A DNA stretch of 64,000 bases, taken from positions 186,001-250,000 of the IMG/VR virus record IMGVR_UViG_3300027621_000003; one strand, given 5' to 3'. This document shows positions 1 to 64,000 of this stretch, piece by piece. The notes beneath the pieces were generated by a model. It was not told the origin of the DNA. It searched no databases and saw only the letters and a list, made by a program, of their open reading frames with translations. Positions within the stretch are counted from its first letter, which is position 1. Each line of letters begins with the position of its first letter. The translations under genes were made by a program, and so were the position numbers.

Positions 1-61
1 AGTAATCTTTTACAGAATTTTTTGATTCTTCCCTTAAGACCCTTTTGATTAGTTCCTTCAT
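1..61 (-). CDS. Hypothetical protein, runs off the window edge (MKELIKRVLREESK..., leader type B)
   Basis: Hand-translated. ATG at 61 is preceded by TATTTAT (66-72). N-terminus matches the MKDLIRKILxEE leader. Confidence 0.65.
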   Translation of the reverse strand, partial: MKELIKRVLREESKNSVKDY

Positions 62-74
62 ATCAATAAATACC

Positions 75-248
75 TTACATTACAAAACTATCTTCCAATA
101 ATTTAGTTACCCGTTTAATATGTCCCAAATGAACACCCCTATCTCCACCCATACGTTCCCTCATTTTCTTTTCAACATACATCTTCTCAATTTTGTCTGT
201 ATATACACGATACTCCGACATCATCTGAATTACGGTCTTTGTTTCCAT
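75..248 (-). CDS. Small hypothetical protein, 57 aa (METKTVIQMM...), absent from the ORF track
   Basis: Hand-translated open frame. TATCTTTG promoter element 4 nt upstream of the ATG. Confidence 0.6.
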   Translation of the reverse strand: METKTVIQMMSEYRVYTDKIEKMYVEKKMRERMGGDRGVHLGHIKRVTKLLEDSFVM

Positions 249-278
249 ATTACAAAGATACTAAATTAATGGGAAATA

Positions 279-305
279 AAAAACCCCTCGGTAATGGAGG
301 GGTTG
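279..305 (-). terminator. Intrinsic terminator
   Basis: ACCCCTC/GAGGGGT hairpin followed by a T-run on the minus strand. Related copies at ~682-707 and ~1627-1652. Confidence 0.6.
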
Positions 306-578
306 TTAACAATCTTCTTGGGAATTAATATAATATTGAATGATATAATCTTTTAGGTTTTGTTTTACAAAATCAATAACCTCTTCAGGTTGAATCCTTT
401 TAATACCCTCTAAATCTAAAAAGGTTTCCAATTCATAAATTACCCCAATATAAAAATAAGATTCATTTGAATAATCACAGGGGTACATATTATCCAATAC
501 AACATCCAATACTTTTTTAATATAATAAAACCTTCTTCTTAATGACGTGTTCTGTTCCTCAGTGATAATGATTTTCAT
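306..578 (-). CDS. Hypothetical phage protein, leader type A (MKIIITEEQ)
   Basis: ORF track; TATTTAT at 584-590. Confidence 0.75.
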   Translation of the reverse strand: MKIIITEEQNTSLRRRFYYIKKVLDVVLDNMYPCDYSNESYFYIGVIYELETFLDLEGIKRIQPEEVIDFVKQNLKDYIIQYYINSQEDC

Positions 579-610
579 ATTCCATAAATATACGGGAGGG
601 TAAAATAGGA

Positions 611-671
611 AAATTTTCCCAAAAATTCTATTTCACATATAGGGTATCTTCATAAGAAGGGGGGTCATGTT
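611..671. repeat. ~60-bp intergenic direct repeat, copy 1
   Basis: aaattttcc(c)aaaaattctatttcacatataggg..ta(t/c)cttcataagaaggggggtcatgtt also occurs at 1483-1544. Confidence 0.85.
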
Positions 672-728
672 TATAGGAAATAAAAAACCCCTCTGTTGGG
701 AGGGGTTCCAAGTATTTTTTTAAATGTA

Positions 729-1427
729 TTACCCACAAGGTACTACACTATCTTTAACCGTACTGGCAAACCAGTTAATTTGTAATGTATCATCTTTACG
801 TTGAATTATTTTATCAAAAGGAATTTTTACACAAACGTTATAAAGAAACTTTTGTTGAGGATATTTTTCGGTGCCTGCTTCATAAGAGTCCACATCATAA
901 TACTCTATTGATTCTGCTTTGATAATAATACCATCTTTGTCTTTACGGATAACTTTAGCACCCTCGATGTCTACGAACAACTCTCTTTTATCTCCCATTG
1001 TACTTGAATAAGTATATGACCTACCAATAATCATTTGTCTATTAGTGATAAGACGAATTACCGTACCAGGATTGTACATTGAATTTTGTTTCTGAGACTC
1101 ATCTTCTTGTTGATTAACCAATTTCATTATCAAATTATAATCAATATGATATTCATTCTGTAACCATTGGTCCAAGTTTTGACCATCTTGAACACCAAAT
1201 GCTTTTTTAACCCCTTCCCAATCCTGCTTGTTATTAATTCTGTTTACTATAGTTTGTTGAATGTTTTTTGCGGCGTCGCTTGTAACATTTAACCCCGTCA
1301 TCAATTCTTTGAAATAATCAGCAATTTCTTTGTAGTCTTGTGGGGTAAGTTTTTTGGCTTGTTCACTAATTACTCTTCTAACAATTCTTGTTAAATCTGA
1401 TTCTGTTAATCTTATAATTTTTTTCAT
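729..1427 (-). CDS. Hypothetical phage protein, leader type A (MKKIIRLTESDL)
   Basis: ORF track; TATTTAT at 1445-1451. Confidence 0.8.
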   Translation of the reverse strand: MKKIIRLTESDLTRIVRRVISEQAKKLTPQDYKEIADYFKELMTGLNVTSDAAKNIQQTIVNRINNKQDWEGVKKAFGVQDGQNLDQWLQNEYHIDYNLIMKLVNQQEDESQKQNSMYNPGTVIRLITNRQMIIGRSYTYSSTMGDKRELFVDIEGAKVIRKDKDGIIIKAESIEYYDVDSYEAGTEKYPQQKFLYNVCVKIPFDKIIQRKDDTLQINWFASTVKDSVVPCG

Positions 1428-1482
1428 ATTAATTTTCTTTAGTTATAAATATATTAAAAAGAGAAAAGGAGTATTTTTCCCA

Positions 1483-1544
1483 AAATTTTCCAAAAATTCT
1501 ATTTCACATATAGGGGGTACCTTCATAAGAAGGGGGGTCATGTT
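1483..1544. repeat. ~60-bp intergenic direct repeat, copy 2
   Basis: Near-identical to 611-671. Confidence 0.85.
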
Positions 1545-1669
1545 CCCGAACGGTATTTTTTATAACCATATGTCCCCCACCCATATAATATATTCCCGAA
1601 CGGGAAACAATTCAGGGATGGGCAATAAAAAACCCCTCTTTATGGGAGGGGGTCTTTAAATTAGTTTTA

Positions 1670-2029
1670 TTAATTATCAGGAGTAATCGGCATCGGTAAA
1701 TCAATTCCGATTTTTTTATCAGGAAGTACCTCACCCACCTTACTAAAGAATTTAGATGATGCCTTTTGAAAGTCTTGGTCATATACTTGAGCCAATATCT
1801 TCCCTGTTGTAATGTCAGTTAATTTAACGTAGGTTGCAAATACGTCTTTCCAAACACAAACCATGTATGGGGTTTTAGTCCCCGTCCCACCTGTTCCTGT
1901 ATTACTATTACATAAAGGATTCTCAGATGTTCCTTGTTGTTTTTGAGGTGTAGACTGTTCCACTAAGTATCTACCCTCTAATCTCTTGTTTGCGTCTTCC
2001 ATAGAAGACAATTTTCTATATGTACTCAT
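1670..2029 (-). CDS. Hypothetical phage protein
   Basis: ORF track; co-oriented with neighbours and followed by a terminator. Confidence 0.7.
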   Translation of the reverse strand: MSTYRKLSSMEDANKRLEGRYLVEQSTPQKQQGTSENPLCNSNTGTGGTGTKTPYMVCVWKDVFATYVKLTDITTGKILAQVYDQDFQKASSKFFSKVGEVLPDKKIGIDLPMPITPDN

Positions 2030-2041
2030 ATTTTTTTATTA

Positions 2042-2428
2042 TTACCAAGTTCTACATGCCCAATATCTTGGTTTCCATCTTGGACCAGGAGTATCACAAT
2101 TATGTCTTGCTCTAAAGTTCTTTCTTCTTTCAGGATTATTCTTTTTAATCCTCATTATTTTACCTTTGGCTGATTTTCCACCAAAACCAAAGTTTACCTT
2201 AACAACCTTACCTTTATCGTTCTTAACATATACTTTGGACTTTTTAATGTCACCCTGCATTATCTTACCCAACTGAACTTTTCTTCCCTGATATTCTGCT
2301 TCGGTTAATAAATCACCAATAACAAAATTGGTCTCTTCTACCGAACCATATCCATCTTCATATAAAAATGAATTCTCATTTTCTAATACTAATCTTTTAT
2401 ACTGAGACTCACTAATGATTATTTCCAT
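2042..2428 (-). CDS. Hypothetical protein, leader type A plus a basic RRKNFRARHNCD...RYWACRTW module seen in T4-like phages
   Basis: Start corrected to ATG 2428 (TATTTAT at 2434-2440); motif recognition. Confidence 0.75.
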   Translation of the reverse strand: MEIIISESQYKRLVLENENSFLYEDGYGSVEETNFVIGDLLTEAEYQGRKVQLGKIMQGDIKKSKVYVKNDKGKVVKVNFGFGGKSAKGKIMRIKKNNPERRKNFRARHNCDTPGPRWKPRYWACRTW

Positions 2429-2717
2429 ATTCAATAAATACCTCTTTCCCTAAAAAATTTCCAGAAAATTTCATCGTTAGTATTGTACCCCCAAAACCAC
2501 CTGTCAGAATGTCATATAGGGGGGGATACGGGAGGGGGGACCCCCACCATGGGGGGTGTGCCGTACTACAGGGGGGGAGTATAGTGTGGATAACTTATGT
2601 CCCCCTCCCCATGTGTCATAGTGTCATGTGGATAAGTAATGTCCCCGACTGATAAGGAGGTGGATAACTCCCCCCCTAAAAAAAAGGTGGGGGTTTGGTA
2701 GTGTCAAATAGATTACC

Positions 2718-2725
2718 TATCTTTG
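2718..2725 (+). promoter_or_regulatory. Bacteroidota-type -7 promoter element TATCTTTG
   Basis: Matches TAnnTTTG. TGTCA lies 16 nt upstream, the same spacing as for the copy at 2847-2854. Confidence 0.6.
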
Positions 2726-2858
2726 TATTATGATTCAGTTGTATACTGAACTTGGGCGTGGGGGCTTTCAGTGGTCACGGGAGAGTAGACTCCAACCTGC
2801 CTTATATTTTTTTTATAAGGTATTAGGAAATGTCAAAGGTATGTTGTACCTTTGTATT

Positions 2859-3236
2859 ATGATGAAGTTAATGGAATCCCCCACTCAGATTAAAAGACTT
2901 AATAAGATTATGAAGGATAGGATTATTACCTGTGGTGTTGTATCCTATTACTATGAGAACCTTAAGGGTTACTACTCCCTTCATGCTAACAAGGGGGACA
3001 ATTATACAACCCCCCATTTATACCTTAAGTTTAATATCACTGAGTGTACGGGTAAAAGACAATATGGTGATAAAGGAACATACCCCATCTTTAGGGGTCA
3101 TCGTAGAGTTAGGGGTATTAACTCTTCCATCATATATAACATTACCCAAGACGGTGTTAAACTATTCCTTAAACACTTTGGGGTTAAGTACTATGAACTT
3201 GGTAAGACTATGTTTGTTTGGCCCATTCAGAAATAG
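2859..3236 (+). CDS. Hypothetical protein (basic)
   Basis: Start corrected to ATG 2859, 4 nt after TACCTTTG (2847-2854). Confidence 0.6.
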   Translation: MMKLMESPTQIKRLNKIMKDRIITCGVVSYYYENLKGYYSLHANKGDNYTTPHLYLKFNITECTGKRQYGDKGTYPIFRGHRRVRGINSSIIYNITQDGVKLFLKHFGVKYYELGKTMFVWPIQK

Positions 3237-3582
3237 TCTCATAGGCTATTGATGATAGAGTTGTTCTTGTAATGTTGAAATCCCCCTCGTTAAGATGGAA
3301 GTGTTTGTGAAGTAATTCATGTAATGGTCTTAAGTCACAGTCCACCATCATCCATACATTCTGACTGAGGGGTTTATTTACAAATCCTTTCTTACCCTTC
3401 TCGAACCATACTATTGCCTCAGGTAATACATTCCCCCTATTTGGAACAAACCTAAGTATAATCCCCTTGGAACTTTCATCTACTTGGGGGGTATAATACT
3501 TCTGTACAATTAATCTTATGTTATGGTCCGTAACATTGGATGGTTCCATCTGTCTTTCGTATATCGGTTGGTCTTCACTCAT
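3208..3582 (-). CDS. Hypothetical protein
   Basis: Start corrected to MSEDQ at 3582; TATTTAT at 3590-3596. Confidence 0.6.
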   Translation of the reverse strand: MSEDQPIYERQMEPSNVTDHNIRLIVQKYYTPQVDESSKGIILRFVPNRGNVLPEAIVWFEKGKKGFVNKPLSQNVWMMVDCDLRPLHELLHKHFHLNEGDFNITRTTLSSIAYETISEWAKQT

Positions 3583-4272
3583 ATTGTTCATAAATATATA
3601 CTTATCCACACTTTTGTCCATACCTGACACCCTGTCAGTTCATAAAAAAATATGGGTTTGTGGATAACTTTGGGGGTAAAAATTTGGAATTGTCAAAATG
3701 TCAGTCCCCTCTTTCGCATGGGGATAATGCCTTCACAAGGTTTTAGTTTCCCCCACTTTCTCCCACAGGTGTATATTACCATAGTGTTATTCCCCCTGAC
3801 GCTATTGTAAGGACCAATTTATCCCCTCTGTTGACCCCTACAGAACCACTTTTTTCTATAGTGTTAAACCCCAGAGAATAATAGTTGTTATGGTCTACGA
3901 GGGCGGGAGACCCTTTAGGGTCCTTTAATCCCCCTTCAACGAGGGATGAAGTCCTTTTTTAAGATGACAACTAATGGACAACTTAAGTGGGTAATCTATT
4001 CCTGTCCCCTTAGTTCTATGGATATTATATATGGTGGTAAAAAGTGGGACATTATGTTTTGTATCTCATTCATCAGGTGAAACCTGACATTTACGATACA
4101 ACTAATCAGTCCCCCACTATTATCTATTCTATATGACATTACATATAATTGGTCGTAGACCAATACTTTTATATGTCATTACATATACGAAGATAACATA
4201 TCACCATCTCATTGTATCCATCTCCTTTAGTGGGGGACAAACTATAAGTGGGGGGTTCTTATTGTGGGGGAA

Positions 4273-4725
4273 TTACTTTTCCGTAATGGCCGTTACGGTA
4301 ATCGGTGTTACCATAGGTTCTAAGAAATTACAGAGGTCAGTAAGATATTTCATACACTCAGGGTCTTTCATACTACAATCTATAAGTTCTATCCTCTTAG
4401 GGTCTTCTAAGTACCATAGAGCAAGTTTGATTGACTTAACCTTAGTATCATATACATCACCGAACTCATGGTCATCATTATACCATCCTGTTTGGGTTTT
4501 TTGTTTAGTAAACTCTATAGAGAAGTTTAGGTTTGAACCATCGGTATAATGTTCAGGAACGTAATGAATATATACACCATTATCTTCTAATGTCTTATAT
4601 GTGTTTAATGTTACATCACCTATTAATTCCATAATCTGTCTTGTAAGATGACCTGCAGTTTTATAACCATCTAAATTCCATTGTATAATAAGATGTTCTA
4701 TTGTTGAATGTAATTCTTTATCCAT
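4273..4725 (-). CDS. Hypothetical protein
   Basis: ORF track; first ATG (MDKELH) at 4725. Confidence 0.6.
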   Translation of the reverse strand: MDKELHSTIEHLIIQWNLDGYKTAGHLTRQIMELIGDVTLNTYKTLEDNGVYIHYVPEHYTDGSNLNFSIEFTKQKTQTGWYNDDHEFGDVYDTKVKSIKLALWYLEDPKRIELIDCSMKDPECMKYLTDLCNFLEPMVTPITVTAITEK

Positions 4726-4938
4726 AGTGTTAATAATAATATATTCCCCCTGTTTAATCAAATCATATACGCATTTATCCGTATATATACGAATGAATAT
4801 CCGATTGGTTTATAGTTGTTAGTTTACTATAAACAGAATGAAGTAAAATTATGAATGAATGTGTGGAACGGAGTGAAACACCATGAGTGAGTAAATTTAC
4901 TTTATGATGTATCAAATCTTAATGATGCCGGGAACTGA

Positions 4939-5562
4939 TTATTCCCCCACCCTTTTTTCTTCTTTTTTTGGAACAATTACCGCATATTGTCCATTCCATT
5001 CAGATGCTGGTGGAATGTTTGGATTACCAGGGAATGCGGTTAACAATGAATAAACATTTCCGTTTTTAATACCTTGTAATATTTCATCATCTTCTTTAAC
5101 ATCATCAGGAAGATATTCTGGATTTGATTTTCTTATAATTAATGTTAATGTATCGGTCTTAAAATTATCTGAAGATTTGCTAGTATAAATTAAAGGGACT
5201 TCAATATCATTACCTCGTTCTTTTTTTGTTGTGGTAGTTTCTTTTGCGTCTTCATAATTTATTGCTTCATCATATGGTTTAACCAAATCATAACCAATAT
5301 TAGGAACGTTAACTTCAAACGCTCCACCTTCACCCAATTCATTATTTTCCAATGCCATATTAATAAAATTATTAATATCTTCATCAGTTATTCCTTCTTT
5401 AAAGGTTGAACCTGTTCCAAATTGATTGTGAGTTTTTATATGGTTTTTTGTATAATCGGCAACTAAAACAACATTTCCATCGTTTGATTGAATTTTATCT
5501 GTGGCTTCAATGATTAATCCCATCATTGATTTAATTCTGTCTATGTTTTCTTGCAATTTCAT
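4939..5562 (-). CDS. Leader type C protein with a toxin-RNase-like domain
   Basis: MKLQENIDRIKSMMGL leader; HIKTHN..GSTF ... LLTAFPG pattern; TATTTAT at 5568-5574. Confidence 0.55.
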   Translation of the reverse strand: MKLQENIDRIKSMMGLIIEATDKIQSNDGNVVLVADYTKNHIKTHNQFGTGSTFKEGITDEDINNFINMALENNELGEGGAFEVNVPNIGYDLVKPYDEAINYEDAKETTTTKKERGNDIEVPLIYTSKSSDNFKTDTLTLIIRKSNPEYLPDDVKEDDEILQGIKNGNVYSLLTAFPGNPNIPPASEWNGQYAVIVPKKEEKRVGE

Positions 5563-5624
5563 AATTAATAAATATGACACCCTACCCCTTTTTATTATAT
5601 TTACTTTTACCTATATTTATAGTT

Positions 5625-5930
5625 ATGGAAGCATCCACCGAAATGATTAAAAGAGTATTAGAACACTTGGTTTCACCTAAGTGGAATGGTATTGTGGAAT
5701 ATGAGATTGAACCTTCTACACACGATGATACAGGTGTAGAATACTACATGATAGATGTTATATTTGATATTGCTGGATATTGGGCGAAATATCACGCAGG
5801 TGAATATGATTATTCAGACCAAATGGATGCAGAGATTGAAGCTGATGTTAGAAATGCGGTGAAGTATTTGGGTATTAACACAACATTTGTAACAATATAT
5901 GTTAGGGATGAAGATGGAAATAATAAATAG
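5625..5930 (+). CDS. Hypothetical acidic protein, paralog of 10096-10368
   Basis: Start corrected (TATTTAT at 5614-5620). Shares the LxxLVxPK...(K/R)YL(G/S)I pattern. Confidence 0.7.
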   Translation: MEASTEMIKRVLEHLVSPKWNGIVEYEIEPSTHDDTGVEYYMIDVIFDIAGYWAKYHAGEYDYSDQMDAEIEADVRNAVKYLGINTTFVTIYVRDEDGNNK

Positions 5931-5938
5931 AATTACTA

Positions 5939-6277
5939 TTATGGACAAACATATTGATGCATAAGACGTAATCTTTCACCATATTTGTCTTTAGCATATT
6001 TCTCCATCATCCTATACGCTTTACCCCACTCAGGTGAACTATCATCCACACTTTCAAAGTAATCCCAATATATTGTGTTTAATGTTTTAGAAATTGTTGC
6101 CTCAATAAATTCATCCTCATCAATTTTACATATAGAATATTGGACATTGACTTCATCTGCAGATAGAAAGATTAAATCATCAACATTACTTATTCTTCTT
6201 TGTACGGCAGCCAAAAGATTGGACTCATTTAATCCCATCATCTCTTGTATTCTATTTACCTGTTCCTGTAAGTTCAT
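5939..6277 (-). CDS. Hypothetical protein, leader type C (MNLQEQVNRIQEMMGL)
   Basis: ORF track. Confidence 0.75.
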   Translation of the reverse strand: MNLQEQVNRIQEMMGLNESNLLAAVQRRISNVDDLIFLSADEVNVQYSICKIDEDEFIEATISKTLNTIYWDYFESVDDSSPEWGKAYRMMEKYAKDKYGERLRLMHQYVCP

Positions 6278-6753
6278 TTCTTCTTCTTTACACAGTTAGG
6301 ATATCTTTTACCAAACATTGTCTTCATACCTTTTTGAGTATAACCTGCCCAACATCTTTCAGTTAATTCCCCCTCTTTCATCTCTTGGGTTTTCTTTTTA
6401 GATTGTTCTTTCTTAGACTCAATATATTCAAACGCAGTCTTTAATCTTTTTTTAACTTCAGGGTCTTTTGCTCTTTCTAAGGCAACTCTTAATCTTTGAT
6501 GAATCAGATTAATAATCTGAGATTGTCTGGCATGTGATTTTGACTTGAAACTTTCTTTGTTTAATGTGTCAACAATATCTTGTTTTGTTCTAAACTTTAC
6601 AGATACAGTATCACTTGGATTTTCATCCGTATATAATCTTCTGTCAGAACCTTCAGGTTTTTTACCTGTTCCTGATTTTGGGTCATTTTCACTAATAACA
6701 CGTTTTACTAATGATATTAATTCTGATTCTGTTAATCTAACTATTTTTTTCAT
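6274..6753 (-). CDS. Modular hypothetical protein: leader A + DPKxGTGKKP..RRLYTDENP module + CWxGY..G.K...PNCV module
   Basis: Motifs recognised from T4-like phage proteins. Confidence 0.75.
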   Translation of the reverse strand: MKKIVRLTESELISLVKRVISENDPKSGTGKKPEGSDRRLYTDENPSDTVSVKFRTKQDIVDTLNKESFKSKSHARQSQIINLIHQRLRVALERAKDPEVKKRLKTAFEYIESKKEQSKKKTQEMKEGELTERCWAGYTQKGMKTMFGKRYPNCVKKKK

Positions 6754-6754
6754 A

Positions 6755-7534
6755 TTACTTTCTGTTGTAAGGTCTAAATCTCAATGGATTTGCTTTTATT
6801 GCTGACTTAGGAAATCTTAATCCTACTCCTTGTCGTCTTGCGTTTTTTAATGTTCTTGCGTATTCATCAAGTTCATCATTGTTTTCTTCTGCTTGAATAC
6901 CTTTAGTCTTATCTAAATTATCCTTTGGTATTTGTTTAATAATTGAAAAGTTATATCCCCAATAGTTTCCTTCATCACCAATACTTGATATTCTTAATGG
7001 ACGGCTATTCATTGTATCGGCAAATGTTGTCTCAGGATAATCATTTATTTTATCCAATTTATTTTTTATTTCATCCCAATCAACATCAACATAATCACCA
7101 TACTTTGTTAACATTTCATCAAACGAATCAAAACCATCTGCGAATCCTCTCCATCCACTATTGTAATAAGGTTTGTCATGTTTAACAAAGATATATTTAA
7201 TTCCTAATGGGTTTTTATCTTCATCCACATCCCTTCGTCTCTTCTCAAAGTATTGTCTTAGTTCTTCACCATAGTTGTCGTTTAGATACTCTTTTATTTC
7301 ATCCCAAGCCTTATGATAATCATCACCATACTCCTCAAATTCTCTTGGCATGATATCATACATGGCTTTGTGAATTGTTCTGAGTGTGGCCATATCTAAT
7401 TCTGTTGGTTCCTCTTTCTGAAACGCACCTATTCTATGTTTTTTAATTATACTGTCAATATTGCTGAAATCTATTCTGCGTTTTATTGACGGTGTAAGTT
7501 CTTCTTTTAATATTTTTCTAATTAAATCTTTCAT
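6755..7534 (-). CDS. Hypothetical protein, leader type B (MKDLIRKILKEE)
   Basis: ORF track. Confidence 0.75.
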   Translation of the reverse strand: MKDLIRKILKEELTPSIKRRIDFSNIDSIIKKHRIGAFQKEEPTELDMATLRTIHKAMYDIMPREFEEYGDDYHKAWDEIKEYLNDNYGEELRQYFEKRRRDVDEDKNPLGIKYIFVKHDKPYYNSGWRGFADGFDSFDEMLTKYGDYVDVDWDEIKNKLDKINDYPETTFADTMNSRPLRISSIGDEGNYWGYNFSIIKQIPKDNLDKTKGIQAEENNDELDEYARTLKNARRQGVGLRFPKSAIKANPLRFRPYNRK

Positions 7535-7536
7535 AA

Positions 7537-8070
7537 TTAATAAAAAGTTTTTACACCCATGTATTTTGATAAATCATATTTATCTATTATCTGTTTGAAG
7601 ATTTGTTGTCTATATCTTACACCTAATGTATTTTTTTTAGTAAGGAATGTATAACCAAATCCAGAATCTCCACTTGTTCCCAAAACTTTGTAATATGTTT
7701 GGTCATGAAGTCTTTGTGGTCTCAATCTGGCATTAAAATTAAATTCGTGACCGTTTTTTGAACCAAATATGAATTTCCCCAATTCTTTTTCATCCGAATG
7801 CCAAGATTTACTTTCGTCTATTCCAAGTTCATCAACTAACGCCTTATGTAAATATAAATTCATTCTATCCAAAGACATATAAGCAAGTGGTGTAGTTGTA
7901 TCTTCACTAAACTTAATAATGTCACCGTCATAAAGAATTTTAATTAAATTTTCAACTCCACCCATAACTCTGGCAGCAGTTTCTAATCCTGATTTTTTTA
8001 TCAGGGATTTAATGGCATCTTTTTTAGATTCAGTTTGTTCTCTTAATATTTTTCTAATTAAATCTTTCAT
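7537..8070 (-). CDS. Hypothetical protein, leader type B (MKDLIRKILREQ)
   Basis: Start corrected to 8070. Confidence 0.75.
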   Translation of the reverse strand: MKDLIRKILREQTESKKDAIKSLIKKSGLETAARVMGGVENLIKILYDGDIIKFSEDTTTPLAYMSLDRMNLYLHKALVDELGIDESKSWHSDEKELGKFIFGSKNGHEFNFNARLRPQRLHDQTYYKVLGTSGDSGFGYTFLTKKNTLGVRYRQQIFKQIIDKYDLSKYMGVKTFY

Positions 8071-8071
8071 A

Positions 8072-8437
8072 TTAGCAAAGGTGGTCATCTTTAATGTCCT
8101 GTATTAAATTACCGCCAGTAAATTTATCGGAATACTTATCGTTAAAATATTTAATTATTGCCTTATTAATTTCTTTTTTAGACACACCAAAAGACCTTCC
8201 ATATTGTGTTAATCTTTTCCAATTATCACAATCTGTTGAAACCCAAAGATTCCCAAATATATTCTTATGAAAAGATAAAAATTTACTATCAGGTTGGTAA
8301 AATCTGACATAACCATTACCATCATTTATAACAACAAAGTCTTTTAATACTCTATCAAAGAAATGACTTAAGACATTATAGTAATTGTCCTCGGTCATTA
8401 AATTGGAAAGTTGACTCTCCGTGATAATAATTTTCAT
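8072..8437 (-). CDS. Hypothetical protein, leader type A (MKIIITESQL)
   Basis: TATTTAT at 8442-8448. Confidence 0.75.
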   Translation of the reverse strand: MKIIITESQLSNLMTEDNYYNVLSHFFDRVLKDFVVINDGNGYVRFYQPDSKFLSFHKNIFGNLWVSTDCDNWKRLTQYGRSFGVSKKEINKAIIKYFNDKYSDKFTGGNLIQDIKDDHLC

Positions 8438-8451
8438 ATCTATAAATATAA

Positions 8452-8733
8452 CTACATAGATTTAAGGATTACTTCCAACATCTGAATTTTATCCTTATCT
8501 TCTTTTGTCTTCCTTGGTTTACTCTTGAGGTAACCAATCGCGTCCATTATTTCTTTTTGCTTAGCGTTAACCACAGGTGCAGTTTCTTTTGTAGTCACAG
8601 GTTTTCTTACACTCTTAGTCTTAGTTACGGTTGTCTTTGGTTTCTCATTATATAGGACATCCATCAACATTTTGGCTTTCCTTTCATCTTTGGTGATTGC
8701 TAGTATCAACAGGTATGTAAGTATCTTATCCAT
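8452..8733 (-). CDS. Hypothetical protein, paralog of 27882-28202
   Basis: Start corrected (TATCTTTG at 8738-8745). Shared C-terminal SKxxKTxxDKD motif. Confidence 0.65.
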   Translation of the reverse strand: MDKILTYLLILAITKDERKAKMLMDVLYNEKPKTTVTKTKSVRKPVTTKETAPVVNAKQKEIMDAIGYLKSKPRKTKEDKDKIQMLEVILKSM

Positions 8734-8802
8734 ACAACAAAGATACGAAAAAACCCCCACGTTGCCATGAGGGTTCAATATTATATTCATCAAGACTTTT
8801 TC

Positions 8803-9348
8803 TTATTTTGCTTGTTCAATGTTATAACTCTCAAGCATTTTGGCATATTCATCGGTATCTCTCCTCCTTATACTTTCTCTCTTTGCTAATTCTTGAATTT
8901 TTATAAGTCCATCTATGATTTGTTCTGGACGTGGAGGACAACCCGGTACATACACATCAACGGGAATTATGTTATCAATACCTTGAAGAACGCTATATGT
9001 ATCAAATATTCCACCAGAACAAGCACAAGCACCAACCGACAATACCCATTTAGGTTCAGCCATTTGGTCATATACCTGTTTGAGCACAGGACCCATCTTT
9101 TTTGATATAGTACCCATGACCATCAATAAATCTGTTTGTCGTGGAGTAAAAGACAAACGTTCAGAGCCAAATCTAGCCAAATCATAATTGGCTCCCATTG
9201 TCGCCATAAACTCAATTCCGCAACAGGATGTGGCAAAAGGCAAAGGCCAAAGAGAATTTGCTCGAGCCAATCCAATAACTTTATCAAATGAAGTGGCAAA
9301 GAAACCTTGTCCTTCTACTCCTTCGGGTGAATCAACGATTTTTACCAT
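8803..9348 (-). CDS. nuoB: NADH-quinone oxidoreductase subunit B
   Basis: [29 protein letters not shown] and [14 protein letters not shown] signature motifs. Confidence 0.95.
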
Positions 9349-9391
9349 ACTTTATTATTTTTTATATAGTTACAAAGATACGAAAAACTCC

Positions 9392-9955
9392 TTATACTAA
9401 ATGAACAAACATCTCACTTATAGGTAATTTTTTGTGAAGTGTGTTCCATAAAGCTGTATAGTCTTTTTCATGTAATTGTTTTTTTAATCCAATATATAGT
9501 GAGAATTCAGGATAAGAATCACTTCTTGGATATATTGTTATCTCATCAAGTTCTGGTAATGTTTTACCCGTTTCAATTTGATATTCCATTTCAACATCTT
9601 CCCACTTATCATAAATTATTTTCTCCATCATTTTGATGAACTCTTGTTTATCATCAATTATGAATTTACTTAAAACTTCAAAATCATCTATACCAATATA
9701 CTTTATATTATTAGATATTACATCTTCAGCATTACTCATAAAATTATAGTAATCTTCGTTAAAGTCAGAAGTAACATTGTTGTACCTATATGGGTCAACG
9801 TGAATGTTTGCAATATATTTACGCCAAGTTGGATATTCTCCACTTTTATGTTGACTATCTGAAACAGGTTCAACACTTATTTTTACACCTTTTTTTTCAA
9901 ATAGTAACTTTGATAATAATTTTTCAATTTGGGTTGCAACTTGACTACGGTCCAT
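9392..9955 (-). CDS. Hypothetical protein
   Basis: ORF track. Confidence 0.7.
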   Translation of the reverse strand: MDRSQVATQIEKLLSKLLFEKKGVKISVEPVSDSQHKSGEYPTWRKYIANIHVDPYRYNNVTSDFNEDYYNFMSNAEDVISNNIKYIGIDDFEVLSKFIIDDKQEFIKMMEKIIYDKWEDVEMEYQIETGKTLPELDEITIYPRSDSYPEFSLYIGLKKQLHEKDYTALWNTLHKKLPISEMFVHLV

Positions 9956-10095
9956 TACTATTAAATATCATTACTTACCCCATTTTGTTTTGAATATCAT
10001 ATAATAAAGTACAAGTGGTAATGCTAATACCAACCATAACAGACAATTTAATCTTTCTTTATTTGACATTATCTTAATATACAATATTTATCAGT

Positions 10096-10368
10096 ATGTA
10101 TCAATCAAATGAAATGATATCAGTTAAAAAACTGTTAGATAAATTAATCAAACCAAAACATCCAAACATAATTAGATTTGATGTTCGTGCTTATGATACT
10201 GACAGAGTGGGTTCAATCCCACATGTTTATGTTTATTTAAAAGACCATGATGATGAAGATGAACTTAACATAGATTGGGAAATTAAAGATGTTTTAAGAT
10301 ATTTATCAATCAAAAATCACATGATAAGATTCACACTTGGTGATGATGATGATTCAGCCTCCCTGTAA
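10096..10368 (+). CDS. Hypothetical protein, paralog of 5625-5930
   Basis: TATTTAT at 10085-10091. Confidence 0.7.
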   Translation: MYQSNEMISVKKLLDKLIKPKHPNIIRFDVRAYDTDRVGSIPHVYVYLKDHDDEDELNIDWEIKDVLRYLSIKNHMIRFTLGDDDDSASL

Positions 10369-10478
10369 TCAGGGTGTTTTAGGACCGTTACCGTTTCGGT
10401 AACAAAAAAAAGAGGAATTCGCTACTCCTCTTTTTTATTTTGATACGGTATGATACGCAAATATACGAGAGTGATACT

Positions 10479-10913
10479 TTAGATGTAAATATTATATTTG
10501 GATTCTATTGTGTAGTAATAATGATTTTGTTGCAGGTATTGAAGTGTTGGATGTGGGTCAAAGTGCGGTAAAAATGTTCCATTTTCATTTTTAAAGATGC
10601 AACAATGTGGTTTTCCTCGTTGGGATGCACCTCTCATAATTACATATTCTTCTTTTGTCTCATCATCTAATGAATGTTTTTTAATACATTTTTGATGTTT
10701 TAAGTCTAACCATAAATTCATAACTTTAAACCACGCATGGTCCTCAGTTGTTTTGTCTTTTTCATCTAACCCATAAAATGTGTAGACATTAGGAACTTCA
10801 TCAATTGGTTCATCCAACAATGAAGCAACACAGGCAATTAAACAATTACCATATGTAAGCCTTTTACCATCTGAATAAAACAGAGAGTATTTTGTTTGGT
10901 TTGTAAGTTTCAT
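10479..10913 (-). CDS. Hypothetical protein, possible papain-like Cys/His/Asp fold
   Basis: GNCLIACVASLL...HCC...FDPHP pattern. Confidence 0.5.
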   Translation of the reverse strand: MKLTNQTKYSLFYSDGKRLTYGNCLIACVASLLDEPIDEVPNVYTFYGLDEKDKTTEDHAWFKVMNLWLDLKHQKCIKKHSLDDETKEEYVIMRGASQRGKPHCCIFKNENGTFLPHFDPHPTLQYLQQNHYYYTIESKYNIYI

Positions 10914-11833
10914 TATTTATTTTTTTTCATAAATTTGTAATCAAAGTCAACATCTAAGTTGAATGATTTTACAAATGGTCGTATTTTTTTAAATACTGAG
11001 GGATTAAAATCATCTTCCCAAATATAATCAGGTAAATCAAAATATCCAACATCTTCCCATGTATCATCCTCTTCATTACCTACCATTAATCTATTGATTA
11101 ATAAATAAATTGTACCTTCATATTGAATTGGTTCATCATCTTCTTGGACATCCGTTTTCCAAAAATGAGTACTTTCTTCATCAAAACTATATTCCATATA
11201 AACATCCACTCGTTCATTATCATCATATGGTGTTGAAAACCAAGTTTCAAACGTTGAGTTATCAGGAATGTATTTTTTTAATAATGAATTAAACATTTGA
11301 GTTGCTTTACCGTCAATATTATCTCTATGTGATTCTTGAATAAATTCTTTTGAGAATTTCTCTTTACTGTAATCAGTAAAATATCTAATCATTTTATAGT
11401 AATCAGATAATAAATCTAATTTATCAAATTCATTTTCTACTTGAGATTGAGATAAAATACTATTATTATCACCATACATCATAATTCCTGAAGGTGCTGC
11501 GTATTTACCACCCAAGTAATTATCATCTGGTTTATTAATGAATAACCCATATTTGGTATTACCTAATCTTTGAGCAATCTCAGGGTTTTTAATTACAAGA
11601 TATGCCAATGAACCCATTTCATTATGTTTATTAAACATGGTGTCATCACATCTAGTTGTTGTACACCATTTAGCGTTGGCTCCATATTTTTTACTTGCTT
11701 CAAATGTCAGTGGAACAACCAATTCAAAATTATTATTTTTGAATAGTTTAATGTACTCATCAGAACTTACTTTAAATTTTTCAGTAATCTGATGAGTCTC
11801 TTCTTTTAATACTTGAAGAATTAGTTGTTTCAT
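10913..11833 (-). CDS. Leader type B protein with a YGxxxKWC domain
   Basis: Start corrected (TATTTAT at 11839-11845); VVPLTFEASKKYGANAKWCTT. Confidence 0.7.
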   Translation of the reverse strand: MKQLILQVLKEETHQITEKFKVSSDEYIKLFKNNNFELVVPLTFEASKKYGANAKWCTTTRCDDTMFNKHNEMGSLAYLVIKNPEIAQRLGNTKYGLFINKPDDNYLGGKYAAPSGIMMYGDNNSILSQSQVENEFDKLDLLSDYYKMIRYFTDYSKEKFSKEFIQESHRDNIDGKATQMFNSLLKKYIPDNSTFETWFSTPYDDNERVDVYMEYSFDEESTHFWKTDVQEDDEPIQYEGTIYLLINRLMVGNEEDDTWEDVGYFDLPDYIWEDDFNPSVFKKIRPFVKSFNLDVDFDYKFMKKNK

Positions 11834-11914
11834 TAGTAATAAATAGTTGGTAAATAAAAAAACCCTCACGATTAGTGAGAGTTCATTATGTTATATGTTA
11901 TTGTTTGATTAAGA

Positions 11915-12217
11915 TTAATCAACAACTTCAGTGTTTGTTTCACCATCCTCAGGTTCAGGACCTAATTGAACAAATCCTCCTTCAGGAATATCTTGTTCAC
12001 ATGGTGCTATATGCACTTGGTTTTCTTTTTTAAACACAATAACTTTATTCACGTCATCTTGACCTTCAATTTTTGTCATTTCAGTTAAGTTAATAACAAC
12101 GCCTTCATTTTCTTGTAATAAAAACCCTAAAGTTTTTGCAAATATTAATGACGCTTTAAACCAGTCTCTTTGGTTAATTTGATTTTCGTTTTCTTCTGGG
12201 TTCGTATTATTTTCCAT
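11915..12217 (-). CDS. Hypothetical protein
   Basis: ORF track; first ATG MENNT. Confidence 0.65.
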   Translation of the reverse strand: MENNTNPEENENQINQRDWFKASLIFAKTLGFLLQENEGVVINLTEMTKIEGQDDVNKVIVFKKENQVHIAPCEQDIPEGGFVQLGPEPEDGETNTEVVD

Positions 12218-12271
12218 AAATGTAATTATACTATTTTTAATTTTATTTATCAAGTTAAAATACTTATTATT

Positions 12272-12406
12272 ATGTTTAAAATGTTATGGAATAAAATGTT
12301 ACTTTTTTTTGGTTTAAAATCAAAACCTAAAAAAGAGTTATTAAATGAAGTTGTAAAAACTGATGAACCAAAAGTTAAACGTTTAGTATATCAAAAAAGA
12401 ACTTAA
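12272..12406 (+). CDS. Small hypothetical protein
   Basis: ATG 12272 follows a TACTTAT variant; abuts the next gene. Confidence 0.45.
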   Translation: MFKMLWNKMLLFFGLKSKPKKELLNEVVKTDEPKVKRLVYQKRT

Positions 12407-12407
12407 T

Positions 12408-12722
12408 ATGAATTTATTAGAAGAGTCATTACGAATTAAAAAAATGATGGTTATTGAACAATCATCATCAGACAATTATTTTAAAGAATTCTCTGAAGGT
12501 AATTTTAATAATTTAAAAGAGTTTTTATCAAATAATTCAGAATTTGTAAATAAATTAAAAATAATATTACATCAAGATTCAATTGATTCTATTGAATCAT
12601 CTTTAGTTAAATCAAATAAAACAAATTTAATGAGAGGTATGTCTGACGCTAAAAAATCAAAAGACATGGACTTATATAAGTTTTTAGAAATCTTTCTAAA
12701 AAATGCCGATGTTTTATATTAA
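12408..12722 (+). CDS. Hypothetical protein, leader type C (MNLLEESLRIKKMM)
   Basis: ORF track. Confidence 0.65.
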   Translation: MNLLEESLRIKKMMVIEQSSSDNYFKEFSEGNFNNLKEFLSNNSEFVNKLKIILHQDSIDSIESSLVKSNKTNLMRGMSDAKKSKDMDLYKFLEIFLKNADVLY

Positions 12723-13270
12723 AAGCCTAACTCTGTCTCAATATCAGCCAACTTTGGAAGGACTCTGTCTTTGTCTGACATTATTAATTGGCTAACATCT
12801 ACACCCCAATCTATATTAATTTCAGGGTCATTATATATAATACCACCGTCTGCTGATGTCATATATAACTCATCACATTTATAATGGAATACAGCAACAT
12901 CTGAAAGTGTAACAAACCCATGAGCAAATCCTTTTGGAACCAACATCATTTTCATATTGTCTTCAGATAATTTAACACCAAACCATTGTTTGTAGGTGTC
13001 TGATGATTTTCTAAGGTCAACCACAACATCATATACTTCACCTACAATACATCTAACAAGTTTTGCTTGTGGTGCTATCTTTTGAAAGTGAAGTCCTCTT
13101 AAAACTCCTTTAACACTAATTGATTGGTTATCTTGTACAAAGTTTGTATAGATACCTTGTTCCCTGAAAAAACGTTGGTTATAAGTTTCAAAAAAATACC
13201 CTCTGTTATCTTCGTGAACTGTAGGACTAATAACATACAAATCTTTAATTGGTGTTTGTTCTATTTTCAT
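12719..13270 (-). CDS. rfbC: dTDP-4-dehydrorhamnose 3,5-epimerase
   Basis: DNRGYFFE, FVQDNQSIS, GVLRGLHFQ and PKGFAHGF motifs. Confidence 0.95.
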   Translation of the reverse strand: MKIEQTPIKDLYVISPTVHEDNRGYFFETYNQRFFREQGIYTNFVQDNQSISVKGVLRGLHFQKIAPQAKLVRCIVGEVYDVVVDLRKSSDTYKQWFGVKLSEDNMKMMLVPKGFAHGFVTLSDVAVFHYKCDELYMTSADGGIIYNDPEINIDWGVDVSQLIMSDKDRVLPKLADIETELGF

Positions 13271-15669
13271 ATTTTACTTAGTGTTTTTAATGTTTTTAAC
13301 AAAGAATCTGGTGTAACAGAAATACTATCAATACCTTCACTAACTAAAAATTCTGCAAAATCAGGAAAATCAGATGGTCCTTGTCCACAAATTCCTACCT
13401 TAGTGTTAGTTTTTTTTCCAACCTTAATAAGGTGTGATATTGCTCGTTTTACCGCAAGATTTCTCTCATCGTAAATTGAGGATACAAGTGCTGAATCTCG
13501 GTCCAATCCTAAAATCAATTGTGTTAAATCATTGGAACCAATTGAGAATCCATCAATATGTTCTGAAAATTCTTCAGCCATAAAAATATTTGATGGTAAT
13601 TCTGCCATCAAATAAACCTCAAGACCTTTTTCACCTCTTTTTAATCCATAAGATTCCATGACTTTATAAACTTTTAATAACTCGTCTATTGTTCTACAAA
13701 AAGGAATCATAACTACAACATTACTAAATCCCATTTTTTCTCTAACTCTTTTGATTGCTTTAATTTCCATACCAAAAGCATCTTTATATTTTTCAGAATA
13801 ATATCTTGAGGCACCCCTCCAACCAATCATTGGATTTTCTTCATCTGGTTCAAAATAAATCCCACCCAATAAATTTTTATATTCATTAGATTTAAAATCG
13901 GAAAGTCTAACAATAACTTTATTGGGATAAAATGCCGCAGCAATTCTTGCAATACCATAACTTAATTTTTTTACAAAGAATGTTTCTTCATCTTCATAAC
14001 CTTTGGTTATTGTATTTATTTGCTCACTTAATTTTTTATCACCAATCTGTTTGTGTTGTAATAATGCCATTGGGTGAACTTTAATGTAATTATTAATTAT
14101 AAATTCTTCTCGTGCTAAACCAACTCCGGCATTTGGTAAACTTGAAAATTTAAATGCTATTTCAGGAGATGCAACATTTAACATTATGGGTGTTGATATT
14201 TTTGGTAATTCTTCCAAATTCGTTTCAATTTTTTCATAATCAATAAAACCATCATAAACAAATCCAACATCTCCTTCTCCACAAGAGACCGTAACTTTTT
14301 GGTGATTTTTTAATATGTCGGTTGCGTTCATTGTTCCAACAATTGCTGGTAATCCCATTTCTCGTGCAACAATTGCTGCGTGACAGGTTCTACCACCTTT
14401 ATTTGTAATGATTGCGGATGCTTTTTTCATTATGGGTTCCCAATCAGGGTCAGTCATATCGGTAACTAAAACACTACCTTCAACAAAGTCAGAGACATCA
14501 AACGTACCGTCACGACCATCTAATGAATACATTATTGTAACTTCTCCATTTGCAATTTTATCTCCGACTGCTCCACCTTTAACAATTGGCGTTAAATTTT
14601 CGGTATTGATTTTATATTCAACAAGTGTATCAGTTTTTTTTCTTGAATGTATTGTTTCGGGTCTGGCTTGAACAATATATAATTCATTGGTTAAACCATC
14701 AATTGCCCATTCCACATCCATAGGACACCAATATCCTTTTAAATCGGAATAATATTTTTCAATTGATGTAACCCATTTTGAGATTTCTAATACTTGATTA
14801 TCATTGATACAAAAATTGTTTTTATGTTCCTCATCAATATTAATAATTTTGGTTAATTTACCTTGACCCTCACCATAAACCATTTTTTTATCTTTGTTAC
14901 CCAATTTTTTTTCAATAATACAAGAAAATCCTTCTTCCAATAATGGTTTGAATACAATAAATTCGTCAGGAGATACTGAACCTTGAACAACCATCTCACC
15001 CAACCCATAACTTCCATTTATAATTACAACATCTTTGAATCCACTTTCAGTATCTAATGAAAATGCAACACCAGAAGATGATAAATCAGAACGAACCATT
15101 TTTTGAACACAAACAGACAATCCAACATCAAAATGGTCATATCCAAAAGATGTTCTATAAGATATTGCTCTATCGGTAAACAGGGAAGCAAAACAATTTC
15201 TTACAGATTCTAAAATGGATTCTGTACCTCTAACGTTTAAAAAAGTTTCTTGTTGACCAGCAAAACTGGCATCAGGTAAATCTTCGGCGGTTGCAGATGA
15301 CCTTACAGCAACGTCAGTCATTGTTTGACCATATGTTTCCGATAACTCAAGATACTTTAATTGTATTTCATTTTTTAGTTTTTCAGGAAAAACTCCATTT
15401 CTGATTAATTCCCTAATTGCAAGACCAGTCTTACGAAGTGCGATTATGTCATTTGGGTTTAAATCTAAGATTAGTTTTCTGATAGATTTATCTAATTTAT
15501 TATGATTAATAAAATCATAATATCCTTTTACGGTTATAGCAAAACCATTTGGAACTTTAATTTTTAAAGTATTAAGATGTTGCAACATTTCACCCAAAGA
15601 TGCATTTTTTCCACCGACTACATGAATGTCTTTTAAAGACACATTGTTTAAATCAAGAATATATTTCAT
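13267..15669 (-). CDS. ppsA: Phosphoenolpyruvate synthase (pyruvate, water dikinase)
   Basis: VGGKNASLGEM, VAVRSSATAEDLPDASFAGQQ, GGRTCHAAIVARE and DGFSIGSNDLTQ motifs. Confidence 0.97.
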   Translation of the reverse strand: MKYILDLNNVSLKDIHVVGGKNASLGEMLQHLNTLKIKVPNGFAITVKGYYDFINHNKLDKSIRKLILDLNPNDIIALRKTGLAIRELIRNGVFPEKLKNEIQLKYLELSETYGQTMTDVAVRSSATAEDLPDASFAGQQETFLNVRGTESILESVRNCFASLFTDRAISYRTSFGYDHFDVGLSVCVQKMVRSDLSSSGVAFSLDTESGFKDVVIINGSYGLGEMVVQGSVSPDEFIVFKPLLEEGFSCIIEKKLGNKDKKMVYGEGQGKLTKIINIDEEHKNNFCINDNQVLEISKWVTSIEKYYSDLKGYWCPMDVEWAIDGLTNELYIVQARPETIHSRKKTDTLVEYKINTENLTPIVKGGAVGDKIANGEVTIMYSLDGRDGTFDVSDFVEGSVLVTDMTDPDWEPIMKKASAIITNKGGRTCHAAIVAREMGLPAIVGTMNATDILKNHQKVTVSCGEGDVGFVYDGFIDYEKIETNLEELPKISTPIMLNVASPEIAFKFSSLPNAGVGLAREEFIINNYIKVHPMALLQHKQIGDKKLSEQINTITKGYEDEETFFVKKLSYGIARIAAAFYPNKVIVRLSDFKSNEYKNLLGGIYFEPDEENPMIGWRGASRYYSEKYKDAFGMEIKAIKRVREKMGFSNVVVMIPFCRTIDELLKVYKVMESYGLKRGEKGLEVYLMAELPSNIFMAEEFSEHIDGFSIGSNDLTQLILGLDRDSALVSSIYDERNLAVKRAISHLIKVGKKTNTKVGICGQGPSDFPDFAEFLVSEGIDSISVTPDSLLKTLKTLSKI

Positions 15670-15691
15670 ACGTATTATTTTTTTTATTGTT

Positions 15692-15883
15692 TTAATCTTG
15701 TTTTGTTCCTAAAGCCCATACTGAATTTGGGAATAACTCTTGTCGTAATTTTAATATAATATCTCTGTGTCCCTGAAATTTATCTCCCATAACAGATTTG
15801 TGTCCGTTTAAAACCGCTTTAGTTATTTCATAATCTAATTTGGAAATCAATGCTGATTTTTCAATATCACTCATGTTTTCCAT
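15692..15883 (-). CDS. Small hypothetical protein
   Basis: ORF track; coupled to neighbours. Confidence 0.55.
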   Translation of the reverse strand: MENMSDIEKSALISKLDYEITKAVLNGHKSVMGDKFQGHRDIILKLRQELFPNSVWALGTKQD

Positions 15884-16245
15884 TATTCAAATATTTGTAT
15901 TTTAGCATCAACCTCTTTTAATTCTGTCCATGTTCCCAAATATGTAACCGCTCTAACTTTTCTATTATCAATCCACACATATTCCTGACCATCCTTAATT
16001 CGTGGTTTATCCATAACTAATCCATGATACTTAAAACCTTTTTCTTTTAACCACAATTCTGTCACCTCTTTGTCTTTACCTTCCCTTGCGGTGAAGAATG
16101 TAATTATATTACCTTCATCATACCATTTATTAATAATCAGTAACGCAGGCTCATAGTGATTTGCCGTTGAGTACAGATGACTTTCTTCATTTTTGATGTC
16201 ATCGCATATAGTACCATCAATATCAATTAGAAATACTTTGTTCAT
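15883..16245 (-). CDS. HAD-superfamily phosphatase
   Basis: DIDGT motif I, TAR motif II, KP...ID. Confidence 0.8.
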   Translation of the reverse strand: MNKVFLIDIDGTICDDIKNEESHLYSTANHYEPALLIINKWYDEGNIITFFTAREGKDKEVTELWLKEKGFKYHGLVMDKPRIKDGQEYVWIDNRKVRAVTYLGTWTELKEVDAKIQIFE

Positions 16246-16426
16246 TTAATTCAATCTCCTCTTCGTATTGTCGTTTTAATTCTATATATGCCAATTCGGC
16301 ACATTCAACTGTATTTAAATTAGGATGTTTTTTTCTACATTCATTAACTTTGTCATGCATCTCATTGTATTTACCAATCTCATTTGATAAATGATACAAT
16401 TCCTCAATCCATTCTTCGTTTGTCAT
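16223..16426 (-). CDS. Small hypothetical protein
   Basis: ORF track; first ATG MTNEEW. Confidence 0.55.
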   Translation of the reverse strand: MTNEEWIEELYHLSNEIGKYNEMHDKVNECRKKHPNLNTVECAELAYIELKRQYEEEIELNEQSISN

Positions 16427-16813
16427 ATTAACCAATTGTCTTTTTTATTGTTTCTTATAAACCGCATGATTATCGGTGCTGGTATTAAACATAATAAAAA
16501 AATAACAATATTGTCTAATATTTTTTTCATTTTATGATTTTTTTTTGAAATTAAAAATTGCATGTCCAACCAATGTTCCTGACATAAAACAACATAAGAT
16601 TGATAGTAAAAAATTAGACATGTTAAATGAAACCAACAAACATGCAATCGTAAATAATAAAAAAGTGAACCTATTCAAAAAATCTGTTAGGTTCATTTTT
16701 TTTTTACCATTTCTTTGATTTCCGACAATACTCCAAGTAAAATAAAACTCAAAAATAAAGTTAAAAATGGGTGTTCACTCATTACTTCAAACGCTTCTCT
16801 CATGCCAATAAAA

Positions 16814-16948
16814 TTAACCTTGTTGAGTTTGAGACTCTTTTAACTTAACTGCTTCAGCAATCATGTTTTCATTACTACCACCATACTTACATGAGCATGT
16901 TGGTTTACCGTGTTGTTTCAAAATTTCTTTTGCTTCTTCTAAGTTCAT
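16814..16948 (-). CDS. Small hypothetical protein, 44 aa (MNLEEAKEIL...CSC...), absent from the ORF track
   Basis: Hand-translated. Confidence 0.45.
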   Translation of the reverse strand: MNLEEAKEILKQHGKPTCSCKYGGSNENMIAEAVKLKESQTQQG

Positions 16949-16977
16949 AATAAAATAAGTATAATTGTTTTTTGTTT

Positions 16978-17628
16978 TTAAATCAATCTTTTTTCGTGAT
17001 GGTCTTTTGGAAGTGTTAGTTTAGCAATTGGTCTATTTCTTAACAATGAAATAACTTCTTCAACGTTCATTGGGTATAGATTATTTCCATCACAACCAAC
17101 ATCCATAGCACGACCTTCAGCTATTCTCAAATGAGGTGGTAAGTGAACGTGACCGTGTAAGTGCATTACATCAGCGTTCATACCATCCCAAGAACAAATT
17201 GGATAGTGCATACACACAAAAGTATATTTACGAGTTCCTGAACCATTTGGAATACGTAAGTCAAGGTGAATATAATCACTACAGGTTGTAAAAATGTCTT
17301 GAATATCACCTTTGTTTCTACGGATGTGATGGTCGTGATTTCCATGAATCAAGTGAAGATTTTTACAAACAATCCTACTCCTGAATTCTTGAATATTTTC
17401 AAACCCACCAAAACTGAAATCACCTAAGTGAATCAAAATATCATTCTCACCAACAGTTTCATTGATTCTATTAACCAACGTGTCATTCATGTGTTCAAGT
17501 GATTTAAAATCTCTTGTCGCTGAATCTGAATCGGCCCATTTTGTAGTTGCGCTACAAATATTAGAGTGACCGTAGTGGGTATCACTCGTAAAAAATAACC
17601 GTTGACCTTTTTCTAATACAACTTTCAT
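16978..17628 (-). CDS. Calcineurin-like metallophosphoesterase
   Basis: SDTH, LGD, GNHD, HYP and HGHVH motifs. Confidence 0.9.
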   Translation of the reverse strand: MKVVLEKGQRLFFTSDTHYGHSNICSATTKWADSDSATRDFKSLEHMNDTLVNRINETVGENDILIHLGDFSFGGFENIQEFRSRIVCKNLHLIHGNHDHHIRRNKGDIQDIFTTCSDYIHLDLRIPNGSGTRKYTFVCMHYPICSWDGMNADVMHLHGHVHLPPHLRIAEGRAMDVGCDGNNLYPMNVEEVISLLRNRPIAKLTLPKDHHEKRLI

Positions 17629-17773
17629 AACTTATTTACTTTGCATATAAAATGAAAAACATATAACCAAAATAAAGTAAAAACACCACAAATATAACGG
17701 TATTAATTTCTTTTGGAATTTCATATTACAAAGATAAACAAAAAACCCAAGATTCTCATCTCGGGTTTCAATT

Positions 17774-18499
17774 TTATTTCCTTTTGTAGTTATGTTTGTG
17801 ACACTCCATCCATTTCTTATATCTTGATTTACCAAGTATATCTAACACCTTATGTAGATACTCTTTTTCACAATCTTTTATTTTACCACACGCAGTCGCT
17901 CTATCCAAACTTGTTTTGATTTTCTCTTTTACCTGATTATTTAAATAGTGCATTTTACTTGCCCATGTTTTTTCTAAAGCGGTAAGTTTTTCTTTGTATT
18001 GAGATTCAGTTATTACACCCATTTTTAAATCATAATCTAATTTTGATTTTTCAGGCATGAACCAATTTAAGTAGTAGTTGTATTTCTGTGTTTTAGCCCA
18101 ACCTTCAATTTCTCTATTAATTCTTGCGACAATTATTTTGTTTTGTTTTTGACATTCAACTTTATTTAAATGAGCCTTATTTAAAAGTTCTTTTTCAGCC
18201 TTTGTAACTTCAATACCTTTTACACAAGAATCAATTTTACCTGTTCTTGATGTAACCATTGTAAATGGGTTGTAATCCAAAAATAATGGATAATCTATTA
18301 TTGTTGCATCAGTTATTGGTGTTATGTCAGATGTCATTGGGTTATCAAAGATAACGGTACCCATAGAATCTACTACAGCGTTTGGTTCTTCATCTACCAA
18401 AAGATTAACTGTTGGGTTTGGAGTTGGTATAGGTTCTTTTTCACAACCCATAAAACCAATCATACCAACTAAAACGAGCGATAATATTATTTTTTTCAT
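17774..18499 (-). CDS. Lipoprotein
   Basis: MKKIILSLVLVGMIGFMG-C signal peptide II followed by EKE. Confidence 0.7.
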   Translation of the reverse strand: MKKIILSLVLVGMIGFMGCEKEPIPTPNPTVNLLVDEEPNAVVDSMGTVIFDNPMTSDITPITDATIIDYPLFLDYNPFTMVTSRTGKIDSCVKGIEVTKAEKELLNKAHLNKVECQKQNKIIVARINREIEGWAKTQKYNYYLNWFMPEKSKLDYDLKMGVITESQYKEKLTALEKTWASKMHYLNNQVKEKIKTSLDRATACGKIKDCEKEYLHKVLDILGKSRYKKWMECHKHNYKRK

Positions 18500-18612
18500 G
18501 TTTTTATTTATAAATAGTTTTTATTTTTTTAAAATTTTTGGAATACGGAATGTTCTCTTACCCATTCTATACTTTTTTGGATTAATGTTAAAAATTGTTT
18601 TAATTTCATTTT

Positions 18613-20502
18613 TTATCTTATTAATGTAAAAGTTCCGTTGTATTGAGTGGATTTATTTTCTTTTGATATTATTTCTATTTTGTAGGTGTATACACTACTT
18701 GGTGACATTTTACCTAAGTAGGTACCGTCCCATCCTGTATTAATATCAACAGTTTCATACAACTTCTCTCCCCACCTGTTGTAAATTTCCATTCTAAAAG
18801 AATAACAATTTGAAATAAAGGGTTGAAAAGTGTTGTTGATAGCCGGGCCTTCTGGATTTGGGGTAAAAACATCGGGTATATACACCTGTAAATCACAAAG
18901 GGAATCTAAAATAGTAAATTTTCTAATAACTGAATCGCATCCGTTTATATTTTGAATAGTATCTTTAAACACCCCTGATATTTTAAATGTTAAATTTTCA
19001 TAAGAAAATTCCTCATCATCACATTTGCTAAATGTTTTATTAATATACTGTACTGTGGATTTGTAAAAATGAATAAATACATAAATGTTTGAGTCACATC
19101 CAGAGGTAGTTTGATTCCACTTGGTGAATTGTGTGTCATTACTGTACTTTTGTCCATCAAAAATAATCGGGTCATTACATGAATATAATTTAACTGTATC
19201 AAAATATGATAATCTATAGAGAGTGTCTATAAAGTAATTTACACACAAATTCTCTGTTTCTGTTTTATAAACAAAAGATTTTTTAGATGGGGGTTCGATG
19301 CTAATGCATTTAACATGTGGATTTAAATAGTAATTCACAGTATCTTTTGTTACTATTGTTAGATACAAAGGGTTTAAGGTGTTATCTAACTTATATGTAC
19401 CATCTTGACTATAGTATTTTTCATTTACATTTATAGAATCCCCTTTACATAAGGTCCTTATCTTAAAAGATATATCTTGAGTTTCTATACAGGTATTGTT
19501 ATTCAAATCAACCCAAAAATCGATGCCTGGATCTGGGTAGAAGTATTTTTGTTGAAATTTTTTATCTGAGGTTATGTAGTAATCGTGAACCTCCCCCGCC
19601 ATAATGTCGATAACATTCGAGTCGATAAACGTAAGATAACTTACAGCCCATGAATTTGGGTCTCTATAACAATATCCATTTTCACATAAATACAAAAAAT
19701 GTAAGCCGTCACATTGTCCTGAAATAGCAACTGCTGGGAAAGGTAAGTTAATCTTTCTCAGGACACGAATTGAATCAACTGAATAATTAAAAGTAAAAAC
19801 ATTTCCATCCTTATCTAGGGCTGATACAAATGCAGTTGTTGCTTTGATATCTACAATAGATTTTAATGCTAATCTGGATATTTTTGGATTTTTAATGAAT
19901 TCACCCCACCCTCCTACATTTATAAAATCAATGTACCCATTAGAATTTAAAGCAAAAAACTTCCCACCCGCTCCCATAGCAACACGTTTTACGTTATTAA
20001 CCCCGGTGATTTGTACAACCTCTTTTATGTAACTTGTGGAATTTGTCGGAGATGTCACCCATAGACTACCATCTTTTTTCACAAAAGCCACCCCGTTTAT
20101 TGCGGCATCACAAAATGATACATTACTTATCACTCCGATAGGGTATTGAATTTCACCCCACACATATCCACTGTCATTTGTTTTAATTATTCCCATAAAG
20201 TATCCACCAGAATGGTATTTTACTTCTGAAAGGTTATATGTCCATGTAGGTGATGTAATCACCGAACGCCAACCCCTTTTTATTAAACCTGTCATACTGT
20301 ATCCCCACCCGTAAAGTTTTCTTTCGGATCCACATATCATAAATCCACCGTAGGAGTACGAACTTAAATTTGTTGGTTTATACCACAAACGCCCTCCGAA
20401 ACCATCACCAACAATACTATTTTGAGACCAACAAACATTTGTAAAAAATATTAAAATATAAGGTATGATATATTTTGTCATAATTTGTTTATTGTTGCTC
20501 AT
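18613..20502 (-). CDS. T9SS type B CTD (gliding-motility-associated C-terminal/CHU_C) surface protein with an RCC1-like N-terminal region
   Basis: Signal peptide; C-terminal YIPDVFTPN...IYNRWGE...WDGTY...VYTY...GTFTLIR; GCDS repeats. Confidence 0.85.
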   Translation of the reverse strand: MSNNKQIMTKYIIPYILIFFTNVCWSQNSIVGDGFGGRLWYKPTNLSSYSYGGFMICGSERKLYGWGYSMTGLIKRGWRSVITSPTWTYNLSEVKYHSGGYFMGIIKTNDSGYVWGEIQYPIGVISNVSFCDAAINGVAFVKKDGSLWVTSPTNSTSYIKEVVQITGVNNVKRVAMGAGGKFFALNSNGYIDFINVGGWGEFIKNPKISRLALKSIVDIKATTAFVSALDKDGNVFTFNYSVDSIRVLRKINLPFPAVAISGQCDGLHFLYLCENGYCYRDPNSWAVSYLTFIDSNVIDIMAGEVHDYYITSDKKFQQKYFYPDPGIDFWVDLNNNTCIETQDISFKIRTLCKGDSINVNEKYYSQDGTYKLDNTLNPLYLTIVTKDTVNYYLNPHVKCISIEPPSKKSFVYKTETENLCVNYFIDTLYRLSYFDTVKLYSCNDPIIFDGQKYSNDTQFTKWNQTTSGCDSNIYVFIHFYKSTVQYINKTFSKCDDEEFSYENLTFKISGVFKDTIQNINGCDSVIRKFTILDSLCDLQVYIPDVFTPNPEGPAINNTFQPFISNCYSFRMEIYNRWGEKLYETVDINTGWDGTYLGKMSPSSVYTYKIEIISKENKSTQYNGTFTLIR

Positions 20503-20761
20503 AGTTTTTAATCTCTCGTTTTACTGCATCCCAATATCTATGCTCTGATTCCAAATTTTGAACTTCCATCCAATCAAAATCAATTGCTTCAATTATTTTA
20601 TTAATTGCAATCATTGCACATTGCTTGGCGTTCCATAATTTCATTCTTTGGGAATAAAATAAACCATCTTCCCTTATTGCTTCATTGGATGTAAATTCAA
20701 TAAATGATTCTATTAATTCCTCGGCTTGTTCTTTCGGTGTCTGTTGTTTATTGTTTGTCAT
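20489..20761 (-). CDS. Cassette-array protein (MTNNKQQTPKEQAEEL)
   Basis: ORF track; starts in a junction repeat. Confidence 0.7.
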   Translation of the reverse strand: MTNNKQQTPKEQAEELIESFIEFTSNEAIREDGLFYSQRMKLWNAKQCAMIAINKIIEAIDFDWMEVQNLESEHRYWDAVKREIKNYEQQ

Positions 20762-21143
20762 CTTCTTTATATTTAATTCCTTTTATTTGATATGATTTTA
20801 GACTTGGTACAAGTATTTCAAAAAATAGATTAGAGTCTATAAAATAACCGTAGCTGTAACCAATTCTTAAACCAACTAACCAAGCATCAAGTTCATAGTG
20901 AAATTGGTGCGGAAATGAGTAATTCTCTTTATCTTGAAGCAGGTGTCCTAATTCATGAAAAAAAATTGCTTTTTGTATTTCCTTATTGTCGCACTTACTT
21001 ATATAAATCTCCGCATTACACAGACTATTTCCACGAGATGAAAACCCAGTGTTATCTTCACCTTTGGCGTTCAAATACAAAGCAATGTTGTTTTGCTTGG
21101 CTATTTGTTCAATAGTGTAAGTTTGTTGTTTATTGTTTGTCAT
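20748..21143 (-). CDS. Cassette-array protein, ImmA/IrrE-like HExxH metallopeptidase
   Basis: IFFHELGHL...ELDAW. Confidence 0.6.
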   Translation of the reverse strand: MTNNKQQTYTIEQIAKQNNIALYLNAKGEDNTGFSSRGNSLCNAEIYISKCDNKEIQKAIFFHELGHLLQDKENYSFPHQFHYELDAWLVGLRIGYSYGYFIDSNLFFEILVPSLKSYQIKGIKYKEDDKQ

Positions 21144-21192
21144 TGCTTAGATTTTGTTTTTAATTGTCCGTACCATTCTGAAAATTTCTTGT

Positions 21193-21363
21193 TCATATTA
21201 TTTTTTTATTGTTTGTCATTGTTTTATCTTTTTCCATAAGTTCTTTAAGTTCTTTTTTTCTTTGTTCTCTTAGTTGTTCTCGGTTTTCAATACGCCATTT
21301 ATTTTTTGCTATTGAATCGGTTTTATACGCAGTAGACAATAAGTGTTTGATTTTGTCATTCAT
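21193..21363 (-). CDS. Cassette-array small protein (MNDKIKHLL)
   Basis: Start corrected; preceded by GGAGGTAACA. Confidence 0.55.
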   Translation of the reverse strand: MNDKIKHLLSTAYKTDSIAKNKWRIENREQLREQRKKELKELMEKDKTMTNNKKII

Positions 21364-21622
21364 TGTTACCTCCGAATGTTTCGTTGTAGTATTGTTGTGA
21401 AAAATCTTCTGCACTTTGTCGTTTTTCAAGATATTCTAAACCATAAGGCAAATTATTAAGATGAATAAACATATCCATTTGAGCATTTTTAATTTCATCC
21501 TTTCGCATTGCTTCGGCTTGTTCAAGTGCTTTGTCAATATCAAATCCTCTCAATCTCAAATTGATGTCTTTTTTGATTTGTTCAACCAACCACTCTACGC
21601 TACTCTGTTTATTGTTGCTCAT
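21356..21622 (-). CDS. Cassette-array protein (MSNNKQSSVEWL...YYNETFGG)
   Basis: Paralog of 22227-22484. Confidence 0.7.
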   Translation of the reverse strand: MSNNKQSSVEWLVEQIKKDINLRLRGFDIDKALEQAEAMRKDEIKNAQMDMFIHLNNLPYGLEYLEKRQSAEDFSQQYYNETFGGNNE

Positions 21623-21855
21623 TTGTTACCTCCTTTCTCCCTTGCAAAAATCTTAAATGTGTTTCCATTGCCATCACTAAATACAATGTTTGAAGTACTA
21701 GTATCACCAATTGTAAGGTTCATTTCTCTTTTTCCATTAATGTATTCAGCAATCATTACTGGTACATCATTATTAAATTGAAATGCCCATTCTAAGTTAT
21801 CAATTTTATGGTTTACAATTGTAACTGTTCCCAAGTTTTGTTTATTGTTGCTCAT
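21619..21855 (-). CDS. Cassette-array protein (MSNNKQNL)
   Basis: Start corrected to the junction ATG. Confidence 0.65.
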   Translation of the reverse strand: MSNNKQNLGTVTIVNHKIDNLEWAFQFNNDVPVMIAEYINGKREMNLTIGDTSTSNIVFSDGNGNTFKIFAREKGGNK

Positions 21856-22096
21856 TGTTACCTCCTTGTATTTTATCACGCATCCAAGTTGCACCACCTA
21901 AATAAGATACATCGTAAGGGTCAAATTCGTCAAACTCCATACCATCCAACTCCATCATTTTTTTAATCTCCTCATCACTTGGTAGTTCAATGGGTGTATA
22001 TTTCATTTCTTCTAATAATTCTTGAGGAGTTACAAAATACTCTCTGTTTAAATTACCGATTATTTGTAACACTTGTTCTTCCGTGTATAGTTTCAT
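21842..22096 (-). CDS. Cassette-array protein (MKLYTEEQV...IELPSDEEI...GATWMRDKIQGG)
   Basis: ORF track. Confidence 0.7.
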   Translation of the reverse strand: MKLYTEEQVLQIIGNLNREYFVTPQELLEEMKYTPIELPSDEEIKKMMELDGMEFDEFDPYDVSYLGGATWMRDKIQGGNNEQQ

Positions 22097-22230
22097 TGCT
22101 CACCTCCTCCGTCTGTTTTGCTTTTTGCATTTTTGCTCATTTTGTTGAATACTTCAACATACATTCTAATTGTTGGAGATACAATATAACTTGCTACTGC
22201 ACCTACCGTAAACCATATTAAATCATTCAT
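22093..22230 (-). CDS. Cassette-array small membrane protein, 45 aa (MNDLIWFTVGAVASY...GGGEQ), absent from the ORF track
   Basis: Hand-translated; ATGA overlaps at both ends. Confidence 0.6.
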   Translation of the reverse strand: MNDLIWFTVGAVASYIVSPTIRMYVEVFNKMSKNAKSKTDGGGEQ

Positions 22231-22484
22231 TGCTTGCCTCCTCCGTAGGTTTCGTTGTAGTATTGTTCAGCTGGTATTATTTCTCTATTAATTACCGAGT
22301 TTCTTCCCTCAATGTAATCATTTATTGTTCTTTCCTTGTCCATTTCTTTGGCTTGTTGATATGCTTTTGTTAGTTCTTCTGCATATTCAATTGGAGAAAG
22401 TTTGCCTAACCTTACTTCGATTTCTAGAATATCTCTTCTAACCGAAAACCATTCCACTGCTGTTTGTTGTTTATTCTTTGTCAT
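22227..22484 (-). CDS. Cassette-array protein (MTKNKQQTAVEWF...AEQYYNETYGG)
   Basis: ORF track. Confidence 0.7.
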   Translation of the reverse strand: MTKNKQQTAVEWFSVRRDILEIEVRLGKLSPIEYAEELTKAYQQAKEMDKERTINDYIEGRNSVINREIIPAEQYYNETYGGGKQ

Positions 22485-22572
22485 AACTTTTATTTTTTAA
22501 ATATTTTTCTATGTCGTTAATATACGAACAATCTTTCATAAAGCCAAATTTATTTTGAATAATTTTTTTTCT

Positions 22573-25500
22573 TTACCTTAGTAATGTAAAAGTTCCGTTG
22601 TATTGAAATACTTTATCTTCAAGTGACGTTACTATCATTTTATATACATATACACCATCTGGTGCAGGTTGTCCTTTATAATTACCATCCCATCCTTTTG
22701 TAAGGTCGGTTGTTTCATACATTTTTTCACCCCAACGATTAAAGATTAACATTTCATATGTTTTGTTATTAATAACATACGGTCTGAATGTATTGTTTTC
22801 ATTTGGTCCAGCACCATCAGGTGTAAATGCGTCAGGTACAAAGATAATGATATCAGGACCAATAACAACCTTTTTCATTGAAGAATCTTTACATCCTTTA
22901 TCTGTGGTAACAATTAACTTAATCCAATATGTCCCTGTATCCTTTCCAAATACAATGTTTGAGTTCTTAAGTGTATCACTACCAATCTTATATGATTTAC
23001 CCCAAGTCCAATTGTGTTTCATGTTGGTGACAAATGGATTCTGACTAACACTTGATGTGTTAATAGTTTTGAACTTAGGTAATGCCACCGTTGTTTTGTA
23101 CAATGGGTCGGTATTAAACACAACACTTGGTTTTGGATAAACATTAACGGTTTGTGTTATTGTTCTATTACATTGTTTTTTACCTTCTACGTTTGTAATT
23201 GATAAAGTTATTTGGTATTGTCCTTGTGTTGAGAACAAGTAAGGAACTGAACTGTTATTAGTGGAGATACTATTAGTATTTACATACCAATTATATGTTA
23301 ACAAAGAAGGGTTAATTCCTTTTCTTTCGGTGGGTGTAAAAGTGGTATTCAGTGGTTCACATCCATTTTGATATGTAAACATTGGGTCGGGATATTGGTG
23401 AATATAAACTCTTACGGTATCAAAAGGGTTTGGACATACATTTTTTGCAACACTCCAATCAACTCTAACATCAACATAACCTAACGCAGTATCAGTAATT
23501 GTTGGGACATACTTTTTATTCATGGTTGGTCCAAATGTTGCCATTGGTGTCCAATTAAATGTTCCACCATTTAAGTATTGGGTATCAATTTTTAATGTAA
23601 CTGTGTCAAACTCACATACTTCAATTGGTTTAACAAATTTAACTTTTGGTATATTAACAATTGTGATTTTAGCGTATTCAGTATCTTGACAGTTATATGG
23701 TGTAAGACCAATCATCATCCATTTGTATGGACCTGGTACATAACCTGTTAGAGTTGTTGTTCCGTTGAAGAATCTACCATCAGGATAACTCACAATGGTT
23801 CCACCTTTATTACTTACAGCTAATGTTAACACATCCAAAGGAATTGCGGATGCACATATTGTAGTATCTCTAACTCTCAAGTCCGATGTATCATGAACTA
23901 TGATATTAAAACTATCTATTTTTACACAACCAAATTGTGAACTTACATATTTTATGTTATACACACCAGGTCCTGTAGATGTTTTGAATAATCCTGTAGA
24001 AATGTTTGTAGTTACTTTTGGATGACTCCTATCACCATTTACATCTTGAACGTAAATTGTTCCTCCTGTTGGTTTAACACCATTAACGGTTATGTAGTCA
24101 AACATATTAACATTAATACCTGAGTTCACACAATAATCAGGAATTGTTTTAATAATAACTGTTGGTTCTGCAATTATATTTACGTCAACAGTATCGGTAC
24201 TTTGACATCCTGTAACTAAATCTCTAACAATAAGTTTGAATGTGTATTTTCCTTGATATTCATCTTGAAACGATAAACCAAAGTTAAATTTGATGTTTGG
24301 TGTTACACCACCTGAAATGTCATACAATAATTTTGATGTATCAATTCCTGATGGAGCTCTTACCACATCCCATCTCATATAAACACCTGATTTGGTTGCT
24401 GGTTTAGTTCTTAACACGTCCATCATCATTGACCCAATATCCTGACAAATAGTTTTTGGAACTAATGTAATCATTGGTGTACCATAAATTGTTTGTGTTG
24501 TTGAATCCATGTTGGAACAACTATTTGTGTCTGTGAACTTCACATACATTTTGGTGGTATAATTGTTTCCACCTTGTAATTTACTATTGTCAAGTAAAGT
24601 TGTGTTGAACAAAAATCTTCCATTATAAGGAATATATCCGTAAGTTATATTACCTGATTTTTTTAACTTATCTCCATTCCAAACATCATACGTTCCAAGA
24701 TTATGAGGTTTAACTAAGAATAGTTCCGACCATATACTACCATAAGAATAACATTGAGGTTTTAGTGGTTTTGGACTCCAACTAATTTTTGGTAATGGTT
24801 TAACCCTCACAAACATTGTATCCATATCTTCACAAGAACGTCCATTTTGAGTTAGAACAGTCTTTAATGTAAACATATAGGTTAATTTTGTTATATCAGA
24901 TTTTAGCTTATAGGTTGATAAATTACCCAATCCGCCCCAAGTATATGTAGGACTTAATAGTGGTGGTCTATGACTGGCAGTCAAGGTGAATGTGTCTTTA
25001 TCGCATATTGCTTGGTTTAGTCCTGCATTTGTTATTACAGTATCGTTTACAAAAACTGTTGCGGTATCATATTTTACACACTTCCACTTTGTTTCCATTA
25101 CCTGTACCCAATAGATGCCTTTTAAATTGGTTTTAAATATTCGTGTTGTATCACCAGTGCTCCACATATATTTAACCGTGTCTGAATTTTGAGCATCAAA
25201 TGTAGCAATTTCATAAGTACATATTTGTTGGTCAATTCCAATTCCCACCACTGGTAATGGTTTCTTATAAATTGTAGTTGTATCATAGAAAATACATCCA
25301 TCCCCATCAGTAATTTTTAGACGAACTGTAGAGTCACGATTAATATTAGGAATACTTAAAGTTTGAAAAGTATCTCCTAAAATATGCTCTTCAGATTTCC
25401 AAGCCGCTTTAGACCCTGTATCTTTCACTACTCTGGTCCAATAGTATTTGAATGGTGAATTACCAAACAATATGTTAGCATTTAACTTCATTGTAGTACC

Positions 25501-27114
25501 AAAACACGCAAAAGTGTCAGCATCAGCCATAACAACCTGAGGTGGATTTGGAATAATAACAGTATCCCTATATATGGTAGGACAGTTATCTGAGTTGTTT
25601 ACAGTATGTACAATAATGTATTTTCCACCACGGTAAAATGTCATAGTATCTGATTTTTTTGTACTATAAAATATCTCAGACTTGCCCAAGCTATCTCTTA
25701 CACTCCACTTAAATTGAGGAGCACCTTTAAAGGATAAACTAACAGATGCCGCCATGGCGAATTTACCACATTTTAAATTTGTGTATTTGCGAATACTAAA
25801 TGCTCGTGGATTTACTTTAACCTTAAAACCACGAATGGCTTGAGAAGGTTTTGGACAGTGTTCATCTGTTACTGTTACCGTGAAAGCATAAGAAATATCT
25901 GACGCCATACCCACAGAAGGTGTCCATTCAAAATAAGCCCATGCTTTTCTTTTTTCGGGCCAATCCTTCCTATTTGCCAAGGTAAACTTAGCGCCAGGAA
26001 TACCTTTATTCCATTTTAAATTTGTTGTATCTGGAATTGTTTGATTCGGAGTAAATGTTTCATCATCCGATTCTACCTTGAATTTTAGTGTTTCACCTTC
26101 ACAGACTTTCCAATTAAACGGACCTAACAATGTTGGTGCTTTGTTGTAACCACAATCATCTTTCACCCACAATTGCATATCTCTACGTGTTTTACCAACA
26201 ATGATATAACTGCCTGTGGCACTGTCTTTTCGCCATTCTGTAATTACAATCACCGCAATTGCAACTTCATCACATTTCGTGGGTGTTAAGATAATATCAC
26301 CAGAACTTGTATCAAAGAATAATCCTCTTGGAGGGTTCAGTCCGGGTTTAGGAGCACAGTTAATTGAAGTTGGTGGAATGCAATATGGCGTCATGAAATA
26401 ACGAGGAGTAAATGGCGAAGAATAAGATACAGAATTGTTGGGCAAAGTGTTAATACCATTTGTTAAACTGTATGAAAAAGAATCATAATCAACAGTATCA
26501 ATTGCACCATTATTAAAATAATATGCCTGATTACAACAAAGAAAGGCGATGGGAGCATTACTTAGTGTTGGAGAAGAGTTACACTTGTTTGTAGTCTTCT
26601 TTATATTACAGATGTTAATCATACAGGTAGTATAAAAACCTTGACTGGCGGGTCCAGTAGTAATGGCACCATTTCTACAACACTGTCCAATGTAAAATGT
26701 CACTTCACAACATGTAGATTTATTGAGATAACCACTTAATGGACTTGTATTAAAATCTACCGTAACTTCATAGGTATGTTCTTCAATTCCCTCACCAGTA
26801 CCATAAGTATTTTGAGGAGAACAAGGCGAACTCGCTGTTGAACATCGTGGCGTAACGTCTTTAATTCCCGTTCTGGTAATAGATAAAAGACTACTTCCGC
26901 ATCCATTTCCACCATTGGTTCCTGCAAATACACCAAATTCAGGAGAATTGAATGGGACACCTCTACAATCTCTATAAATTTTTGCTGTGATTTTATATTT
27001 TCCGTTACCCAAACATTTATAAGACATATCTCCACCCATCATGTGAGTGGATGTGGAAATGTTTGATAACAAAAACGTTAGAATAAAAAGTAATAATGGT
27101 AAAAGTTTTTTCAT
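22573..27114 (-). CDS. Large T9SS type B CTD surface protein with Ig/PKD-like repeats
   Basis: Signal peptide MKKLLPLLLF; THMMGGDMSYKCLG N-terminus; C-terminal FVPDAFTP...IFNRWGE...WDGNY...GVYVY...GTFTLLR. Confidence 0.9.
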   Translation of the reverse strand: MKKLLPLLLFILTFLLSNISTSTHMMGGDMSYKCLGNGKYKITAKIYRDCRGVPFNSPEFGVFAGTNGGNGCGSSLLSITRTGIKDVTPRCSTASSPCSPQNTYGTGEGIEEHTYEVTVDFNTSPLSGYLNKSTCCEVTFYIGQCCRNGAITTGPASQGFYTTCMINICNIKKTTNKCNSSPTLSNAPIAFLCCNQAYYFNNGAIDTVDYDSFSYSLTNGINTLPNNSVSYSSPFTPRYFMTPYCIPPTSINCAPKPGLNPPRGLFFDTSSGDIILTPTKCDEVAIAVIVITEWRKDSATGSYIIVGKTRRDMQLWVKDDCGYNKAPTLLGPFNWKVCEGETLKFKVESDDETFTPNQTIPDTTNLKWNKGIPGAKFTLANRKDWPEKRKAWAYFEWTPSVGMASDISYAFTVTVTDEHCPKPSQAIRGFKVKVNPRAFSIRKYTNLKCGKFAMAASVSLSFKGAPQFKWSVRDSLGKSEIFYSTKKSDTMTFYRGGKYIIVHTVNNSDNCPTIYRDTVIIPNPPQVVMADADTFACFGTTMKLNANILFGNSPFKYYWTRVVKDTGSKAAWKSEEHILGDTFQTLSIPNINRDSTVRLKITDGDGCIFYDTTTIYKKPLPVVGIGIDQQICTYEIATFDAQNSDTVKYMWSTGDTTRIFKTNLKGIYWVQVMETKWKCVKYDTATVFVNDTVITNAGLNQAICDKDTFTLTASHRPPLLSPTYTWGGLGNLSTYKLKSDITKLTYMFTLKTVLTQNGRSCEDMDTMFVRVKPLPKISWSPKPLKPQCYSYGSIWSELFLVKPHNLGTYDVWNGDKLKKSGNITYGYIPYNGRFLFNTTLLDNSKLQGGNNYTTKMYVKFTDTNSCSNMDSTTQTIYGTPMITLVPKTICQDIGSMMMDVLRTKPATKSGVYMRWDVVRAPSGIDTSKLLYDISGGVTPNIKFNFGLSFQDEYQGKYTFKLIVRDLVTGCQSTDTVDVNIIAEPTVIIKTIPDYCVNSGINVNMFDYITVNGVKPTGGTIYVQDVNGDRSHPKVTTNISTGLFKTSTGPGVYNIKYVSSQFGCVKIDSFNIIVHDTSDLRVRDTTICASAIPLDVLTLAVSNKGGTIVSYPDGRFFNGTTTLTGYVPGPYKWMMIGLTPYNCQDTEYAKITIVNIPKVKFVKPIEVCEFDTVTLKIDTQYLNGGTFNWTPMATFGPTMNKKYVPTITDTALGYVDVRVDWSVAKNVCPNPFDTVRVYIHQYPDPMFTYQNGCEPLNTTFTPTERKGINPSLLTYNWYVNTNSISTNNSSVPYLFSTQGQYQITLSITNVEGKKQCNRTITQTVNVYPKPSVVFNTDPLYKTTVALPKFKTINTSSVSQNPFVTNMKHNWTWGKSYKIGSDTLKNSNIVFGKDTGTYWIKLIVTTDKGCKDSSMKKVVIGPDIIIFVPDAFTPDGAGPNENNTFRPYVINNKTYEMLIFNRWGEKMYETTDLTKGWDGNYKGQPAPDGVYVYKMIVTSLEDKVFQYNGTFTLLR

Positions 27115-27172
27115 CTCTATAAGTATAGACAATATTAATGATAAAAAGTATTCTTGCTGTAAAAAAATAAAA

Positions 27173-27196
27173 AACCCCCAACTTTCGCTGAGGGTT
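27173..27196 (-). terminator. Repeated terminator hairpin, copy 1 of 3
   Basis: aacccccaactttcgctgagggtt, also at 30271-30295 and 32150-32174. Confidence 0.7.
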
Positions 27197-27221
27197 CTAT
27201 TATTACTGAGTAGTATTCTTC

Positions 27222-27506
27222 TTAGTAATTTGTTTCTCCTTCGTGTCTTGGGTCTAATTTTTCGTACATGTACGATTTGAACGCTGATGTTACACTTTGT
27301 TCTGCCTGAGCAATTTTAGAATTCATCCAATCTTCAAGTTCTTCATTTTCTTCCATCGCTTCCCACATTTTGTATGCGGTTACAGCAATTGTAAACAATT
27401 GTTGTTTTGCCATGTAGTTTCCATCAGAACCTTCAGTTGTTTCTGTTTTCATATCCTCAACTAATCTCTTAAGTTGGTCTTCAGTAATCATAAAATTTTT
27501 ACTCAT
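27222..27506 (-). CDS. Hypothetical protein, leader type A variant
   Basis: MSKNFMITEDQL; TATTTAT at 27513-27519; MAKQQL...LEDWMNSKI module. Confidence 0.7.
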   Translation of the reverse strand: MSKNFMITEDQLKRLVEDMKTETTEGSDGNYMAKQQLFTIAVTAYKMWEAMEENEELEDWMNSKIAQAEQSVTSAFKSYMYEKLDPRHEGETNY

Positions 27507-27530
27507 ATTAATATAAATACTTTAAAAGTA

Positions 27531-27558
27531 AAAAAGGTCAGACGAATCTGACCTTTTA
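27531..27558. terminator. Intrinsic terminator
   Basis: aaaggtcaga-cgaa-tctgaccttt hairpin. Confidence 0.65.
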
Positions 27559-27580
27559 TTGGGATTGACCGAATTCTCGG

Positions 27581-27892
27581 TCAATCAGCTCCACCACCCT
27601 CTTTTTTAGGAGAAGGGACTCCTGTAAAGATATTTAAAATATCTTCCACTTCTTCACCTGAACGGTAACTCATAACATCTGCACCACCACAGAACAGTTT
27701 TGTTACGAAATTACCACTACCGTTTTCTATTATAGCAATTTCAAATGTAGTTTCAAAATCACCATAAAGACCTTGTTTACCACCAACAATTGACACAACA
27801 TATTTACCAAAATCAAACAAACTTTGATAACCACCAAATTCTTTTAGTTTTTTCCTATCTTGTACGTCTTGTATGGTTAATTTAGTTTTCAC
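27581..27892 (-). CDS. Hypothetical phage protein
   Basis: SIVGG..GLYGD..TTFEIAI motif. Confidence 0.65.
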   Translation of the reverse strand: MKTKLTIQDVQDRKKLKEFGGYQSLFDFGKYVVSIVGGKQGLYGDFETTFEIAIIENGSGNFVTKLFCGGADVMSYRSGEEVEDILNIFTGVPSPKKEGGGAD

Positions 27893-28202
27893 GTAATTGT
27901 CTTAGTTTAATCCTTAGTAAATCTAAATTGTCTTTATCTCTTTGCGTCTTATTTCGTTTTGATACCAACTCATCAATTAAATCTTCAACCATCATAGTTT
28001 CACGTTCAAGGGTTAATTCTTTTTGAGTTTTTGCTGGTTCTATATTGGGTTGTTTTTCTTCAAGTTCCCTTTCTATTCTTTTTTTCTCATTCATATTGTG
28101 AATTGTTTTGACAACAATTGCACCTAAAACAACTCCACCAACAAATGGCCAAAATCCACCACGTTTCTGTTCTTTAACAACAACTATTCTTTCGTATCCC
28201 AT
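27882..28202 (-). CDS. Single-TM hypothetical protein
   Basis: TM segment FWPFVGGVVLGAIVV. Confidence 0.65.
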   Translation of the reverse strand: MGYERIVVVKEQKRGGFWPFVGGVVLGAIVVKTIHNMNEKKRIERELEEKQPNIEPAKTQKELTLERETMMVEDLIDELVSKRNKTQRDKDNLDLLRIKLRQLREN

Positions 28203-28203
28203 A

Positions 28204-28476
28204 TTATTTAGTAATTAATGCTTCAATTTTAGACTTAACCAACTCGGTCATAGATACCTCAGTTACATTGGTCATAATAACTGAATCTTTCAAGATACGA
28301 AAAGGGATGTGACTCAAGAAGTCTTCACCGTTGAAGAAGTCAAAGTCTGACTTATGAGCAAGACAACCATCCATTAAACGAAGGAACAACTTGAATTGTT
28401 CACCACTTGAAAATGTCTCACTTAATAATACACCCATTGACTCGTGTACAATCTTGATGTTAAATCCCTTATTCAT
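28204..28476 (-). CDS. Hypothetical protein
   Basis: Start corrected (TATCTTTG at 28481-28488). Confidence 0.65.
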   Translation of the reverse strand: MNKGFNIKIVHESMGVLLSETFSSGEQFKLFLRLMDGCLAHKSDFDFFNGEDFLSHIPFRILKDSVIMTNVTEVSMTELVKSKIEALITK

Positions 28477-28513
28477 AATACAAAGATACAATTAGTTTTT
28501 GAATTACCAAACT

Positions 28514-29539
28514 TTATTTTTCAGATAACAAGAATTTATTTGATATTGCTTTGAAAGAAATTGTGTTATCCAAAGAACGAACCACAACACCTTCACGTTC
28601 TGCAAGTTTGTTTAAACGAGATTTGTCTTCAGCCAATTTTACCATCCCTTCAACCGTTTCAGGTAATAAGAATGCTACATCTAAAATTGGTACAGATAAT
28701 AATTCTAACTCATCCAATAAGATTAAGAAGTCATTAATGGTCATTCTTGTTTGTGTATCAATATCAAACCCATTGAAGAAATGAACTGTTTGTCCTTTGA
28801 TTTTGTATGGGTTACCTTGGATACCTTCACCAATCAACTCACCTTGTAAACAAATGTTTCCTTTGATTTTGAATTTGTTTTCCAAGTCAAGTTCACGGGC
28901 AACTTTCCAAAAAGTATTTCCTTCAGTTTCAAGTAATTCCAAATTACGAGAACATACACCAAACTCACCCTCATTCATATAAAATGTTGCAGATGAACCA
29001 TCCAACTTTTCAGTCATGTAAAACTGATGCTCAGATGTTAGTTTATATTCTTCATACTCCTTAACCAAGTTCTGAACCCTTTCTTCATCTGTCTTACGTA
29101 AGAAAGATGGGAACCCACCTTTTACTTTACCAGATAGTTCGGCAGGAATTGGTGGTTCGTATTTCACAATACCCAACATTTCAGTTACATCCAAACCTTC
29201 AGGTAAATCGTGTCCTGTTGCAAATTGTGTGATTGGAACAACACTGATTGGAAGAATAAGTCCTTGAGATAATTGACCACGAAGTCTAATTGTCTTCAAT
29301 CTGAAACCTTCTTGGTCACCCATTTTCTTGTAAGATGATTTACGTAAAAACTCAAACTCTTCCTTGATAGGTAAGAATGAATCAATCTCACAATACACCA
29401 CACTGTTTCCCACTTTATGTTCAACATCTTTGGCCACAACAACATTCCAACCACCTACAATGGCTATTTCAATTTTGTCTGCACCTTCAATAGGTCGGAT
29501 GTCAGTAATTTTTCTAATAGTTGCTAATTTTCTTTCCAT
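28514..29539 (-). CDS. RNA ligase, DRB0094/Rnl2-like family
   Basis: RKLATIRKI..I.PIEGADKIE N-terminal domain; KTDEERVQN; EKLDGSS; GELIG; EGVV; FKAIS. Confidence 0.9.
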   Translation of the reverse strand: MERKLATIRKITDIRPIEGADKIEIAIVGGWNVVVAKDVEHKVGNSVVYCEIDSFLPIKEEFEFLRKSSYKKMGDQEGFRLKTIRLRGQLSQGLILPISVVPITQFATGHDLPEGLDVTEMLGIVKYEPPIPAELSGKVKGGFPSFLRKTDEERVQNLVKEYEEYKLTSEHQFYMTEKLDGSSATFYMNEGEFGVCSRNLELLETEGNTFWKVARELDLENKFKIKGNICLQGELIGEGIQGNPYKIKGQTVHFFNGFDIDTQTRMTINDFLILLDELELLSVPILDVAFLLPETVEGMVKLAEDKSRLNKLAEREGVVVRSLDNTISFKAISNKFLLSEK

Positions 29540-29543
29540 ATTT

Positions 29544-29726
29544 TTAATCTTTTCCAAAAGTATAACCAATCATAAATCCGTGTATCCAATATGTCTTTTC
29601 ATTGTCATCACCTTGATTATCCATCTCATCCCAAGTTTGTTCCGCCAATTTTTGAACTTTGAACTTTGTGTCCTTTCTTTCTTCTACGGCTTCGGGACTC
29701 AAATCAACTAACGGTTTATTTTTCAT
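29544..29726 (-). CDS. Small hypothetical protein
   Basis: Start corrected (TATCTTTG at 29731-29738). Confidence 0.55.
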   Translation of the reverse strand: MKNKPLVDLSPEAVEERKDTKFKVQKLAEQTWDEMDNQGDDNEKTYWIHGFMIGYTFGKD

Positions 29727-29774
29727 GAAACAAAGATACAAAAAATATTTCTAATTGACAAGGTATTTATTGAT

Positions 29775-30269
29775 ATGATTGGTATCACACCTAAAGAAAA
29801 AATGTTAGTTAGTGTTTTGGTAAAAATATATTCCAAAGAACAACTTGAGGAGGAACTAAATGATATTTTAGAAACTATTGACAGTTCAAAGTTAGTTCGT
29901 GGAGCCGCAAAGTTAATCGGTATTAATGCAAATGAAATTAGTAGAATTGGATTACAATATCTTAATTATGCCGTTGATAATTACGAAAAAATTAAAAACA
30001 AAGAATATCCTGAAGATATTGAAAGGGTACAACAAGTTTATTTTTATGCTGATGAAAGTGAAAATGTAGTAATGTTTAGTAGAAAAAGAGTTAGTATTAA
30101 TACTTTACCAAAATATATAGACCAAGTTGAGGACCATGTATATAATAATTTTTATGAATACGACCCAGATACTTTAGATGTTGATTACGGTGATGGTGAC
30201 CTTATAAGTTTTGAACCTGACAAAGAAATGATAACCATATTGGATATTTCTAATAACGTGTTAAATTAA
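29775..30269 (+). CDS. Hypothetical protein
   Basis: TATTTAT at 29764-29770. Confidence 0.7.
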   Translation: MIGITPKEKMLVSVLVKIYSKEQLEEELNDILETIDSSKLVRGAAKLIGINANEISRIGLQYLNYAVDNYEKIKNKEYPEDIERVQQVYFYADESENVVMFSRKRVSINTLPKYIDQVEDHVYNNFYEYDPDTLDVDYGDGDLISFEPDKEMITILDISNNVLN

Positions 30270-30270
30270 A

Positions 30271-30295
30271 AACCCCCAACTTTCGCTGAGGGTTT
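30271..30295 (-). terminator. Repeated terminator hairpin, copy 2 of 3
   Basis: See 27173-27196. Confidence 0.7.
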
Positions 30296-30317
30296 CATTA
30301 TCAAAGTTTTATTAAGT

Positions 30318-32069
30318 TTATTTAGTTACCACAACTTGGTAAACAATATTGTTATTACCACCTTGTATGTGGAAGAAATACAATCCACTATTCAAATCTG
30401 ATAAGTTTACATTTACAAAGTTATTGCCTGAAATAACACTCATTGTTGTCATTTTTCTAACCATTCTGCCGTTTAAATCCGTCACGAATACATCAGCGTT
30501 GAATGATTGTGTTGATGTGAATTCAACTGTATATTCACCGTTTGTTGGGTTAGGATAAGCACTTACTGATTTAACTTTACCAACTACTTTAACTTGAGTT
30601 ACACCATAAAAACCTAAAACACCATATTCAAAGTTTGGTAGTATGTTTAAATCTGCTGGTCTAAAATCAGGTGCTGTAAAGTTATTTGTATTAACTAAGA
30701 AACCTGGTTTGAAAGTATTTGTATCAATTGTATTATTGTTTATTGAATTACGAATCCAACTATCCAATACGGTTACATTACTACCTGAACTAACCTCAGC
30801 CAAACCTGTATTGGTTGTTCCGACAGGTGCGGATGCTTTAACACCATAGATGTAGTTGTTTCTAAACAAATTATTTTTGTCTGAAATTGTTTTTGATTTA
30901 ACACCTGAGTTAACCAATACTGAATCACCATCAAACATCACAAAGTTTCTATAACCCATAAAGATTGAGTTAACAATACTCAAACGAGAGTTTCTACGAA
31001 TTCTTATTCCACGTCTGAACGCTCCTTTTTGTGTTATTGATAATTGAGACCAAGTCATACCTGCAGGTATTGGACCAACACAAGTCATGTTTGAAAATAC
31101 TGCTGTTGTTAAAGGTAATCTTCCCGAACCTGATGCGTCATTGTCCGACTCAAATGTTTCTGAAGTTGATGCTCCTGATGATGAGTTCCAAGACAAATCA
31201 TAGTAAGATGAATCTTTAAAAGAAATACCGAACTGAACTGCTCCACGATATCCAAAGTCAGTATCAAAATCGTCATCAGTTGTTTTGAATGAAATCAAAT
31301 GTTTACAATTAACTGTTCCACCAAACCATTCATATGAATCATCACCTGAGAATGATACCTGTACATTATTGATAGTTGTGTTTCTTCCAACAGAACAAAA
31401 TGTTAATCCGTTGATTTCTTTGTTTGGTTCAAATGCAACACCACCAAATTCAATTCTTAAATTATTAATTGAACCGCTGTTGTCATCATCATTGATTCCA
31501 CCGTGTTTTGCTAATGTGTTATCCAAAGCCACGTTATTGAAACCTTCCATTTGAATGTCAGTTCCCTGATTGTTAATTGCTTTACCACACAACACTAATC
31601 CACCCCAATCCCCTCTGTCACGAGAACCAATTGGTTTTGCTGATGTTAAAACAACTGGATTAGTTACCGTTCCATCAATCTGAATGTAACCACCTCTTTC
31701 AACAACAATTGTTGCGTATTGTTTTGGTGATGATTGTGAGTTTGATTGTCCACGAATAATTGTACCAGCAGGGATAATTAATTTACCACCGTTTCTAACC
31801 ACAACCAAACTACGTAACAAATAAACCTTTGATGGGTCCAATGTAATAGTTGCTGTGATGTTAACTTCACCTGTTGGATTAGTCAAAGTGTTTGTATCAC
31901 TTACAGTTCCATAGGTTGTATTTTTAGGGTCCCATTGGGTCCAACTCTTTGTCCAATCTTTTGATGAGTTTGATTCAAGAGCTCCGATGTGATTTACTTT
32001 CTCAAAGAATTGAGCGTTTGCCGTTAAACACATAACAGCCGATAATAGAATGAATACTATTTTTTTCAT
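30318..32069 (-). CDS. T9SS type A CTD (Por secretion tail) secreted beta-helix-like protein
   Basis: Signal peptide ending ANA-Q; GDWGGLVLCG, EINGLT and DDSYEWFGGTVN; C-terminal YPNP...DLNGR...LNSGLYF. Confidence 0.85.
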   Translation of the reverse strand: MKKIVFILLSAVMCLTANAQFFEKVNHIGALESNSSKDWTKSWTQWDPKNTTYGTVSDTNTLTNPTGEVNITATITLDPSKVYLLRSLVVVRNGGKLIIPAGTIIRGQSNSQSSPKQYATIVVERGGYIQIDGTVTNPVVLTSAKPIGSRDRGDWGGLVLCGKAINNQGTDIQMEGFNNVALDNTLAKHGGINDDDNSGSINNLRIEFGGVAFEPNKEINGLTFCSVGRNTTINNVQVSFSGDDSYEWFGGTVNCKHLISFKTTDDDFDTDFGYRGAVQFGISFKDSSYYDLSWNSSSGASTSETFESDNDASGSGRLPLTTAVFSNMTCVGPIPAGMTWSQLSITQKGAFRRGIRIRRNSRLSIVNSIFMGYRNFVMFDGDSVLVNSGVKSKTISDKNNLFRNNYIYGVKASAPVGTTNTGLAEVSSGSNVTVLDSWIRNSINNNTIDTNTFKPGFLVNTNNFTAPDFRPADLNILPNFEYGVLGFYGVTQVKVVGKVKSVSAYPNPTNGEYTVEFTSTQSFNADVFVTDLNGRMVRKMTTMSVISGNNFVNVNLSDLNSGLYFFHIQGGNNNIVYQVVVTK

Positions 32070-32149
32070 ATTTTTTATTTTGTTCCCAATAAGTAGTAAA
32101 TTTTGGTCAGATAGTTGTTAATACAATATTAAGGTTAAGTTAAATAAAA

Positions 32150-32174
32150 AACCCCCAACTTTCGATGAGGGTTT
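32150..32174 (-). terminator. Repeated terminator hairpin, copy 3 of 3
   Basis: See 27173-27196. Confidence 0.7.
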
Positions 32175-32350
32175 ATGTGAATGTCCGTGTAATTAAATCT
32201 TTAAATAAGTTTTAACAGTTAAGTTTTGTTCCGTTTGACAAGTTGAACTTCTGAGTCTGTTGAGTTCTAATCAGTTTCAATTATCGGTTTTCAGTTGTGT
32301 AAAGTAGGATACCCTACCCAATTTAATCCACTGACAACAAACACAATATC
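32175..32350 (-). ncRNA. Putative 3' RNA element with short AAC(T/C)NA-type repeats
   Basis: ORF-free trailer between the stop of 32351-32815 and the terminator; contains aactgaa, aactgat, aactcaa, gactcag, aacttaa and aacttat. Confidence 0.35.
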
Positions 32351-32815
32351 TTAATTAGCCAATAGAGTGACTACGTTATGCGTATCCAACTCAGATTGAA
32401 GTGCATCAATCGCTGACTCATAATGTTCAATCATTTGGTCTCTTTGAACCTCAGTAATAACTGTGGTCAGTTGACGGTTTGATACATCACCGTAACGACT
32501 AAGAACAACAGTTCCTTCAGTACAGTTCATATTTTTCAACCACTTAACAAATGATTTGTATTCTGCCATACGGAAAATCTTATCATAAACTTTTATGTTT
32601 GCGGTATGAATTGATGTTTTCAATGAAATCAATTGTTCCATCACATCAATTGCTTGATTCAAACTTTCTTCAGGATTATATGAGCGAACAGCTCCATTAT
32701 CCACTGAGTTATACTTTTCAGTTCTTACCATCAAATCGGTTATTTTCTTCGCCAATTTGTTCTTTTCTTTAAGTCCGTCCTTAATAGTCATTTTGAGTGC
32801 TTCTTTAATGTTCAT
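32351..32815 (-). CDS. Coiled-coil protein, DIP1984/DUF6847-like
   Basis: MxIxEAL...LKTSIHTAN...IDALQSELDTHN pattern. Confidence 0.6.
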   Translation of the reverse strand: MNIKEALKMTIKDGLKEKNKLAKKITDLMVRTEKYNSVDNGAVRSYNPEESLNQAIDVMEQLISLKTSIHTANIKVYDKIFRMAEYKSFVKWLKNMNCTEGTVVLSRYGDVSNRQLTTVITEVQRDQMIEHYESAIDALQSELDTHNVVTLLAN

Positions 32816-32852
32816 ATGTTAAATTATATTATATATTTTTTGTATTGTCAAA

Positions 32853-33047
32853 TTACCAACTATCTATATCTGTAAAATCTTTTTCTACTTTAGCCGCATG
32901 ACTATAAACTCTTATCCCTACACCAATACCATTTGGTGTGAACGTAAAGTCAAATAAACCATATTCACCATAAACCTTTTTGATGGCATCTTGCCACTCT
33001 TTGATTTCGGTTTCTTCTTTTTCATTTAATTCAAATTTTGTAATCAT
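32853..33047 (-). CDS. Small conserved phage protein
   Basis: FTFTPNGIG...DFTDIDSW. Confidence 0.65.
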   Translation of the reverse strand: MITKFELNEKEETEIKEWQDAIKKVYGEYGLFDFTFTPNGIGVGIRVYSHAAKVEKDFTDIDSW

Positions 33048-33448
33048 AATTTTACCTCAAACCTATCTTTCATTATTTGTAATTTATCCTCAGGGACATT
33101 GTGTTGATTAACACCACCGTGTCTGTTCTCCACTATGATACTGAACACACGATAACCGTATTGGTTTGCCAATTCATAATAAGCATCCATTTCCCATGCT
33201 TGAGTGAATGTATTAGATACAACAATGTCTGAGTTATCCAAACCAGCTGTAACATGGTTGTTAATCATTGCAAGTTCAATTTGTGATTGACACCATTCAT
33301 GAGCCTTTCTTAATTTGGTTGGGTCAAACTTGTATTCACCTTCAACCATGAAAAAGGTATCGGTCTCAAAGTGAGAATCACCAAGTTGTTTTGCCAATGT
33401 GGACTTACCTGCGCCAGGGATTCCACGTAATAGATATAAATTTTTCAT
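33044..33448 (-). CDS. P-loop kinase (AAA_33/polynucleotide kinase-like)
   Basis: LLRGIPGAGKST, AHEWCQ, VVSNTF and HNVP. Confidence 0.85.
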   Translation of the reverse strand: MKNLYLLRGIPGAGKSTLAKQLGDSHFETDTFFMVEGEYKFDPTKLRKAHEWCQSQIELAMINNHVTAGLDNSDIVVSNTFTQAWEMDAYYELANQYGYRVFSIIVENRHGGVNQHNVPEDKLQIMKDRFEVKL

Positions 33449-33622
33449 ATTAGTCCATGTCTTTTTCTTGGGAACCATTGGTTGTTGGACCAACTAACCC
33501 AGCCTTAATACAATCATGCATACCCTCTTCAAGGTCTTTGATTTTCTTTTCCATTGGTCTGTACCACTCAAAATAAGTTAGCACTATACCAATCCACGTA
33601 CCGATTACTATATATAATAATG

Positions 33623-34663
33623 TCATAATTTTTTAAATTCAGGTTTTAATATATTCCATATCAATTTATCATAAGGTTTTCCATCCCACATTGCAAACAT
33701 GACCGCTCTATAAGGTGGATGTCCGTTTTCCATAACATGTTGAGCAAACTCTTTCTTGGTTGGTTCAACTTCTCTATCACTATACTTTCCATATCGGAAG
33801 TTATAGTGAGCCTTTCCACAATATTCATCTACTTGAAGGTATCCATAACTCAAATTACCAGCATATCCTTTTACTTTAGCATAGAACTCATCAGGTACAT
33901 CCTTCAAGAACTCATTGATGTCACCACCATTAGCCAAGAACTCCCATACACCAGTGGTAGATACATTTGTCATTATCTTATGAAGACGCAAATATTCCTC
34001 ACCTTTGATTTTCATTCGGTCTCCGTTAGAGAAACGAACAACGAACCCTTCAGTGTTCTGTTCAACTTTACCCTTTAATTCGGAATAATCCCTAATTCCA
34101 TCGTATTTTTTAACAATATCAAACCCTTCATACAATTCATTGTGTGGGAGTTCTTCACCAGTCTCAGTGTTGATTACACCAAGTAAAACCAAACGCTCCT
34201 CACCATTGTAGTCAACCACGATTCTGTTCTCAGGATAGATTATTTCAAACAAATAAGTGAACCTATCTACTATGATGTCTTGGTAGTTGTGCTTTATAGC
34301 AAAGTCGGTCATCCACTTTGATTGGTCAGAAGTAAATGAACCACGAGTGGCACATATCATCTCACCATTGTACTTGAACATGATTCCCAATGAACCATCC
34401 ATCTTATCAAATACCTCAAACTCAGATGTTGCTACGTGTTTGTTCTCCTCTAAGTTGAAGAACTTTTTGAATGGTCGGGCAACAACATTACCTCTGTTGT
34501 CTGTAACCAATCCACGACATGTCAATGTAACATCATCCCATAACTCACCGAACTGAACGTTAGGTGTATAGTTCCATATGGATAATGGCAAACTACGGTG
34601 TGTCTGTTTGAACAACAAACCCCTCTTTGTGTAGTCGTCTAATGTAACCATTGGAAATTTCAT
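33623..34663 (-). CDS. T4 Rnl1-like RNA ligase
   Basis: CRGLV..VVARPFKKFFN; KMDGSL; ATRGSF; FEIIYPENRIVV; EGFVV; KIKGEEY. Confidence 0.9.
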   Translation of the reverse strand: MKFPMVTLDDYTKRGLLFKQTHRSLPLSIWNYTPNVQFGELWDDVTLTCRGLVTDNRGNVVARPFKKFFNLEENKHVATSEFEVFDKMDGSLGIMFKYNGEMICATRGSFTSDQSKWMTDFAIKHNYQDIIVDRFTYLFEIIYPENRIVVDYNGEERLVLLGVINTETGEELPHNELYEGFDIVKKYDGIRDYSELKGKVEQNTEGFVVRFSNGDRMKIKGEEYLRLHKIMTNVSTTGVWEFLANGGDINEFLKDVPDEFYAKVKGYAGNLSYGYLQVDEYCGKAHYNFRYGKYSDREVEPTKKEFAQHVMENGHPPYRAVMFAMWDGKPYDKLIWNILKPEFKKL

Positions 34664-34705
34664 AGTACAAAGATACAATTAATTTTTGATTATTTCATTT
34701 TTATT

Positions 34706-35251
34706 TTAATCTTTCACTCTAAATTGAATTGTAATCCTGTGATATCCTTTCCAAGCACTCTTGATAACTGTAGTCCTAAACTCAAGGTTCTCAATCGGAA
34801 TAAAACCATCTAAAGTAACAATACCAATACTATTCTCAGTCATCTTCTTGATAATGGTATCAAACGTACCGTTCTTACAATTCAACTCGTAAAACTCATC
34901 AACAAACCTATTGTACTCCTGAAGACCAATCTTGTTAAGGTTACTCCTTGTTGCAACCTTAAAATAAGGTTCAGAATACAATGTCCACGTTGATAACTTC
35001 TTCTTAATATATCTCTTAGCATCTGCGGTCTTGGTACTGTCCATCTTAGAAATCAAATCCCACTTCTTGAATGTAGAATTCTCCATCAAATAGAACTTAT
35101 GTACATCAAACCCAACACTCTTAATCCTCTCATAAACATTCCTACCCTCACCTGTCCAAACAAACGATGGTTTGGTTGGGTTCTTAACCCATTCCACATC
35201 GGAAATACTATCTTCAAATTCTTGACCTGTCCTTACACGAGTCTGTTTCAT
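34706..35251 (-). CDS. Hypothetical protein, possible PD-(D/E)xK nuclease
   Basis: GQEFE...WD...ADAK pattern; lies next to a methyltransferase. Confidence 0.4.
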   Translation of the reverse strand: MKQTRVRTGQEFEDSISDVEWVKNPTKPSFVWTGEGRNVYERIKSVGFDVHKFYLMENSTFKKWDLISKMDSTKTADAKRYIKKKLSTWTLYSEPYFKVATRSNLNKIGLQEYNRFVDEFYELNCKNGTFDTIIKKMTENSIGIVTLDGFIPIENLEFRTTVIKSAWKGYHRITIQFRVKD

Positions 35252-35274
35252 AATTCAAATATAAAAATAAAAAT

Positions 35275-36072
35275 TTAAAATATTTTAATTTGACTATTTT
35301 TTTTATCGTAATCTTCAAGTCTTTTTATTGACATATCAATATACTCCTGATGTAATTCAATACCCAAACAATCTCTATTTAATTTTTTTGCCGATAACAA
35401 TGTAGTACCAGAACCTAAAAAAGGGTCCAATATCATATCACCAACAAAAGAATAATATTTAACAATTTTATCTGAAAGTTCTTCAGGATATGGTGCTAAA
35501 TGTTTTGAATGAGTTTCAGGGTTTATATACCAAACATTACTTCTTTCATATTCTTCAGTTACTAACGATTCTTTTAAAGTATCACCTGAGTATGAACGAA
35601 CTATTTTATCAATTAAAAAATTTGCCGGCTTTTGAAAGACAAATATTGTTTCTGACACTAAATTTGGTTTATAAGCAACAGGTTTTCTGTGTTGGAAAAA
35701 ACCACCATTTCTATTTATTGCCGAACCTTCTGGTTTAACCCACACGATATCTTCAAGATATTTCCAACCAATTTTTTCCATTATTGAAAAAAAATGAAAC
35801 GGTATTGGTAGTCTTTTACTTTCTGAGTTTCTATTGGCTCTTTGTACTATTACTGGTGATAAATTTACCACACACATACGACCATCTTTAGTTACTCTAA
35901 AAACTTCTAAGAAGACTTTTTCTAAAAAAATTAAATATTCATCGTATGTTGGCCATTGAGAATATGATTTTGCATTATAATATGGTGGTGATGTCCATGT
36001 TAAATGGATTGATGAATCTAATATTTCTTTTAACTTTAATTCACAATCACCTAAAATTATTTCATATTTCAT
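35275..36072 (-). CDS. DNA N4/N6 methyltransferase (beta class)
   Basis: TSPPY ... HLAPYP ... LDPFLGSGTT. Confidence 0.92.
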   Translation of the reverse strand: MKYEIILGDCELKLKEILDSSIHLTWTSPPYYNAKSYSQWPTYDEYLIFLEKVFLEVFRVTKDGRMCVVNLSPVIVQRANRNSESKRLPIPFHFFSIMEKIGWKYLEDIVWVKPEGSAINRNGGFFQHRKPVAYKPNLVSETIFVFQKPANFLIDKIVRSYSGDTLKESLVTEEYERSNVWYINPETHSKHLAPYPEELSDKIVKYYSFVGDMILDPFLGSGTTLLSAKKLNRDCLGIELHQEYIDMSIKRLEDYDKKNSQIKIF

Positions 36073-36497
36073 TAATTAAATTTTCTACCTGTTGGTTTAG
36101 TATTTGAACAGTCACCTTTTTCAATACTTTTACGATTATGACAAAGTTTACAATATGTTCTTACATTGTAAATATCATTATTGTTATGATTACCATCTAT
36201 ATGGTCTAAATCCAAACATCCTATTTCAAATCCAAACCAACTTTCTTTATTAGGTACTGGACATTTAAAACCTAAATGACCATCAATGTTCTCACAATAT
36301 TTTTTCTTATGAATTGTAATTCCTTCTCGGATTATACCTTTTTTTCTATCATTTTGACATTTAGAACATTCCGTTTTAAATGACCAATTAGACCAACTTC
36401 TTACAGCAACTTTATTTTCACAACCAACATTAATACATTTTGGTAATGTATTACCCATTTCATAAAATTTACGTTTTTGAATCTCAGAAATTTTCAT
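36072..36497 (-). CDS. HNH endonuclease
   Basis: LDLDHIDGNHNNN...N...CKLCH; zinc-binding Cys pairs. Confidence 0.8.
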   Translation of the reverse strand: MKISEIQKRKFYEMGNTLPKCINVGCENKVAVRSWSNWSFKTECSKCQNDRKKGIIREGITIHKKKYCENIDGHLGFKCPVPNKESWFGFEIGCLDLDHIDGNHNNNDIYNVRTYCKLCHNRKSIEKGDCSNTKPTGRKFN

Positions 36498-36570
36498 ACA
36501 TCAAAGATACAAATAAAAAGTAACATAAAAAAGAACCCCCCAACTTTTTATTGTTAGGGGAGTTACTTAA

Positions 36571-37308
36571 TTAGTTTTCCACATAAAATTCAAAACCTTG
36601 TAAACCAAAGTATTTAATGTGATTATTTATTCTTCTTACTTTTTCAACATTACTAGTGTTTGTCCAAACAACATAATTTCCAACCCAAACACTACAATTG
36701 TTCATTTTATTCTCTTCATAATCAAATCCAAGTTCTTCAATTGAAGTTGATATGTGTGGTTCACGAGTATCCAAATTATCCCATCCAACAATTTCAGCAA
36801 TCTTTGTCATACCCAAAACAAAAGTTTCTTTAGCATTTTCTTGAGTCATGTCTTCACCATTTAATTTAAAAACTACTCTTGACGGACTGTTACGTTTAAT
36901 AACACTAGTCATCTCACCTTTATCATTTTGTGAAATTGTTTTGTCCTCAGCGATTTTTTGAATCATATCAATTTCAACGGCCCCCATTAACTTGGTCAAT
37001 TTGCTAACACGACTATTTAATATTTCAATATCTGAAACATCAAACCATTCTGTAGTAATATTACGTCTATAATCGTACTGTTTTTCTACTCTATAATCTT
37101 CAAAACAAGTATGTAAAATACTTTCCAATTGTGACATTTCTTCAGTTTCAAAAACACGAACAAATGTTACATCAAAAGGTAAATGGGTAGAATTTAATTG
37201 GGTCTCTCTCAATTTATATTGAATTGATTTACCAATTTTGTGATACCCGTTTACAAACTTACCACCATGGTCAATAATTCGTGCGATGTATACATATCCT
37301 TTATCCAT
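36571..37308 (-). CDS. GIY-YIG-superfamily (T5orf172/Mug113-like) nuclease
   Basis: GYVYI..KIGKS..R..QL..LE..LH...EWF; start corrected (TATCTTTG at 37313-37320). Confidence 0.8.
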   Translation of the reverse strand: MDKGYVYIARIIDHGGKFVNGYHKIGKSIQYKLRETQLNSTHLPFDVTFVRVFETEEMSQLESILHTCFEDYRVEKQYDYRRNITTEWFDVSDIEILNSRVSKLTKLMGAVEIDMIQKIAEDKTISQNDKGEMTSVIKRNSPSRVVFKLNGEDMTQENAKETFVLGMTKIAEIVGWDNLDTREPHISTSIEELGFDYEENKMNNCSVWVGNYVVWTNTSNVEKVRRINNHIKYFGLQGFEFYVEN

Positions 37309-37348
37309 ATAACAAAGATATGGAATAGTTTTAAAACCACCAAATATA

Positions 37349-37384
37349 AAAAAAAGAAACCCCAAATAATTTCTTATTCGGGGT
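37349..37384 (-). terminator. Terminator of the large ncRNA
   Basis: Minus strand ACCCCGAATAA-GAAA-TTATTTGGGGT followed by TTCTTTTTTT. Confidence 0.75.
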
Positions 37385-38247
37385 CGGACATAGGATACTA
37401 TCCTATGTGGGGTTTTGGCTAAAACGATGAGATTACTCGTTTAGTTGACCTGTCTTTTGTAGAGATTATACCCGACTAAGGTTTCCTCTCGTATCCACTA
37501 ATGTTGCCATCAGTATCAAGTCATCACCGATTGTTTACGACAATCACACGTTTCGGTCAAACTTACTCAACTATTACTTGCCTCTATAGAATCTTGCGAA
37601 CTCTCTAAACCCGTGCCCAGGTACTAGGACTTTCTTAGTCAAAACTGAAGGACTTGGGGTCCTGTCAATTTCCTTGTTGGTATTTCTACCCAAGGAATTA
37701 GGTGACTTTCAGTTTAACCGCTCAGAGACTTTTCCTTTTCTGTAGTTTATTTTTTCATAATAAATCAACATAGTGAGTGTGATGAAAGATGAGCTCTGAG
37801 GTGGATAGCTTCTCTTTTGAAGAAGTAAATACCACTCACCTTTCTGTAATCCGCCAAGACTACGACTTATCTTGATATCGTTGTGTCACCACTTGGATAC
37901 CTGTGATAAATTGGTGACCTAGCCCTACATCCACTTGGCGGCGGAGTCGAACCATTCCCTTTACCTTTTCCTATTGATGTCTCCATCTCAACCCTGACAC
38001 CTCACGTGGTCAAAATAAATAACTTCTCTCAGCTGTTGCCCATAAGAAATCATTCGTAGGTAATTTGTTTAGTTGTGAGCCACTTTCGTGACACCGAGAT
38101 ATTTGTACCGTTGAGTACTTTCTCCCCTATAGTCCCGTTACCGGGGTTATCTTAATCGACGCTAAACCGCCGAATACAAACCAAACTTCAATTTAAGGGG
38201 GTGAAGTTGGCGTTTCAAAGAACGTTTTGAGATGTTATTCTCAATTG
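37350..38247 (-). ncRNA. Large structured non-coding RNA (~880 nt), GOLLD-like candidate
   Basis: ORF-free and GC-richer than its flanks. TAACTTTG promoter at 38253-38260, boxA-like GTTCTTTGAAA at 38213-38223, many GNRA-capped hairpins, long-range helices and a terminator. Confidence 0.75.
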
Positions 38248-38252
38248 TTTCA

Positions 38253-38284
38253 CAAAGTTAAGACTATTTTTTCAAACTGTCAAA
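38253..38284 (-). promoter_or_regulatory. Bacteroidota sigma promoter for the ncRNA
   Basis: Minus strand TTTG-N20-TAACTTTG. Confidence 0.7.
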
Positions 38285-38375
38285 TAAACTTTGTTTTTTT
38301 TATTTGGTAAGTAATAAATATATCCTTATTTACCAAAGTTATAAAAACATAACATCTTTTTTTTCAGTTGTCAAA

Positions 38376-38783
38376 TCATTTTAGAACATTTTTTAAATAT
38401 TCTTTCAAATTCTCACCGAGTGGTTCAGGTAACTCATCAATTGAAAAGTATCCACACTCTGAATGTTCTTCCCCGTACTCAGCATTTTCCAAGTCAGGGT
38501 GAATAGGCTTGTCAACCTCATTTAAGAATACATACATTACTGAAGATTGTTTTGTTCCTTTACGGTTCATTCTACTCATCACCCCAAGGAATTCTAAGTC
38601 ACCCGTTAATTCTTTACCAGTCTCTTCATAGAACTCACGATGTGCCGTGTCAATGATTTCTTCATCTGGTTCTACTTTACCACCAGGAATACTCCATTCC
38701 CCTGAGTAAGTTTCAACATTACTCCTTTTACACAAAAGACATTTGTTTCCTGATTTAACGATTACTCCGGCTGATTTCTTCAT
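38376..38783 (-). CDS. NUDIX hydrolase
   Basis: GGKVEPDEEIIDTAHREFYEETG Nudix box. Confidence 0.92.
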   Translation of the reverse strand: MKKSAGVIVKSGNKCLLCKRSNVETYSGEWSIPGGKVEPDEEIIDTAHREFYEETGKELTGDLEFLGVMSRMNRKGTKQSSVMYVFLNEVDKPIHPDLENAEYGEEHSECGYFSIDELPEPLGENLKEYLKNVLK

Positions 38784-38802
38784 ATCTTATATTTATCACT
38801 AT

Positions 38803-39147
38803 ATGTATATTTCAATCAATAATAATAAATTTAATTGTAAAGTGGTATCCACACCCGAAAAAATTCGTTTGGGTATGATGGGTCAGAGTTTCAGTAACTT
38901 TGATGGGATGCTATTTGTAATGCCTGAAGATACAACACAGAGTTTTTGGATGAAAAATTGTGTGGTTCCTTTAGATATTGTCTTTATTAAAAAAAATATT
39001 ATTAATGATATTTCCCCTAACTGCCCACCATGTGATACAGAAGAATGTGAAACGTATGAAGGTGACGGTGGTTTTGTATTGGAACTGCCTGCTAATTCAT
39101 GCAGGAGTCTTGGTATCAAAATCGGAGACAGGGTTGATTATCAGTAA
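38803..39147 (+). CDS. DUF192 family protein
   Basis: GMLF..SFWMKNCVVPLDIVFI..VLELPA; start corrected. Confidence 0.85.
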   Translation: MYISINNNKFNCKVVSTPEKIRLGMMGQSFSNFDGMLFVMPEDTTQSFWMKNCVVPLDIVFIKKNIINDISPNCPPCDTEECETYEGDGGFVLELPANSCRSLGIKIGDRVDYQ

Positions 39148-39168
39148 TTTTAGCCATACCTTTGGGTT

Positions 39169-39516
39169 ATGGAAAACAAATTAAAAGTTTATTGGACCAA
39201 AACATCAGAACAAATTAAGAAGTTCTTTAGTCATGTTTTTTGGGTTGTATTAGTACTTGGCGGAATTGGCATAGGATTTGGAGTAGGGTTCTACTATAAA
39301 CAAATCAAGACCGTTGAAATGCCATCTAAGATGGTTGTCGTAGAAAAACAAGACATTATATTAGCGGTTGATGAAAACCAACGTCTAATGTTGATTGATA
39401 AAAATACCGGGAACTATACCATCTATGATAATGAGATTGGTAAAACTATCTTTACCCTTTATGCTCGTAATATTTGGGGTCAACACAATCCAAATCAAGC
39501 ACCACCTGTAAAATAA
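39169..39516 (+). CDS. Single-TM membrane protein
   Basis: TM segment VFWVVLVLGGIGIGFGVGFYY. Confidence 0.65.
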   Translation: MENKLKVYWTKTSEQIKKFFSHVFWVVLVLGGIGIGFGVGFYYKQIKTVEMPSKMVVVEKQDIILAVDENQRLMLIDKNTGNYTIYDNEIGKTIFTLYARNIWGQHNPNQAPPVK

Positions 39517-39518
39517 TT

Positions 39519-40079
39519 ATGAAAAATGTAGATTTTAAAACCGCGATATTCCTTTGGTTCTTTGTAATCTTTGGAGCTCTTGGAGTGGCAATCTACAGTA
39601 TTGAAAAAATACAGGAACAAGCTGAAGAAGAATATTTGGAGTTGTTGGGTTCTGAACCTACATCTCCAAATTGTCTTAGGATGTATAACTCAATTGAGAA
39701 ATACTCTAAGATGTATCGTGTACCTAAGTACATTGCTTACAATGTGGCTTATAAGGAAACACATTATCAAGGACCTTTTCATTGGTCTTATGACCCATAC
39801 CAAACATCATATGCAAACGCTGTGGGTCCAATGCAAATCATTACCAAATATGCTCACCCTTATGCTGGTAGACATGTTAGTCAAAAAGAACTTACTAGAA
39901 ACATTGAATTGAATGTTATGGTTAGTATGAAGATGTTAAGAGCCCGATATAACACTTACCATAGTTGGGCACTCTCTTGTGGTGGTTATAACACTGGTAG
40001 TCCAATAGTTAATGAGTACGCAAGTTATTGTGCATCAAACAAGAACTATAAAAAGAATTGGGTTACTTACTCTCGTTAA
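39519..40079 (+). CDS. Membrane-anchored lytic transglycosylase (SLT family)
   Basis: N-terminal TM; AYKET, AVGPMQI, N..S.KML and GYNTG. Confidence 0.8.
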   Translation: MKNVDFKTAIFLWFFVIFGALGVAIYSIEKIQEQAEEEYLELLGSEPTSPNCLRMYNSIEKYSKMYRVPKYIAYNVAYKETHYQGPFHWSYDPYQTSYANAVGPMQIITKYAHPYAGRHVSQKELTRNIELNVMVSMKMLRARYNTYHSWALSCGGYNTGSPIVNEYASYCASNKNYKKNWVTYSR

Positions 40080-41466
40080 TCTTTTCCTGAAGTTTGTTTA
40101 CAAATTCGGTTTGTAATTTCTTCAATACATTAATGTATGCCGCTCCACTTCTTTCAGGGTCGTATTTGTATTGTCCACTTGGTGGTCTATTACTCCTACC
40201 AAGATAGTTAATACCTGAAATATTTGTGATACATTTATGTCCTCCTGAATTGGCTTGGATTAAATCCCACGCACTTACACCAAACTTATCAAGGACTTCA
40301 AATTCCTTGTCAGTTAAGTTGTTTGTAGGTTTATCCATCAACCTATCAATAATCTGAAGATACTCATCGCCATTCTCCATTCTACTAAATTTTTCACCAT
40401 AAAGAGCTTTAAAATCTTTAAATGTAAATCCAACAGACTCTGGTCCTATGGAAACCTCAGAAATATATTTGATAGTTGATAATGGAATCATTCTACCTTT
40501 AAGTTGGTCTTCGTGTTTTGCTAACACTTCTTGAGCGATATCTCCCAAGTTAACCCCTTTAAGTTCACGTTCCTTTTTAAATGGATTACACGATGCTTGT
40601 AGTAATCCAAGTGGCCAAGCTATTACCAAGAAATCCGCTTCAGGGTTGTTCTTAAATGGCGTGTATCTATCGTATGAACCCGGATTGAACATACTACCTC
40701 CTCCATATTGTACAATGATGTTATCAACCACCTTAACGTTTGGTGATGTCTCCATCTGTTTAACATACTCTGATTTATTCTTTTCTAATGTTTGTGTACC
40801 TGGTAATTTTCTTTCATCCATTTCTTTCTTAACTTGCATTAAGATTGAATATAAAGATGGTTCAGAATTCATTACCAAATTCTCCATAAAGCCTGGCTTA
40901 TTCTTAAATGCCAAGATTAGTTTGTTTAAAACCAATCCCATAGCAAATTTGTTTTGTAAAAAACTTTTGTCCTTATCAAGTTTAAACATATAGTTCATTA
41001 CTTGTTCAGGTGTAATATCATATTTTGCATAATCCGCAGAGTCAACAGTTGAAATTAATCTCAAATCTGTTTCAGGGAATATGTCTTTTGGTGATACTAT
41101 TTGTGATATTGTTTCCACGTTTGAACGTGATGACCTAAATGATGTCGCTCCTGTTTCATCAGCACCTGCTTGTTTATCGTGGTGGTCAGTATGGATAATA
41201 AACATTGGTTTACCGTGTGCAAAGTCAACAAGAACTGGCATTGTATCACCATTAGCATCAAGTTTTTTAACCGAGAATTCTTTATCACCATATTGAATTA
41301 TTTCAGTATCAACTACATTGATACCGTTATCCTCCAAATATTTCTTCATAGCAATTGCTGTTGTAACACCATCTAAATCTTGGTGAAAGTATATTTTTGC
41401 TTTTGGATATCTTTTAGCCAAAGCTTTAATATCACGTAATCCCGATTCTTTAATTAACCTTTTCAT
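40063..41466 (-). CDS. DHH-family phosphoesterase-like protein
   Basis: HQDLDG, VDFA, TDHH and SGGH motifs. Confidence 0.75.
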   Translation of the reverse strand: MKRLIKESGLRDIKALAKRYPKAKIYFHQDLDGVTTAIAMKKYLEDNGINVVDTEIIQYGDKEFSVKKLDANGDTMPVLVDFAHGKPMFIIHTDHHDKQAGADETGATSFRSSRSNVETISQIVSPKDIFPETDLRLISTVDSADYAKYDITPEQVMNYMFKLDKDKSFLQNKFAMGLVLNKLILAFKNKPGFMENLVMNSEPSLYSILMQVKKEMDERKLPGTQTLEKNKSEYVKQMETSPNVKVVDNIIVQYGGGSMFNPGSYDRYTPFKNNPEADFLVIAWPLGLLQASCNPFKKERELKGVNLGDIAQEVLAKHEDQLKGRMIPLSTIKYISEVSIGPESVGFTFKDFKALYGEKFSRMENGDEYLQIIDRLMDKPTNNLTDKEFEVLDKFGVSAWDLIQANSGGHKCITNISGINYLGRSNRPPSGQYKYDPERSGAAYINVLKKLQTEFVNKLQEKINESK

Positions 41467-42620
41467 TATACAACGTTAGATGTTATTGGACCAAATAGTA
41501 AATTAGTTAAGAAGTTTTTACCTTGTTCTTCATAATTAGTTGATGATTTAGATGGTTGACTATTATCATCACCATCAAAATTAGGTTCAGTATACAATCC
41601 TTCCTCTTCGGGAACGTCTTTAAAATCATTTTCCCAATTCTTTTTGGCTTCAGCTGTTTTAGCGTATTCTTCCATTTTTTCATTAAACTCTTTTGGTCCC
41701 ATGCGTCTAATTGTTTCATCAGGGCCAACGAAGTTTCCTACACCAATATAATCCAAGAAACCTGTCCAAAGTTTTGTTCTTCTCATTAAACTTCTTGTTG
41801 CTTTATTTCCAAACAATCTTGGCATTCCTGACATTTTATAATTTTTCATACCAGATAACCCTTTTGCTGCCGTACCACCAAATTCTCTAAATAATCTTGT
41901 GTCTGCCTTAACTGCTGATTTCATATCAGTTAATACTTTAATGGCATCTGTTTTAGTTAATCCTCTAAATGTTTTTGCCAATCCAACAGCTTTTGCCGAA
42001 CCAGCTCCGGCCTTTGAAAATAATCTCAACCAATCTTTTACAGTATTTTTTAGTGGTTGTCCCAATTTACCTAATGGAATATTATCAATAATGTCAATTA
42101 ATTTTGGTACCCATTGTCTTACAGTTCCCAATAATTTAGCCATTAAACCACTTTCTTTACCAATATCTTCTATCATCTTAGTGGCCTGACTTATCGCTTC
42201 AGGTGTACCTTTATTAGCAAGTTTCAAAGCGGCGTCTGTTGATTTAACAACTTTAGAACCTCTTCCTGCTAACATAACTCCTTTACCAATTGCATCTCCA
42301 ACATAAGGTACCGCAGATATAAAAGATAACATTGCGTAAAATTTATCCCCTTGTTTTAAATATGAAATACCATTTAATGTATCAACTATTGGTGTTGGGT
42401 CTACAACACCCAAAATGTCTAATACTGTATTATACCATTCAGCCTCATTTAATTGTAGTTTAAGGTGTGGATTAAAATATTCAATCAATGAAACACACAA
42501 TTCTTTATCATCGTCTGACATATTAGAATATCTTTCTTTTAATTCAGTAATGGCATGTTCTTCTGAATTAATCGTATTGATTACTTTTTTTAAATCAGAT
42601 TCGTTAATAACAATTTTCAT
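41466..42620 (-). CDS. Leader type A protein with a pre-toxin-TG-like segment
   Basis: LDILGVVDP..VDTLNGISY..GD..AMLSFISAVPYVGDAIGK. Confidence 0.6.
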   Translation of the reverse strand: MKIVINESDLKKVINTINSEEHAITELKERYSNMSDDDKELCVSLIEYFNPHLKLQLNEAEWYNTVLDILGVVDPTPIVDTLNGISYLKQGDKFYAMLSFISAVPYVGDAIGKGVMLAGRGSKVVKSTDAALKLANKGTPEAISQATKMIEDIGKESGLMAKLLGTVRQWVPKLIDIIDNIPLGKLGQPLKNTVKDWLRLFSKAGAGSAKAVGLAKTFRGLTKTDAIKVLTDMKSAVKADTRLFREFGGTAAKGLSGMKNYKMSGMPRLFGNKATRSLMRRTKLWTGFLDYIGVGNFVGPDETIRRMGPKEFNEKMEEYAKTAEAKKNWENDFKDVPEEEGLYTEPNFDGDDNSQPSKSSTNYEEQGKNFLTNLLFGPITSNVV

Positions 42621-42670
42621 ATTATATTTCTATATAAATATCAAGTAATATAAAAAATAAACCCCCACTA

Positions 42671-43543
42671 TTAAGTGAGGGTTGTAGTTTCTTCAAAATC
42701 TAATACTTGTTGTCGTCTACCTTCAACAAATACGTTGACTCGTTTCTTGGCAATCTCTGAATAATTTGGACTGAGTTCCACTCCAATCCATCTGCGACCC
42801 AAGGTTTCTGCGGCAACTAAACTAGTCCCGCTACCAGCGAATGGGTCCAAAACAATATCATTCTTATATGTAAGAATCTTAATTGCCTTTGTTGGGATGT
42901 CCATTGAAAATGTTGCTTTGGTCATACTCTTTGTGTCTGCAAAGTAATGCCATTGACCAAATACCAAATCAATAAAATCACGTTTTTGGGTGTCGGTGTA
43001 CATCATTTTGTTTTTCATAACACCGTTCTTATCTTCAACCTCACCCATTTCACCAACCCATTCAGGAACTCCCTTTACAATCTTAATGTGTTTCTTCTTG
43101 TAAGCTAATATAACACACTCTTTTGGATTATAGATGTATGGAGCTGATGGAGACATCCAAGAACCCCAGGCGGTTGTTCTGCTCCTGTGTGGTGATTCTT
43201 CTTCAAGGTCAACAACCCCAAAGAATTTATAACCAATCTTCTTCATTATTTGCCATACTTCACTCACCATGAATATACGTCCACCTTTTGCTTGACGGTT
43301 GGTTTCATAAGGAACGTTAATAGCGATACGACCATCATCCTTCAAAACTCTGAATGCTTCGGTCATCCACTCTTCAGTGAACTTTAAATAATCCTCAACA
43401 AACATATCATCATCGTGAACATCATATTCAATTCCAACTCCGTATGGTGGGCTGGTTACAATCAGGTCAATACAACCTTCTTCCATAGTTTTCATCACCT
43501 CACGACAATCACCGTTTACTACTTTTCCTATAAAATTCTCCAT
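42671..43543 (-). CDS. DNA N4/N6 methyltransferase (beta class)
   Basis: VTSPPY ... LDPFAGSGTS. Confidence 0.92.
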   Translation of the reverse strand: MENFIGKVVNGDCREVMKTMEEGCIDLIVTSPPYGVGIEYDVHDDDMFVEDYLKFTEEWMTEAFRVLKDDGRIAINVPYETNRQAKGGRIFMVSEVWQIMKKIGYKFFGVVDLEEESPHRSRTTAWGSWMSPSAPYIYNPKECVILAYKKKHIKIVKGVPEWVGEMGEVEDKNGVMKNKMMYTDTQKRDFIDLVFGQWHYFADTKSMTKATFSMDIPTKAIKILTYKNDIVLDPFAGSGTSLVAAETLGRRWIGVELSPNYSEIAKKRVNVFVEGRRQQVLDFEETTTLT

Positions 43544-44028
43544 TAAAAATCTTCGTTTGTTATTCTTAAATCATAATCATTAAAGTCTGTAAAGTCCAAC
43601 TCATCAGCTTCAATTCTTCTTGTTAATGTATCACCTGGCATTTTTCTGTCAGCCAATCTTTTCTTTCTAATAAACAAGTAAATGTCTACATATATAATAA
43701 ATGAACTTACCCTGTCTTCAGGTTTGATATGTGATATACCTGCTGGTGTCATAATGAATAGGTCATCAGTAAAAAATTGGTTTACCGTAGTTCCATACAA
43801 CCAACCATTAAAATAAACATGTTCATAAAACATATTGGATTCAATCATTTTGGTGGCCTCTTCATCTGTGATAAATAAATAATCTTTACCATCAATCTCA
43901 CCTTCTCTTGGTGGTCTTGTGGTATAAGTAACCGCATATTTGAATCCACGTGATTCAAACTTTTTTCTCAAGTGGTCTTTACCTGAGGCTGCCTTACCGA
44001 CAAGGATAATCCTTTTATGGTTTCTCAT
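43543..44028 (-). CDS. gmk: Guanylate kinase-like protein
   Basis: GKAASGKD; YTTRPPREGEIDGKDY; YGT. Start placed at MRNHK (uncertain). Confidence 0.8.
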   Translation of the reverse strand: MRNHKRIILVGKAASGKDHLRKKFESRGFKYAVTYTTRPPREGEIDGKDYLFITDEEATKMIESNMFYEHVYFNGWLYGTTVNQFFTDDLFIMTPAGISHIKPEDRVSSFIIYVDIYLFIRKKRLADRKMPGDTLTRRIEADELDFTDFNDYDLRITNEDF

Positions 44029-44212
44029 CAGTGTCAACATCTTTCTTATGCACTTTGCGATATACTTCCTTGAAACATTCGGAACATAATTGTCCCGCAC
44101 CTTCTACATAAGTCTTGCGGGAATCAACATGGTCATTGATTGAATGACCAGTCTCACATCCACAACTTATACATTTCTCAATATTAATTTTGTCCATCAT
44201 AAAAGTTTGCAA
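44015..44212 (-). CDS. Small zinc-ribbon protein
   Basis: CISC...YVEGAGQLCSEC. Confidence 0.65.
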   Translation of the reverse strand: MQTFMMDKINIEKCISCGCETGHSINDHVDSRKTYVEGAGQLCSECFKEVYRKVHKKDVDTDEKP

Positions 44213-45215
44213 GTTTTAAACTATCCAAAATTACTTTAACAATTCTGTATGGGTCAGCGTTTGAACCTGGTCTTCTATCTTCCAAATAACCAGTCCAATT
44301 AGTTGCGGTAGACAAAGGAACTCTAATTGACGCTCCACGGTCAGCAATACCCCAAGAGAATTTATCCATTGATTGTGTCTCGTGTTTACCTGTTAATCTA
44401 AACTCATTACCCGAACCATAATTTTTAATATGAACATCATGTCTTGATTCAAATGCATTAAAAATAGATTTGAAGTATTCTTCTCCGCCTTCACTTCTCA
44501 TTCTTTCATTGGAGAAATTACAGTGCATCCCTGAACCATTCCAATCACCATGTCTTATTGGTTTTGGGTTCAAATCAATAATCAAGTCATAATACTCAGC
44601 AGTTTTGTACAACAAATAACGAGAAATCCATAAGTCATCAGATGATTTAATAGCCCCTTTGGAAAATAGTTGGTATTCCCATTGACCTAATAACACTTCA
44701 GCATTTACGCCAGTAATATCCAATCCAGCATTTAGACATAATTGTAAGTGAGTATCCACAAATTCTCTTTGTGCAACATTTTTTGTACCTATACCACAAT
44801 AATACTCACCCTGTGGTGCTGGAAATCCATACTTGGGGAATCCAGCGATGTTACCATCTTTAGTCTTTAAGACATACTCTTGTTCAAATCCAAACCATAC
44901 TGAATCATCATCTAAACCTATTTCAGCTCTTAAATTAGATTTATGTTCATTACCAGTCATTGGGTCCATTACTTCACACAAAACATATGTGGTTGGGTAT
45001 TGAGTAATGTCAAATGAAGGATAAAGTCTTACAGGTCTAAGAATACAATCTGAAAAATTACCTTCCGCTTGTTTAGTTGATGAACCATCAAAAGACCACA
45101 ATGGTAAATCTTCTAATTGAAATTCCATTGGGAGGTCAAGGATTTTAATCTTGCTTCTCAAGTTTGGTTCAGGTGTATACCCGTCTAACCAAATATATTC
45201 TAATTTTGTTTTCAT
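44184..45215 (-). CDS. glnII: Glutamine synthetase type II
   Basis: LEYIWLDG, WSFDGSSTKQA, WFGFEQEY, NAEV..GQWE, DWNGSGMHCNFS, RLTGKHET and GYLEDRRPGSNADPY. Confidence 0.93.
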   Translation of the reverse strand: MKTKLEYIWLDGYTPEPNLRSKIKILDLPMEFQLEDLPLWSFDGSSTKQAEGNFSDCILRPVRLYPSFDITQYPTTYVLCEVMDPMTGNEHKSNLRAEIGLDDDSVWFGFEQEYVLKTKDGNIAGFPKYGFPAPQGEYYCGIGTKNVAQREFVDTHLQLCLNAGLDITGVNAEVLLGQWEYQLFSKGAIKSSDDLWISRYLLYKTAEYYDLIIDLNPKPIRHGDWNGSGMHCNFSNERMRSEGGEEYFKSIFNAFESRHDVHIKNYGSGNEFRLTGKHETQSMDKFSWGIADRGASIRVPLSTATNWTGYLEDRRPGSNADPYRIVKVILDSLKLANFYDGQN

Positions 45216-45397
45216 TATTTGTTCCCGTAATAACCAGATGATAATGAAGACTCTTCAATCACTCCTTCATCAATTAATTTATCCAATATCTTTTTTGTTT
45301 CTTTTTCAGTCAACTTCAAAATGTATTTTGAAATATAACTGATGTGTACTGGTTGTCTTAATTTTGTGTTAAGTAATTTTTTAGTCTTGTCATCCAT
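45215..45397 (-). CDS. Small winged-helix-like protein
   Basis: ILDKLIDEGVIEE pattern. Confidence 0.5.
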   Translation of the reverse strand: MDDKTKKLLNTKLRQPVHISYISKYILKLTEKETKKILDKLIDEGVIEESSLSSGYYGNK

Positions 45398-45454
45398 GTT
45401 GTTTTATGTTTTTTTAAACTCCATAATTTTTTTCTTACAAGTTCACCCAAGACA

Positions 45455-45691
45455 TTATCGTTTGGATTTTCTAGAACTTCTTTTTCCGTAAGACACACTT
45501 TTTTGTCCTTCATCATTAGATTGTTTTGTCTTTTTATCCGGCATCTCTACAGTCACCACAGACTTATCTTTTTTCCATTCAGACTTGGGTGTGTATACCC
45601 AACCTAAGAAAGTTTGCAATACTAATTTGTGAGCGGCTTGGTCGTGTAATCGTTTGATTTCACCTGACTTTGAGTTTTTTAGTGTTTTCAT
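45455..45691 (-). CDS. Small basic protein
   Basis: GWVYTPKSEWK. Confidence 0.6.
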   Translation of the reverse strand: MKTLKNSKSGEIKRLHDQAAHKLVLQTFLGWVYTPKSEWKKDKSVVTVEMPDKKTKQSNDEGQKSVSYGKRSSRKSKR

Positions 45692-45709
45692 AGTATAAAA
45701 TATATGTTT

Positions 45710-45922
45710 TTAATTTTGTTCAATCAAGGGTGCTGAATTTTTTAAAATAAATTCTTTTATTTCTTGGTCAGAAACACCTTCATTATGTAATTGATATGCT
45801 TGATGTGACACTTCATCTGTAAATATACATATGTCAGAAGCAAAATAATTCTTCAGTGGATAATCTTTGTTTATCTCACGTAAAATTAACTCTTTGGAAA
45901 AGTACCGTCTATTAAAACCCAT
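45710..45922 (-). CDS. Hypothetical protein
   Basis: ORF track. Confidence 0.55.
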   Translation of the reverse strand: MGFNRRYFSKELILREINKDYPLKNYFASDICIFTDEVSHQAYQLHNEGVSDQEIKEFILKNSAPLIEQN

Positions 45923-46287
45923 TGACCTTCAGTATTTAGTTTAACACTACAAATATACAAAAATTTACATTCATGTGGAGCAATCATTGATAAAAAATTT
46001 ATAGTTTTTTCATTCTGATACACATAATAAGTGTCGCCTACTATTGGTTCAAATTTAAGGTCAATACTAAAGATAAATTCATTGAGTTTATAAGCATCAA
46101 CCAATTTTTCCATTTCGGATTTTAGTTCACTAAATCTTTTGTCAACAAAATTATTGAACTTAGTGACTTGTTTTCTTTTAAAATGGTCTGTGTCTTCAAC
46201 AACAATAACTGGTGACCCTACATTACTTGCGTAAGGTAATAAGTTAAACTTTGTCTCAGCCTTTTCATAGTGAGATGGTGTACTCAT
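45886..46287 (-). CDS. DUF2452-like protein
   Basis: LPYASNVGSP...FEPIVGDTYYVY...FLSMIAP.E. Confidence 0.7.
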   Translation of the reverse strand: MSTPSHYEKAETKFNLLPYASNVGSPVIVVEDTDHFKRKQVTKFNNFVDKRFSELKSEMEKLVDAYKLNEFIFSIDLKFEPIVGDTYYVYQNEKTINFLSMIAPHECKFLYICSVKLNTEGQWVLIDGTFPKS

Positions 46288-47012
46288 ACTAACTGAGTGA
46301 AGTAAGATTGTACTTTCCTCTTGAATAAAGGTAATAATGTATGTTCCAACGGTAGGTTCTGTGTTGAAAATGCTTCAAAGATTGGATACGCTAAACTTTT
46401 TGTGTCTGAATACTCACGGATAACTTCTGTGAATTTTTTATCGTGACCCTTGTATATTAAATTGAAATCTATTTTAGTATCGTGTTTTTTATTGGATAGT
46501 TGTTCAAACTTTCCTTCCCACACATAAACCTCTTTGTTAAACAAATCTTGATATACCACATATGAATTGTTAAGTAATAGATTCTTTTTGTTCTTTCTTA
46601 ATTTAATTGATGTTGACTGGTAAGATAATTCCCATATTCCTTTACAGATTGTAAAATATTGAAGTAGTTTTTCTTGTGAGTACTCAAGTATTTGTTTAAT
46701 CTCATCTAACTCAGTGGTTGTAAATTTCTTTCTTGTCTTTTTTGATTTGAGTTCATATAACATAATCTCATCATCAATGGAATTTAATTCCTTATTAATA
46801 AAAACATATTTGTTTGATTTAAGAAAACTTCCAATGGATGCCATGTGAAGCGATATCTCAGTAAAGAACGGATAAATTTCACCTCTTGATAAAGCATCCT
46901 CCACTTTCATCAAAAACGAATTTAATACATATTCCTTGTGCTCAAAATCAATTGGGTCTTTTAAAAACCAATCTGAGGGGAGTATAAATTTTATTTGTTT
47001 TTTGTCTTCCAT
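46284..47012 (-). CDS. Hypothetical protein
   Basis: DW..DPIDFEHKEYVL...TLLPLFKRK. Confidence 0.7.
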   Translation of the reverse strand: MEDKKQIKFILPSDWFLKDPIDFEHKEYVLNSFLMKVEDALSRGEIYPFFTEISLHMASIGSFLKSNKYVFINKELNSIDDEIMLYELKSKKTRKKFTTTELDEIKQILEYSQEKLLQYFTICKGIWELSYQSTSIKLRKNKKNLLLNNSYVVYQDLFNKEVYVWEGKFEQLSNKKHDTKIDFNLIYKGHDKKFTEVIREYSDTKSLAYPIFEAFSTQNLPLEHTLLPLFKRKVQSYFTQLV

Positions 47013-47055
47013 AAACTAATAATAAAAAAGGTTTATGGATTATGAATACTAAAGA

Positions 47056-48840
47056 TTAATGAAAGTCGCCATCATAGAAAATGTAGTACGTTTCACCTTC
47101 AAAAGATACACTTTCTTCACTTCCGTCATAGTTATTCAAAATTGTACCATATCCATCAGCATCAACAACCGCTTGAGCAAAATCATCTTCATCAATAAAA
47201 CCATTACTTGTTGCCCATTCACTAAAGTCATTACCACCCAAATAATTTTCATAAAAATCTTTAGCGTCATATCTATGTTCAGATATTTTATCTGCAACTA
47301 TAGAATCTAACTTATACTCATCATACTCACCATCTGGGTCATCTTCAATTTCTTCAATTTCATTATTTGCCTCATCAATCTCATCACCCATTCTGTCATA
47401 TTCATCACTATAATCTTCATCTTCATCATCTAAACTATCCCTTTCAGACTCTAAATTTAAAACCATTTGTTTTAATTCTACAATTCTGGCTTCTTGACTA
47501 CGGCTCAATTCTTTATCACTATCATCTAAATAAACTTCAGGATTATTGTAAACATCCTCTTCAAAAAAATCTTTTAAATATACCCTAAAACTATCATCAT
47601 CAAAATGTTCCATTACAAATGATTCATTATAACCATCATATCCTACATCATCCAACATATCTTTTACATATCTCACGGCTTCTCTTTCAGTATCATCAGA
47701 ATCACCAACTTTCCATCTACCTTGAAATTCTGTTGTTGTAAATTCTTTTAAAACATAATCACCAGTAGGTAACATATTATACACATCCATCTTGGCGTCT
47801 AATTCGGTTAACTCATCTTCCAACTCACTTATTTCATCCAACAAATCTCCTCTAACTTCTTCGTCATTATCATATTCCGCTTGAAGTCTGGTAATTTCAT
47901 TTTCAATTCTTGCAATTTCACTTTTATCTTCAGGTGTTTTTTCTTCAATTGTTCCTTCACTAATTAAAAAGTTAAAAAGAGCGTGAGCACAAGAACCCAT
48001 ATCACCTTGAGATAAATTATCTAAACTCCACTCATCATCTTCTCTTCTTTGATTAGCAGATTCAATTAAACCATTTTCAACTCTTTGTTGTTCTACTCTT
48101 GCTAATCTTTTTCTTTCAATCGCAAGCGTTTCTTTATCACCCCAAATTTCAAGTTCCTTGGCATATTTCTCTCTGATATATAAATCAATGTATTGTTTTA
48201 TACGAGCAAGTTCATTTGTTCCCATAATCCAACCACTGGTGAATTTATCGTCAGGAGCATCAAAATAAGATTCATCACCATCAAACTTTTTCAATAACGC
48301 AACTTTGTAGAATCTATCAGATGTTGCTTTTGTTTTATCTAAGATATAAAACAATTTCCCATCCTTCATATAGTTGTTAAAGTGTGTATTGTCAGCACTT
48401 GATGCTGTACACCATTTGGTACCAGCACCATAATAACAAGACGCTGTGGTTGTAAGTGGTGCGACAACGGTAAATTGGTCATTTTCAAAAACAATGTCCG
48501 CACCTTCAATAGATTTTACCGTTCTTCTTATTCTAGTTTCATATTCTTCAATCGCAGAATATAACTCAGCAAATGTTTTGTATTGATTAATATCTTTGAT
48601 TTGTAAATTGGGACCGATAGATACAAACTTCTTTAAAGTGTCTTTTATTTTTTCATCTAATAATCCACCAGCAATTGTTGGAGGTAATGCTCTACCTAAG
48701 AAAGTCAAAAACTTTGAACCATTTGGAATTTCATTAACCATCTTAATAATGGCATCTAACTTTTCAGGAGAAAACTTTTTCCCGTAAGTTGTTTTGAAGT
48801 CTTCTTCTCTTCCCTCTAATAACAAATTAATAAATTTCAT
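47056..48840 (-). CDS. Acidic protein with a YGxxxKWC domain and coiled coils
   Basis: ASCYYGAGTKWCTA; TATTTAT at 48854-48860. Confidence 0.75.
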   Translation of the reverse strand: MKFINLLLEGREEDFKTTYGKKFSPEKLDAIIKMVNEIPNGSKFLTFLGRALPPTIAGGLLDEKIKDTLKKFVSIGPNLQIKDINQYKTFAELYSAIEEYETRIRRTVKSIEGADIVFENDQFTVVAPLTTTASCYYGAGTKWCTASSADNTHFNNYMKDGKLFYILDKTKATSDRFYKVALLKKFDGDESYFDAPDDKFTSGWIMGTNELARIKQYIDLYIREKYAKELEIWGDKETLAIERKRLARVEQQRVENGLIESANQRREDDEWSLDNLSQGDMGSCAHALFNFLISEGTIEEKTPEDKSEIARIENEITRLQAEYDNDEEVRGDLLDEISELEDELTELDAKMDVYNMLPTGDYVLKEFTTTEFQGRWKVGDSDDTEREAVRYVKDMLDDVGYDGYNESFVMEHFDDDSFRVYLKDFFEEDVYNNPEVYLDDSDKELSRSQEARIVELKQMVLNLESERDSLDDEDEDYSDEYDRMGDEIDEANNEIEEIEDDPDGEYDEYKLDSIVADKISEHRYDAKDFYENYLGGNDFSEWATSNGFIDEDDFAQAVVDADGYGTILNNYDGSEESVSFEGETYYIFYDGDFH

Positions 48841-48949
48841 TATTCAATTTACTATAAATATTAATAAACTTGTAATATACACACAAACTTAATAAACAGA
48901 TTGTATTAAACAACTATTTATGTATAATAAACCTTAATAATATAAAACC

Positions 48950-49099
48950 ATGGGATGCGGATGTAAAAACAACGGTATAGTGCAACAACCACAAGCACAA
49001 CCACAGGGTCAACCAATTAACAGAACACAGAACCAAAGTCAAACGATTCAACAGTCAATTAAAAAGACGGTTCAAAAGTATTACAATCAAAAAAAATAA
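48950..49099 (+). CDS. Small MGCGCK protein, 49 aa, absent from the ORF track
   Basis: Hand-translated; followed by a terminator at 49110-49139. Confidence 0.65.
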   Translation: MGCGCKNNGIVQQPQAQPQGQPINRTQNQSQTIQQSIKKTVQKYYNQKK

Positions 49100-49153
49100 T
49101 ACTCTTTAATATGGGAAGTGAAAACTTCCCATTTTTTTTGTATTTATATTACT

Positions 49154-50179
49154 ATGGAAGATAAAATATCAGCCTTAATAGATAAATTTTATGATAATCC
49201 GTCTGGTGTTGCCAAAAACTTTGGTGGACCAGAACAATTCATAAAATTTGTTTTAACAAAAGGTAATCCTGAAGAACATTATTTGGACCCAAAAAATCAA
49301 TTCTTCTATGATGAAGGATTACAAGACTTATTGATTTGGGAACAATACCAATCCACACCTAATAAACTTGAGTATCTTAAACGTTTTATTAGTGATTTTT
49401 TAGAAAGTGATTTGGTTGTTGAAAATGATAGAATTATTTGGTTAATAGATAAAGATGATTTATTGATGGTTTTTGATGATAGGGGTAGAGATGGTACCGC
49501 TAAATATGCTGCTGAAATGGTATTTAACGAGGATTATAATGAACATTTTAATGATGTTATAGATGATTTTTATAATGATTGTGTAAGAACATTAAACGAC
49601 AAAAATGAAATTTTATTGGCAAATAAAATTGTTTCTGAATTACCACCATTAACTTCAGAGGATATTGAACAAACATCATTTTTAGAAGAGCTTTGGGAGA
49701 TTGAAGGTCAAAGTGGTTTTTTAAGTATTACTTCCGATAATATTTCAGAATTATTGGGGGACAATGAAACAACCGACTATATTATAACTAATTTTTTTCC
49801 TGATTTAAAAAATGATATGATGAATGCTTACCATAACGCATTTAACACAGCATATGAAGATGAATTATCCAAAGAAGTTTATAGCAATTTAGAAGGGTTT
49901 TTTGGTGATTCAGGTAAGATGGTTAATGTAGGTACCAATCGTGCCGGAAATGATATTTGGACTTACGCAATTGATGTAACCAACACATTTGATTATTTAT
50001 TCAAAGAATTTTTTATGAATTGGAGCAACCATTACAACCCAATTGAATATTATGGTTCTTTCAAGGAAATGTTAAACCAATTATTTGATGATGGTCTTAA
50101 CAAAATTGACTTTACCATTCCTGATTATCCAGATTCAGATGAAATTGAAAGTGCGTATAACGAATACGTTGAAATTTAA
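49154..50179 (+). CDS. Acidic hypothetical protein
   Basis: Start corrected (TATTTAT at 49141-49147). Confidence 0.75.
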   Translation: MEDKISALIDKFYDNPSGVAKNFGGPEQFIKFVLTKGNPEEHYLDPKNQFFYDEGLQDLLIWEQYQSTPNKLEYLKRFISDFLESDLVVENDRIIWLIDKDDLLMVFDDRGRDGTAKYAAEMVFNEDYNEHFNDVIDDFYNDCVRTLNDKNEILLANKIVSELPPLTSEDIEQTSFLEELWEIEGQSGFLSITSDNISELLGDNETTDYIITNFFPDLKNDMMNAYHNAFNTAYEDELSKEVYSNLEGFFGDSGKMVNVGTNRAGNDIWTYAIDVTNTFDYLFKEFFMNWSNHYNPIEYYGSFKEMLNQLFDDGLNKIDFTIPDYPDSDEIESAYNEYVEI

Positions 50180-50224
50180 TTAACCCTTTATACTATCAAA
50201 TTAAATTCATAAGTTTTAACCAAT

Positions 50225-51040
50225 ATGAATTTAATCAACCCCGATTCTATAGAAGGAATTATTAATCATTTTGCAAATCATTTATTAGAACAAGTTGGTG
50301 ATAACTTAATTAACGAGAACACCTTCCAAGTATCATATTATTTTCCATCCATTATGGTTGTGTCAGGTTCAATTACATCTGATAATGAATTCTTTAATCT
50401 ACCAAAACAATTTGAAATCTTTAAGGAAAAATACAAATATGAATTTCCAAGTACGAAATTAAGATTCATTGATAATATCAGATACAACACATCATCATCA
50501 TACAATCAAAATTGGCACAGGTTCTACAATACCCCAAGACCGTTGTATAATGAATATCAACTCAGTACATACATTGAGAAAGATTATAGGTCAATGAAGT
50601 CAAGTGCTATTGTTAGTATTGGTGAAGACTATTCAAACGTATCCACATTCTTTTTTGATGATAATCGTTTAACATATCTTTCAAATTCCACACATCATAG
50701 TCAATACCCACACGGTTATTCAAAAGAATTAAGAAAGAAATTATACTCAATGGAGTTTATTGCCTACAACATGTTCAGGGTATCTAAATCAAAAGTGATG
50801 GACATCCATACTTGGGGTGAAACACCTGAAACATTTACAATGAATGATAATATGTTCAAAATAAGAACAAACTCAAGATGGAGCAATGAAAAATTGTCAT
50901 CAGTTGCACTTGATGTTTTATGTGATTATAACATCAATGAAGCAATTGAAGACTACGATATTAATGATGATTTGTTTCTACCAATAGCCGACAAGCCATG
51001 GAATGAACATTATAAGATGGATGAATTAATTCTATTTTAA
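50225..51040 (+). CDS. Hypothetical protein
   Basis: ORF track. Confidence 0.7.
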   Translation: MNLINPDSIEGIINHFANHLLEQVGDNLINENTFQVSYYFPSIMVVSGSITSDNEFFNLPKQFEIFKEKYKYEFPSTKLRFIDNIRYNTSSSYNQNWHRFYNTPRPLYNEYQLSTYIEKDYRSMKSSAIVSIGEDYSNVSTFFFDDNRLTYLSNSTHHSQYPHGYSKELRKKLYSMEFIAYNMFRVSKSKVMDIHTWGETPETFTMNDNMFKIRTNSRWSNEKLSSVALDVLCDYNINEAIEDYDINDDLFLPIADKPWNEHYKMDELILF

Positions 51041-51044
51041 TAAG

Positions 51045-51080
51045 TTTCGTAACAAATACTATATACTATTTGTTACGAAA
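51045..51080. terminator. Perfect 14-bp hairpin between convergent genes
   Basis: tttcgtaacaaata-ctatatac-tatttgttacgaaa. Confidence 0.6.
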
Positions 51081-51101
51081 TCCCTTCAACTGAATGACCA
51101 G

Positions 51102-51374
51102 TTAAGCAATTTGTTCCTGAATAAGAGTAATCGCTTCTTCCAACTCTTGAAAGTCCCTGTCAGGTGCATAAAACTTAGCATCTGTTGTACCTTCCTCAAT
51201 AATCATTATTGCCGGTACATATTCATTATCAGTTACTTTAACAAACAAACTATATTCTTCTTCGTTTTCATTAATATCCGCTTCAATATATTCAATACCC
51301 TCTTTGGTTAACATATCTTTGAAGTCAGTACAATGTGGACATCCATCCATCGTGAAAACTAAAACGTGTTTCAT
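51102..51374 (-). CDS. Glutaredoxin-like protein
   Basis: GCPHC motif; VP. Confidence 0.85.
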   Translation of the reverse strand: MKHVLVFTMDGCPHCTDFKDMLTKEGIEYIEADINENEEEYSLFVKVTDNEYVPAIMIIEEGTTDAKFYAPDRDFQELEEAITLIQEQIA

Positions 51375-51670
51375 TAATTTAAGAAACTATCAAATTCAGA
51401 TTCTTGTAGGATACCTGTATGAGATTTAACTACTGAAGAACCTTCATAAAGTTTAAGTGTTGGTACACTACGGACGTTTTGTTCTAATGTAAATTTAATG
51501 TCAGAATCTACATCAAATTTGTAAATTGGAACACCCAATTTGTCACCACTTGTTTCCAAGATACGACCTAACATTTTGCATGGTCCACACCATTTGGCAA
51601 AATAATCAATTATGAATCTCTCACCAGATTCCATCTTCTCTCTTAGTTGTTCAACTGTTAGTTCTTGCAT
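51374..51670 (-). CDS. trxA: Thioredoxin
   Basis: WCGPCK; VRSVPT. Confidence 0.9.
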   Translation of the reverse strand: MQELTVEQLREKMESGERFIIDYFAKWCGPCKMLGRILETSGDKLGVPIYKFDVDSDIKFTLEQNVRSVPTLKLYEGSSVVKSHTGILQESEFDSFLN

Positions 51671-51971
51671 TTTGTTTTTTCTTTAGTCTTGTTATAAAAA
51701 ATACAACCTCGTCATATTGTTCAGGTTTAAAGTGTATCTTTAAACTATAAAATGATGGGTTAATTTGTTTTATATAAATATAGAAAGATGCACTTGTTTC
51801 GTAAATACCTTTGACAATATTTCCAGTGGATGTAACGTCAAAGTATATTGGTTTCATTTTGAAAATTTCATCCACAACGGTAAGTTCCCCCACCTCAATT
51901 TCGGATAGGGGAACTCCATTTTCTTTTTCAAGATGTAGGATTACTCTTTCTATTTTATTGGGGTAATCCAT
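51651..51971 (-). CDS. Hypothetical protein
   Basis: ORF track. Confidence 0.6.
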   Translation of the reverse strand: MDYPNKIERVILHLEKENGVPLSEIEVGELTVVDEIFKMKPIYFDVTSTGNIVKGIYETSASFYIYIKQINPSFYSLKIHFKPEQYDEVVFFITRLKKKQNARTNS

Positions 51972-52123
51972 TAACCTTGACCGCGATACGCTTTTTTATA
52001 ATTTTTGGATTGTTTGTGTTTGGATGTCTTTGTTTTTGCTTGGACACCAGGACGAGACACTTTTGCCTTTTCTTTGTACTTCAATGAGTAACTTGAGGTT
52101 GATTTTACGGGTTTCTTAGCCAT
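51971..52123 (-). CDS. Small Lys-rich protein, 50 aa, ending KNYKKAYRGQG; absent from the ORF track
   Basis: Hand-translated; TATCTTTG at 52157-52164. Confidence 0.7.
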   Translation of the reverse strand: MAKKPVKSTSSYSLKYKEKAKVSRPGVQAKTKTSKHKQSKNYKKAYRGQG

Positions 52124-52174
52124 TTCTTATATGTTTTATATTGTTAGATTGTTATACAAAGATACTGATAATTT

Positions 52175-53854
52175 TTAGAAATCCAAATCAAACATCAGAA
52201 TATTTTGTAAATATTCTTCATTGGTTATTTCTGAATTGTCATTTGTGTCTGTAATACCATCCTGTAGTATTCTATATTCACTCATAGAATTTTTAACCAC
52301 ATTATATTTGATGGTTTCTGTTTGTGTTGTTTTTGTCATTTTGAAATCTTCAAACTTAAAATGTTTGACAGCCAACATAACTTGATTATCAAGTTCTTCA
52401 AGTGCGAAGTTCCATTTGGAATCCAAATTTTTATTAAACCTTCCAAGACTTTGTTTTCTTTCAAATTTTGAATTAGAGTAATTCCATCGGTATTCAATAG
52501 TTGCTCTTTCTTTTGATTCAGAACTACCTTCCCTTAACGATATAATAAAACAGTGTATGTTTTTATGATAAGTTTTAACACAATTTGATTGATATTCTGA
52601 TTCGTCAAAATATTCGTATTGTTTTGTAAACAAAATTGGATAATATACACCACCTTGAGGTGTGGCTATTTCTTTACCTATACCATCGAAGAATCGTTGT
52701 GAGTATATTCTATTCCATTCACCATCTTTATGAAGAGATATTTTATTTGAAAATTCTATGTGTTCAACTGTAAACTCATTATTAGTTTTACTTTTCCATA
52801 CAACATCTTCATTATATCGTAATTTCAATGTAAGATAAAATTTAATGTGGTCCATAAAGGTATAGACACTACCACCATTCATAATAGAATTAACAAGACA
52901 TGTATAAAGATTAATTCTTTCTTTATTAGTAATGTGTTTGTTTAAAAGTCTGGTATAATTTCTTACATCAAAATAATCTTTGTACTGAAACAATTCTAAA
53001 ATTTCATTATCAGGTCGTGATTTAAGATATTTTGGTGGAACAATATTTTGAACAAAATTAATAACATTTGAATTAATAGTATTCACCAAATGTAAAACAC
53101 GATGGAATTTTTTACCACTTAAATCATATTTTTTTTCCGCAGCCTCAATCAAGTTAAAATGTGATTTTCTTAACTGTTTCATTGTCATACTTTCCCCATT
53201 GTTAAAAAATGCCAAATAATTGTTGGGTACTACAACATTGTGTAATGTAAGATAGTTTGTTATAAGTAAGTTGTTGGGACTAAATTTTCCATCTTTAGTT
53301 ATGTCAATGTCATGACCAAAAACTTTATTAAAAAAAGTACTGGAATAATTTATAAATAACCTTTCACCATCATCAGGGAAATGTGTCTTACATAGGGCAG
53401 ATAATCTACTAAAAAAATCAGTAATCATACCATTCCAAGCGTTAGACCTGACATATGATTGATTACCCTTGTTGTATTTTGTACCAACATATACAATTTT
53501 AGTTTTTTTATTAAAAGTTAAGAACTCAACTCTTTTATTGGTAACAAAATAATGTTTCCCTTCATTTCTATACTTCACATAGTAATACGCCTTTAAACTT
53601 ACTTTATCTTCACTATCTTCTAATACTAATGTAACTCTATTAAGATGAATATGCCATAACTTATTTCCATAGTTCTCTAAATAAGTTTCTTTTTCAATTG
53701 TATTTACACGACCATCAGGTCTAAAAAAATAACGTTTTTTCTTACCATCACGATTCATACTCTGAGCCAATTCAAAATCTCTTTGTATATCACAATGGTC
53801 ATGGAATTTTCTACCATGAAATTCTTCAAACACATTTTTTAATAGTGGTTCCAT
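52175..53854 (-). CDS. PcfJ-like domain protein
   Basis: EYFDESEYQSNCVKTY...IISLR...RATIEY...QSLGRFN. Confidence 0.7.
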   Translation of the reverse strand: MEPLLKNVFEEFHGRKFHDHCDIQRDFELAQSMNRDGKKKRYFFRPDGRVNTIEKETYLENYGNKLWHIHLNRVTLVLEDSEDKVSLKAYYYVKYRNEGKHYFVTNKRVEFLTFNKKTKIVYVGTKYNKGNQSYVRSNAWNGMITDFFSRLSALCKTHFPDDGERLFINYSSTFFNKVFGHDIDITKDGKFSPNNLLITNYLTLHNVVVPNNYLAFFNNGESMTMKQLRKSHFNLIEAAEKKYDLSGKKFHRVLHLVNTINSNVINFVQNIVPPKYLKSRPDNEILELFQYKDYFDVRNYTRLLNKHITNKERINLYTCLVNSIMNGGSVYTFMDHIKFYLTLKLRYNEDVVWKSKTNNEFTVEHIEFSNKISLHKDGEWNRIYSQRFFDGIGKEIATPQGGVYYPILFTKQYEYFDESEYQSNCVKTYHKNIHCFIISLREGSSESKERATIEYRWNYSNSKFERKQSLGRFNKNLDSKWNFALEELDNQVMLAVKHFKFEDFKMTKTTQTETIKYNVVKNSMSEYRILQDGITDTNDNSEITNEEYLQNILMFDLDF

Positions 53855-53876
53855 ATTCACAAAGATAATAAAAAAA

Positions 53877-54185
53877 TTAGTTTAAACCAACCAAACCAAA
53901 GCCAGTTTCCATAAATGGTGACTTTTTTACTTTAACATCAATTTTGTGTGTTTCATTGAATAATTCAAAAATTAAATCCACCATTTCTTTTCGGGTCAAT
54001 TCAACTTCATCACCCTTGTCAGCATGTTCATAAACCTTGACTTTAATCTTGTCATAGAATTTGTCTTTGCTCATTTCACCAATCAATATTTTTAATTGGT
54101 CAGGATTGACATCAAAGAAATGAAAAATTTGTTTTAAATAGATTTCAACATCTACATTCATAAACATTAATTTTGAACGAACCAA
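53877..54185 (-). CDS. Hypothetical protein (probable start ~54161)
   Basis: ORF track. Confidence 0.6.
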   Translation of the reverse strand: MVRSKLMFMNVDVEIYLKQIFHFFDVNPDQLKILIGEMSKDKFYDKIKVKVYEHADKGDEVELTRKEMVDLIFELFNETHKIDVKVKKSPFMETGFGLVGLN

Positions 54186-55525
54186 ACATCACCACCATTT
54201 TCAACAAAACGTTGTTGAAGTCTTTCAGGTATTTTCAAATCGGAGTTACTTCCTTTAACAGACAACGCAATCAAATTTGGAAGGTCAGCAATCCATTCAG
54301 GAAGTTCTTTCAAATTAGGGTTGTTTGGAAGTGATAAGAACTCAAGGTTCTTAAGGTCTTTCAATTCATCAGGAACTTTACTCAAACCGTTTTCAACGTA
54401 GAACGTTTGAAGGTTTTTCAAGTTAGCCAACTCTTTAGGGAATAATAAATCCAAAGACTCTCTTGAAGTGTTTGTGAAATCTATTCTTTCAGTTTGTGGG
54501 TCAATGTTCTTGAATAATTCATCCCAACCATACAAGGCAACATACTTAGATGAAGCATCTCTTGGGTAATCAATAACCAATTCTTTACCTGACTTGGCGT
54601 CTTTAGATAAACCTTTTACAAATTCAGGTTTGAAGTAATTTTTCAACTCTTTCATTGGTCCGTTCAATAATTGAACCAAATCTTGTTGACGGTCATGAAC
54701 ATCCATAAACTGATTAGATGGGAAGTGGAACTGATATCTTTCAGCAGGAAGACCAGATACATCACCACGTTTTCCTTCAGTAGTATTAGGAATAATAACA
54801 TATAAAGGACCATCTTTAATGTAACGGTCAAACCAACTTAAACCAGGTGCTGATGTACACCATCTTGTTTCACCTTTACTTGGTTCCAACTGGTTACCAC
54901 CATAGAAACAAGCCGCGTCTTTACCCAACTGACCTTTGTCTTCAACTTTAGCAATTGTCCATTCAGGTCCACGGAATACAATCTCTCCACCTGGATGCTC
55001 ATAAGTTTGAGAAGCAATTTTCTTTTCCTCCTTTGATGCTTTGGTTTTTTCCATTGAGAAATCTTTAACCAAATCGTAAAGTTTTTCAGGTGTTAATTTA
55101 TTAATATCTCTTAATTCTGAAGGTATTTTACCCTTATGTCTGTCGAACTTTTGTAAGTCACCAGTAATTTTATAAAGGTCTTCCATGAATTGAGATTTCA
55201 TCATTTTTGCAGCATTTGCAGCCACTTTATCTGATAAATCAAGGAATTGACCTTCCTCATCTTTTGGACGTTGGTTAAGGTAAGTTTTGATTATCCATTG
55301 AGCGTATGGTCCAACTTTTTTAACAACAGAAAAGTCACCACTAAAACTGTCTACATCAACACCTTCAGTAACTTTTGTCTGTGGGTCAGCTATAACCAAC
55401 GCAAATAACTCCTGAGGAGTTAACAAAGGTTTCTTACCCTTTTCGGCTTTAGTAAGCTTGTCCGCCAAGACATCCATTCTTGACTGTTCAACAATAACCC
55501 TTCTTAATAAATCTTGAAATCTCAT
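54167..55525 (-). CDS. Leader protein with a YG..RWC domain and C-terminal leucine-rich repeats
   Basis: AACFYGG...ETRWCTSA; LxxLxxLxLxNN repeats (LKNLEFLSLPNNPNLKELPEWI). Confidence 0.75.
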   Translation of the reverse strand: MRFQDLLRRVIVEQSRMDVLADKLTKAEKGKKPLLTPQELFALVIADPQTKVTEGVDVDSFSGDFSVVKKVGPYAQWIIKTYLNQRPKDEEGQFLDLSDKVAANAAKMMKSQFMEDLYKITGDLQKFDRHKGKIPSELRDINKLTPEKLYDLVKDFSMEKTKASKEEKKIASQTYEHPGGEIVFRGPEWTIAKVEDKGQLGKDAACFYGGNQLEPSKGETRWCTSAPGLSWFDRYIKDGPLYVIIPNTTEGKRGDVSGLPAERYQFHFPSNQFMDVHDRQQDLVQLLNGPMKELKNYFKPEFVKGLSKDAKSGKELVIDYPRDASSKYVALYGWDELFKNIDPQTERIDFTNTSRESLDLLFPKELANLKNLQTFYVENGLSKVPDELKDLKNLEFLSLPNNPNLKELPEWIADLPNLIALSVKGSNSDLKIPERLQQRFVENGGDVWFVQN

Positions 55526-55569
55526 TTCGGTATCTTTTGTCATATAAATATCTATAAATTGTGGTTTTT

Positions 55570-56409
55570 TTAATAATTCATTATTAAAAGTTCTTGACCC
55601 ATGTTCTGTGTCTTACCTTTGGTCGCTGAAGCCGCCTTAGCGAACTCCTTCATTTCCCATTTGTAAGTTTCTTTTGGATACCACAAAGATAGTAAATCAA
55701 AGTCATAATATGACAAAGAAAATTTTCCACTTATTGATGTTAACTTGTCAGCAAGTCTTTTGTGGTCGTCCACATCAAAGTCGTGATTAGAATAATAGTT
55801 CTCTGTTTTCCAATATGGAGGGTCAACATAGAAGTATGTTGTAGGACTATCAAACTCATCAATTACATTACCAAAGTCCCCCAACCTGAAATGTGATATT
55901 CTATTGAAATGTTCAACCCAATCAGGTTTTGATAACTTATCCCTGAACGTCAAGAACTTTGATTTGTACTTACCCTTAAGGTCAATGAACCCTGATGTTT
56001 CAGGTCGTGAACCACTGAAGATTGATGTAAGAATGTAAGCATACTTGGCTGCCACATCATAGTCAGGATAGTTAATCGTAAACCCCGTAGCAAACAACTC
56101 TTTCTGAAACAAATTAAATTGTTCTTTATAGATACTCGGAGTGTCCTCAACACCCCTTTCCTGACATGGAATACTATTCACTGCGTTTAATAGAACTGAA
56201 GGGTTCTGAAGACACAAGAATAGGTTGTAATTCAATGGATTGAAGTCATTGTATACCACTCGTTTAAGATTTGGGTATTTACTCAAATCCATATTGAAGA
56301 AACACCAAAACATTCCACCGAATGTTTCAACATATGTTTCCATATCGGTTGGATAGTAATCCTTAATCCACTTACCGATTTTTGATTTTCCGCCTATGTA
56401 ACTTAACAT
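55570..56409 (-). CDS. Dam-like (D12 class) DNA adenine methyltransferase
   Basis: YIGGKS, YVETFGG, VYND, FYVDPPY and ELLIMNY. Confidence 0.9.
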   Translation of the reverse strand: MLSYIGGKSKIGKWIKDYYPTDMETYVETFGGMFWCFFNMDLSKYPNLKRVVYNDFNPLNYNLFLCLQNPSVLLNAVNSIPCQERGVEDTPSIYKEQFNLFQKELFATGFTINYPDYDVAAKYAYILTSIFSGSRPETSGFIDLKGKYKSKFLTFRDKLSKPDWVEHFNRISHFRLGDFGNVIDEFDSPTTYFYVDPPYWKTENYYSNHDFDVDDHKRLADKLTSISGKFSLSYYDFDLLSLWYPKETYKWEMKEFAKAASATKGKTQNMGQELLIMNY

Positions 56410-56482
56410 ACAACAAATATAAGAAAGTTTTACCTAAAAAGCAAATGTTTACAAGAAATATTTATTGTAATATATTAGAACT

Positions 56483-56614
56483 ATGGGATGTCAAACTTGT
56501 AAAGAAAAAGGTGAAAGTAAAATTAACTGGATGGTAGTACTTGCCGTTGAGGTATTAATTGTGTCAGTTTATGGACACGTTAAATTATTTGAGGTTCTTT
56601 CTACCCTCTTTTAA
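56483..56614 (+). CDS. Small MGCQTCK membrane protein, 43 aa, absent from the ORF track
   Basis: Hand-translated; TATTTAT at 56459-56465. Confidence 0.55.
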
Positions 56615-57545
56615 ATTTAACAATATTTTTCACATACATATCCCCAACTCTTTCTCTTCTAAAACCTTTTCCTCTAACCCTCATTGGTGTTGATGTATCA
56701 AACACTTCAGGGTATTTGATTGATATTTTTCCGTCAGGGTGTGGTATTTCAATACTTTCTTTTTGTAACCCTTCAAAATCAACAATATTAATATAAATCA
56801 AATCATCACCAAGTTTCTCCCAATCGGGATGTTTAACCATATTGACTTTTATTAATAAGTTTCCGTAATTTCCATTATGGAAATCACCAGCGTTTTCCAT
56901 TCTATAATATTCACCATCATCTATTCCGTGATTTAGATTAATTTTAAGATTTTTAAATTCACCTACTGTTGACCTTCCTCCACACTGAAAACAAGCTTTA
57001 ATTAACATGGTACCTTTACCTTGACATATGGGACAAACATTCCTAATGACTTGTGTAAATAAACCATTTCCAACCTGTTGTACAATCTGACCAGTACCAC
57101 GACAATTGGTACACGTGGTGCGGTCACCACCAGTTCCATTACAAGGTTGACACCCAATCTCTCGTCTGTAGTTTATTTCTTTCTCAGAACCCAAATAAGA
57201 CTCAATTGGTGTAACATCAATTGATATGATTTTTTCAGGTGCTTTAGGTTTTCTTTGTTGTCCCTCAAAAGGATTTCCATTGAAACCCATTTGACTTAAG
57301 AAGTCTTCAAATCCCATTCCACCAGGTCCACCAGTACCAAACATGCTTGACATAGGGTTATCATACTTTTGTTTTTTGTCAGGACTACTTAAGGTATCGT
57401 AAGCCTCAGCAATCTCTTTAAACTTTTCCTCACCATCAGGGTTTACATCTGGATGAAATTGTTTACTTAATTTCCTATATGCTTTTTTGATTTCGTCAGG
57501 GGATGCATTTTTATCAACACCTAATATACCGTAATAATCTTTCAT
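56601..57545 (-). CDS. dnaJ: DnaJ chaperone
   Basis: J-domain with HPD; CxxCxGxG zinc repeats; C-terminal domain. Confidence 0.93.
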
Positions 57546-58203
57546 GAACTACCTTGTTGTTTTGTTTAAAAATAAGTCAAAGAAAAGGATAATCAATAAA
57601 TTTATGACTTCCAAAAAAGCGTCTGACTTTTATAAAAATTTATTGGATGAAAACGAAGATATAATCTTTGATACCAAAACACAAAATGGTAGTCCAGTTA
57701 AGTACGAATTGGCTCTCCTTGAAAAGAAAGGTAATCAACTATTTCCTATATACACCAAAGATGAATACGGTAGAAATGTTAAATTGGAATTTGATAATGA
57801 TGAATATAACATCATTAAAATATCAGAATACAGGGAACCTGAACTCATTCACGATTACCAAACAAAAAACAAAATTAATGTTAATACGTTCTTAAGTAAG
57901 TATTTGTCTAAACAAGGTGTTAAGATGGTATCTAAATTGAATAACAAGATTATTGTTCAGAATGAAGAGGACATTAATTTGTTTGTTCTTAAATCTGATA
58001 ATGACGCATTAAGATTCATTGAAAGTTTAACTGAAAGATTTGTTAAATTAAAAAGGGGTGACTGTATGTTTGTAAATGACTCATCAGGACCTCAAAAGAA
58101 ATATTTGTATAATTTACTTGAAGAAAAAGGTTTCAATAAAGATTTCCTTTATAGAAAGGAAACCACTTATTCTGTGGGTTCTTCCAATTTATTTAAAATG
58201 TAA
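57544..58203 (+). CDS. Hypothetical protein
   Basis: 219-aa ORF divergent from dnaJ. Confidence 0.7.
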
Positions 58204-58403
58204 ATAAATTCTACATTAGAAATATCAATCTTAAATTTTTCGTTTTTTCTATCAATTTCTCTAAACATACTCAAAGTTGATAGATACTCTTCCTTATCTA
58301 ATTCAAATATAATTGTAGCCTTACCACGGTATATATCAGTAACTCTATCGGCAATTTCCGCTAAATCACTTAAAACCCCAAACTCTTTTTTATTCTCGTC
58401 CAT
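58167..58403 (-). CDS. Hypothetical protein
   Basis: ORF track. Confidence 0.6.
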   Translation of the reverse strand: MDENKKEFGVLSDLAEIADRVTDIYRGKATIIFELDKEEYLSTLSMFREIDRKNEKFKIDISNVEFIYILNKLEEPTE

Positions 58404-58552
58404 AATGTATATTTTTTAATTACGATAATATCTTCTTTCTTCAAACCTTTTATAGAATTAATCATTTGTTGTTTGTAGTTGTCAACAAATACTTTGTCTT
58501 TGGCTTGTTCTTTTTTTAACCAATCATCTTCAATTTTCAACTTCTTGCTCAT
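58370..58552 (-). CDS. Small hypothetical protein
   Basis: ORF track. Confidence 0.55.
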   Translation of the reverse strand: MSKKLKIEDDWLKKEQAKDKVFVDNYKQQMINSIKGLKKEDIIVIKKYTLWTRIKKSLGF

Positions 58553-58949
58553 CTTTCAACAAATGGTCTAATTCATCCATATCATCATGTTCAAGATTAA
58601 TTTTCAATCCTTTGAGTTCATCTAAACTTGATGTTTTAAATATTTCTTTTAACTCCATAACTTTGGATTTAAGTAGTCTTTCTTTCTCTTCTCTTTCAAG
58701 GTTGTGGTTAATAAGTTCGGCAATTACTTCAACCATATGATTAAAGTCATCATTTAATTGACTAACAAAGATTAAAAAATAACCTTCACCAGTATATTTT
58801 TCATTTTGTTCAACCTGTGCTTTTTGTAAAATTTCATTTGGAAACTCCCAAGTCTTCGGGAAAATCAACTCAACACTAACATAAGTTTTTAGTTTTCTTA
58901 TGCCGTGAAAATATGGGAATAAATATTGTAATACTTCTTGGAATGTCAT
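58530..58949 (-). CDS. Hypothetical protein
   Basis: ORF track. Confidence 0.65.
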   Translation of the reverse strand: MTFQEVLQYLFPYFHGIRKLKTYVSVELIFPKTWEFPNEILQKAQVEQNEKYTGEGYFLIFVSQLNDDFNHMVEVIAELINHNLEREEKERLLKSKVMELKEIFKTSSLDELKGLKINLEHDDMDELDHLLKDEQEVEN

Positions 58950-59125
58950 GATAAAATGTATGTGATTAAATATGATAATGCGATGGCGTTAATTAAGCGG
59001 TCCTTATCAGTCATTACAAATTTAGTAGGGACTGACAAGGCTAACGCGAAATTGGTTAATGTTCTCATAAGTATTAAAGATGAGAATACAGATAGAAATA
59101 ATAATATAGGTACTATATTAATCAT
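58946..59125 (-). CDS. Small membrane protein
   Basis: Hydrophobic; start corrected to MINIV. Confidence 0.5.
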   Translation of the reverse strand: MINIVPILLFLSVFSSLILMRTLTNFALALSVPTKFVMTDKDRLINAIALSYLITYILS

Positions 59126-59294
59126 TCTGTTTTTTGTTTTCAAGGATTTCACCTCTTAGTTGTTGCAAAAGCGCTTTCATATCTTGAGAAAGTTTACGAG
59201 CTCTTGTACCCGCACTTTTGTTACCTTTGAAGAATTTTGTAGTATCTACAGAAAGTTCTTCCATTAAGACTTTAAGTTGTTCTAATGTTTCCAT
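59118..59294 (-). CDS. Histone H1-like (Hc1 family) protein, 58 aa, absent from the ORF track
   Basis: Hand-translated: METLEQLK...KFFKGNKSAGTRARKLSQDMK..LR.EI. Confidence 0.8.
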   Translation of the reverse strand: METLEQLKVLMEELSVDTTKFFKGNKSAGTRARKLSQDMKALLQQLRGEILENKKQND

Positions 59295-59360
59295 GTTTTT
59301 TTTTAAATTTAATTAAATCATAATTTTTTATTGCTGGTAGTAAATAAAATAAAGGTTTTT

Positions 59361-59828
59361 TTATACTAAGTTTTTATTTAAAAGTTTGTAAATGTCTGTT
59401 ACCATATCCAAATCTGATTTAGTATAAACTTTTGTTTCGTCAAATAACTCATCAAAAAATTTATTAATGTTTTCAGATATTGTTTTATTATCAGGGTTAT
59501 AAAATAAATCCTCATAAAAATTCTGATAATACTCTTTATGGTCACCATTAGTTTTGAACCTAATATTTTCTTTAGCAAAATTTTCCACTGTCTTGGACCA
59601 GCACCAATCAAAGTGTGAATTTTTTTCTTCTTGGGATAATAAAACTCTGGTTTCAGTTGCATCTTCGGGTTCATTACCCAAATAGGTTTCTTTTATTAAA
59701 GAATCCAAACTAAACGTAAAATCTGCAAATAATTCACGTTTCTCATAAATCATATTGTTCATGTTGAACCAAACTTCAACATCTTCCCGAGTTACAGGCT
59801 TCATCATCCAAGAATAAAAATTCTCCAT
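59361..59828 (-). CDS. Hypothetical protein
   Basis: TYLG...HFDWCW..TVENF..E.I.F. Confidence 0.7.
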   Translation of the reverse strand: MENFYSWMMKPVTREDVEVWFNMNNMIYEKRELFADFTFSLDSLIKETYLGNEPEDATETRVLLSQEEKNSHFDWCWSKTVENFAKENIRFKTNGDHKEYYQNFYEDLFYNPDNKTISENINKFFDELFDETKVYTKSDLDMVTDIYKLLNKNLV

Positions 59829-59876
59829 AGAAAGGTATCTATGGAGAATATAAGTATAATCTTTATTAAATGTATA

Positions 59877-61343
59877 TTATTGAGTTTTTTTCTTGTAACC
59901 CAAAAGATGTTTCATTTTGTCCATCTCTTCGTTAATCAATTTACTCTTTTTGTTATCAGATTCGCCAAGTTTATTGAAAAGGCTATCCAAAGAATTATTG
60001 TGAGTTTCTTCACCCGCTTGGTCAACTGGTTGTGGTACTCTATTATAAGACCTATTCTTTTCTGCTCCGTATAAGTTTTTCTTTCTCTTAGCATTAATCT
60101 TCTTACCTAAACCTGTATCAATAGCGTTTCCACCAGCTCCGTTTCCTGTCTTAGAAGAACCTTCAATGTTCGCCTTTAACCAATCTTCATTTGGTTTAAT
60201 CTCATCGTATTGTAAGTTTTCCATACCAGGTGAATAAGCAAAGTTCTCAATGTATTCCTCAACAGCACTTGATGGTGTGTATGCCTTCTTAGTCATTTTA
60301 GCTAACTCACCATTACCTTTTGGAAATTGTGTTGGGTTTGCATCGTACTTACCTTTAGAAGCATCTTTTAAATAAGTCTGCATTTTTTTAGTAACAGATT
60401 TAATATAATCATCATTTTCAGTCTTTGATGATTTTAATGATTTGTTAGTTACAGGAACCGTAGTCTGTTCGTTAACAATTTTTTCAATCAAATCAATAAG
60501 TTCATCCTCTGTAAGTTGAATTGATTCTTTTACAGGATATGTTTTACCATCAACCTCAAAAGATTTATCACCACTTTTTTTAGCGTTTGCTAAAGCTCCC
60601 GAAAATTCATTACCCTCTTCCATTTCCCCATCTTCTGAGTCTTTTGGGTCTTTGTCAAATCTACCTTGACCAGGTCCAACATAGTGCCAACCTCTAATAT
60701 CGTCATAATCATATCCTATATTTCCTAAATATGGATTTTCTTTTTTATCTTTTTCACGAGCAACTTCAGGGTCTTCCTTTTTACCAAACATTTTCTTGAA
60801 CATGTTTTCATCAACTTCACCCTCACTGAATTCTTTAGATACTTTTCTTTCGTATTTGTCACCAACATTTTTTACTTTGTGTGGTGTTTTAATTTGTTTT
60901 TCGTAATCAGCATTTGGTAACATATCATCATAACTTAAATCATCATCAGTCGCTGTATCACCAAATGAATATTCATTGATGTCTTCTTTAACGAATTTAG
61001 TACCTCTATATAAAGGTTCGTTCTTAGATAATTTGTTTGCCTCAGACCATCCTTGACCATCACTTTTATCATCCCAATTTTCATCAACATCACCTGAAAC
61101 AATCTCACCATGTTCAAATCCTGCTTGTGTTTTTGATTTTTGTTTCTTACTTCTTAATTTTTCAAAATCAGCTGCGGTTATTTTACCTTTTGGTTCTGCA
61201 ACATCAATTTTTTTCTGACCACCATGAAGTGATTCTGTAATGCCATTTTTAGCTTTGTTAAGTATATTATCAGCTTTAAAACTAATTGCTTCAGCTAAAA
61301 CTTTTGATACTATTTCATCAATATGTGTTTCAATGTTTCTCAT
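59877..61343 (-). CDS. Large low-complexity modular protein (putative virion internal protein)
   Basis: LHGGQKKIDVA..GKIT.ADF, EGNEFSGAL..AK..FEVDGKTY and internal LTEDEL..LIEKIVNEQ modules. Confidence 0.7.
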   Translation of the reverse strand: MRNIETHIDEIVSKVLAEAISFKADNILNKAKNGITESLHGGQKKIDVAEPKGKITAADFEKLRSKKQKSKTQAGFEHGEIVSGDVDENWDDKSDGQGWSEANKLSKNEPLYRGTKFVKEDINEYSFGDTATDDDLSYDDMLPNADYEKQIKTPHKVKNVGDKYERKVSKEFSEGEVDENMFKKMFGKKEDPEVAREKDKKENPYLGNIGYDYDDIRGWHYVGPGQGRFDKDPKDSEDGEMEEGNEFSGALANAKKSGDKSFEVDGKTYPVKESIQLTEDELIDLIEKIVNEQTTVPVTNKSLKSSKTENDDYIKSVTKKMQTYLKDASKGKYDANPTQFPKGNGELAKMTKKAYTPSSAVEEYIENFAYSPGMENLQYDEIKPNEDWLKANIEGSSKTGNGAGGNAIDTGLGKKINAKRKKNLYGAEKNRSYNRVPQPVDQAGEETHNNSLDSLFNKLGESDNKKSKLINEEMDKMKHLLGYKKKTQ

Positions 61344-61368
61344 TGTAATTTTATTTATAAATACTTTA

Positions 61369-62019
61369 TTATTTTTGTTTAATTGTCTTTAACTCTAATT
61401 CGTGTTGAATTATTGCTTTGATTACGTTTTCATGAATTCCCATTTTTTTAGATAAATTAGTAATTGATTCTTTAACTAACTTATTTTCATATAATTTTAG
61501 CGCATTAATATCGCCTTGATTACAATATGGAAACGTTTGGCATTTCTTTTTTATTTGTACAAATTTACCACCAGGTATTTGAGTTTTAGACGCTCCTCTC
61601 CAATTCTTTTTATTTGGTGCCACCCAACCTGGTGTTGAGTATTGTCCTGATGATGAAGAACTTGTTGCTTCAGTTGTTTCACCACCCTCTATACTTTCCT
61701 GAACTTTAGTAACAGGGTCCTTTGGAGTTGCAAGAGAGAATAAAGGTGCTGAGTATTGTCCTGAAGATGCTGTGCTAGTGGCTTCAACGGCTTCTTTTTT
61801 CTTTTTTCCTTGACAATGAGCCTTTTGACTAAACCCTTTTGGATTACTGCAGTCAATACTACTTTTATATTTTTGACTCCATTTTTCGTCAATTTCAGTT
61901 TCTTCTCCTACAGATTTTTTAAAATTATTAAGTTGCTTTGAAGTCTCTGATGTTTTATCAGAATTTCTTCTTAGTGAAGATTCAACACTACTTACCAATT
62001 TTTTAGTCATATTATCCAT
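61369..62019 (-). CDS. Modular protein with a KWSQKYKxSIDCSNPKGFSQKAHC module
   Basis: Module recognised from T4-like phages; repeated EATSxxSSGQYSxP. Confidence 0.7.
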   Translation of the reverse strand: MDNMTKKLVSSVESSLRRNSDKTSETSKQLNNFKKSVGEETEIDEKWSQKYKSSIDCSNPKGFSQKAHCQGKKKKEAVEATSTASSGQYSAPLFSLATPKDPVTKVQESIEGGETTEATSSSSSGQYSTPGWVAPNKKNWRGASKTQIPGGKFVQIKKKCQTFPYCNQGDINALKLYENKLVKESITNLSKKMGIHENVIKAIIQHELELKTIKQK

Positions 62020-62264
62020 TACGCATTTTTTAATCTACCTTGCCACATACTTCTTTGTTGGTACATCATACCATAAAATTCTGTAAACATTTTTATGACC
62101 AAGTCTTTAATTTCTTTCTCACTCTTACCTCGTTTCATATCCTTTATGACAATATCCAACAATTTATCCTCAAATTGTTTTACTGTATTTGTCCCAATAA
62201 AATCTTTAATTTCTTTACGAACTAAAGTTTCAATTTCTTTTTTTTCTGGTGCGGTTAGTGCCAT
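62019..62264 (-). CDS. Hypothetical protein
   Basis: Start corrected (TATTTAT at 62269-62275). Confidence 0.65.
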   Translation of the reverse strand: MALTAPEKKEIETLVRKEIKDFIGTNTVKQFEDKLLDIVIKDMKRGKSEKEIKDLVIKMFTEFYGMMYQQRSMWQGRLKNA

Positions 62265-62277
62265 GTTTATAAATATC

Positions 62278-62709
62278 TTATAAGAACAATATTGATAGAA
62301 TAACACTTAAAATACCACCACCAATTGCAATATTTTTTAATCTTTTTTGTTTATCCGCCTCACTTTTATAAAAATTACCTCTTTCTTCGTGTTCTGCATC
62401 AATTTTTTTAATCTGTTTTACATTATCTTCCAATAAAATAATTTCTTGATTTTTATTTAAAATAATTGTGTCTTGTTGATAATTGACACTATCTAACAAA
62501 GAAATTGAGTCTCTAGCAATTTTAAGTTGATTATAACAATAATCATATTTAACTTTTAATTTGAGCGCGTTCTTTAAAGCACTACATGGAACAATACAAT
62601 TATCATTTGAAGGTGTTTGAGAATACACGGATGATATCATCATTAGACATATCATTAATAATATCCAATTCTTCTTTATACTTTTTTTCATAAAATTTAG
62701 ATTTTTCAT
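62278..62709 (-). CDS. Envelope coiled-coil protein (spanin-like candidate)
   Basis: Signal-like N-terminus, coiled coil, C-terminal TM; overlaps the next gene. Confidence 0.5.
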   Translation of the reverse strand: MKNLNFMKKSIKKNWILLMICLMMISSVYSQTPSNDNCIVPCSALKNALKLKVKYDYCYNQLKIARDSISLLDSVNYQQDTIILNKNQEIILLEDNVKQIKKIDAEHEERGNFYKSEADKQKRLKNIAIGGGILSVILSILFL

Positions 62710-62941
62710 TTAATTTTGTTAATTTGTACGACAATTCACCAATTTTTTTTTGTCTATCACTATTTTCTAACCGTAATGAATCATAAAGTTTATTATTGTT
62801 TTCTACAATAAGACTTAAAGAATCAATTCTTTTTTGAAACGACTTCTCATCAAATTTTGATGGTATTTGTATTTTAGTCAGAATTAAAATTCCAATTAAA
62901 ATAATAATAATTAGAATCCAAAAAATTTCTCTATTTTTCAT
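62603..62941 (-). CDS. N-terminal-TM coiled-coil protein (i-spanin-like candidate)
   Basis: IFWILIIIILIGILIL followed by a coiled coil. Confidence 0.5.
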   Translation of the reverse strand: MKNREIFWILIIIILIGILILTKIQIPSKFDEKSFQKRIDSLSLIVENNNKLYDSLRLENSDRQKKIGELSYKLTKLNEKSKFYEKKYKEELDIINDMSNDDIIRVFSNTFK

Positions 62942-63564
62942 TATTGGTCCTCTTCTGAAGTTTGAGTTTTTTTCCTAGCAGCCAATACTTTAGCCCATTT
63001 TGTTTTAAACTTTTGAAAGTATCCTTTAAGTTTTGTAATAAAATTTAAAAACTCATCATCAACTCTACTCATAGTACCATTTATGTAAACACCATTGTTT
63101 TCACCAATAGAGTAGAAAAATTCTAAATCTTGGTCAATAACTTTACCAGACCATTCAACTGATGTTGGGTATACATTTAATGGGTAAAAATCAACCATTT
63201 CAGAAACTTCATTTATAAACTCATCCATAGTTTCTTGGTAAGCTCTTTTTTCCTCAGTAGTAATTTCTAAATCACCTTTATTTTTACCATGCATTACTAA
63301 CACACCACCTGATACACGATAGGCTTGTTGTTTATCTTCTTTTGGGTTTGCAGACATTTCAAGTTCTTCTTCAGTATCAGCCGCTAAATTAGGTCTTGGA
63401 CTACCTAAAGTATTACTAGCACTTTCATAACCTTCAGAACCTTGTTCAGTAAGTAATCCACTTTTTTTCAAAGTATTTCTAACTTCATTTAATAAGGTGT
63501 CATCACCTCTCATTGCTCTTGATGATTCCAAGAGTTTTTTTATTTCATCATACGAGTTGCTCAT
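62941..63564 (-). CDS. Hypothetical protein
   Basis: Probable start MSNSYDEIKKLLESS. Confidence 0.7.
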   Translation of the reverse strand: MSNSYDEIKKLLESSRAMRGDDTLLNEVRNTLKKSGLLTEQGSEGYESASNTLGSPRPNLAADTEEELEMSANPKEDKQQAYRVSGGVLVMHGKNKGDLEITTEEKRAYQETMDEFINEVSEMVDFYPLNVYPTSVEWSGKVIDQDLEFFYSIGENNGVYINGTMSRVDDEFLNFITKLKGYFQKFKTKWAKVLAARKKTQTSEEDQ

Positions 63565-64000
63565 TTTTAATATATGTTGTAAATTTTTCAAAATTAAATG
63601 CCGGACTTACATCGGTATATATTGTTTCAAAGTTACTTTTGGATACAATCCCACCTAACTTATCTACGTTATCTATCTTTGTATTATGACCAATACACTT
63701 TTTTTCTATTTTATGTTCTGTTACTAATTTTATACAAAGTTCAGCCGCGGATTGCATTTGAATCTCTGTGTAAGGTTCCCATAAAAAGTAATCTCTCCAT
63801 TTCTTTTCATAAGCACTTCCTTTATAAATATTACCAATCCAGTTAGTGTAATAATCTTTTAACGGAACTTTTTCTAACCAACCAAGATTTTCAAAGGAAA
63901 CTATAATTGAGTTTCTATTAAAATTAGGTTCAGTAAAATAATTTGAGTAGGCTTCATCAGAAAGAGTTTGAATTATCTTTCCATCTTTAGTCACAATATA
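63548..64000 (-). CDS. N-acetylmuramoyl-L-alanine amidase-like protein, 5' part outside the window
   Basis: IVTKDGKIIQ, SIIVSFEN.G, YT..Q..S...L, IGH and DVSPAF. Catalytic residues not fully visible. Confidence 0.6.
   Translation of the reverse strand, partial: YIVTKDGKIIQTLSDEAYSNYFTEPNFNRNSIIVSFENLGWLEKVPLKDYYTNWIGNIYKGSAYEKKWRDYFLWEPYTEIQMQSAAELCIKLVTEHKIEKKCIGHNTKIDNVDKLGGIVSKSNFETIYTDVSPAFNFEKFTTYIKNEQLV

What the first reader, a model, noticed from the sequence alone, without database searches (positions are those of the whole stretch)
61..62275. TATTTAT motif just upstream of about 20 start codons: candidate late promoter that is the reverse complement of the T4 late promoter
Seen: sense-strand TATTTAT(A) lies mostly 4-8 nt, and sometimes ~10-28 nt, before the ATG of genes starting at 61, 578, 1427, 2428, 3582, 5562, 5625(+), 8437, 10096(+), 11833, 18499, 27506, 29775(+), 38803(+), 42620, 48840, 48950(+), 49154(+), 55525, 56483(+), 61343 and 62264. 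It follows gene orientation on both strands and marks mainly leader-bearing genes, not the enzyme genes carrying TAnnTTTG. Known: the T4 gp55 late promoter is TATAAATA on the sense strand. Inference: a phage-specific late promoter producing leaderless or very short-leader mRNAs.
Basis: partly seen in the sequence, partly recalled or inferred. Interest (0 to 1): 0.6.

Follow-up and report, generated by a model that had tools for sequence, protein, structure and literature searches.

The report
Phage TATTTAT promoter, often leaderless
A strictly conserved 7-base signal, TATTTAT, in front of about a hundred genes of a 295-kb freshwater phage is most likely the phage's own promoter, read with a phage-encoded sigma factor. 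It is often placed so close to the start codon that the mRNA would have no leader, which is rare in the host phylum.

Summary
The window is part of a 294,914-bp T4-like jumbo phage. TATTTAT is the most enriched 7-mer upstream of its genes: 96 of 344 genes against 16 in shuffles. In 48 genes it sits exactly 4-6 nt before the ATG, against 0.9 expected.

The motif is orientation-specific, allows almost no mismatch and has no -35 partner. It stays invariant upstream of orthologous genes in dozens of diverged relatives, while its distance to the ATG varies from 4 to about 20 nt. That fits a promoter, not a translation signal.

It heads all identified virion and lysis genes, but also operons with DNA polymerase and ribonucleotide reductase, so "late" is only partly supported.

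A second class, the Bacteroidota host-type promoter (TTG-N19-TAnnTTTG), sits exactly 4 nt before the ATG of 21 enzyme or small genes. That geometry puts +1 on the A of ATG, so both classes predict leaderless mRNAs.

The genome encodes a gp55-related sigma factor outside the window. Its family co-occurs with TATTTAT in Flavobacterium phage immuto and Microcystis phage Mel-JY01.

The "reverse complement of T4" resemblance is superficial. No transcription start was mapped. I rate this a new variant of a known kind.

The parts
66..72 (-). TATTTAT (L-class promoter element), 4 nt before ATG at 61
584..590 (-). TATTTAT, 5 nt before ATG at 578
1445..1451 (-). TATTTAT, 17 nt before ATG at 1427 (leadered)
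2434..2440 (-). TATTTAT, 5 nt before ATG at 2428
3590..3596 (-). TATTTAT, 7 nt before ATG at 3582
5568..5574 (-). TATTTAT, 5 nt before ATG at 5562; back-to-back with the next site
5614..5620 (+). TATTTAT, 4 nt before ATG at 5625 (divergent partner)
8442..8448 (-). TATTTAT, 4 nt before ATG at 8437
10085..10091 (+). TATTTAT, 4 nt before ATG at 10096
11839..11845 (-). TATTTAT, 5 nt before ATG at 11833; preceded by a hairpin plus T-run
18510..18516 (-). TATTTAT, 10 nt before ATG at 18499
27513..27519 (-). TATTTAT, 6 nt before ATG at 27506; preceded by a hairpin plus T-run
29764..29770 (+). TATTTAT, 4 nt before ATG at 29775
38790..38796 (+). TATTTAT, 6 nt before ATG at 38803
42634..42640 (-). TATTTAT, 13 nt before ATG at 42620; preceded by a hairpin plus T-run
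48854..48860 (-). TATTTAT, 13 nt before ATG at 48840 (594-aa protein of a paralogous family)
48915..48921 (+). TATTTAT, 28 nt before ATG at 48950 (49-aa ORF, doubtful gene)
49141..49147 (+). TATTTAT, 6 nt before ATG at 49154; preceded by a hairpin plus T-run
55544..55550 (-). TATTTAT, abutting ATG at 55543 and 18 nt before ATG at 55525 (the likelier start)
56459..56465 (+). TATTTAT, 17 nt before ATG at 56483 (very short ORF, not in my gene calls)
61357..61363 (-). TATTTAT, 13 nt before ATG at 61343
62269..62275 (-). TATTTAT, 4 nt before ATG at 62264
253..260 (-). Companion class: host-type -7 box TATCTTTG, 4 nt before ATG at 248
28481..28488 (-). Host-type -7 box, 4 nt before ATG at 28476
29731..29738 (-). 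Host-type -7 box, 4 nt before ATG at 29726
34668..34675 (-). Host-type -7 box, 4 nt before ATG at 34663 (T4 Rnl1-type RNA ligase)
35256..35263 (-). Host-type -7 box, 4 nt before ATG at 35251
36502..36509 (-). Host-type -7 box, 4 nt before ATG at 36497
37313..37320 (-). Host-type -7 box, 4 nt before ATG at 37308 (T5orf172 protein)
39157..39164 (+). Host-type -7 box, 4 nt before ATG at 39169
53860..53867 (-). Host-type -7 box, 5 nt before ATG at 53854
56414..56421 (-). Host-type -7 box, 4 nt before ATG at 56409 (Dam-type methyltransferase)

Best explanation
TATTTAT (consensus R-TATTTAT-W) is the -10-type core of the phage's own main promoter class. It has no -35 partner. It is most likely read by host RNA polymerase core carrying a phage-encoded sigma factor. 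The best candidate is the gp55-related two-domain sigma at G000 96505-97242, which lies outside the window.

Transcription would start about 5 nt after the motif. Where the ATG lies 4-6 nt downstream (48 genes genome-wide, 14 with a spacer of 7 nt or less in the window) the mRNA starts at or within 1-2 nt of the AUG and is leaderless. Elsewhere the same element gives leaders of 10-45 nt.

The class drives all recognisable virion and lysis genes and many others. A separate host-type class (TTG-N19-TAnnTTTG) drives enzyme genes, tRNAs, a sigmaA-like gene and probably the GOLLD RNA, and is very often in the same leaderless geometry.

Shown: enrichment, strictness, orientation, conservation, geometry, the sigma-factor fold, and co-occurrence of motif and sigma family. 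Inferred: promoter activity, which sigma reads the motif, the start-site position, and timing.
For: Statistics.

No upstream element in 97 aligned sites, whereas the host-type class shows TTG 20 nt upstream of its box.

Phylogenetic footprint: an exact TATTTAT stands upstream of the orthologues of three structural-region genes in dozens of IMG/VR relatives. N-terminal protein identity there falls to 27-50% and the flanks are otherwise diverged. The spacer to the ATG varies from 4 to about 20 nt among orthologues of one gene. 883 kb of related loci show the same spacer peak at 4-6 nt.

Terminator-like hairpins lie within 60 nt upstream of 15 of 97 motif sites, against 5 of 208 genes without either motif.

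Geometry: in Flavobacterium johnsoniae the start site lies 4-5 nt after the -7 box, whose register is T-12 A-11 ... G-5 (PMC6847099). Here 21 host-type boxes stand exactly 4 nt before an ATG, so +1 falls on the A. TATTTAT occupies the same register with spacers of 4-6 nt.

Genes driven: tail sheath, two baseplate wedge proteins, the major-head operon, portal, large terminase, a 1314-aa virion protein and two endolysin-like proteins.

Sigma candidate:
- PHROG 'late sigma transcription factor' (phrog_234), E 8e-5 on the genome; 13 of 54 family members hit it.
- hhalign against T4 gp55: probability 64%, E 6.6e-5, collinear over 114 columns.
- The family profile picks only gene 55 among the T4 ORFs of bases 28-46 kb.
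- AlphaFold model with pLDDT 91. All top 50 structural matches are sigma factors. Residues 23-128 match sigma region 2 at Z 9.4-9.6, rmsd 2.7 A over 93 residues.

Co-occurrence: the same sigma family is encoded by Flavobacterium phage immuto (E 2e-36) and Microcystis phage Mel-JY01 (E 6e-31). In both, TATTTAT is the top upstream 7-mer of its composition and precedes terminase, portal, sheath, tail and baseplate genes. Immuto has no homologue of the other, sigmaA-like, gene.

No RNA polymerase beta or beta-prime domains were found in the genome.
Against: - No 5' end was mapped. The four metatranscriptome runs are assembled contigs of 90-580 nt that cannot show starts.
- The gp55-like gene lies inside an operon that is itself headed by TATTTAT. 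No conserved host-type promoter lies within 1.5 kb upstream of it in 65 relatives, so how its expression begins is unexplained.
- Sequence similarity to gp55 is weak (PDB profile E 0.078). The protein carries a sigma-4-like domain that gp55 lacks, yet no -35 element is seen.
- No gp45-type clamp was detected.
- A fourth phage with a homologue of this sigma (LR756508) shows no enrichment in the 50 kb sampled: 2 of 18 copies.
- The motif also heads operons with DNA polymerase and ribonucleotide reductase, so the class is not purely late.
Confidence: 0.65

Rival explanations
1. The reader of TATTTAT is the other phage sigma. This is the 266-aa SigA/RpoD-like protein at G000 251215-252015, made early from a host-type promoter. 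The gp55-like protein would then have another role.
For: It has clear sigma regions 2 and 4 and matches SigA/RpoD/RpoS chains at E 1e-44. Its two-gene operon is headed by TTTG-N20-TATCTTTG. That gives a simple cascade from host sigma to phage sigma to TATTTAT, with no problem of how expression begins.
Against: Flavobacterium phage immuto uses TATTTAT before its structural genes but encodes no homologue of this protein. A region-4-bearing primary-like sigma would be expected to need a -35/-33 element, and none is seen.
Confidence: 0.15
2. TATTTAT is a variant -7/-10 box read by a host sigma factor (the primary sigma or an alternative one), not by a phage factor.
For: It shares T-12, A-11 and T-8 with TAnnTTTG when aligned at spacer 5. 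Flavobacteria use several -7 box variants and alternative sigma motifs (PMC9723704).
Against: It lacks the nearly invariant T-7 and G-5 of the host box: G follows the motif in 7 of 97 sites. It also lacks the TTG upstream element. The same 7-mer precedes structural genes in a cyanobacterial phage (Mel-JY01) whose host has quite different promoters, and it tracks a phage-encoded sigma family.
Confidence: 0.1
3. The motif acts at the RNA level, as a translation-initiation enhancer or an RNA-processing site just upstream of the AUG, rather than as a promoter.
For: It stands at a tight distance from the ATG in 48 genes. Bacteroidota lack Shine-Dalgarno sites and use other upstream cues (PMC6847099).
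Against: Among orthologues the motif is kept while its distance to the ATG changes from 4 to about 20 nt, and in leadered genes it lies 10-45 nt away. It often follows terminators directly. The bona fide host promoter box occupies exactly the same position before other genes. The motif is U-rich, whereas the known Bacteroidota cues are A residues.
Confidence: 0.05
4. The functional strand is the opposite one: a true T4-type TATAAATA late promoter that fires away from the gene.
For: TATTTATA is the reverse complement of TATAAATA, and a gp55 relative is encoded.
Against: Only 7 bases are conserved; the eighth is A in about half of the sites. The orientation follows the downstream gene (96 sense, 35 antisense, the latter largely from divergent gene pairs). 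The sharp 4-6 nt spacing to the downstream ATG has no meaning for a promoter that fires upstream.
Confidence: 0.02

Closest known systems
T4 late promoters (TATAAATA) read by gp55, with gp33 and the gp45 clamp
   Same: A single, very strict AT-rich -10-type element with no -35 partner. It heads virion genes of a T4-like myovirus. A gp55-related sigma is encoded. About 5 nt separate the element from +1.
   Different: The sequence differs (TATTTAT, and not its complement in any functional sense). The candidate sigma has an extra sigma-4-like domain. No gp45 homologue was detected. Many transcripts would be leaderless. The class also covers replication-gene operons.
Bacteroidota primary-sigma promoter (-33 TTG / -7 TAnnTTTG)
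   Same: The same register relative to the start site. The genome uses this class too (46 genes, tRNAs, probably GOLLD).
   Different: TATTTAT lacks T-7, G-5 and the -33 element. In hosts, leaderless mRNAs make up only about 4-5.5% (PMC7366714, PMC9723704). Here 27 of 46 host-type promoters and 54 of 97 TATTTAT promoters stand 7 nt or less from the ATG.
'-10 region adjacent to the ORF' / leaderless expression in Deinococcus-Thermus (PMC12340547), and leaderless middle and late transcripts of Thermus phage phiYS40 (Sevostyanova et al. 2007, recalled from memory; paper not held)
   Same: A -10 box a few bases before the start codon gives 5'-AUG mRNAs. In phiYS40, a large phage uses this for most non-early genes.
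   Different: The host phylum here is one in which leaderless mRNAs are rare. The motif and the sigma differ.
Ma-LMM01 (Microcystis phage) late promoter WTNNANN16-22TATTMT (PMC5780444)
   Same: A TATT-type late -10 box in a freshwater T4-like phage.
   Different: It was attributed to host SigA with a -35 part, and that phage was reported to lack a phage sigma. Here no -35 is seen and a phage sigma family co-occurs with the motif.
PeSL (promoter-early stem-loop) cassettes of T4-type phages (recalled from memory)
   Same: Compact units of terminator hairpin, promoter and small ORF in a region of many small genes.
   Different: Those cassettes carry host sigma70 early promoters and leadered genes. 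Mobility of the units was not tested here.

Membership tests
T4-type late transcription system (gp55 late promoter) | A single -10-region element with no -35 element | tested here: met
   Information content is about 0 at all positions upstream of the 7-mer in 97 aligned sites, apart from a purine at -1 and a weak W-tract.
T4-type late transcription system (gp55 late promoter) | Consensus TATAAATA on the non-template strand | tested here: not met
   The sense consensus is R-TATTTAT-W. Sense ATAAATA occurs before 35 genes against 96 for TATTTAT.
T4-type late transcription system (gp55 late promoter) | A gp55-family sigma is encoded | tested here: inconclusive
   phrog_234 at E 8e-5, with 13 of 54 family members hitting it. 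hhalign against gp55 gives probability 64%, E 6.6e-5. The PDB profile scores gp55 (7d7c_F) at E 0.078, below SigA region 2 at E 1e-3.
T4-type late transcription system (gp55 late promoter) | The sigma consists of a region-2-like domain only (no region 4) and is activated through gp33 and the gp45 clamp | tested here: not met
   The model has a second, sigma-4-like helical domain (residues 155-245) that aligns with two-domain sigmas such as sigmaE. phrog_223 (gp45) found no match. gp33 was not searched.
T4-type late transcription system (gp55 late promoter) | Drives virion and lysis genes late in infection | tested here: inconclusive
   All recognised virion and lysis genes lie behind TATTTAT, but so do the DNA polymerase and ribonucleotide reductase operons. 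Timing cannot be tested with these tools.
Sigma-70 family (the candidate reader, G000 96505-97242) | Sigma region 2 fold | tested here: met
   The AlphaFold model has pLDDT 91. Residues 23-128 match RpoS region 2 (5h6x_A) at Z 9.6 and sigmaE region 2 bound to -10 DNA (4lup_C) at Z 9.4, both at rmsd 2.7 A over 93 residues. All top 50 matches are sigma factors. Pfam Sigma70_r2 scores only E 0.01.
Bacteroidota primary-sigma promoter | T-12 A-11 T-8 T-7 T-6 G-5 plus an upstream TTG | tested here: not met
   For TATTTAT sites there is A at the -7 register, G follows the motif in 7 of 97 sites, and no TTG is seen. The feature is met by the separate TAnnTTTG class.
Leaderless mRNA | The promoter -10 element ends 4-6 nt before the start codon | tested here: met
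   48 TATTTAT sites at spacer 4-6 and 21 host-type boxes at spacer 4. The register is taken from PMC6847099.
Leaderless mRNA | The primary 5' end maps to the A of AUG | not testable with these tools
   Only Logan contigs of metatranscriptomes were available. Contigs cannot show starts.

The most novel reading that the evidence does not exclude
A Bacteroidota jumbo phage, and its large freshwater clade, runs a largely leaderless gene-expression programme. Both its host-type early promoters and its own TATTTAT promoters are placed so that +1 is the A of AUG for about 80 genes. The TATTTAT class is read by a previously undescribed two-domain, gp55-related sigma family. That family and its 7-mer are shared by T4-like phages of hosts in different phyla (Bacteroidota and Cyanobacteria). 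Leaderless translation would then be a phage strategy in a phylum that lacks Shine-Dalgarno initiation.
Probability: 0.4. Interest if true: 0.75.

Novelty: new variant of a known kind. Interest (0 to 1): 0.62.

Why it matters
If correct, this gives a ready-made promoter and sigma pair for a very abundant but uncultured clade of freshwater jumbo phages (more than 580 related IMG/VR contigs). It offers a rule for annotating their transcription units and true start codons.

It also gives a testable model of how T4-like phages of Bacteroidota, and apparently of Microcystis, switch transcription. The cultured Flavobacterium phage immuto and its host could serve for the tests.

The predicted mass use of leaderless mRNAs stands out, because only about 4-5% of host transcripts in this phylum are leaderless and Shine-Dalgarno pairing is not used. 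It bears on how phage messages compete for ribosomes there. The strict 7-mer could also serve as an orthogonal promoter part for Bacteroidota genetics.

Tried and rejected
- Metatranscriptomes. Six RNA runs hold parts of window 1-6000. Four were laid on it (6,000 letters). They are assembled contigs of 90-580 nt at low depth, many from related strains, and give no start sites. One contig ran into an adapter near the 5' end of the gene at 1427, which I judged uninformative.
- An internal host-type promoter 398 nt upstream of the gp55-like gene. It is present in only 5-6 of 65 relatives, so it is probably chance.
No beta or beta-prime Pfam domains were found. No RNA-polymerase PHROG appeared among the 42 proteins of 500 aa or more. 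The T7-type search had no positive control, so it is uninformative.
- The gp45 clamp (phrog_223): no match.
- Direct sequence search of the candidate sigma against the PDB: nothing. The shallow 13-sequence alignment gave only 4.8% probability against gp55 and a poor model with pLDDT 64. The deep alignment was needed.
- Foldseek E-values for the good model were weak (0.04 or more), although nearly all hits were sigma factors.
- LR756508, a 484-kb phage with a homologue of the sigma: no TATTTAT enrichment in the 50 kb sampled.
- Literature. No paper in the held library describes TATTTAT as a phage promoter. The phiYS40 paper is not held.
- Alternative genetic codes were not invoked. Table 11 gives 94% coding density.

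Full report
**Context.** The window is bases 186001-250000 of a single 294,914-bp viral contig with CheckV completeness 98%. GC content is 32% and most genes lie on the minus strand. PHROG scans find a T4-like structural set: tail sheath, baseplate wedge proteins, major head protein, portal and gp17-type large terminase. They also find a family B-type DNA polymerase, ribonucleotide reductase and a helicase. The nearest terminases belong to uncultured huge phages, Flavobacterium phage immuto and T4-like cyanophages, at 26-29% identity. The DNA is held by many freshwater and lake metagenomes. More than 580 IMG/VR contigs encode a major head protein that is 76-99% identical. The phage therefore belongs to a widespread freshwater jumbo-phage clade. 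The abundant TTG-N19-TAnnTTTG promoters argue for a Bacteroidota host; this is an inference. I called 344 genes with a simple codon-usage caller under table 11, which gives 94% coding density. Gene numbers below are mine.

**Observation.** Every one of the 22 listed sites carries sense-strand TATTTAT. Genome-wide, 61 of the 220 copies lie 3-10 nt before an ATG that opens a long ORF. Same-composition permutations give mostly 1-3%, and the reverse complement gives 8 of 220. The spacer peaks sharply at 4, 5 and 6 nt. In an unbiased ranking TATTTAT is the most enriched 7-mer in the 60 nt upstream of genes: 96 genes in sense orientation and 35 antisense. Dinucleotide-preserving shuffles of the same upstream windows give 16.1 +/- 3.8 genes. 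For spacer 4-6 they give 0.93 +/- 0.95 against 48 observed. The element is unusually strict, since no single-mismatch variant exceeds 4 occurrences at that position. Half of all copies lie in the 6.8% of the genome that is intergenic.

**Anatomy.** I aligned 97 sites, taking the motif inside or just before the upstream gap. The alignment shows a purine before the 7-mer, A or T after it, a weak A/T tract 13-17 nt upstream, and nothing resembling a -35 or -33 element. Spacers to the start codon form a peak at 4-6 nt plus a tail of 8-45 nt. The tail includes the tail sheath gene, several very large virion-type genes and the operon that ends in the major head gene. Terminator-like hairpins with T-runs lie within 60 nt upstream of 15 of 97 sites, against 5 of 208 genes that have neither motif. 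Typical units are therefore terminator, TATTTAT, 4-6 nt, ATG.

**A second class fixes the geometry.** Forty-six genes carry TAnnTTTG, mostly TATCTTTG, with a TTG 20 nt upstream. This is the Bacteroidota primary-sigma promoter. In 21 of them the box ends exactly 4 nt before the ATG. In Flavobacterium johnsoniae the transcription start lies 4-5 nt after this box, whose register is T-12 A-11 T-8 T-7 T-6 G-5 (PMC6847099). The A of these ATGs is therefore +1, and these are predicted leaderless mRNAs. TATTTAT sits in the same register: with a 5-nt spacer its T and A fall at -12 and -11. The 4-6 nt class is therefore also predicted to be leaderless. In hosts of this phylum only 3.7-5.5% of mRNAs are leaderless (PMC7366714; PMC9723704). 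Here 54 TATTTAT genes and 27 TAnnTTTG genes have a spacer of 7 nt or less. The host-type class heads enzyme genes: an M20 peptidase, an aminotransferase, a metallophosphatase, two RNA ligases, a Dam methylase, a T5orf172 protein and an ATP-dependent protease. It also heads tRNA genes.

**Promoter or translation signal.** In 80 related loci I located orthologues of three TATTTAT-headed genes near the major head gene. N-terminal protein identity there falls to 27-50% and the intergenic sequence is otherwise unalignable. Even so, an exact TATTTAT is present in nearly every orthologous upstream region. For one gene the spacer is 4 nt in this phage but 14-20 nt in most relatives, and the motif usually follows the upstream stop codon directly. 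Conservation of the 7-mer combined with freedom in its distance to the ATG fits a promoter. It does not fit a ribosome-positioning element. The related loci as a whole repeat the 4-6 nt spacer peak.

**Which polymerase reads it.** No beta or beta-prime domains were found, and no RNA-polymerase PHROG appeared among the large proteins. A host core polymerase with a phage sigma is therefore the economical model. Two sigma genes exist, both outside the window.
- The first, at G000 251215-252015, is a 266-aa SigA/RpoD-like protein with regions 2 and 4. It is expressed from a host-type promoter.
- The second, at G000 96505-97242, is a 245-aa protein that hits the PHROG for the T4 gp55 late sigma.
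  - Its family has 1,086 representatives in the 1.84-billion-protein library.
  - A 54-sequence profile aligns collinearly with T4 gp55 (hhalign probability 64%, E 6.6e-5).
  - The profile's best PDB matches are SigA region 2, followed by an ECF sigma and gp55.
  - It picks only gene 55 among the T4 ORFs of bases 28-46 kb.
  - Thirteen of 54 members hit the gp55 PHROG, and no other family is hit by more than one member.
  - The AlphaFold model (pLDDT 91) matches only sigma factors among its top 50 hits. Region 2 superposes at 2.7 A over 93 residues, and a second domain aligns with sigma region 4.

**Co-occurrence test.** Flavobacterium phage immuto, a cultured phage of a different genus, encodes this sigma family (E 2e-36) but has no homologue of the SigA-like protein. 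In immuto TATTTAT is again the top same-composition 7-mer upstream of ORFs: 30 of 104 copies, against a median of 4.8% for permutations. It precedes the annotated terminase, portal, tail sheath, tail completion, baseplate hub, tail spike and baseplate assembly genes. Microcystis phage Mel-JY01, which infects a cyanobacterium, also encodes the family (E 6e-31). It shows TATTTAT before terminase, the portal-like gene, tail tube and neighbouring genes, with Shine-Dalgarno-like leaders of 13-37 nt. A fourth phage with a homologue (LR756508) showed no enrichment in the 50 kb sampled, so the link is not universal, or the specificity has drifted there.

**Is it 'late'?** I assigned each gene to the nearest upstream promoter on its strand. 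This puts 220 genes behind TATTTAT, 74 behind the host-type box and 50 behind neither. All recognised virion and lysis genes are in the TATTTAT class. So are the operons with DNA polymerase, ribonucleotide reductase, PhoH, sugar enzymes and the gp55-like gene itself. The class is better described as the phage's own post-early promoter. The gp55-like gene has no conserved host-type promoter within 1.5 kb upstream, so how its expression begins remains unexplained.

**Comparison with T4.** What is shared: a strict -10-only element, a related sigma, virion genes as targets, and about 5 nt between the element and the start site. What differs: the sequence, the extra sigma-4-like domain, no detectable gp45, and the leaderless layout. 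The 'reverse complement' relation holds for only about half of the sites at the eighth base and has no mechanistic meaning for a strand-specific element. The held literature has no description of TATTTAT as a phage promoter. The closest printed case is the TATTMT late box of Ma-LMM01, which was attributed to host SigA (PMC5780444).

**Limits.** Promoter activity, start-site position, timing and the identity of the sigma are all inferences. The RNA data available were assembled contigs and show only that parts of the region occur in RNA libraries. The gene starts are my own calls. The ORF-based tests do not depend on them.

Noticed in passing
window 37424-37844 (-), with a possible promoter at 38253-38260 (-): A full-length match to GOLLD RNA (Rfam RF02032, 309.6 bits, E 1e-87) lies in the 1-kb gap upstream of the gene at 37308. 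A host-type promoter (TTG-N20-TAACTTTG) lies about 410 nt upstream of the Rfam match. A start there would give an RNA of roughly 830 nt.
   Followed up: partly
G000 130.6-146.2 kb and 155.8 kb (outside the window; loci L009-L011): About 27 distinct tRNA genes cluster here, with two more tRNA-Ser genes further on. Several lie 9-16 nt behind host-type TAnnTTTG boxes, for example tRNA-Leu at 146111 behind the box ending at 146101.
   Followed up: partly
G000 251215-252536 (just beyond the window's 3' end): A phage-encoded SigA/RpoD-like sigma factor (266 aa, regions 2 and 4, E 1e-44 to SigA chains) sits in a two-gene operon behind a host-type promoter. Homologues occur in many unrelated phages (325 records).
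   Followed up: partly
genome 138523(-), 151349(+), 238157(-) = window 52157, 260995(-): Four host-type boxes are each followed by the same words, TTTG-TATAACAA. Some have no ORF directly downstream. They may mark tRNA or small-RNA promoters or a shared 5' leader.
   Followed up: no
window 47059-48840 (-), 10913-11833 (-); G000 124625-126418, 134719-136278: A paralogous family of 300-600-aa proteins (phrog_17056 / phrog_28193, function unknown). Each copy is headed by its own TATTTAT.
   Followed up: no
window 48950 (+) and 56483 (+): Two very short ORFs both begin Met-Gly-Cys. Each lies 17-28 nt behind a TATTTAT in a divergent intergenic region.
   Followed up: no
loci L021-L100, upstream of orthologues of the gene before the major head gene (G000 about 108,700): In nearly all relatives a run of 5-7 T lies 12-14 nt upstream of TATTTAT at this one promoter. 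It may be an UP-like or bending element of the strongest structural promoter.
   Followed up: no
window 61-72, 2428-2440, 29764-29775: Three unrelated genes share an identical 14-nt stretch, AGG-TATTTAT-TGAT, directly before the ATG. This suggests copying of promoter cassettes.
   Followed up: no
Flavobacterium phage immuto MW353177, about 74,990 and 76,170: In immuto's small-gene region, terminator T-runs are followed by TATATTTAG rather than TATTTAT or TAnnTTTG. This may be a further promoter variant in that phage.
   Followed up: no

What the first reader, a model, noticed from the sequence alone, without database searches (positions are those of the whole stretch)
2450..4270. Cluster of perfect DnaA boxes with iteron-like repeats in a phage genome
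Seen: four perfect TTATCCACA/TGTGGATAA boxes (2585, 2627, 3602, 3659) and one near-match (2659), in two clusters flanking a convergent gene pair. TGTCA-N3-TGTCA occurs at ~2502, ~2614 and ~3691, and the inverted TGACA-CCC-TGTCA at ~3625. About ten GTGGG(G)/(C)CCCAC copies and long G/C runs stand out in an otherwise AT-rich genome. Known: TTATCCACA is the canonical DnaA box. Inference: a host-DnaA-dependent origin (plasmid-like or pseudolysogenic maintenance), or a datA-like sink that titrates DnaA to stall host replication.
Basis: partly seen in the sequence, partly recalled or inferred. Interest (0 to 1): 0.7.

Follow-up and report, generated by a model that had tools for sequence, protein, structure and literature searches.

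The report
Conserved DnaA-box cluster in jumbo phage
A 295-kb uncultured lake phage of Bacteroidota carries two conserved non-coding blocks studded with perfect host DnaA-binding motifs around a small gene cassette; the motifs are real and under selection, but the region looks more like a DnaA-wired promoter/operator module than a classical replication origin.

Summary
Four of the genome's six perfect TTATCCACA boxes lie within 1,074 bp (Monte Carlo p = 2.5e-6). All three TGTCA-N3-TGTCA repeats of the 294,914-bp genome are here, as are 9 of 26 GTGGGGG copies.

The boxes sit in two non-coding blocks, IGR-A (2429-2858) and IGR-B (3583-4272). These flank a convergent pair, orf125 (+) and orf124 (-). 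The same layout recurs in at least 8 diverged jumbo-phage lineages; in a 317-kb relative, 4 of 8 boxes again cluster in the cassette. A 10-lineage alignment keeps a fixed order of weak box, TGACA repeat, strong box, palindrome and inverted box.

Classical origin features fail:
- no GC-skew inflection;
- no AT-rich unwinding element (the region is among the least AT-rich 1.2% of the genome);
- no DnaA-trio;
- no phage DnaA or ParA;
- the phage's DnaB and PolB lie 130-165 kb away.

In relatives the box sits exactly 5 bp upstream of a Bacteroidota-type -33 TTTG in 11 of 49 sites (0.4 expected).

My best reading (0.4) is host-DnaA operator sites on host-RNAP promoters of a variable early cassette. 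A non-canonical origin (0.2), a DnaA sink (0.1), a phage-protein site (0.12) and a T5 iss-like element (0.08) remain open.

The parts
2429..2858 (.). IGR-A: divergent non-coding block between gene 2042-2428 (-) and orf125 (+); 54% AT against 68% for the genome
   Evidence: 81% identical to relative L009 against 73.5-76% for the cassette ORFs; same motif order in 7 lineages
2502..2514 (+). TGTCA-GAA-TGTCA direct repeat; present as its reverse complement in L035 and L047
2519..2578 (+). G-run block (G7-ATAC-G3-A-G6, C5, G6, G7); the core G6-ATAC-G6-A-G6/7 is kept in all lineages
2585..2593 (-). DnaA box A1, perfect (TTATCCACA on the - strand)
   Evidence: conserved in L009; opposite orientation in L035 and L047
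2614..2626 (+). TGTCA-TAG-TGTCA direct repeat abutting box A2
2627..2635 (-). DnaA box A2, perfect
2659..2667 (-). DnaA box A3, one mismatch (TTATCCACC), followed by C7 and A8
   Evidence: not conserved in L009
2694..2725 (+). Promoter P1, Bacteroidota type: TTTG (2694-2697), 20-nt spacer, TATCTTTG (2718-2725)
   Evidence: identical in L009; the consensus itself is recalled from my own knowledge
2730..2822 (+). Non-coding leader or small-RNA candidate downstream of P1, ending in a CCTTATA-T8-TATAAGG hairpin
   Evidence: Frame broken by two 1-nt indels in L009; substitutions not codon-biased, [3,6,5]; fold z = -1.76 only
2823..2854 (+). Promoter P2, a 72% copy of P1: TTAG in place of the -33 element, TACCTTTG (2847-2854) as -7, ATG at 2859
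2859..3236 (+). orf125, the lineage-specific cargo gene; other lineages carry other genes here, for example a 130-aa HExxH protein in L035
   Evidence: differences flat across codon positions, [32,29,39]
3208..3582 (-). orf124, the conserved small protein of the cassette; 71 representative clusters at 50% identity; alpha/beta fold with no known relative
   Evidence: third-position bias [23,18,47]
3583..3770 (.). Conserved core of IGR-B (90% identical to L009). Read toward orf124 it holds weak box, TGACA repeat, strong box, palindrome, inverted box
3602..3610 (+). DnaA box B1, perfect, 19 nt upstream of the orf124 ATG
   Evidence: kept in 5 of 10 lineages
3625..3637 (.). Palindrome TGACA-CCC-TGTCA
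3659..3667 (-). DnaA box B2, perfect, fused to CTTTGGGGG. It is the best-conserved box: AAAG plus TTATC[C/A]ACA in 9 of 10 lineages (TTACCCACA in L048)
3691..3703 (+). TGTCA-AAA-TGTCA direct repeat, near-invariant in 10 lineages
3719..3727 (-). DnaA box B3, weak (TTATCCCCA), kept in 9 of 10 lineages
3747..3769 (-). GTGGGGGAAA-type G-run repeats (CCCCCAC on +), conserved
3771..4272 (.). Less conserved right part of IGR-B (69.5% identity over 3771-4200, many indels). It holds 21-nt repeats at 4127-4147 and 4167-4187, and three GTGGGGG copies at 4230, 4248 and 4264

Best explanation
The two non-coding blocks are a promoter/operator module. It belongs to a small, variable, host-RNA-polymerase-driven cassette in a family of freshwater Bacteroidota jumbo phages.

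Proposed mechanism: host DnaA binds the canonical and near-canonical boxes. A second, unidentified factor binds the 8-bp-period TGACA repeats. Together they set the activity of the divergent host-type promoters (P1, P2, the orf124 promoter and the promoter of the leftward flanking gene). Cassette expression is thereby coupled to the host's DnaA and replication state.

Shown:
- the motifs, their clustering, and their conservation in order across lineages;
- absence of a phage DnaA;
- a Bacteroidota host;
- Bacteroidota-type promoters;
- a fixed 5-bp box-to-(-33) spacing in relatives.

Inferred: that DnaA is the ligand, that binding regulates transcription, and the direction of the effect.
For: 1. 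The boxes lie in intergenic DNA directly upstream of gene starts and of promoters matching the Bacteroidota consensus TTTG-N19-21-TAnnTTTG. P1 is at 2694-2725 and a duplicated P2 is at 2823-2854.
2. In 9 non-redundant relatives, box-like sites number 49 against 4 for the reversed control motif. In 11 of the 49, TTTG follows at exactly +5 (0.4 expected). Several of these are followed by a full promoter.
3. The conserved core is about 190 bp immediately upstream of orf124. It is 90% identical to L009 against 74-76% for the ORFs. Motif order is fixed in 10 lineages.
4. Short motifs are inverted in place between lineages: TGTCAgaaTGTCA against TGACAttcTGACA, and GGGGAC against GTCCCC. This fits protein-binding sites on DNA rather than RNA structure or coding sequence.
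5. The host is Bacteroidota: three phage proteins carry T9SS sorting domains. A candidate chromosomal oriC of a lake Saprospira-like MAG uses the same perfect 9-mer.
6. Neither this phage nor its relatives encode DnaA or a DnaA_C domain.
7. Metatranscriptome contigs cover the cassette ORFs (2790-3567). The right part of IGR-B is almost silent, so that DNA is unlikely to be an abundant RNA gene.
Against: - In the window's own lineage no box has the +5 spacing. A3 lies 26 nt from P1's -33 element, and B1 lies only 19 nt from the orf124 ATG.
- Only P1 meets the strict promoter pattern. The consensus is just about 3-fold over shuffles genome-wide.
- Transcription starts are not mapped.
- Non-coding blocks of 430 and 690 bp with conserved G-runs are larger and more elaborate than an ordinary operator. 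The G-runs are unexplained.
- DnaA binding is untested.
- orf124 has no recognisable DNA-binding fold, so the TGACA-binding factor is unknown.
Confidence: 0.4

Rival explanations
1. Non-canonical phage replication origin. Host DnaA bound at the two box clusters, perhaps helped by transcription from P1/P2 through G-rich DNA (R-loop or G-quadruplex priming), opens the DNA for the phage's own DnaB/PolB replisome.
For: - Conserved clustered boxes in two groups about 1 kb apart, as in bipartite origins.
- Several repeated motifs in long conserved non-coding DNA.
- The phage has a replisome but no recognised initiator.
- The unitig 2444-3958 has 1.3-1.9x the k-mer depth of its flanks in 4 metagenomes.
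- The conserved G6-ATAC-G6-A-G6/7 block lies upstream of P1 and resembles R-loop-forming G-runs (resemblance recalled from memory, not tested).
Against: - No GC-skew inflection.
- No AT-rich unwinding element: maximum AT40 is 0.80, in the lowest 1.2% of genome segments.
- No DnaA-trio.
- The site is 130-165 kb from DnaB and PolB.
- The depth change is step-like rather than graded, and could reflect GC bias or sharing between strains.
Confidence: 0.2
2. DnaA sink, working like datA. As the phage genome multiplies, its 4-6 high-affinity boxes per copy soak up host DnaA and stall host initiation.
For: - Four perfect and two near-perfect boxes in about 1.1 kb, comparable in number and span to E. 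coli datA (comparison from my own knowledge).
- Box sequence is conserved while the flanks diverge.
- No phage DnaA.
Against: - A sink needs only boxes. The fixed order with TGACA repeats, the palindrome, the G-runs and the +5 spacing to -33 elements is not explained by titration.
- The genome as a whole is not enriched in boxes: 6 observed, 5-6 expected.
- Some lineages keep only 2 perfect boxes.
Confidence: 0.1
3. The 9-mers are sites for an unidentified phage-encoded DNA-binding protein and only resemble DnaA boxes.
For: - The composite of TGTCA repeat plus box is absent from 401 sampled Bacteroidota genomes, so the syntax is phage-specific.
- Variants such as TTATCCCCA and TTATCAACA occur at conserved positions.
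Against: - The 9-mer matches the DnaA consensus exactly in many lineages, and also in unrelated phages that carry tandem arrays of it without any DnaA_C gene.
- No DnaA_C-like or other DNA-binding domain was found in the cassette proteins.
Confidence: 0.12
4. T5 iss-like element. DnaA boxes in a large untranslated region tether or pause the incoming or replicating genome at membrane-bound DnaA, possibly at or near a physical genome end.
For: - T5-like phages carry 8 DnaA or DnaA-like boxes, including TTATCCCCA, in an untranslated repeat-rich region unconnected with replication (Davison, bioRxiv 10.1101/866236).
- Three partial contigs of relatives end inside the cassette.
- Most orf124 homologues lie on contigs under 2 kb.
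- Depth is elevated 1.3-1.9x.
Against: - The boxes are not in 3-bp-spaced pairs inside long inverted repeats.
- Contig breaks are explained by conserved blocks shared among co-occurring lineages with different cargo (the joint 2820->3658) and by a multi-copy segment at 2036-2303.
- No terminal repeat or read pile-up could be examined.
- The T5 model itself is only a hypothesis.
Confidence: 0.08

Closest known systems
DnaA-regulated promoters (E. coli dnaA, nrdAB, mioC; phage lambda pR, whose activity depends on host DnaA)
   Same: Canonical DnaA boxes lie within tens of bp of promoter elements. The host initiator would serve as a transcription factor. In the lambda case a phage exploits it (cited in PMC8477408; the rest is my own knowledge).
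   Different: There are several boxes in two blocks, combined with TGACA repeats and G/C-runs. The promoters are of Bacteroidota -33/-7 type. The cargo cassette is variable. Nothing has been tested experimentally.
Injection-stop (iss) region of T5-like phages
   Same: A large untranslated, repeat-rich phage region with about 8 consensus and variant DnaA boxes (including TTATCCCCA), conserved across a phage family and judged unrelated to replication.
   Different: No sequence similarity. The boxes are not in 3-bp-spaced pairs within inverted repeats. No terminal-repeat location is shown. The host phylum differs.
Bacterial oriC and DnaA-box-bearing plasmid or prophage origins (e.g. P1 oriR)
   Same: Clustered DnaA boxes in two groups, short repeated motifs, adjacent transcription.
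   Different: No unwinding element, no DnaA-trio, no skew switch, no Rep or ParA. The DNA is richer in GC than its surroundings rather than AT-rich.
E. coli datA
   Same: About 5 boxes in about 1 kb of DNA that is not an origin.
   Different: datA is chromosomal and IHF-dependent. The element here is phage-borne, embedded in promoters, and has extra conserved motifs.
Tandem DnaA-box arrays in unrelated 36-40-kb phage contigs (L012, L015, L019, L028, L036 and others)
   Same: Perfect TGTGGATAAC boxes followed by a G-run, in phages without a DnaA_C gene.
   Different: Those arrays have up to 9 boxes at an 11-bp period, lie just upstream of terminase genes, and share no other sequence with the window.

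Membership tests
DnaA-dependent replication origin (oriC type) | Cluster of DnaA boxes | tested here: met
   4 perfect and 2 one-mismatch boxes in 1.15 kb; p = 2.5e-6
DnaA-dependent replication origin (oriC type) | Adjacent AT-rich DNA unwinding element | tested here: not met
   Maximum AT in 40-bp windows is 0.80; only 1.2% of random genome segments are as low. A candidate host oriC reaches 0.975
DnaA-dependent replication origin (oriC type) | DnaA-trio: more than 3 repeats of 3'-[G/A]A[T/A]-5' after a GC cluster (definition from PMC7561715) | tested here: not met
   No run of 4 or more triplets on either strand in 2400-4300. B2 has a GC cluster followed by only TAA AAA
DnaA-dependent replication origin (oriC type) | Strand-compositional (GC-skew) switch at the site | tested here: not met
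   Cumulative skew falls monotonically through 180-200 kb. The skew follows gene orientation, so this test is weak
DnaA-dependent replication origin (oriC type) | DnaA binding, DnaA-dependent unwinding, autonomous replication | not testable with these tools
   Needs EMSA or footprinting, a P1-nuclease assay, and a replication assay in a Bacteroidota host
Iteron plasmid or plasmid-prophage origin (P1 oriR type) | Adjacent Rep initiator gene and 17-22-bp iterons | tested here: not met
   The cassette proteins match no Pfam or PHROG function and no known fold. The repeats are 5-mers with an 8-bp period, two per site
Iteron plasmid or plasmid-prophage origin (P1 oriR type) | Partition system (ParA-type ATPase) | tested here: not met
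   No PF13614 match in the genome. One family only, so not exhaustive
datA-like DnaA titration locus | Several high-affinity boxes in about 1 kb outside an origin | tested here: met
datA-like DnaA titration locus | Lowers free or ATP-bound DnaA in vivo (IHF-dependent in E. coli) | not testable with these tools
   Needs in vivo assays
T5-like iss region | DnaA boxes in a large untranslated, repeat-rich region conserved across the phage family | tested here: met
   comparator
T5-like iss region | Boxes in pairs 3 bp apart inside long inverted repeats with a 52-bp spacer, located in the terminal repeat | tested here: not met
   Box spacings are 42, 32, 57 and 60 bp. Only short imperfect inverted repeats are present. 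Terminal location could not be tested
DnaA-regulated promoter | Box within or next to core promoter elements of a host-type promoter | tested here: inconclusive
   In relatives, 11 of 49 boxes lie exactly 5 bp upstream of a -33 TTTG. In the window, boxes lie 26-110 bp upstream of P1, and B2 overlaps a TAACTTTG. Transcription starts are not mapped
DnaA-regulated promoter | Promoter activity responds to DnaA | not testable with these tools
   Needs reporter assays

The most novel reading that the evidence does not exclude
Uncultured phages of Bacteroidota, and possibly of other lake bacteria, commonly exploit host DnaA through dedicated non-coding modules without encoding DnaA themselves.

In this jumbo-phage family the module would be a new kind of bifunctional element. 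Box clusters, TGACA operators and G-run blocks would read the host's replication state and control a swappable early cassette. The one conserved product of that cassette, the orf124 family, might in turn act on host replication initiation, closing a feedback loop. The same element could also serve as an R-loop-primed origin.
Probability: 0.2. Interest if true: 0.75.

Novelty: new variant of a known kind. Interest (0 to 1): 0.55.

Why it matters
DnaA boxes in phage genomes have been discussed for only a few model phages (lambda, P1, T5). Here a canonical host-initiator motif is under clear purifying selection. It sits in a fixed syntax in a widespread, abundant and uncultured family of freshwater jumbo phages, and it occurs as tandem arrays in unrelated phages that also lack DnaA. 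If DnaA really binds, this would be a handle on how large phages of Bacteroidota sense or manipulate host replication. It would also give a defined cis element and a small conserved protein family to test. The practical limit is that there is no cultured host or isolate.

Tried and rejected
RNA and coding readings of the non-coding DNA:
- Rfam, at gathering threshold and at E <= 5, finds no RNA family in 2300-4500. There are no tRNAs.
- The sigma-70 and terminator scan is no better than shuffles.
- RNA-structure readings of the G/C-runs were rejected. The 11-nt G7/C7 complement (2570-2580 with 2667-2677) and the CCCC/GGGG hairpin near 3706-3722 are not kept in relatives.
- ORF 3652-3810 and the N-terminal extension 2730-2858 were rejected as coding, on codon-position pattern and frame-breaking indels.

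Cassette proteins:
- Pfam and PHROGs give no function for them.
- The orf124 model (pLDDT 87) has no significant Foldseek match. Its best VIA Z of 5.1 (AcrF10) is at noise level. The Atlas returns only its own viral cluster.

Searches for relatives:
- No isolate phage holds the region or orf124.
- The composite-pattern scan of 185,579 species genomes gave 40 hits, about the chance number, with no relatives among them.
- The composite is absent from 401 Bacteroidota genomes, so it is not a copy of host oriC syntax.

Read data:
- Only assembled contigs were available, so a coverage gradient and molecule ends could not be examined.
Full report
**Context.** The window is bases 186,001-250,000 of a 294,914-bp IMG/VR virus record, 98% complete by CheckV and 32% GC. 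Three large ORFs carry type IX secretion sorting domains (CHU_C, Por_Secre_tail). That secretion system is confined to Bacteroidota (established knowledge), so the host is a Bacteroidota bacterium. Runs that hold the region are freshwater and lake metagenomes. The phage encodes its own DnaB-type helicase (24.4 kb), a family-B polymerase (57 kb) and TerL (114 kb). It encodes no DnaA, no DnaA_C domain and no ParA-type ATPase.

**Observation.**
There is one more near-box at 3719 (TTATCCCCA).
- The genome has six perfect boxes, which is what Markov models predict (5-6). Four of them lie within 1,074 bp (Monte Carlo p = 2.5e-6).
- TGTCA-N3-TGTCA occurs three times in the genome, all here.
- 9 of 26 GTGGGGG copies, and 30 of 113 runs of 5 or more G or C, lie in or next to the region.

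**Anatomy.** From left to right:
- Gene 2042-2428 (-).
- IGR-A (2429-2858), which holds a TGTCA repeat, a G-run block, boxes A1-A3 and two tandem promoters of Bacteroidota type. P1 is a strict match. P2 is a diverged copy of it.
- A roughly 95-nt non-coding leader between P1 and P2.
- orf125 (+), which converges on and overlaps orf124 (-).
- IGR-B (3583-4272), whose first 190 bp hold B1, a TGACA/TGTCA palindrome, B2, a TGTCA repeat, B3 and G-run repeats.
- Gene 4273-4761 (-).

Substitutions in orf124 are biased to third codon positions, so it is a real gene. orf125 shows no such bias.

**Relatives.**
- An identical copy lies on a second contig (L007).
- A 74-kb contig (L009/L038) is 73.5-76% identical in the two ORFs but 90% identical in the IGR-B core, and it carries five perfect boxes.
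- A profile of orf124 homologues retrieves further jumbo-phage contigs of 111-321 kb: L035, L039, L040, L041, L047 and L048. Protein identity there is only 23-45%. All of them have perfect boxes on both sides of the orf124 homologue.
- In the complete 317-kb genome G006, 4 of 8 boxes lie in the 1.58-kb cassette.
- Still more distant members on short contigs (L049-L053) keep the syntax, sometimes with TTATCAACA in place of the strong box.
- A 10-lineage alignment shows near-invariant blocks: GGGATTATCCCCA, CCTGACATTnTGACAA, AAAG plus TTATC[C/A]ACA, and a TGACA/TGTCA palindrome.
- IGR-A keeps G6-ATAC-G6-A-G6/7 and its boxes in all lineages.
- Short motifs are sometimes inverted in place between lineages. 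This argues for protein sites on double-stranded DNA rather than for RNA.
- The cargo between the blocks differs: orf125 here, elsewhere an HExxH protein plus an extra gene. All four DNA runs contain low-depth contigs that join 2820 to 3658. The conserved blocks therefore frame a swappable cassette.

**Origin test.** Beyond the box cluster itself, the defining features fail:
- Cumulative GC skew shows no extremum.
- The region is the opposite of AT-rich. IGR-A is 54% AT and IGR-B 61%, against 68% for the genome. No 40-bp window exceeds 80% AT, which is true of only 1.2% of random segments.
- By contrast, a candidate chromosomal oriC of a lake Saprospira-like MAG (L094) has four perfect boxes in a 1.25-kb intergenic region of mean AT 77.5%.
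- No DnaA-trio is present.
- No Rep or ParA was found, and the replication genes are far away.
- The composite of TGTCA repeat plus box is absent from 401 Bacteroidota genomes, so the element does not copy host oriC syntax.

**Promoter link.** In nine non-redundant relatives, box-like sites (TG[TG]GGA[TA]AA) number 49 against 4 for the reversed control motif. In 11 of the 49 a TTTG follows at exactly +5, where 0.4 is expected. Several of these continue into a full TTTG-N19-21-TAnnTTTG promoter. This fixed phasing to the -33 element is what an activator or repressor site looks like. It is the strongest single pointer to function. The window's own lineage lacks the +5 arrangement: its boxes lie 26-110 bp upstream of P1, and B2 overlaps a TAACTTTG. 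The inference is therefore by homology.

**Transcript and depth data.**
- Metatranscriptome contigs cover the coding parts, including 2790-3567. They leave 3568-4260 almost empty, which argues against an abundant RNA gene in IGR-B.
- In four DNA metagenomes the contig 2444-3958 has 1.3-1.9x the k-mer depth of its flanks, with step-like edges. This could be GC bias, sharing of the segment among co-occurring strains, or extra copies. It is unexplained and cannot be resolved from contigs.

**Wider pattern.**
- The 18-mer made of box B2 plus its G-run occurs in 23 unrelated viral contigs of 40-52% GC. Those contigs carry tandem arrays of up to nine boxes at an 11-bp period. In several 36-40-kb genomes the arrays lie just upstream of the terminase genes. 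The five tested have no DnaA_C gene.
- HTVC010P-type pelagiphages, by contrast, do encode a DnaA_C-domain protein (PMC8477408).
- T5-like phages hold eight DnaA-type boxes in their untranslated injection-stop region (10.1101/866236).
- Literature searches found no description of DnaA boxes in jumbo phages or in phages of Bacteroidota.

**Verdict.** This is a real, conserved, host-DnaA-type cis element of unproven function. My best reading is an operator/promoter module (0.4). A non-canonical origin (0.2), a sink (0.1), a phage-protein site (0.12) and a T5-like tether (0.08) remain open.

Noticed in passing
window 37424-37844 (-): Full-length GOLLD RNA (RF02032, 309.6 bits, E 1e-87) in this lake jumbo phage.
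   Followed up: no
window 18613-20502, 22573-27132, 30318-32069 (all -): Three large phage proteins end in type IX secretion sorting domains (CHU_C, Por_Secre_tail). One also has a PKD domain. This places the host in Bacteroidota.
   Followed up: partly
window 13267-15669 (-) and 8803-9348 (-): Auxiliary metabolic genes: a PEP synthase / pyruvate phosphate dikinase-like protein (PPDK_N 8e-117) and a NuoB-like 20-kDa complex I subunit (Oxidored_q6 5.5e-29).
   Followed up: partly
window 306-8437 and relatives (L035, L039-L047): Many small neighbouring ORFs share an N-terminal motif of the type MKKIIRLTESDLxRIVxRVIxE or MKIIITESQ. Its function is unknown.
   Followed up: no
window 2036-2303: The C-terminal part of ORF 2042-2428 (phrog_7595) has k-mer depth 400-1500 with many variants in four metagenomes, against about 40-100 for its neighbours. 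It is a segment shared by many co-occurring phages, and contigs break there.
   Followed up: partly
window 2444-3958: k-mer depth is 1.3-1.9x that of the flanks, with step-like edges, in four DNA metagenomes. GC bias, strain sharing and extra copies cannot be told apart from contigs.
   Followed up: partly
window 2820 -> 3658: All four DNA runs hold low-depth contigs joining these two points (837 bp skipped or replaced). A second joint, 2813->3678, occurs in one run. This indicates variants or relatives with other cargo between the conserved blocks.
   Followed up: partly
L011-L036 (unrelated IMG/VR contigs): Tandem arrays of up to 9 perfect DnaA boxes at an 11-bp period, ending in TGTGGATAACTTTGGGGG followed in many of them by a further G-run. 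In L012, L015, L019, L028 and L036 they lie just upstream of small and large terminase genes. The five records tested have no DnaA_C gene.
   Followed up: partly
L081 3369-3680 (contig binned as Chitinophagaceae): Phage-like contig with four perfect boxes, two of them directly followed by three TGTCA repeats, about 600 bp upstream of a large terminase gene.
   Followed up: partly
L094 2023-3270 (Saprospira-like MAG, Lake Mendota): A 1.25-kb AT-rich intergenic region with four perfect and several variant DnaA boxes: a likely chromosomal oriC. It was used here as the host-type comparator.
   Followed up: partly
IGR-A and IGR-B across lineages (window 2502-2514 and about 3704-3710; L035, L047): Short motifs are inverted in place between lineages while their flanks keep orientation: TGTCAgaaTGTCA against TGACAttcTGACA, GGGGAC against GTCCCC, and box A1 flipped.
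   Followed up: partly
G000 bases 1-700 and the last 400: The virus contig begins and ends inside tandem coding repeats (collagen-like and Ser/Gly-rich). The assembly break is therefore repeat-driven and not a mapped genome end.
   Followed up: no
window 2730-2822 (+): Conserved roughly 95-nt non-coding stretch between P1 and P2, containing GGGCGTGGGGGC and two hairpins. It may be a small RNA or a leader. The fold z-score is only -1.76, and covariation was not tested.
   Followed up: partly

What the first reader, a model, noticed from the sequence alone, without database searches (positions are those of the whole stretch)
8803..9380. Stand-alone complex I subunit NuoB with its own promoter and terminator
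Seen: an intact nuoB with all cluster cysteine motifs, a TATCTTTG promoter and a downstream terminator, and no other nuo gene in the window. Known: NuoB carries cluster N2 at the quinone-binding site. Inference: the phage supplies or replaces this subunit to sustain or rewire respiration, analogous to psbA in cyanophages.
Basis: partly seen in the sequence, partly recalled or inferred. Interest (0 to 1): 0.6.

Follow-up and report, generated by a model that had tools for sequence, protein, structure and literature searches.

The report
Jumbo phage carries lone complex-I NuoB gene
A 295-kb T4-like phage of freshwater Bacteroidota carries a single, intact and strongly conserved copy of NuoB, the complex I subunit that passes electrons to quinone. 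It has no other complex I gene but does carry iron-sulfur-cluster assembly genes, so it probably resupplies this one subunit to the host's respiratory chain during infection.

Summary
Window 8803-9348 (-) encodes a 181-aa NuoB: NCBIfam equivalog 356 bits against a cut-off of 263, with all four N2-cluster cysteines present. A TATCTTTG promoter box lies 24 nt upstream and an 11-bp hairpin plus T-run terminator lies 27 nt downstream.

The gene sits among phage ORFans in a 98%-complete T4-like jumbo phage. No other nuo gene was found in the 295 kb. It is not a chimera: a second IMG/VR record matches 100% over 12.5 kb, 14 freshwater runs hold both junctions, and GC3 matches phage genes rather than host genes.

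A second, related phage lineage carries the same gene, fused in an overlapping iscU-nuoB cassette. The two phage copies form one clade, sister to a bacterial nuoABC operon copy.

Selection is strongly purifying. Synonymous sites are saturated, pN is 0.044, and all 103 highly conserved columns are kept.

This phage also encodes IscU, an A-type Fe-S carrier, SOD, thioredoxin and Clp proteins.

Best reading: a host-derived auxiliary gene that supplies NuoB to host complex I, loaded by phage Fe-S machinery. Function is inferred, not shown. I class it as a new member of a known kind; no paper in the library searched describes it.

The parts
8803..9348 (-). nuoB coding sequence (181 aa). Complex I subunit B carrying the [4Fe-4S] cluster N2 ligands C42, C43, C108 and C137.
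   Evidence: NF011395 scores 356 bits. All 75 invariant and all 103 columns conserved at >=95% among 199 Bacteroidota NuoB are kept.
9373..9380 (-). TATCTTTG promoter box, matching the Bacteroidota -7 consensus TAnnTTTG. A 24-nt A-rich leader (9349-9372) follows.
   Evidence: 23 of 66 genomic copies lie 0-40 nt before a gene start, against a control mean of 0.7. Function as a promoter is inferred, not shown.
8751..8776 (-). Intrinsic-terminator-like hairpin (11 pairs, GCAA loop) followed by a T-run, 27 nt after the nuoB stop codon.
   Evidence: centroid -16.7 kcal/mol, z -2.67; the only terminator-like site in 8300-10100.
8738..8745 (-). TATCTTTG box of the next gene. It directly follows the nuoB terminator and lies 4 nt before the ATG at 8733, so nuoB is bracketed as its own unit.
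9392..9955 (-). Upstream neighbour, a 187-aa ORFan. It shows the phage context of nuoB.
   Evidence: No Pfam or PHROG hit. In IMG/VR it is found only in the second record of this same phage.
8452..8733 (-). Downstream neighbour, a 93-aa ORFan. It shows the phage context of nuoB.
22573..27132 (-). 1519-aa phage protein. Its 89-90% identical homologue directly precedes the iscU-nuoB cassette in the sister phage lineage, which ties that lineage to this phage family.
   Evidence: (L099, L101, L103).

Best explanation
The gene is a host-derived auxiliary metabolic gene with moron architecture (its own promoter and terminator). It was captured once from an uncultured freshwater Bacteroidota lineage and has been kept by at least two related T4-like jumbo phage lineages.

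Proposed mechanism. The gene is transcribed from a TAnnTTTG-type promoter during infection. The phage NuoB receives its [4Fe-4S] cluster N2 with help from the phage's own IscU scaffold and A-type carrier. It then takes the NuoB position in the host's NDH-1, between NuoD, NuoH, NuoI and NuoA. This keeps NADH:quinone electron transfer and proton-motive force running through the infection cycle, in which host gene expression may fall and oxidative damage to Fe-S proteins may rise.

Shown here:
- the identity, integrity and phage context of the gene;
- a single origin for the two phage copies;
- strong purifying selection;
- the link to Fe-S assembly genes.

Inferred, not shown:
- transcription timing;
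- cluster loading by phage IscU or the carrier;
- incorporation into host complex I;
- a fitness benefit to the phage.
For: Identity.

Phage genome: Gp23 capsid protein, T4 portal and prohead protease are present, and CheckV completeness is 98%.

Bacteroidota host: supported by T9SS sorting domains, SprB repeats, TAnnTTTG boxes and the NuoB tree.

Not a chimera.

Single origin: the two phage lineages form one clade (protein 100/86; DNA 100/93; codon positions 1+2 95/86), sister to a bacterial nuoABC copy at 93% aa identity.

Selection:
- pS is 0.82 and pN 0.044 between the phage lineages.
- dN/dS against the nearest bacterium is 0.039, within the bacterium-to-bacterium range of 0.01-0.06.
- There are no departures at 103 conserved columns, which include non-ligand, interface-type positions.

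Fe-S link:
- The same genome holds iscU (177 bits), a paaA-like gene and an A-type carrier (66.7 bits) in a row.
- In the sister lineage the iscU stop overlaps the nuoB start (TAATG or ATGGTAA).
- SOD, thioredoxin, ClpB, ClpP and DnaJ are also encoded.

Expression: one RNA-library contig covers 8791-9087 with 0 mismatches.
Against: No experiment or stranded read shows transcription. The RNA-library contig could come from carried-over DNA.

Nothing here shows that NuoB is the labile or limiting subunit of bacterial complex I.

The phage branches are about 3 times longer than the sister bacterial branch in the protein tree (0.041 and 0.034 against 0.012). This could mean slight relaxation or a faster phage clock.

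The gene is rare. 0 of 11 other IscU-bearing viral records carry it, two of them complete, so it is not generally needed.

In this phage, iscU sits 30 kb away and under a different upstream motif class, ATATTTAT. Co-regulation of the two genes is therefore not shown.
Confidence: 0.6

Rival explanations
1. The phage NuoB works off-complex as a soluble Fe-S protein. It could be a cluster acceptor, store or carrier, or an electron-transfer partner working with phage IscU, the A-type carrier or the PaaA-like di-iron protein, rather than a complex I subunit.
For: Translational coupling to iscU in the sister lineage. The phage has an Fe-S module and a PaaA-like gene. No partner nuo subunit is phage-encoded.
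Against: An off-complex role should relax selection on residues needed only for contacts with NuoD, NuoH, NuoI and NuoA. Yet 103 of 103 conserved columns are kept and dN/dS equals that of bacterial orthologues. The protein is 93% identical to an operon-encoded NuoB.
Confidence: 0.15
2. The phage NuoB is a modulator or poison subunit. It enters or titrates complex I assembly to lower or redirect NADH oxidation, for example to limit ROS or raise NADH for phage biosynthesis. This is the 'rewire' half of the first reader's idea.
For: There is only indirect support. One residue (R157) is unique among 199 homologues, and the phage branches are somewhat longer.
Against: All cluster ligands and all conserved positions are intact. 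The few substitutions fall at positions that also vary among bacteria. A dominant-negative protein would be expected to lose ligands or Q-site residues.
Confidence: 0.1
3. The gene is a neutral passenger: a recently transduced host gene with no role for the phage.
For: High identity to bacterial NuoB (up to 93% aa and 84.6% nt to L097) and rarity among related phages.
Against: The gene is present in two phage lineages that are saturated at synonymous sites but only 4.4% different at non-synonymous sites. Each copy has shifted to its own genome's GC3 (0.26 and 0.50, against 0.40 in the sister bacterium). It also carries a phage-type promoter box and a terminator.
Confidence: 0.05
4. The locus is an assembly chimera or host contamination in the viral contig.
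For: None was found. The only ground is the general risk with metagenome-assembled viral genomes.
Against: A second IMG/VR record (3300027772_000006) is 100% identical over 12,543 bp across the gene. 14 freshwater DNA runs from 2017-2025 hold 99-100% of the words of 8300-10100, and one 5.6-kb contig spans 7000-11000 without a difference. Both neighbours are phage ORFans. GC3 is 0.258, against 0.231+-0.074 for phage genes.
Confidence: 0.01

Closest known systems
Bacterial NuoB / Nqo6 / NDUFS7 (PSST), the N2-cluster subunit of respiratory complex I
   Same: Full-length match to the NuoB equivalog model. It is 93% identical to a Bacteroidota operon copy, E = 1e-56 to 1e-54 against solved NuoB/Nqo6 chains, and has the same four Cys ligands.
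   Different: It is encoded alone in a phage genome, with its own promoter box and terminator. It has no nuoA upstream, no nuoC downstream, and no other nuo gene in 295 kb.
Cyanophage psbA (D1) and similar single-subunit auxiliary metabolic genes
   Same: One core, cofactor-bearing subunit of a large host energy-conversion complex. It is host-derived, kept under purifying selection, and expressed from phage signals.
   Different: For D1, rapid turnover gives a known rationale (established knowledge). No such lability is known for NuoB. The target is respiration, not photosynthesis, and the gene is rare even among related phages.
Viral Fe-S cluster assembly AMGs (IscU and A-type carriers) in T4-like environmental phages (Nishimura et al. 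2017, PMC5332604)
   Same: This phage also carries IscU and an A-type carrier, along with ClpP and other Fe-S-related genes. IscU is common in IMG/VR, with at least 594 stretches.
   Different: The Fe-S client proteins reported there are radical SAM enzymes, Cas4, Grx and PaaD. A complex I subunit as the client, and an overlapping iscU-nuoB cassette, are not described there.
Phage morons (a gene with its own promoter and terminator inserted between phage genes)
   Same: A promoter box upstream and a hairpin terminator downstream, set between unrelated ORFans. Gene content in this region varies among relatives.
   Different: The empty insertion site could not be shown, because the neighbour genes have no relatives in IMG/VR outside this same phage.

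Membership tests
NuoB (NADH-quinone oxidoreductase subunit B; PF01058 / NF011395) | Score above the curated family cut-offs over the full length | tested here: met
   PF01058 100.9 bits (cut-off 27). NF011395 356 bits (cut-off 263), residues 2-178 of 181.
NuoB (NADH-quinone oxidoreductase subunit B; PF01058 / NF011395) | Four cysteine ligands of cluster N2, including the tandem CC pair | tested here: met
   C42, C43, C108 and C137 align with Nqo6 C45, C46, C111 and C140.
NuoB (NADH-quinone oxidoreductase subunit B; PF01058 / NF011395) | Positions conserved across orthologues are retained (proxy for subunit interfaces and the quinone site) | tested here: met
   75 of 75 invariant columns and 103 of 103 columns conserved at >=95% among 199 Bacteroidota NuoB are kept.
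NuoB (NADH-quinone oxidoreductase subunit B; PF01058 / NF011395) | Encoded within a nuo operon next to nuoA and nuoC (usual context; not a defining property of the protein) | tested here: not met
   The gene is stand-alone. There is no other nuo gene in the genome. Bacterial relatives lie in nuoA-B-C-D operons.
NuoB (NADH-quinone oxidoreductase subunit B; PF01058 / NF011395) | Binds a [4Fe-4S] cluster and assembles into complex I | not testable with these tools
   This needs EPR, co-purification or complementation.
Phage auxiliary metabolic gene (AMG) | Lies inside a bona fide phage genome with viral genes on both sides | tested here: met
   T4-like hallmark genes are present and the record is 98% complete. 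The neighbours are ORFans or PHROG-only. A second identical assembly exists.
Phage auxiliary metabolic gene (AMG) | Host-derived metabolic gene nested within the host clade | tested here: met
   The phage clade is sister to a bacterial operon copy inside uncultured freshwater Bacteroidota.
Phage auxiliary metabolic gene (AMG) | Maintained by purifying selection in phage lineages | tested here: met
   pN 0.044 against pS 0.82 between the phage lineages. dN/dS is 0.039 against the nearest bacterium.
Phage auxiliary metabolic gene (AMG) | Expressed during infection | tested here: inconclusive
   One 297-nt, 0-mismatch contig over 8791-9087 in a metatranscriptome run. It has no strand information and DNA carry-over is not excluded.
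Moron (autonomous promoter-gene-terminator unit) | Own promoter and terminator flanking the gene | tested here: met
   Met at motif level only. The TATCTTTG box is enriched before gene starts, and there is a hairpin plus T-run.
Moron (autonomous promoter-gene-terminator unit) | Absent from the same site in close relatives (insertion shown) | tested here: inconclusive
   Neighbour genes have no relatives outside this phage. The close relative L102 diverges in this region, but only part of its contig is held.

The most novel reading that the evidence does not exclude
A virus maintains host respiration by replacing a single core subunit of the 11-14-subunit complex I. In the sister lineage it makes that subunit in a translationally coupled unit with the Fe-S scaffold IscU. 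That would imply NuoB and its N2 cluster are the damage-prone or assembly-limiting point of bacterial complex I in vivo, making this a respiratory counterpart of cyanophage psbA.
Probability: 0.45. Interest if true: 0.75.

Novelty: new member of a known kind. Interest (0 to 1): 0.6.

Why it matters
Phage auxiliary genes have repeatedly pointed to the rate-limiting or most fragile steps of host metabolism; psbA/D1 is the classic case. A complex I core subunit kept under strong selection in phages, physically linked to Fe-S assembly genes, would do two things. It would name NuoB/N2 as such a step in aerobic heterotrophs, and it would extend viral energy takeover from photosynthesis to respiration in abundant freshwater Bacteroidota.

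The idea is directly testable by complementation, co-purification and EPR. The gene also gives a precise host link: the sister bacterial nuoB is 93% identical at protein level and 84.6% at DNA level.

I found no description of a phage nuoB in the searchable literature. No genuine example exists in INPHARED; the hits there are mislabelled bacterial operons. In IMG/VR it occurs only in this phage.

Tried and rejected
- PHROG scan of NuoB: no family.
- INPHARED tblastn gave 8 hits, all at or below 58% identity. The two I checked (H4, H3) are bacterial nuoA-B-C-D operons labelled as phage or 'UNVERIFIED', so I rejected them as precedents.
- I first doubted that the P0002 lineage was a phage: its contigs were at most 2.6 kb, GC was 0.43, and the downstream ORFs carry signal peptides. 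Longer metagenome contigs settled it. They carry a 89-90% homologue of the window's 1519-aa protein and a 93% homologue of another phage gene around the iscU-nuoB cassette.
- Pairwise synonymous distances suggested independent acquisition by the two phage lineages (phage1-L097 pS 0.57 against phage1-phage2 0.82). DNA trees still recover one phage clade, so I kept single acquisition. Later phage-host recombination is not excluded; the gene's ends are 92-100% identical to L097.
- The sigma-70 promoter scan showed no enrichment, as expected for a Bacteroidota system.
- GTDB taxonomy of the nearest MAGs was not returned, so the host is named only as uncultured freshwater Bacteroidota.
- An empty insertion site could not be found.
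- I did not run complex prediction, structure prediction or the large representative search.
- The Pfam genome survey lists are cut at 25 families per batch. The absence of nuo genes therefore rests, not on those lists.

Full report
**1. What is there**

The minus-strand ORF 8803..9348 encodes 181 aa. It matches Pfam Oxidored_q6 at 100.9 bits. It matches the NCBIfam NuoB equivalog NF011395 end to end at 356 bits, above the cut-off of 263. It has no PHROG family. Against solved structures it matches NuoB/Nqo6 chains at E = 1e-56 to 1e-54. Its Cys42, Cys43, Cys108 and Cys137 align with the four N2 ligands of Thermus Nqo6, Cys45/46/111/140.

A hairpin at 8776..8751 has 11 pairs and a GCAA loop, is followed by a T-run, and lies 27 nt after the stop codon. 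The TATCTTTG box of the next gene follows it directly.

The box is a real recurrent signal. The genome has 66 copies against about 23 expected. Of these, 23 lie 0-40 nt before a called start, whereas permuted 8-mers give a mean of 0.7 and a maximum of 3. Thirteen copies lie exactly 4 nt before an ATG. The box fits the Bacteroidota -7 consensus TAnnTTTG; that comparison rests on established knowledge and was not tested here.

**2. The genome around it**

The window is bases 186001-250000 of a 294,914-bp IMG/VR virus record that CheckV rates 98% complete. A Pfam survey of 338 called ORFs found the following (each list is cut at 25 families):
- T4-type hallmark genes: Gp23 capsid protein (4.6e-73), T4 portal (3.3e-72) and prohead protease.
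- Bacteroidota markers: Por_Secre_tail and CHU_C sorting domains, and SprB repeats.
- A sigma-70-type factor.
- Many host-maintenance genes: Fe/Mn superoxide dismutase, thioredoxin, ClpB-like, ClpP and DnaJ, PPDK/PEP-utilising enzyme, PPK2 and PhoH.

The eight genes around nuoB have no Pfam family, and only weak or function-unknown PHROG hits.

No other nuo gene was found in the genome. tblastn with the ORFs of six bacterial nuo loci hits only nuoB. Pfam searches for NuoD, NuoC, NuoH and NuoL/M/N find nothing, while the control genomes do match.

**3. Not a chimera**

- A second IMG/VR record from another metagenome (3300027772_000006, 232,874 bp) is 100% identical over the whole 12,543 bp fetched around the gene.
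- Fourteen freshwater or lake DNA runs from 2017-2025 hold 99-100% of the sampled words of 8300-10100, which includes both junctions. A single 5.6-kb contig in one of them spans 7000-11000 without a difference. The tool warns that any one of these runs may be the source sample.
- The gene's GC3 is 0.258. That lies inside the phage gene distribution (0.231 +- 0.074) and far from the nearest bacterial copies (0.40-0.45).

**4. Relatives and origin**

The closest proteins are 88-93% identical. P0001 (93%) lies between nuoA and nuoC on a bacterial contig. P0005, P0006, P0007 and P0054 lie in nuoA-B-C-D-E operons of uncultured freshwater Bacteroidota.

P0002 (93% aa, 78% nt; a cluster of 209 sequences) is different. 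It is never beside nuoA or nuoC. It sits directly after an iscU gene whose stop overlaps its start, as TAATG or ATGGTAA. Longer metagenome contigs show that this lineage is a related phage. The cassette follows a homologue (89-90% aa) of the window's 1519-aa protein (22573..27132) and precedes a 93% homologue of another gene of this phage.

Trees from protein, from all codon positions, and from positions 1+2 each place the two phage lineages in one clade (support 100/86, 100/93 and 95/86). That clade is sister to the bacterial copy L097/P0001 (98/90; 99/97) inside a clade of uncultured freshwater Bacteroidota. The simplest history is one capture from that host lineage followed by divergence within the phage family. 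The gene's ends are 92-100% identical in DNA to L097, so later phage-host recombination is possible.

**5. Selection**

Between the two phage lineages, synonymous sites are saturated (pS 0.82) while pN is 0.044. Against L097, dN/dS is 0.039, within the bacterium-to-bacterium range of 0.01-0.06. Both phage proteins keep all 75 invariant columns and all 103 columns conserved at 95% or more among 199 Bacteroidota NuoB. Phage 1 has one residue not seen in any bacterium (R157), at a variable position. The phage end branches are about three times longer than the sister bacterial branch. This is the only hint of faster change.

**6. The Fe-S link**

Thirty kilobases from nuoB (genome 164007-165684, outside the window) the phage has three overlapping genes: iscU (NifU_N, 177 bits), a PaaA/PaaC-family gene (278 bits) and an A-type Fe-S carrier (Fe-S_biosyn, 66.7 bits).

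Viral IscU is common. At least 594 IMG/VR stretches encode it, and the literature describes it in T4-like marine viruses together with Fe-S client genes (PMC5332604). NuoB is not common. IMG/VR holds Bacteroidota-type NuoB only in this phage. None of 11 other IscU-bearing viral records has PF01058, including two complete genomes of 238 and 209 kb.

**7. Expression**

One metatranscriptome run holds a 297-nt contig covering 8791-9087 with no mismatch. Two others hold contigs over neighbouring genes. These are contigs without strand or depth information, and DNA carry-over is not excluded, so this is weak support only. The same two runs also hold a bacterial-type nuoB-nuoC contig that shares 61 nt with the 3' end of the phage gene. 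That places a candidate host in the same samples.

**8. How it most likely works**

The protein is indistinguishable from a working NuoB at every conserved position, including positions that matter only inside complex I. The phage encodes none of NuoB's partners. The most economical reading is therefore that phage NuoB enters the host's complex I.

The phage-encoded IscU and carrier, the iscU-nuoB fusion in the sister lineage, and the SOD, thioredoxin and Clp genes all point one way: keeping Fe-S proteins made and loaded during infection. NuoB would be one such client, and the one that feeds quinone.

Why NuoB rather than another subunit is unknown. Lability of N2 or of NuoB is a hypothesis, not a finding. 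The rival readings are less well supported, for the reasons given under each: an off-complex Fe-S role, a modulating subunit, a neutral passenger, or a chimera.

**9. Novelty**

The protein is an ordinary NuoB and the category (phage auxiliary gene or moron) is known. The new points are the member itself (a complex I core subunit carried alone by phages) and its coupling to iscU.

Searches of the paper library found no phage nuoB. One paper mentions nuoA (K00330) on a soil viral contig in an HGT analysis. The INPHARED hits I checked are bacterial operons.

Noticed in passing
Outside the window: genome G000 164007-165684 (L098 8007-9684, + strand): Three overlapping genes form a phage Fe-S module: iscU (NifU_N, 177 bits), a PaaA/PaaC-family di-iron protein (278 bits) and an A-type Fe-S carrier (66.7 bits). 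A metallophosphoesterase and a cREC_REC domain protein precede them. The role of the PaaA-like gene is unexplained.
   Followed up: partly
Whole genome; examples in the window at 260, 8745, 17736, 28488, 29738, 34675 and 36509 (- strand): Thirteen TATCTTTG boxes lie exactly 4 nt before an ATG, which suggests leaderless or near-leaderless mRNAs. A second upstream motif class, (G)ATATTTAT(A), precedes about 45 genes including iscU; 57% of all its genomic copies lie just before starts. These may be two promoter classes, and the phage has its own sigma-70-type factor.
   Followed up: partly
window 22573-27132 (-) and loci L099, L101-L104, L107-L110: The 1519-aa protein is conserved at 64-90% across many metagenome contigs. 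A variable cassette region follows it directly: small signal-peptide ORFs of 97, 137 and 186 aa, with or without iscU-nuoB. It looks like a hot spot for accessory genes.
   Followed up: partly
L102 (Ga0315274_10007179, 1-10744) compared with window about 12700-27100: A close relative shares three genes at 97.7-100% aa identity, including the 800-aa kinase-like gene (window 13267-15669). Next to them it carries different genes, and it has a 186-aa cassette ORF that this phage lacks. This indicates mosaic gene content within the species-level group.
   Followed up: no
window 6755-7534 (-) and 7537-8088 (-): Two adjacent ORFans share an N-terminal motif (MKDLIRKILKEE / MKDLIRKILREQ) and a 37-nt stretch at about 95% identity. 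They form a small tandem paralogue family of unknown function.
   Followed up: no
window 8802-8862; RNA runs X16 and X17: Metatranscriptome contigs of a bacterial-type nuoB-nuoC share 61 nt (2 mismatches) with the 3' end of the phage nuoB and then run on into a NuoC start (MNNEIL...). This is a candidate host in the same lakes, or a trace of phage-host recombination.
   Followed up: partly
Genome-wide; coordinates not resolved: The phage has a large set of host-like maintenance and energy genes: Fe/Mn SOD, thioredoxin, ClpB-like, ClpP, DnaJ, PPDK/PEP-utilising enzyme, PPK2, a glutamine-synthetase catalytic domain, guanylate kinase, NUDIX, many glycosyltransferases, and proteins with T9SS sorting domains and SprB repeats.
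   Followed up: no
INPHARED records CAKLQH020000007.1, CAKLQF020000011.1 and MT837458.1: Records filed as phage ('Acinetobacter phage MD-2021a', 'UNVERIFIED Bacteriophage sp.') carry ordinary bacterial nuoA-B-C/D... operons next to chromosomal genes. They look like bacterial DNA filed under phage names.
   Followed up: partly
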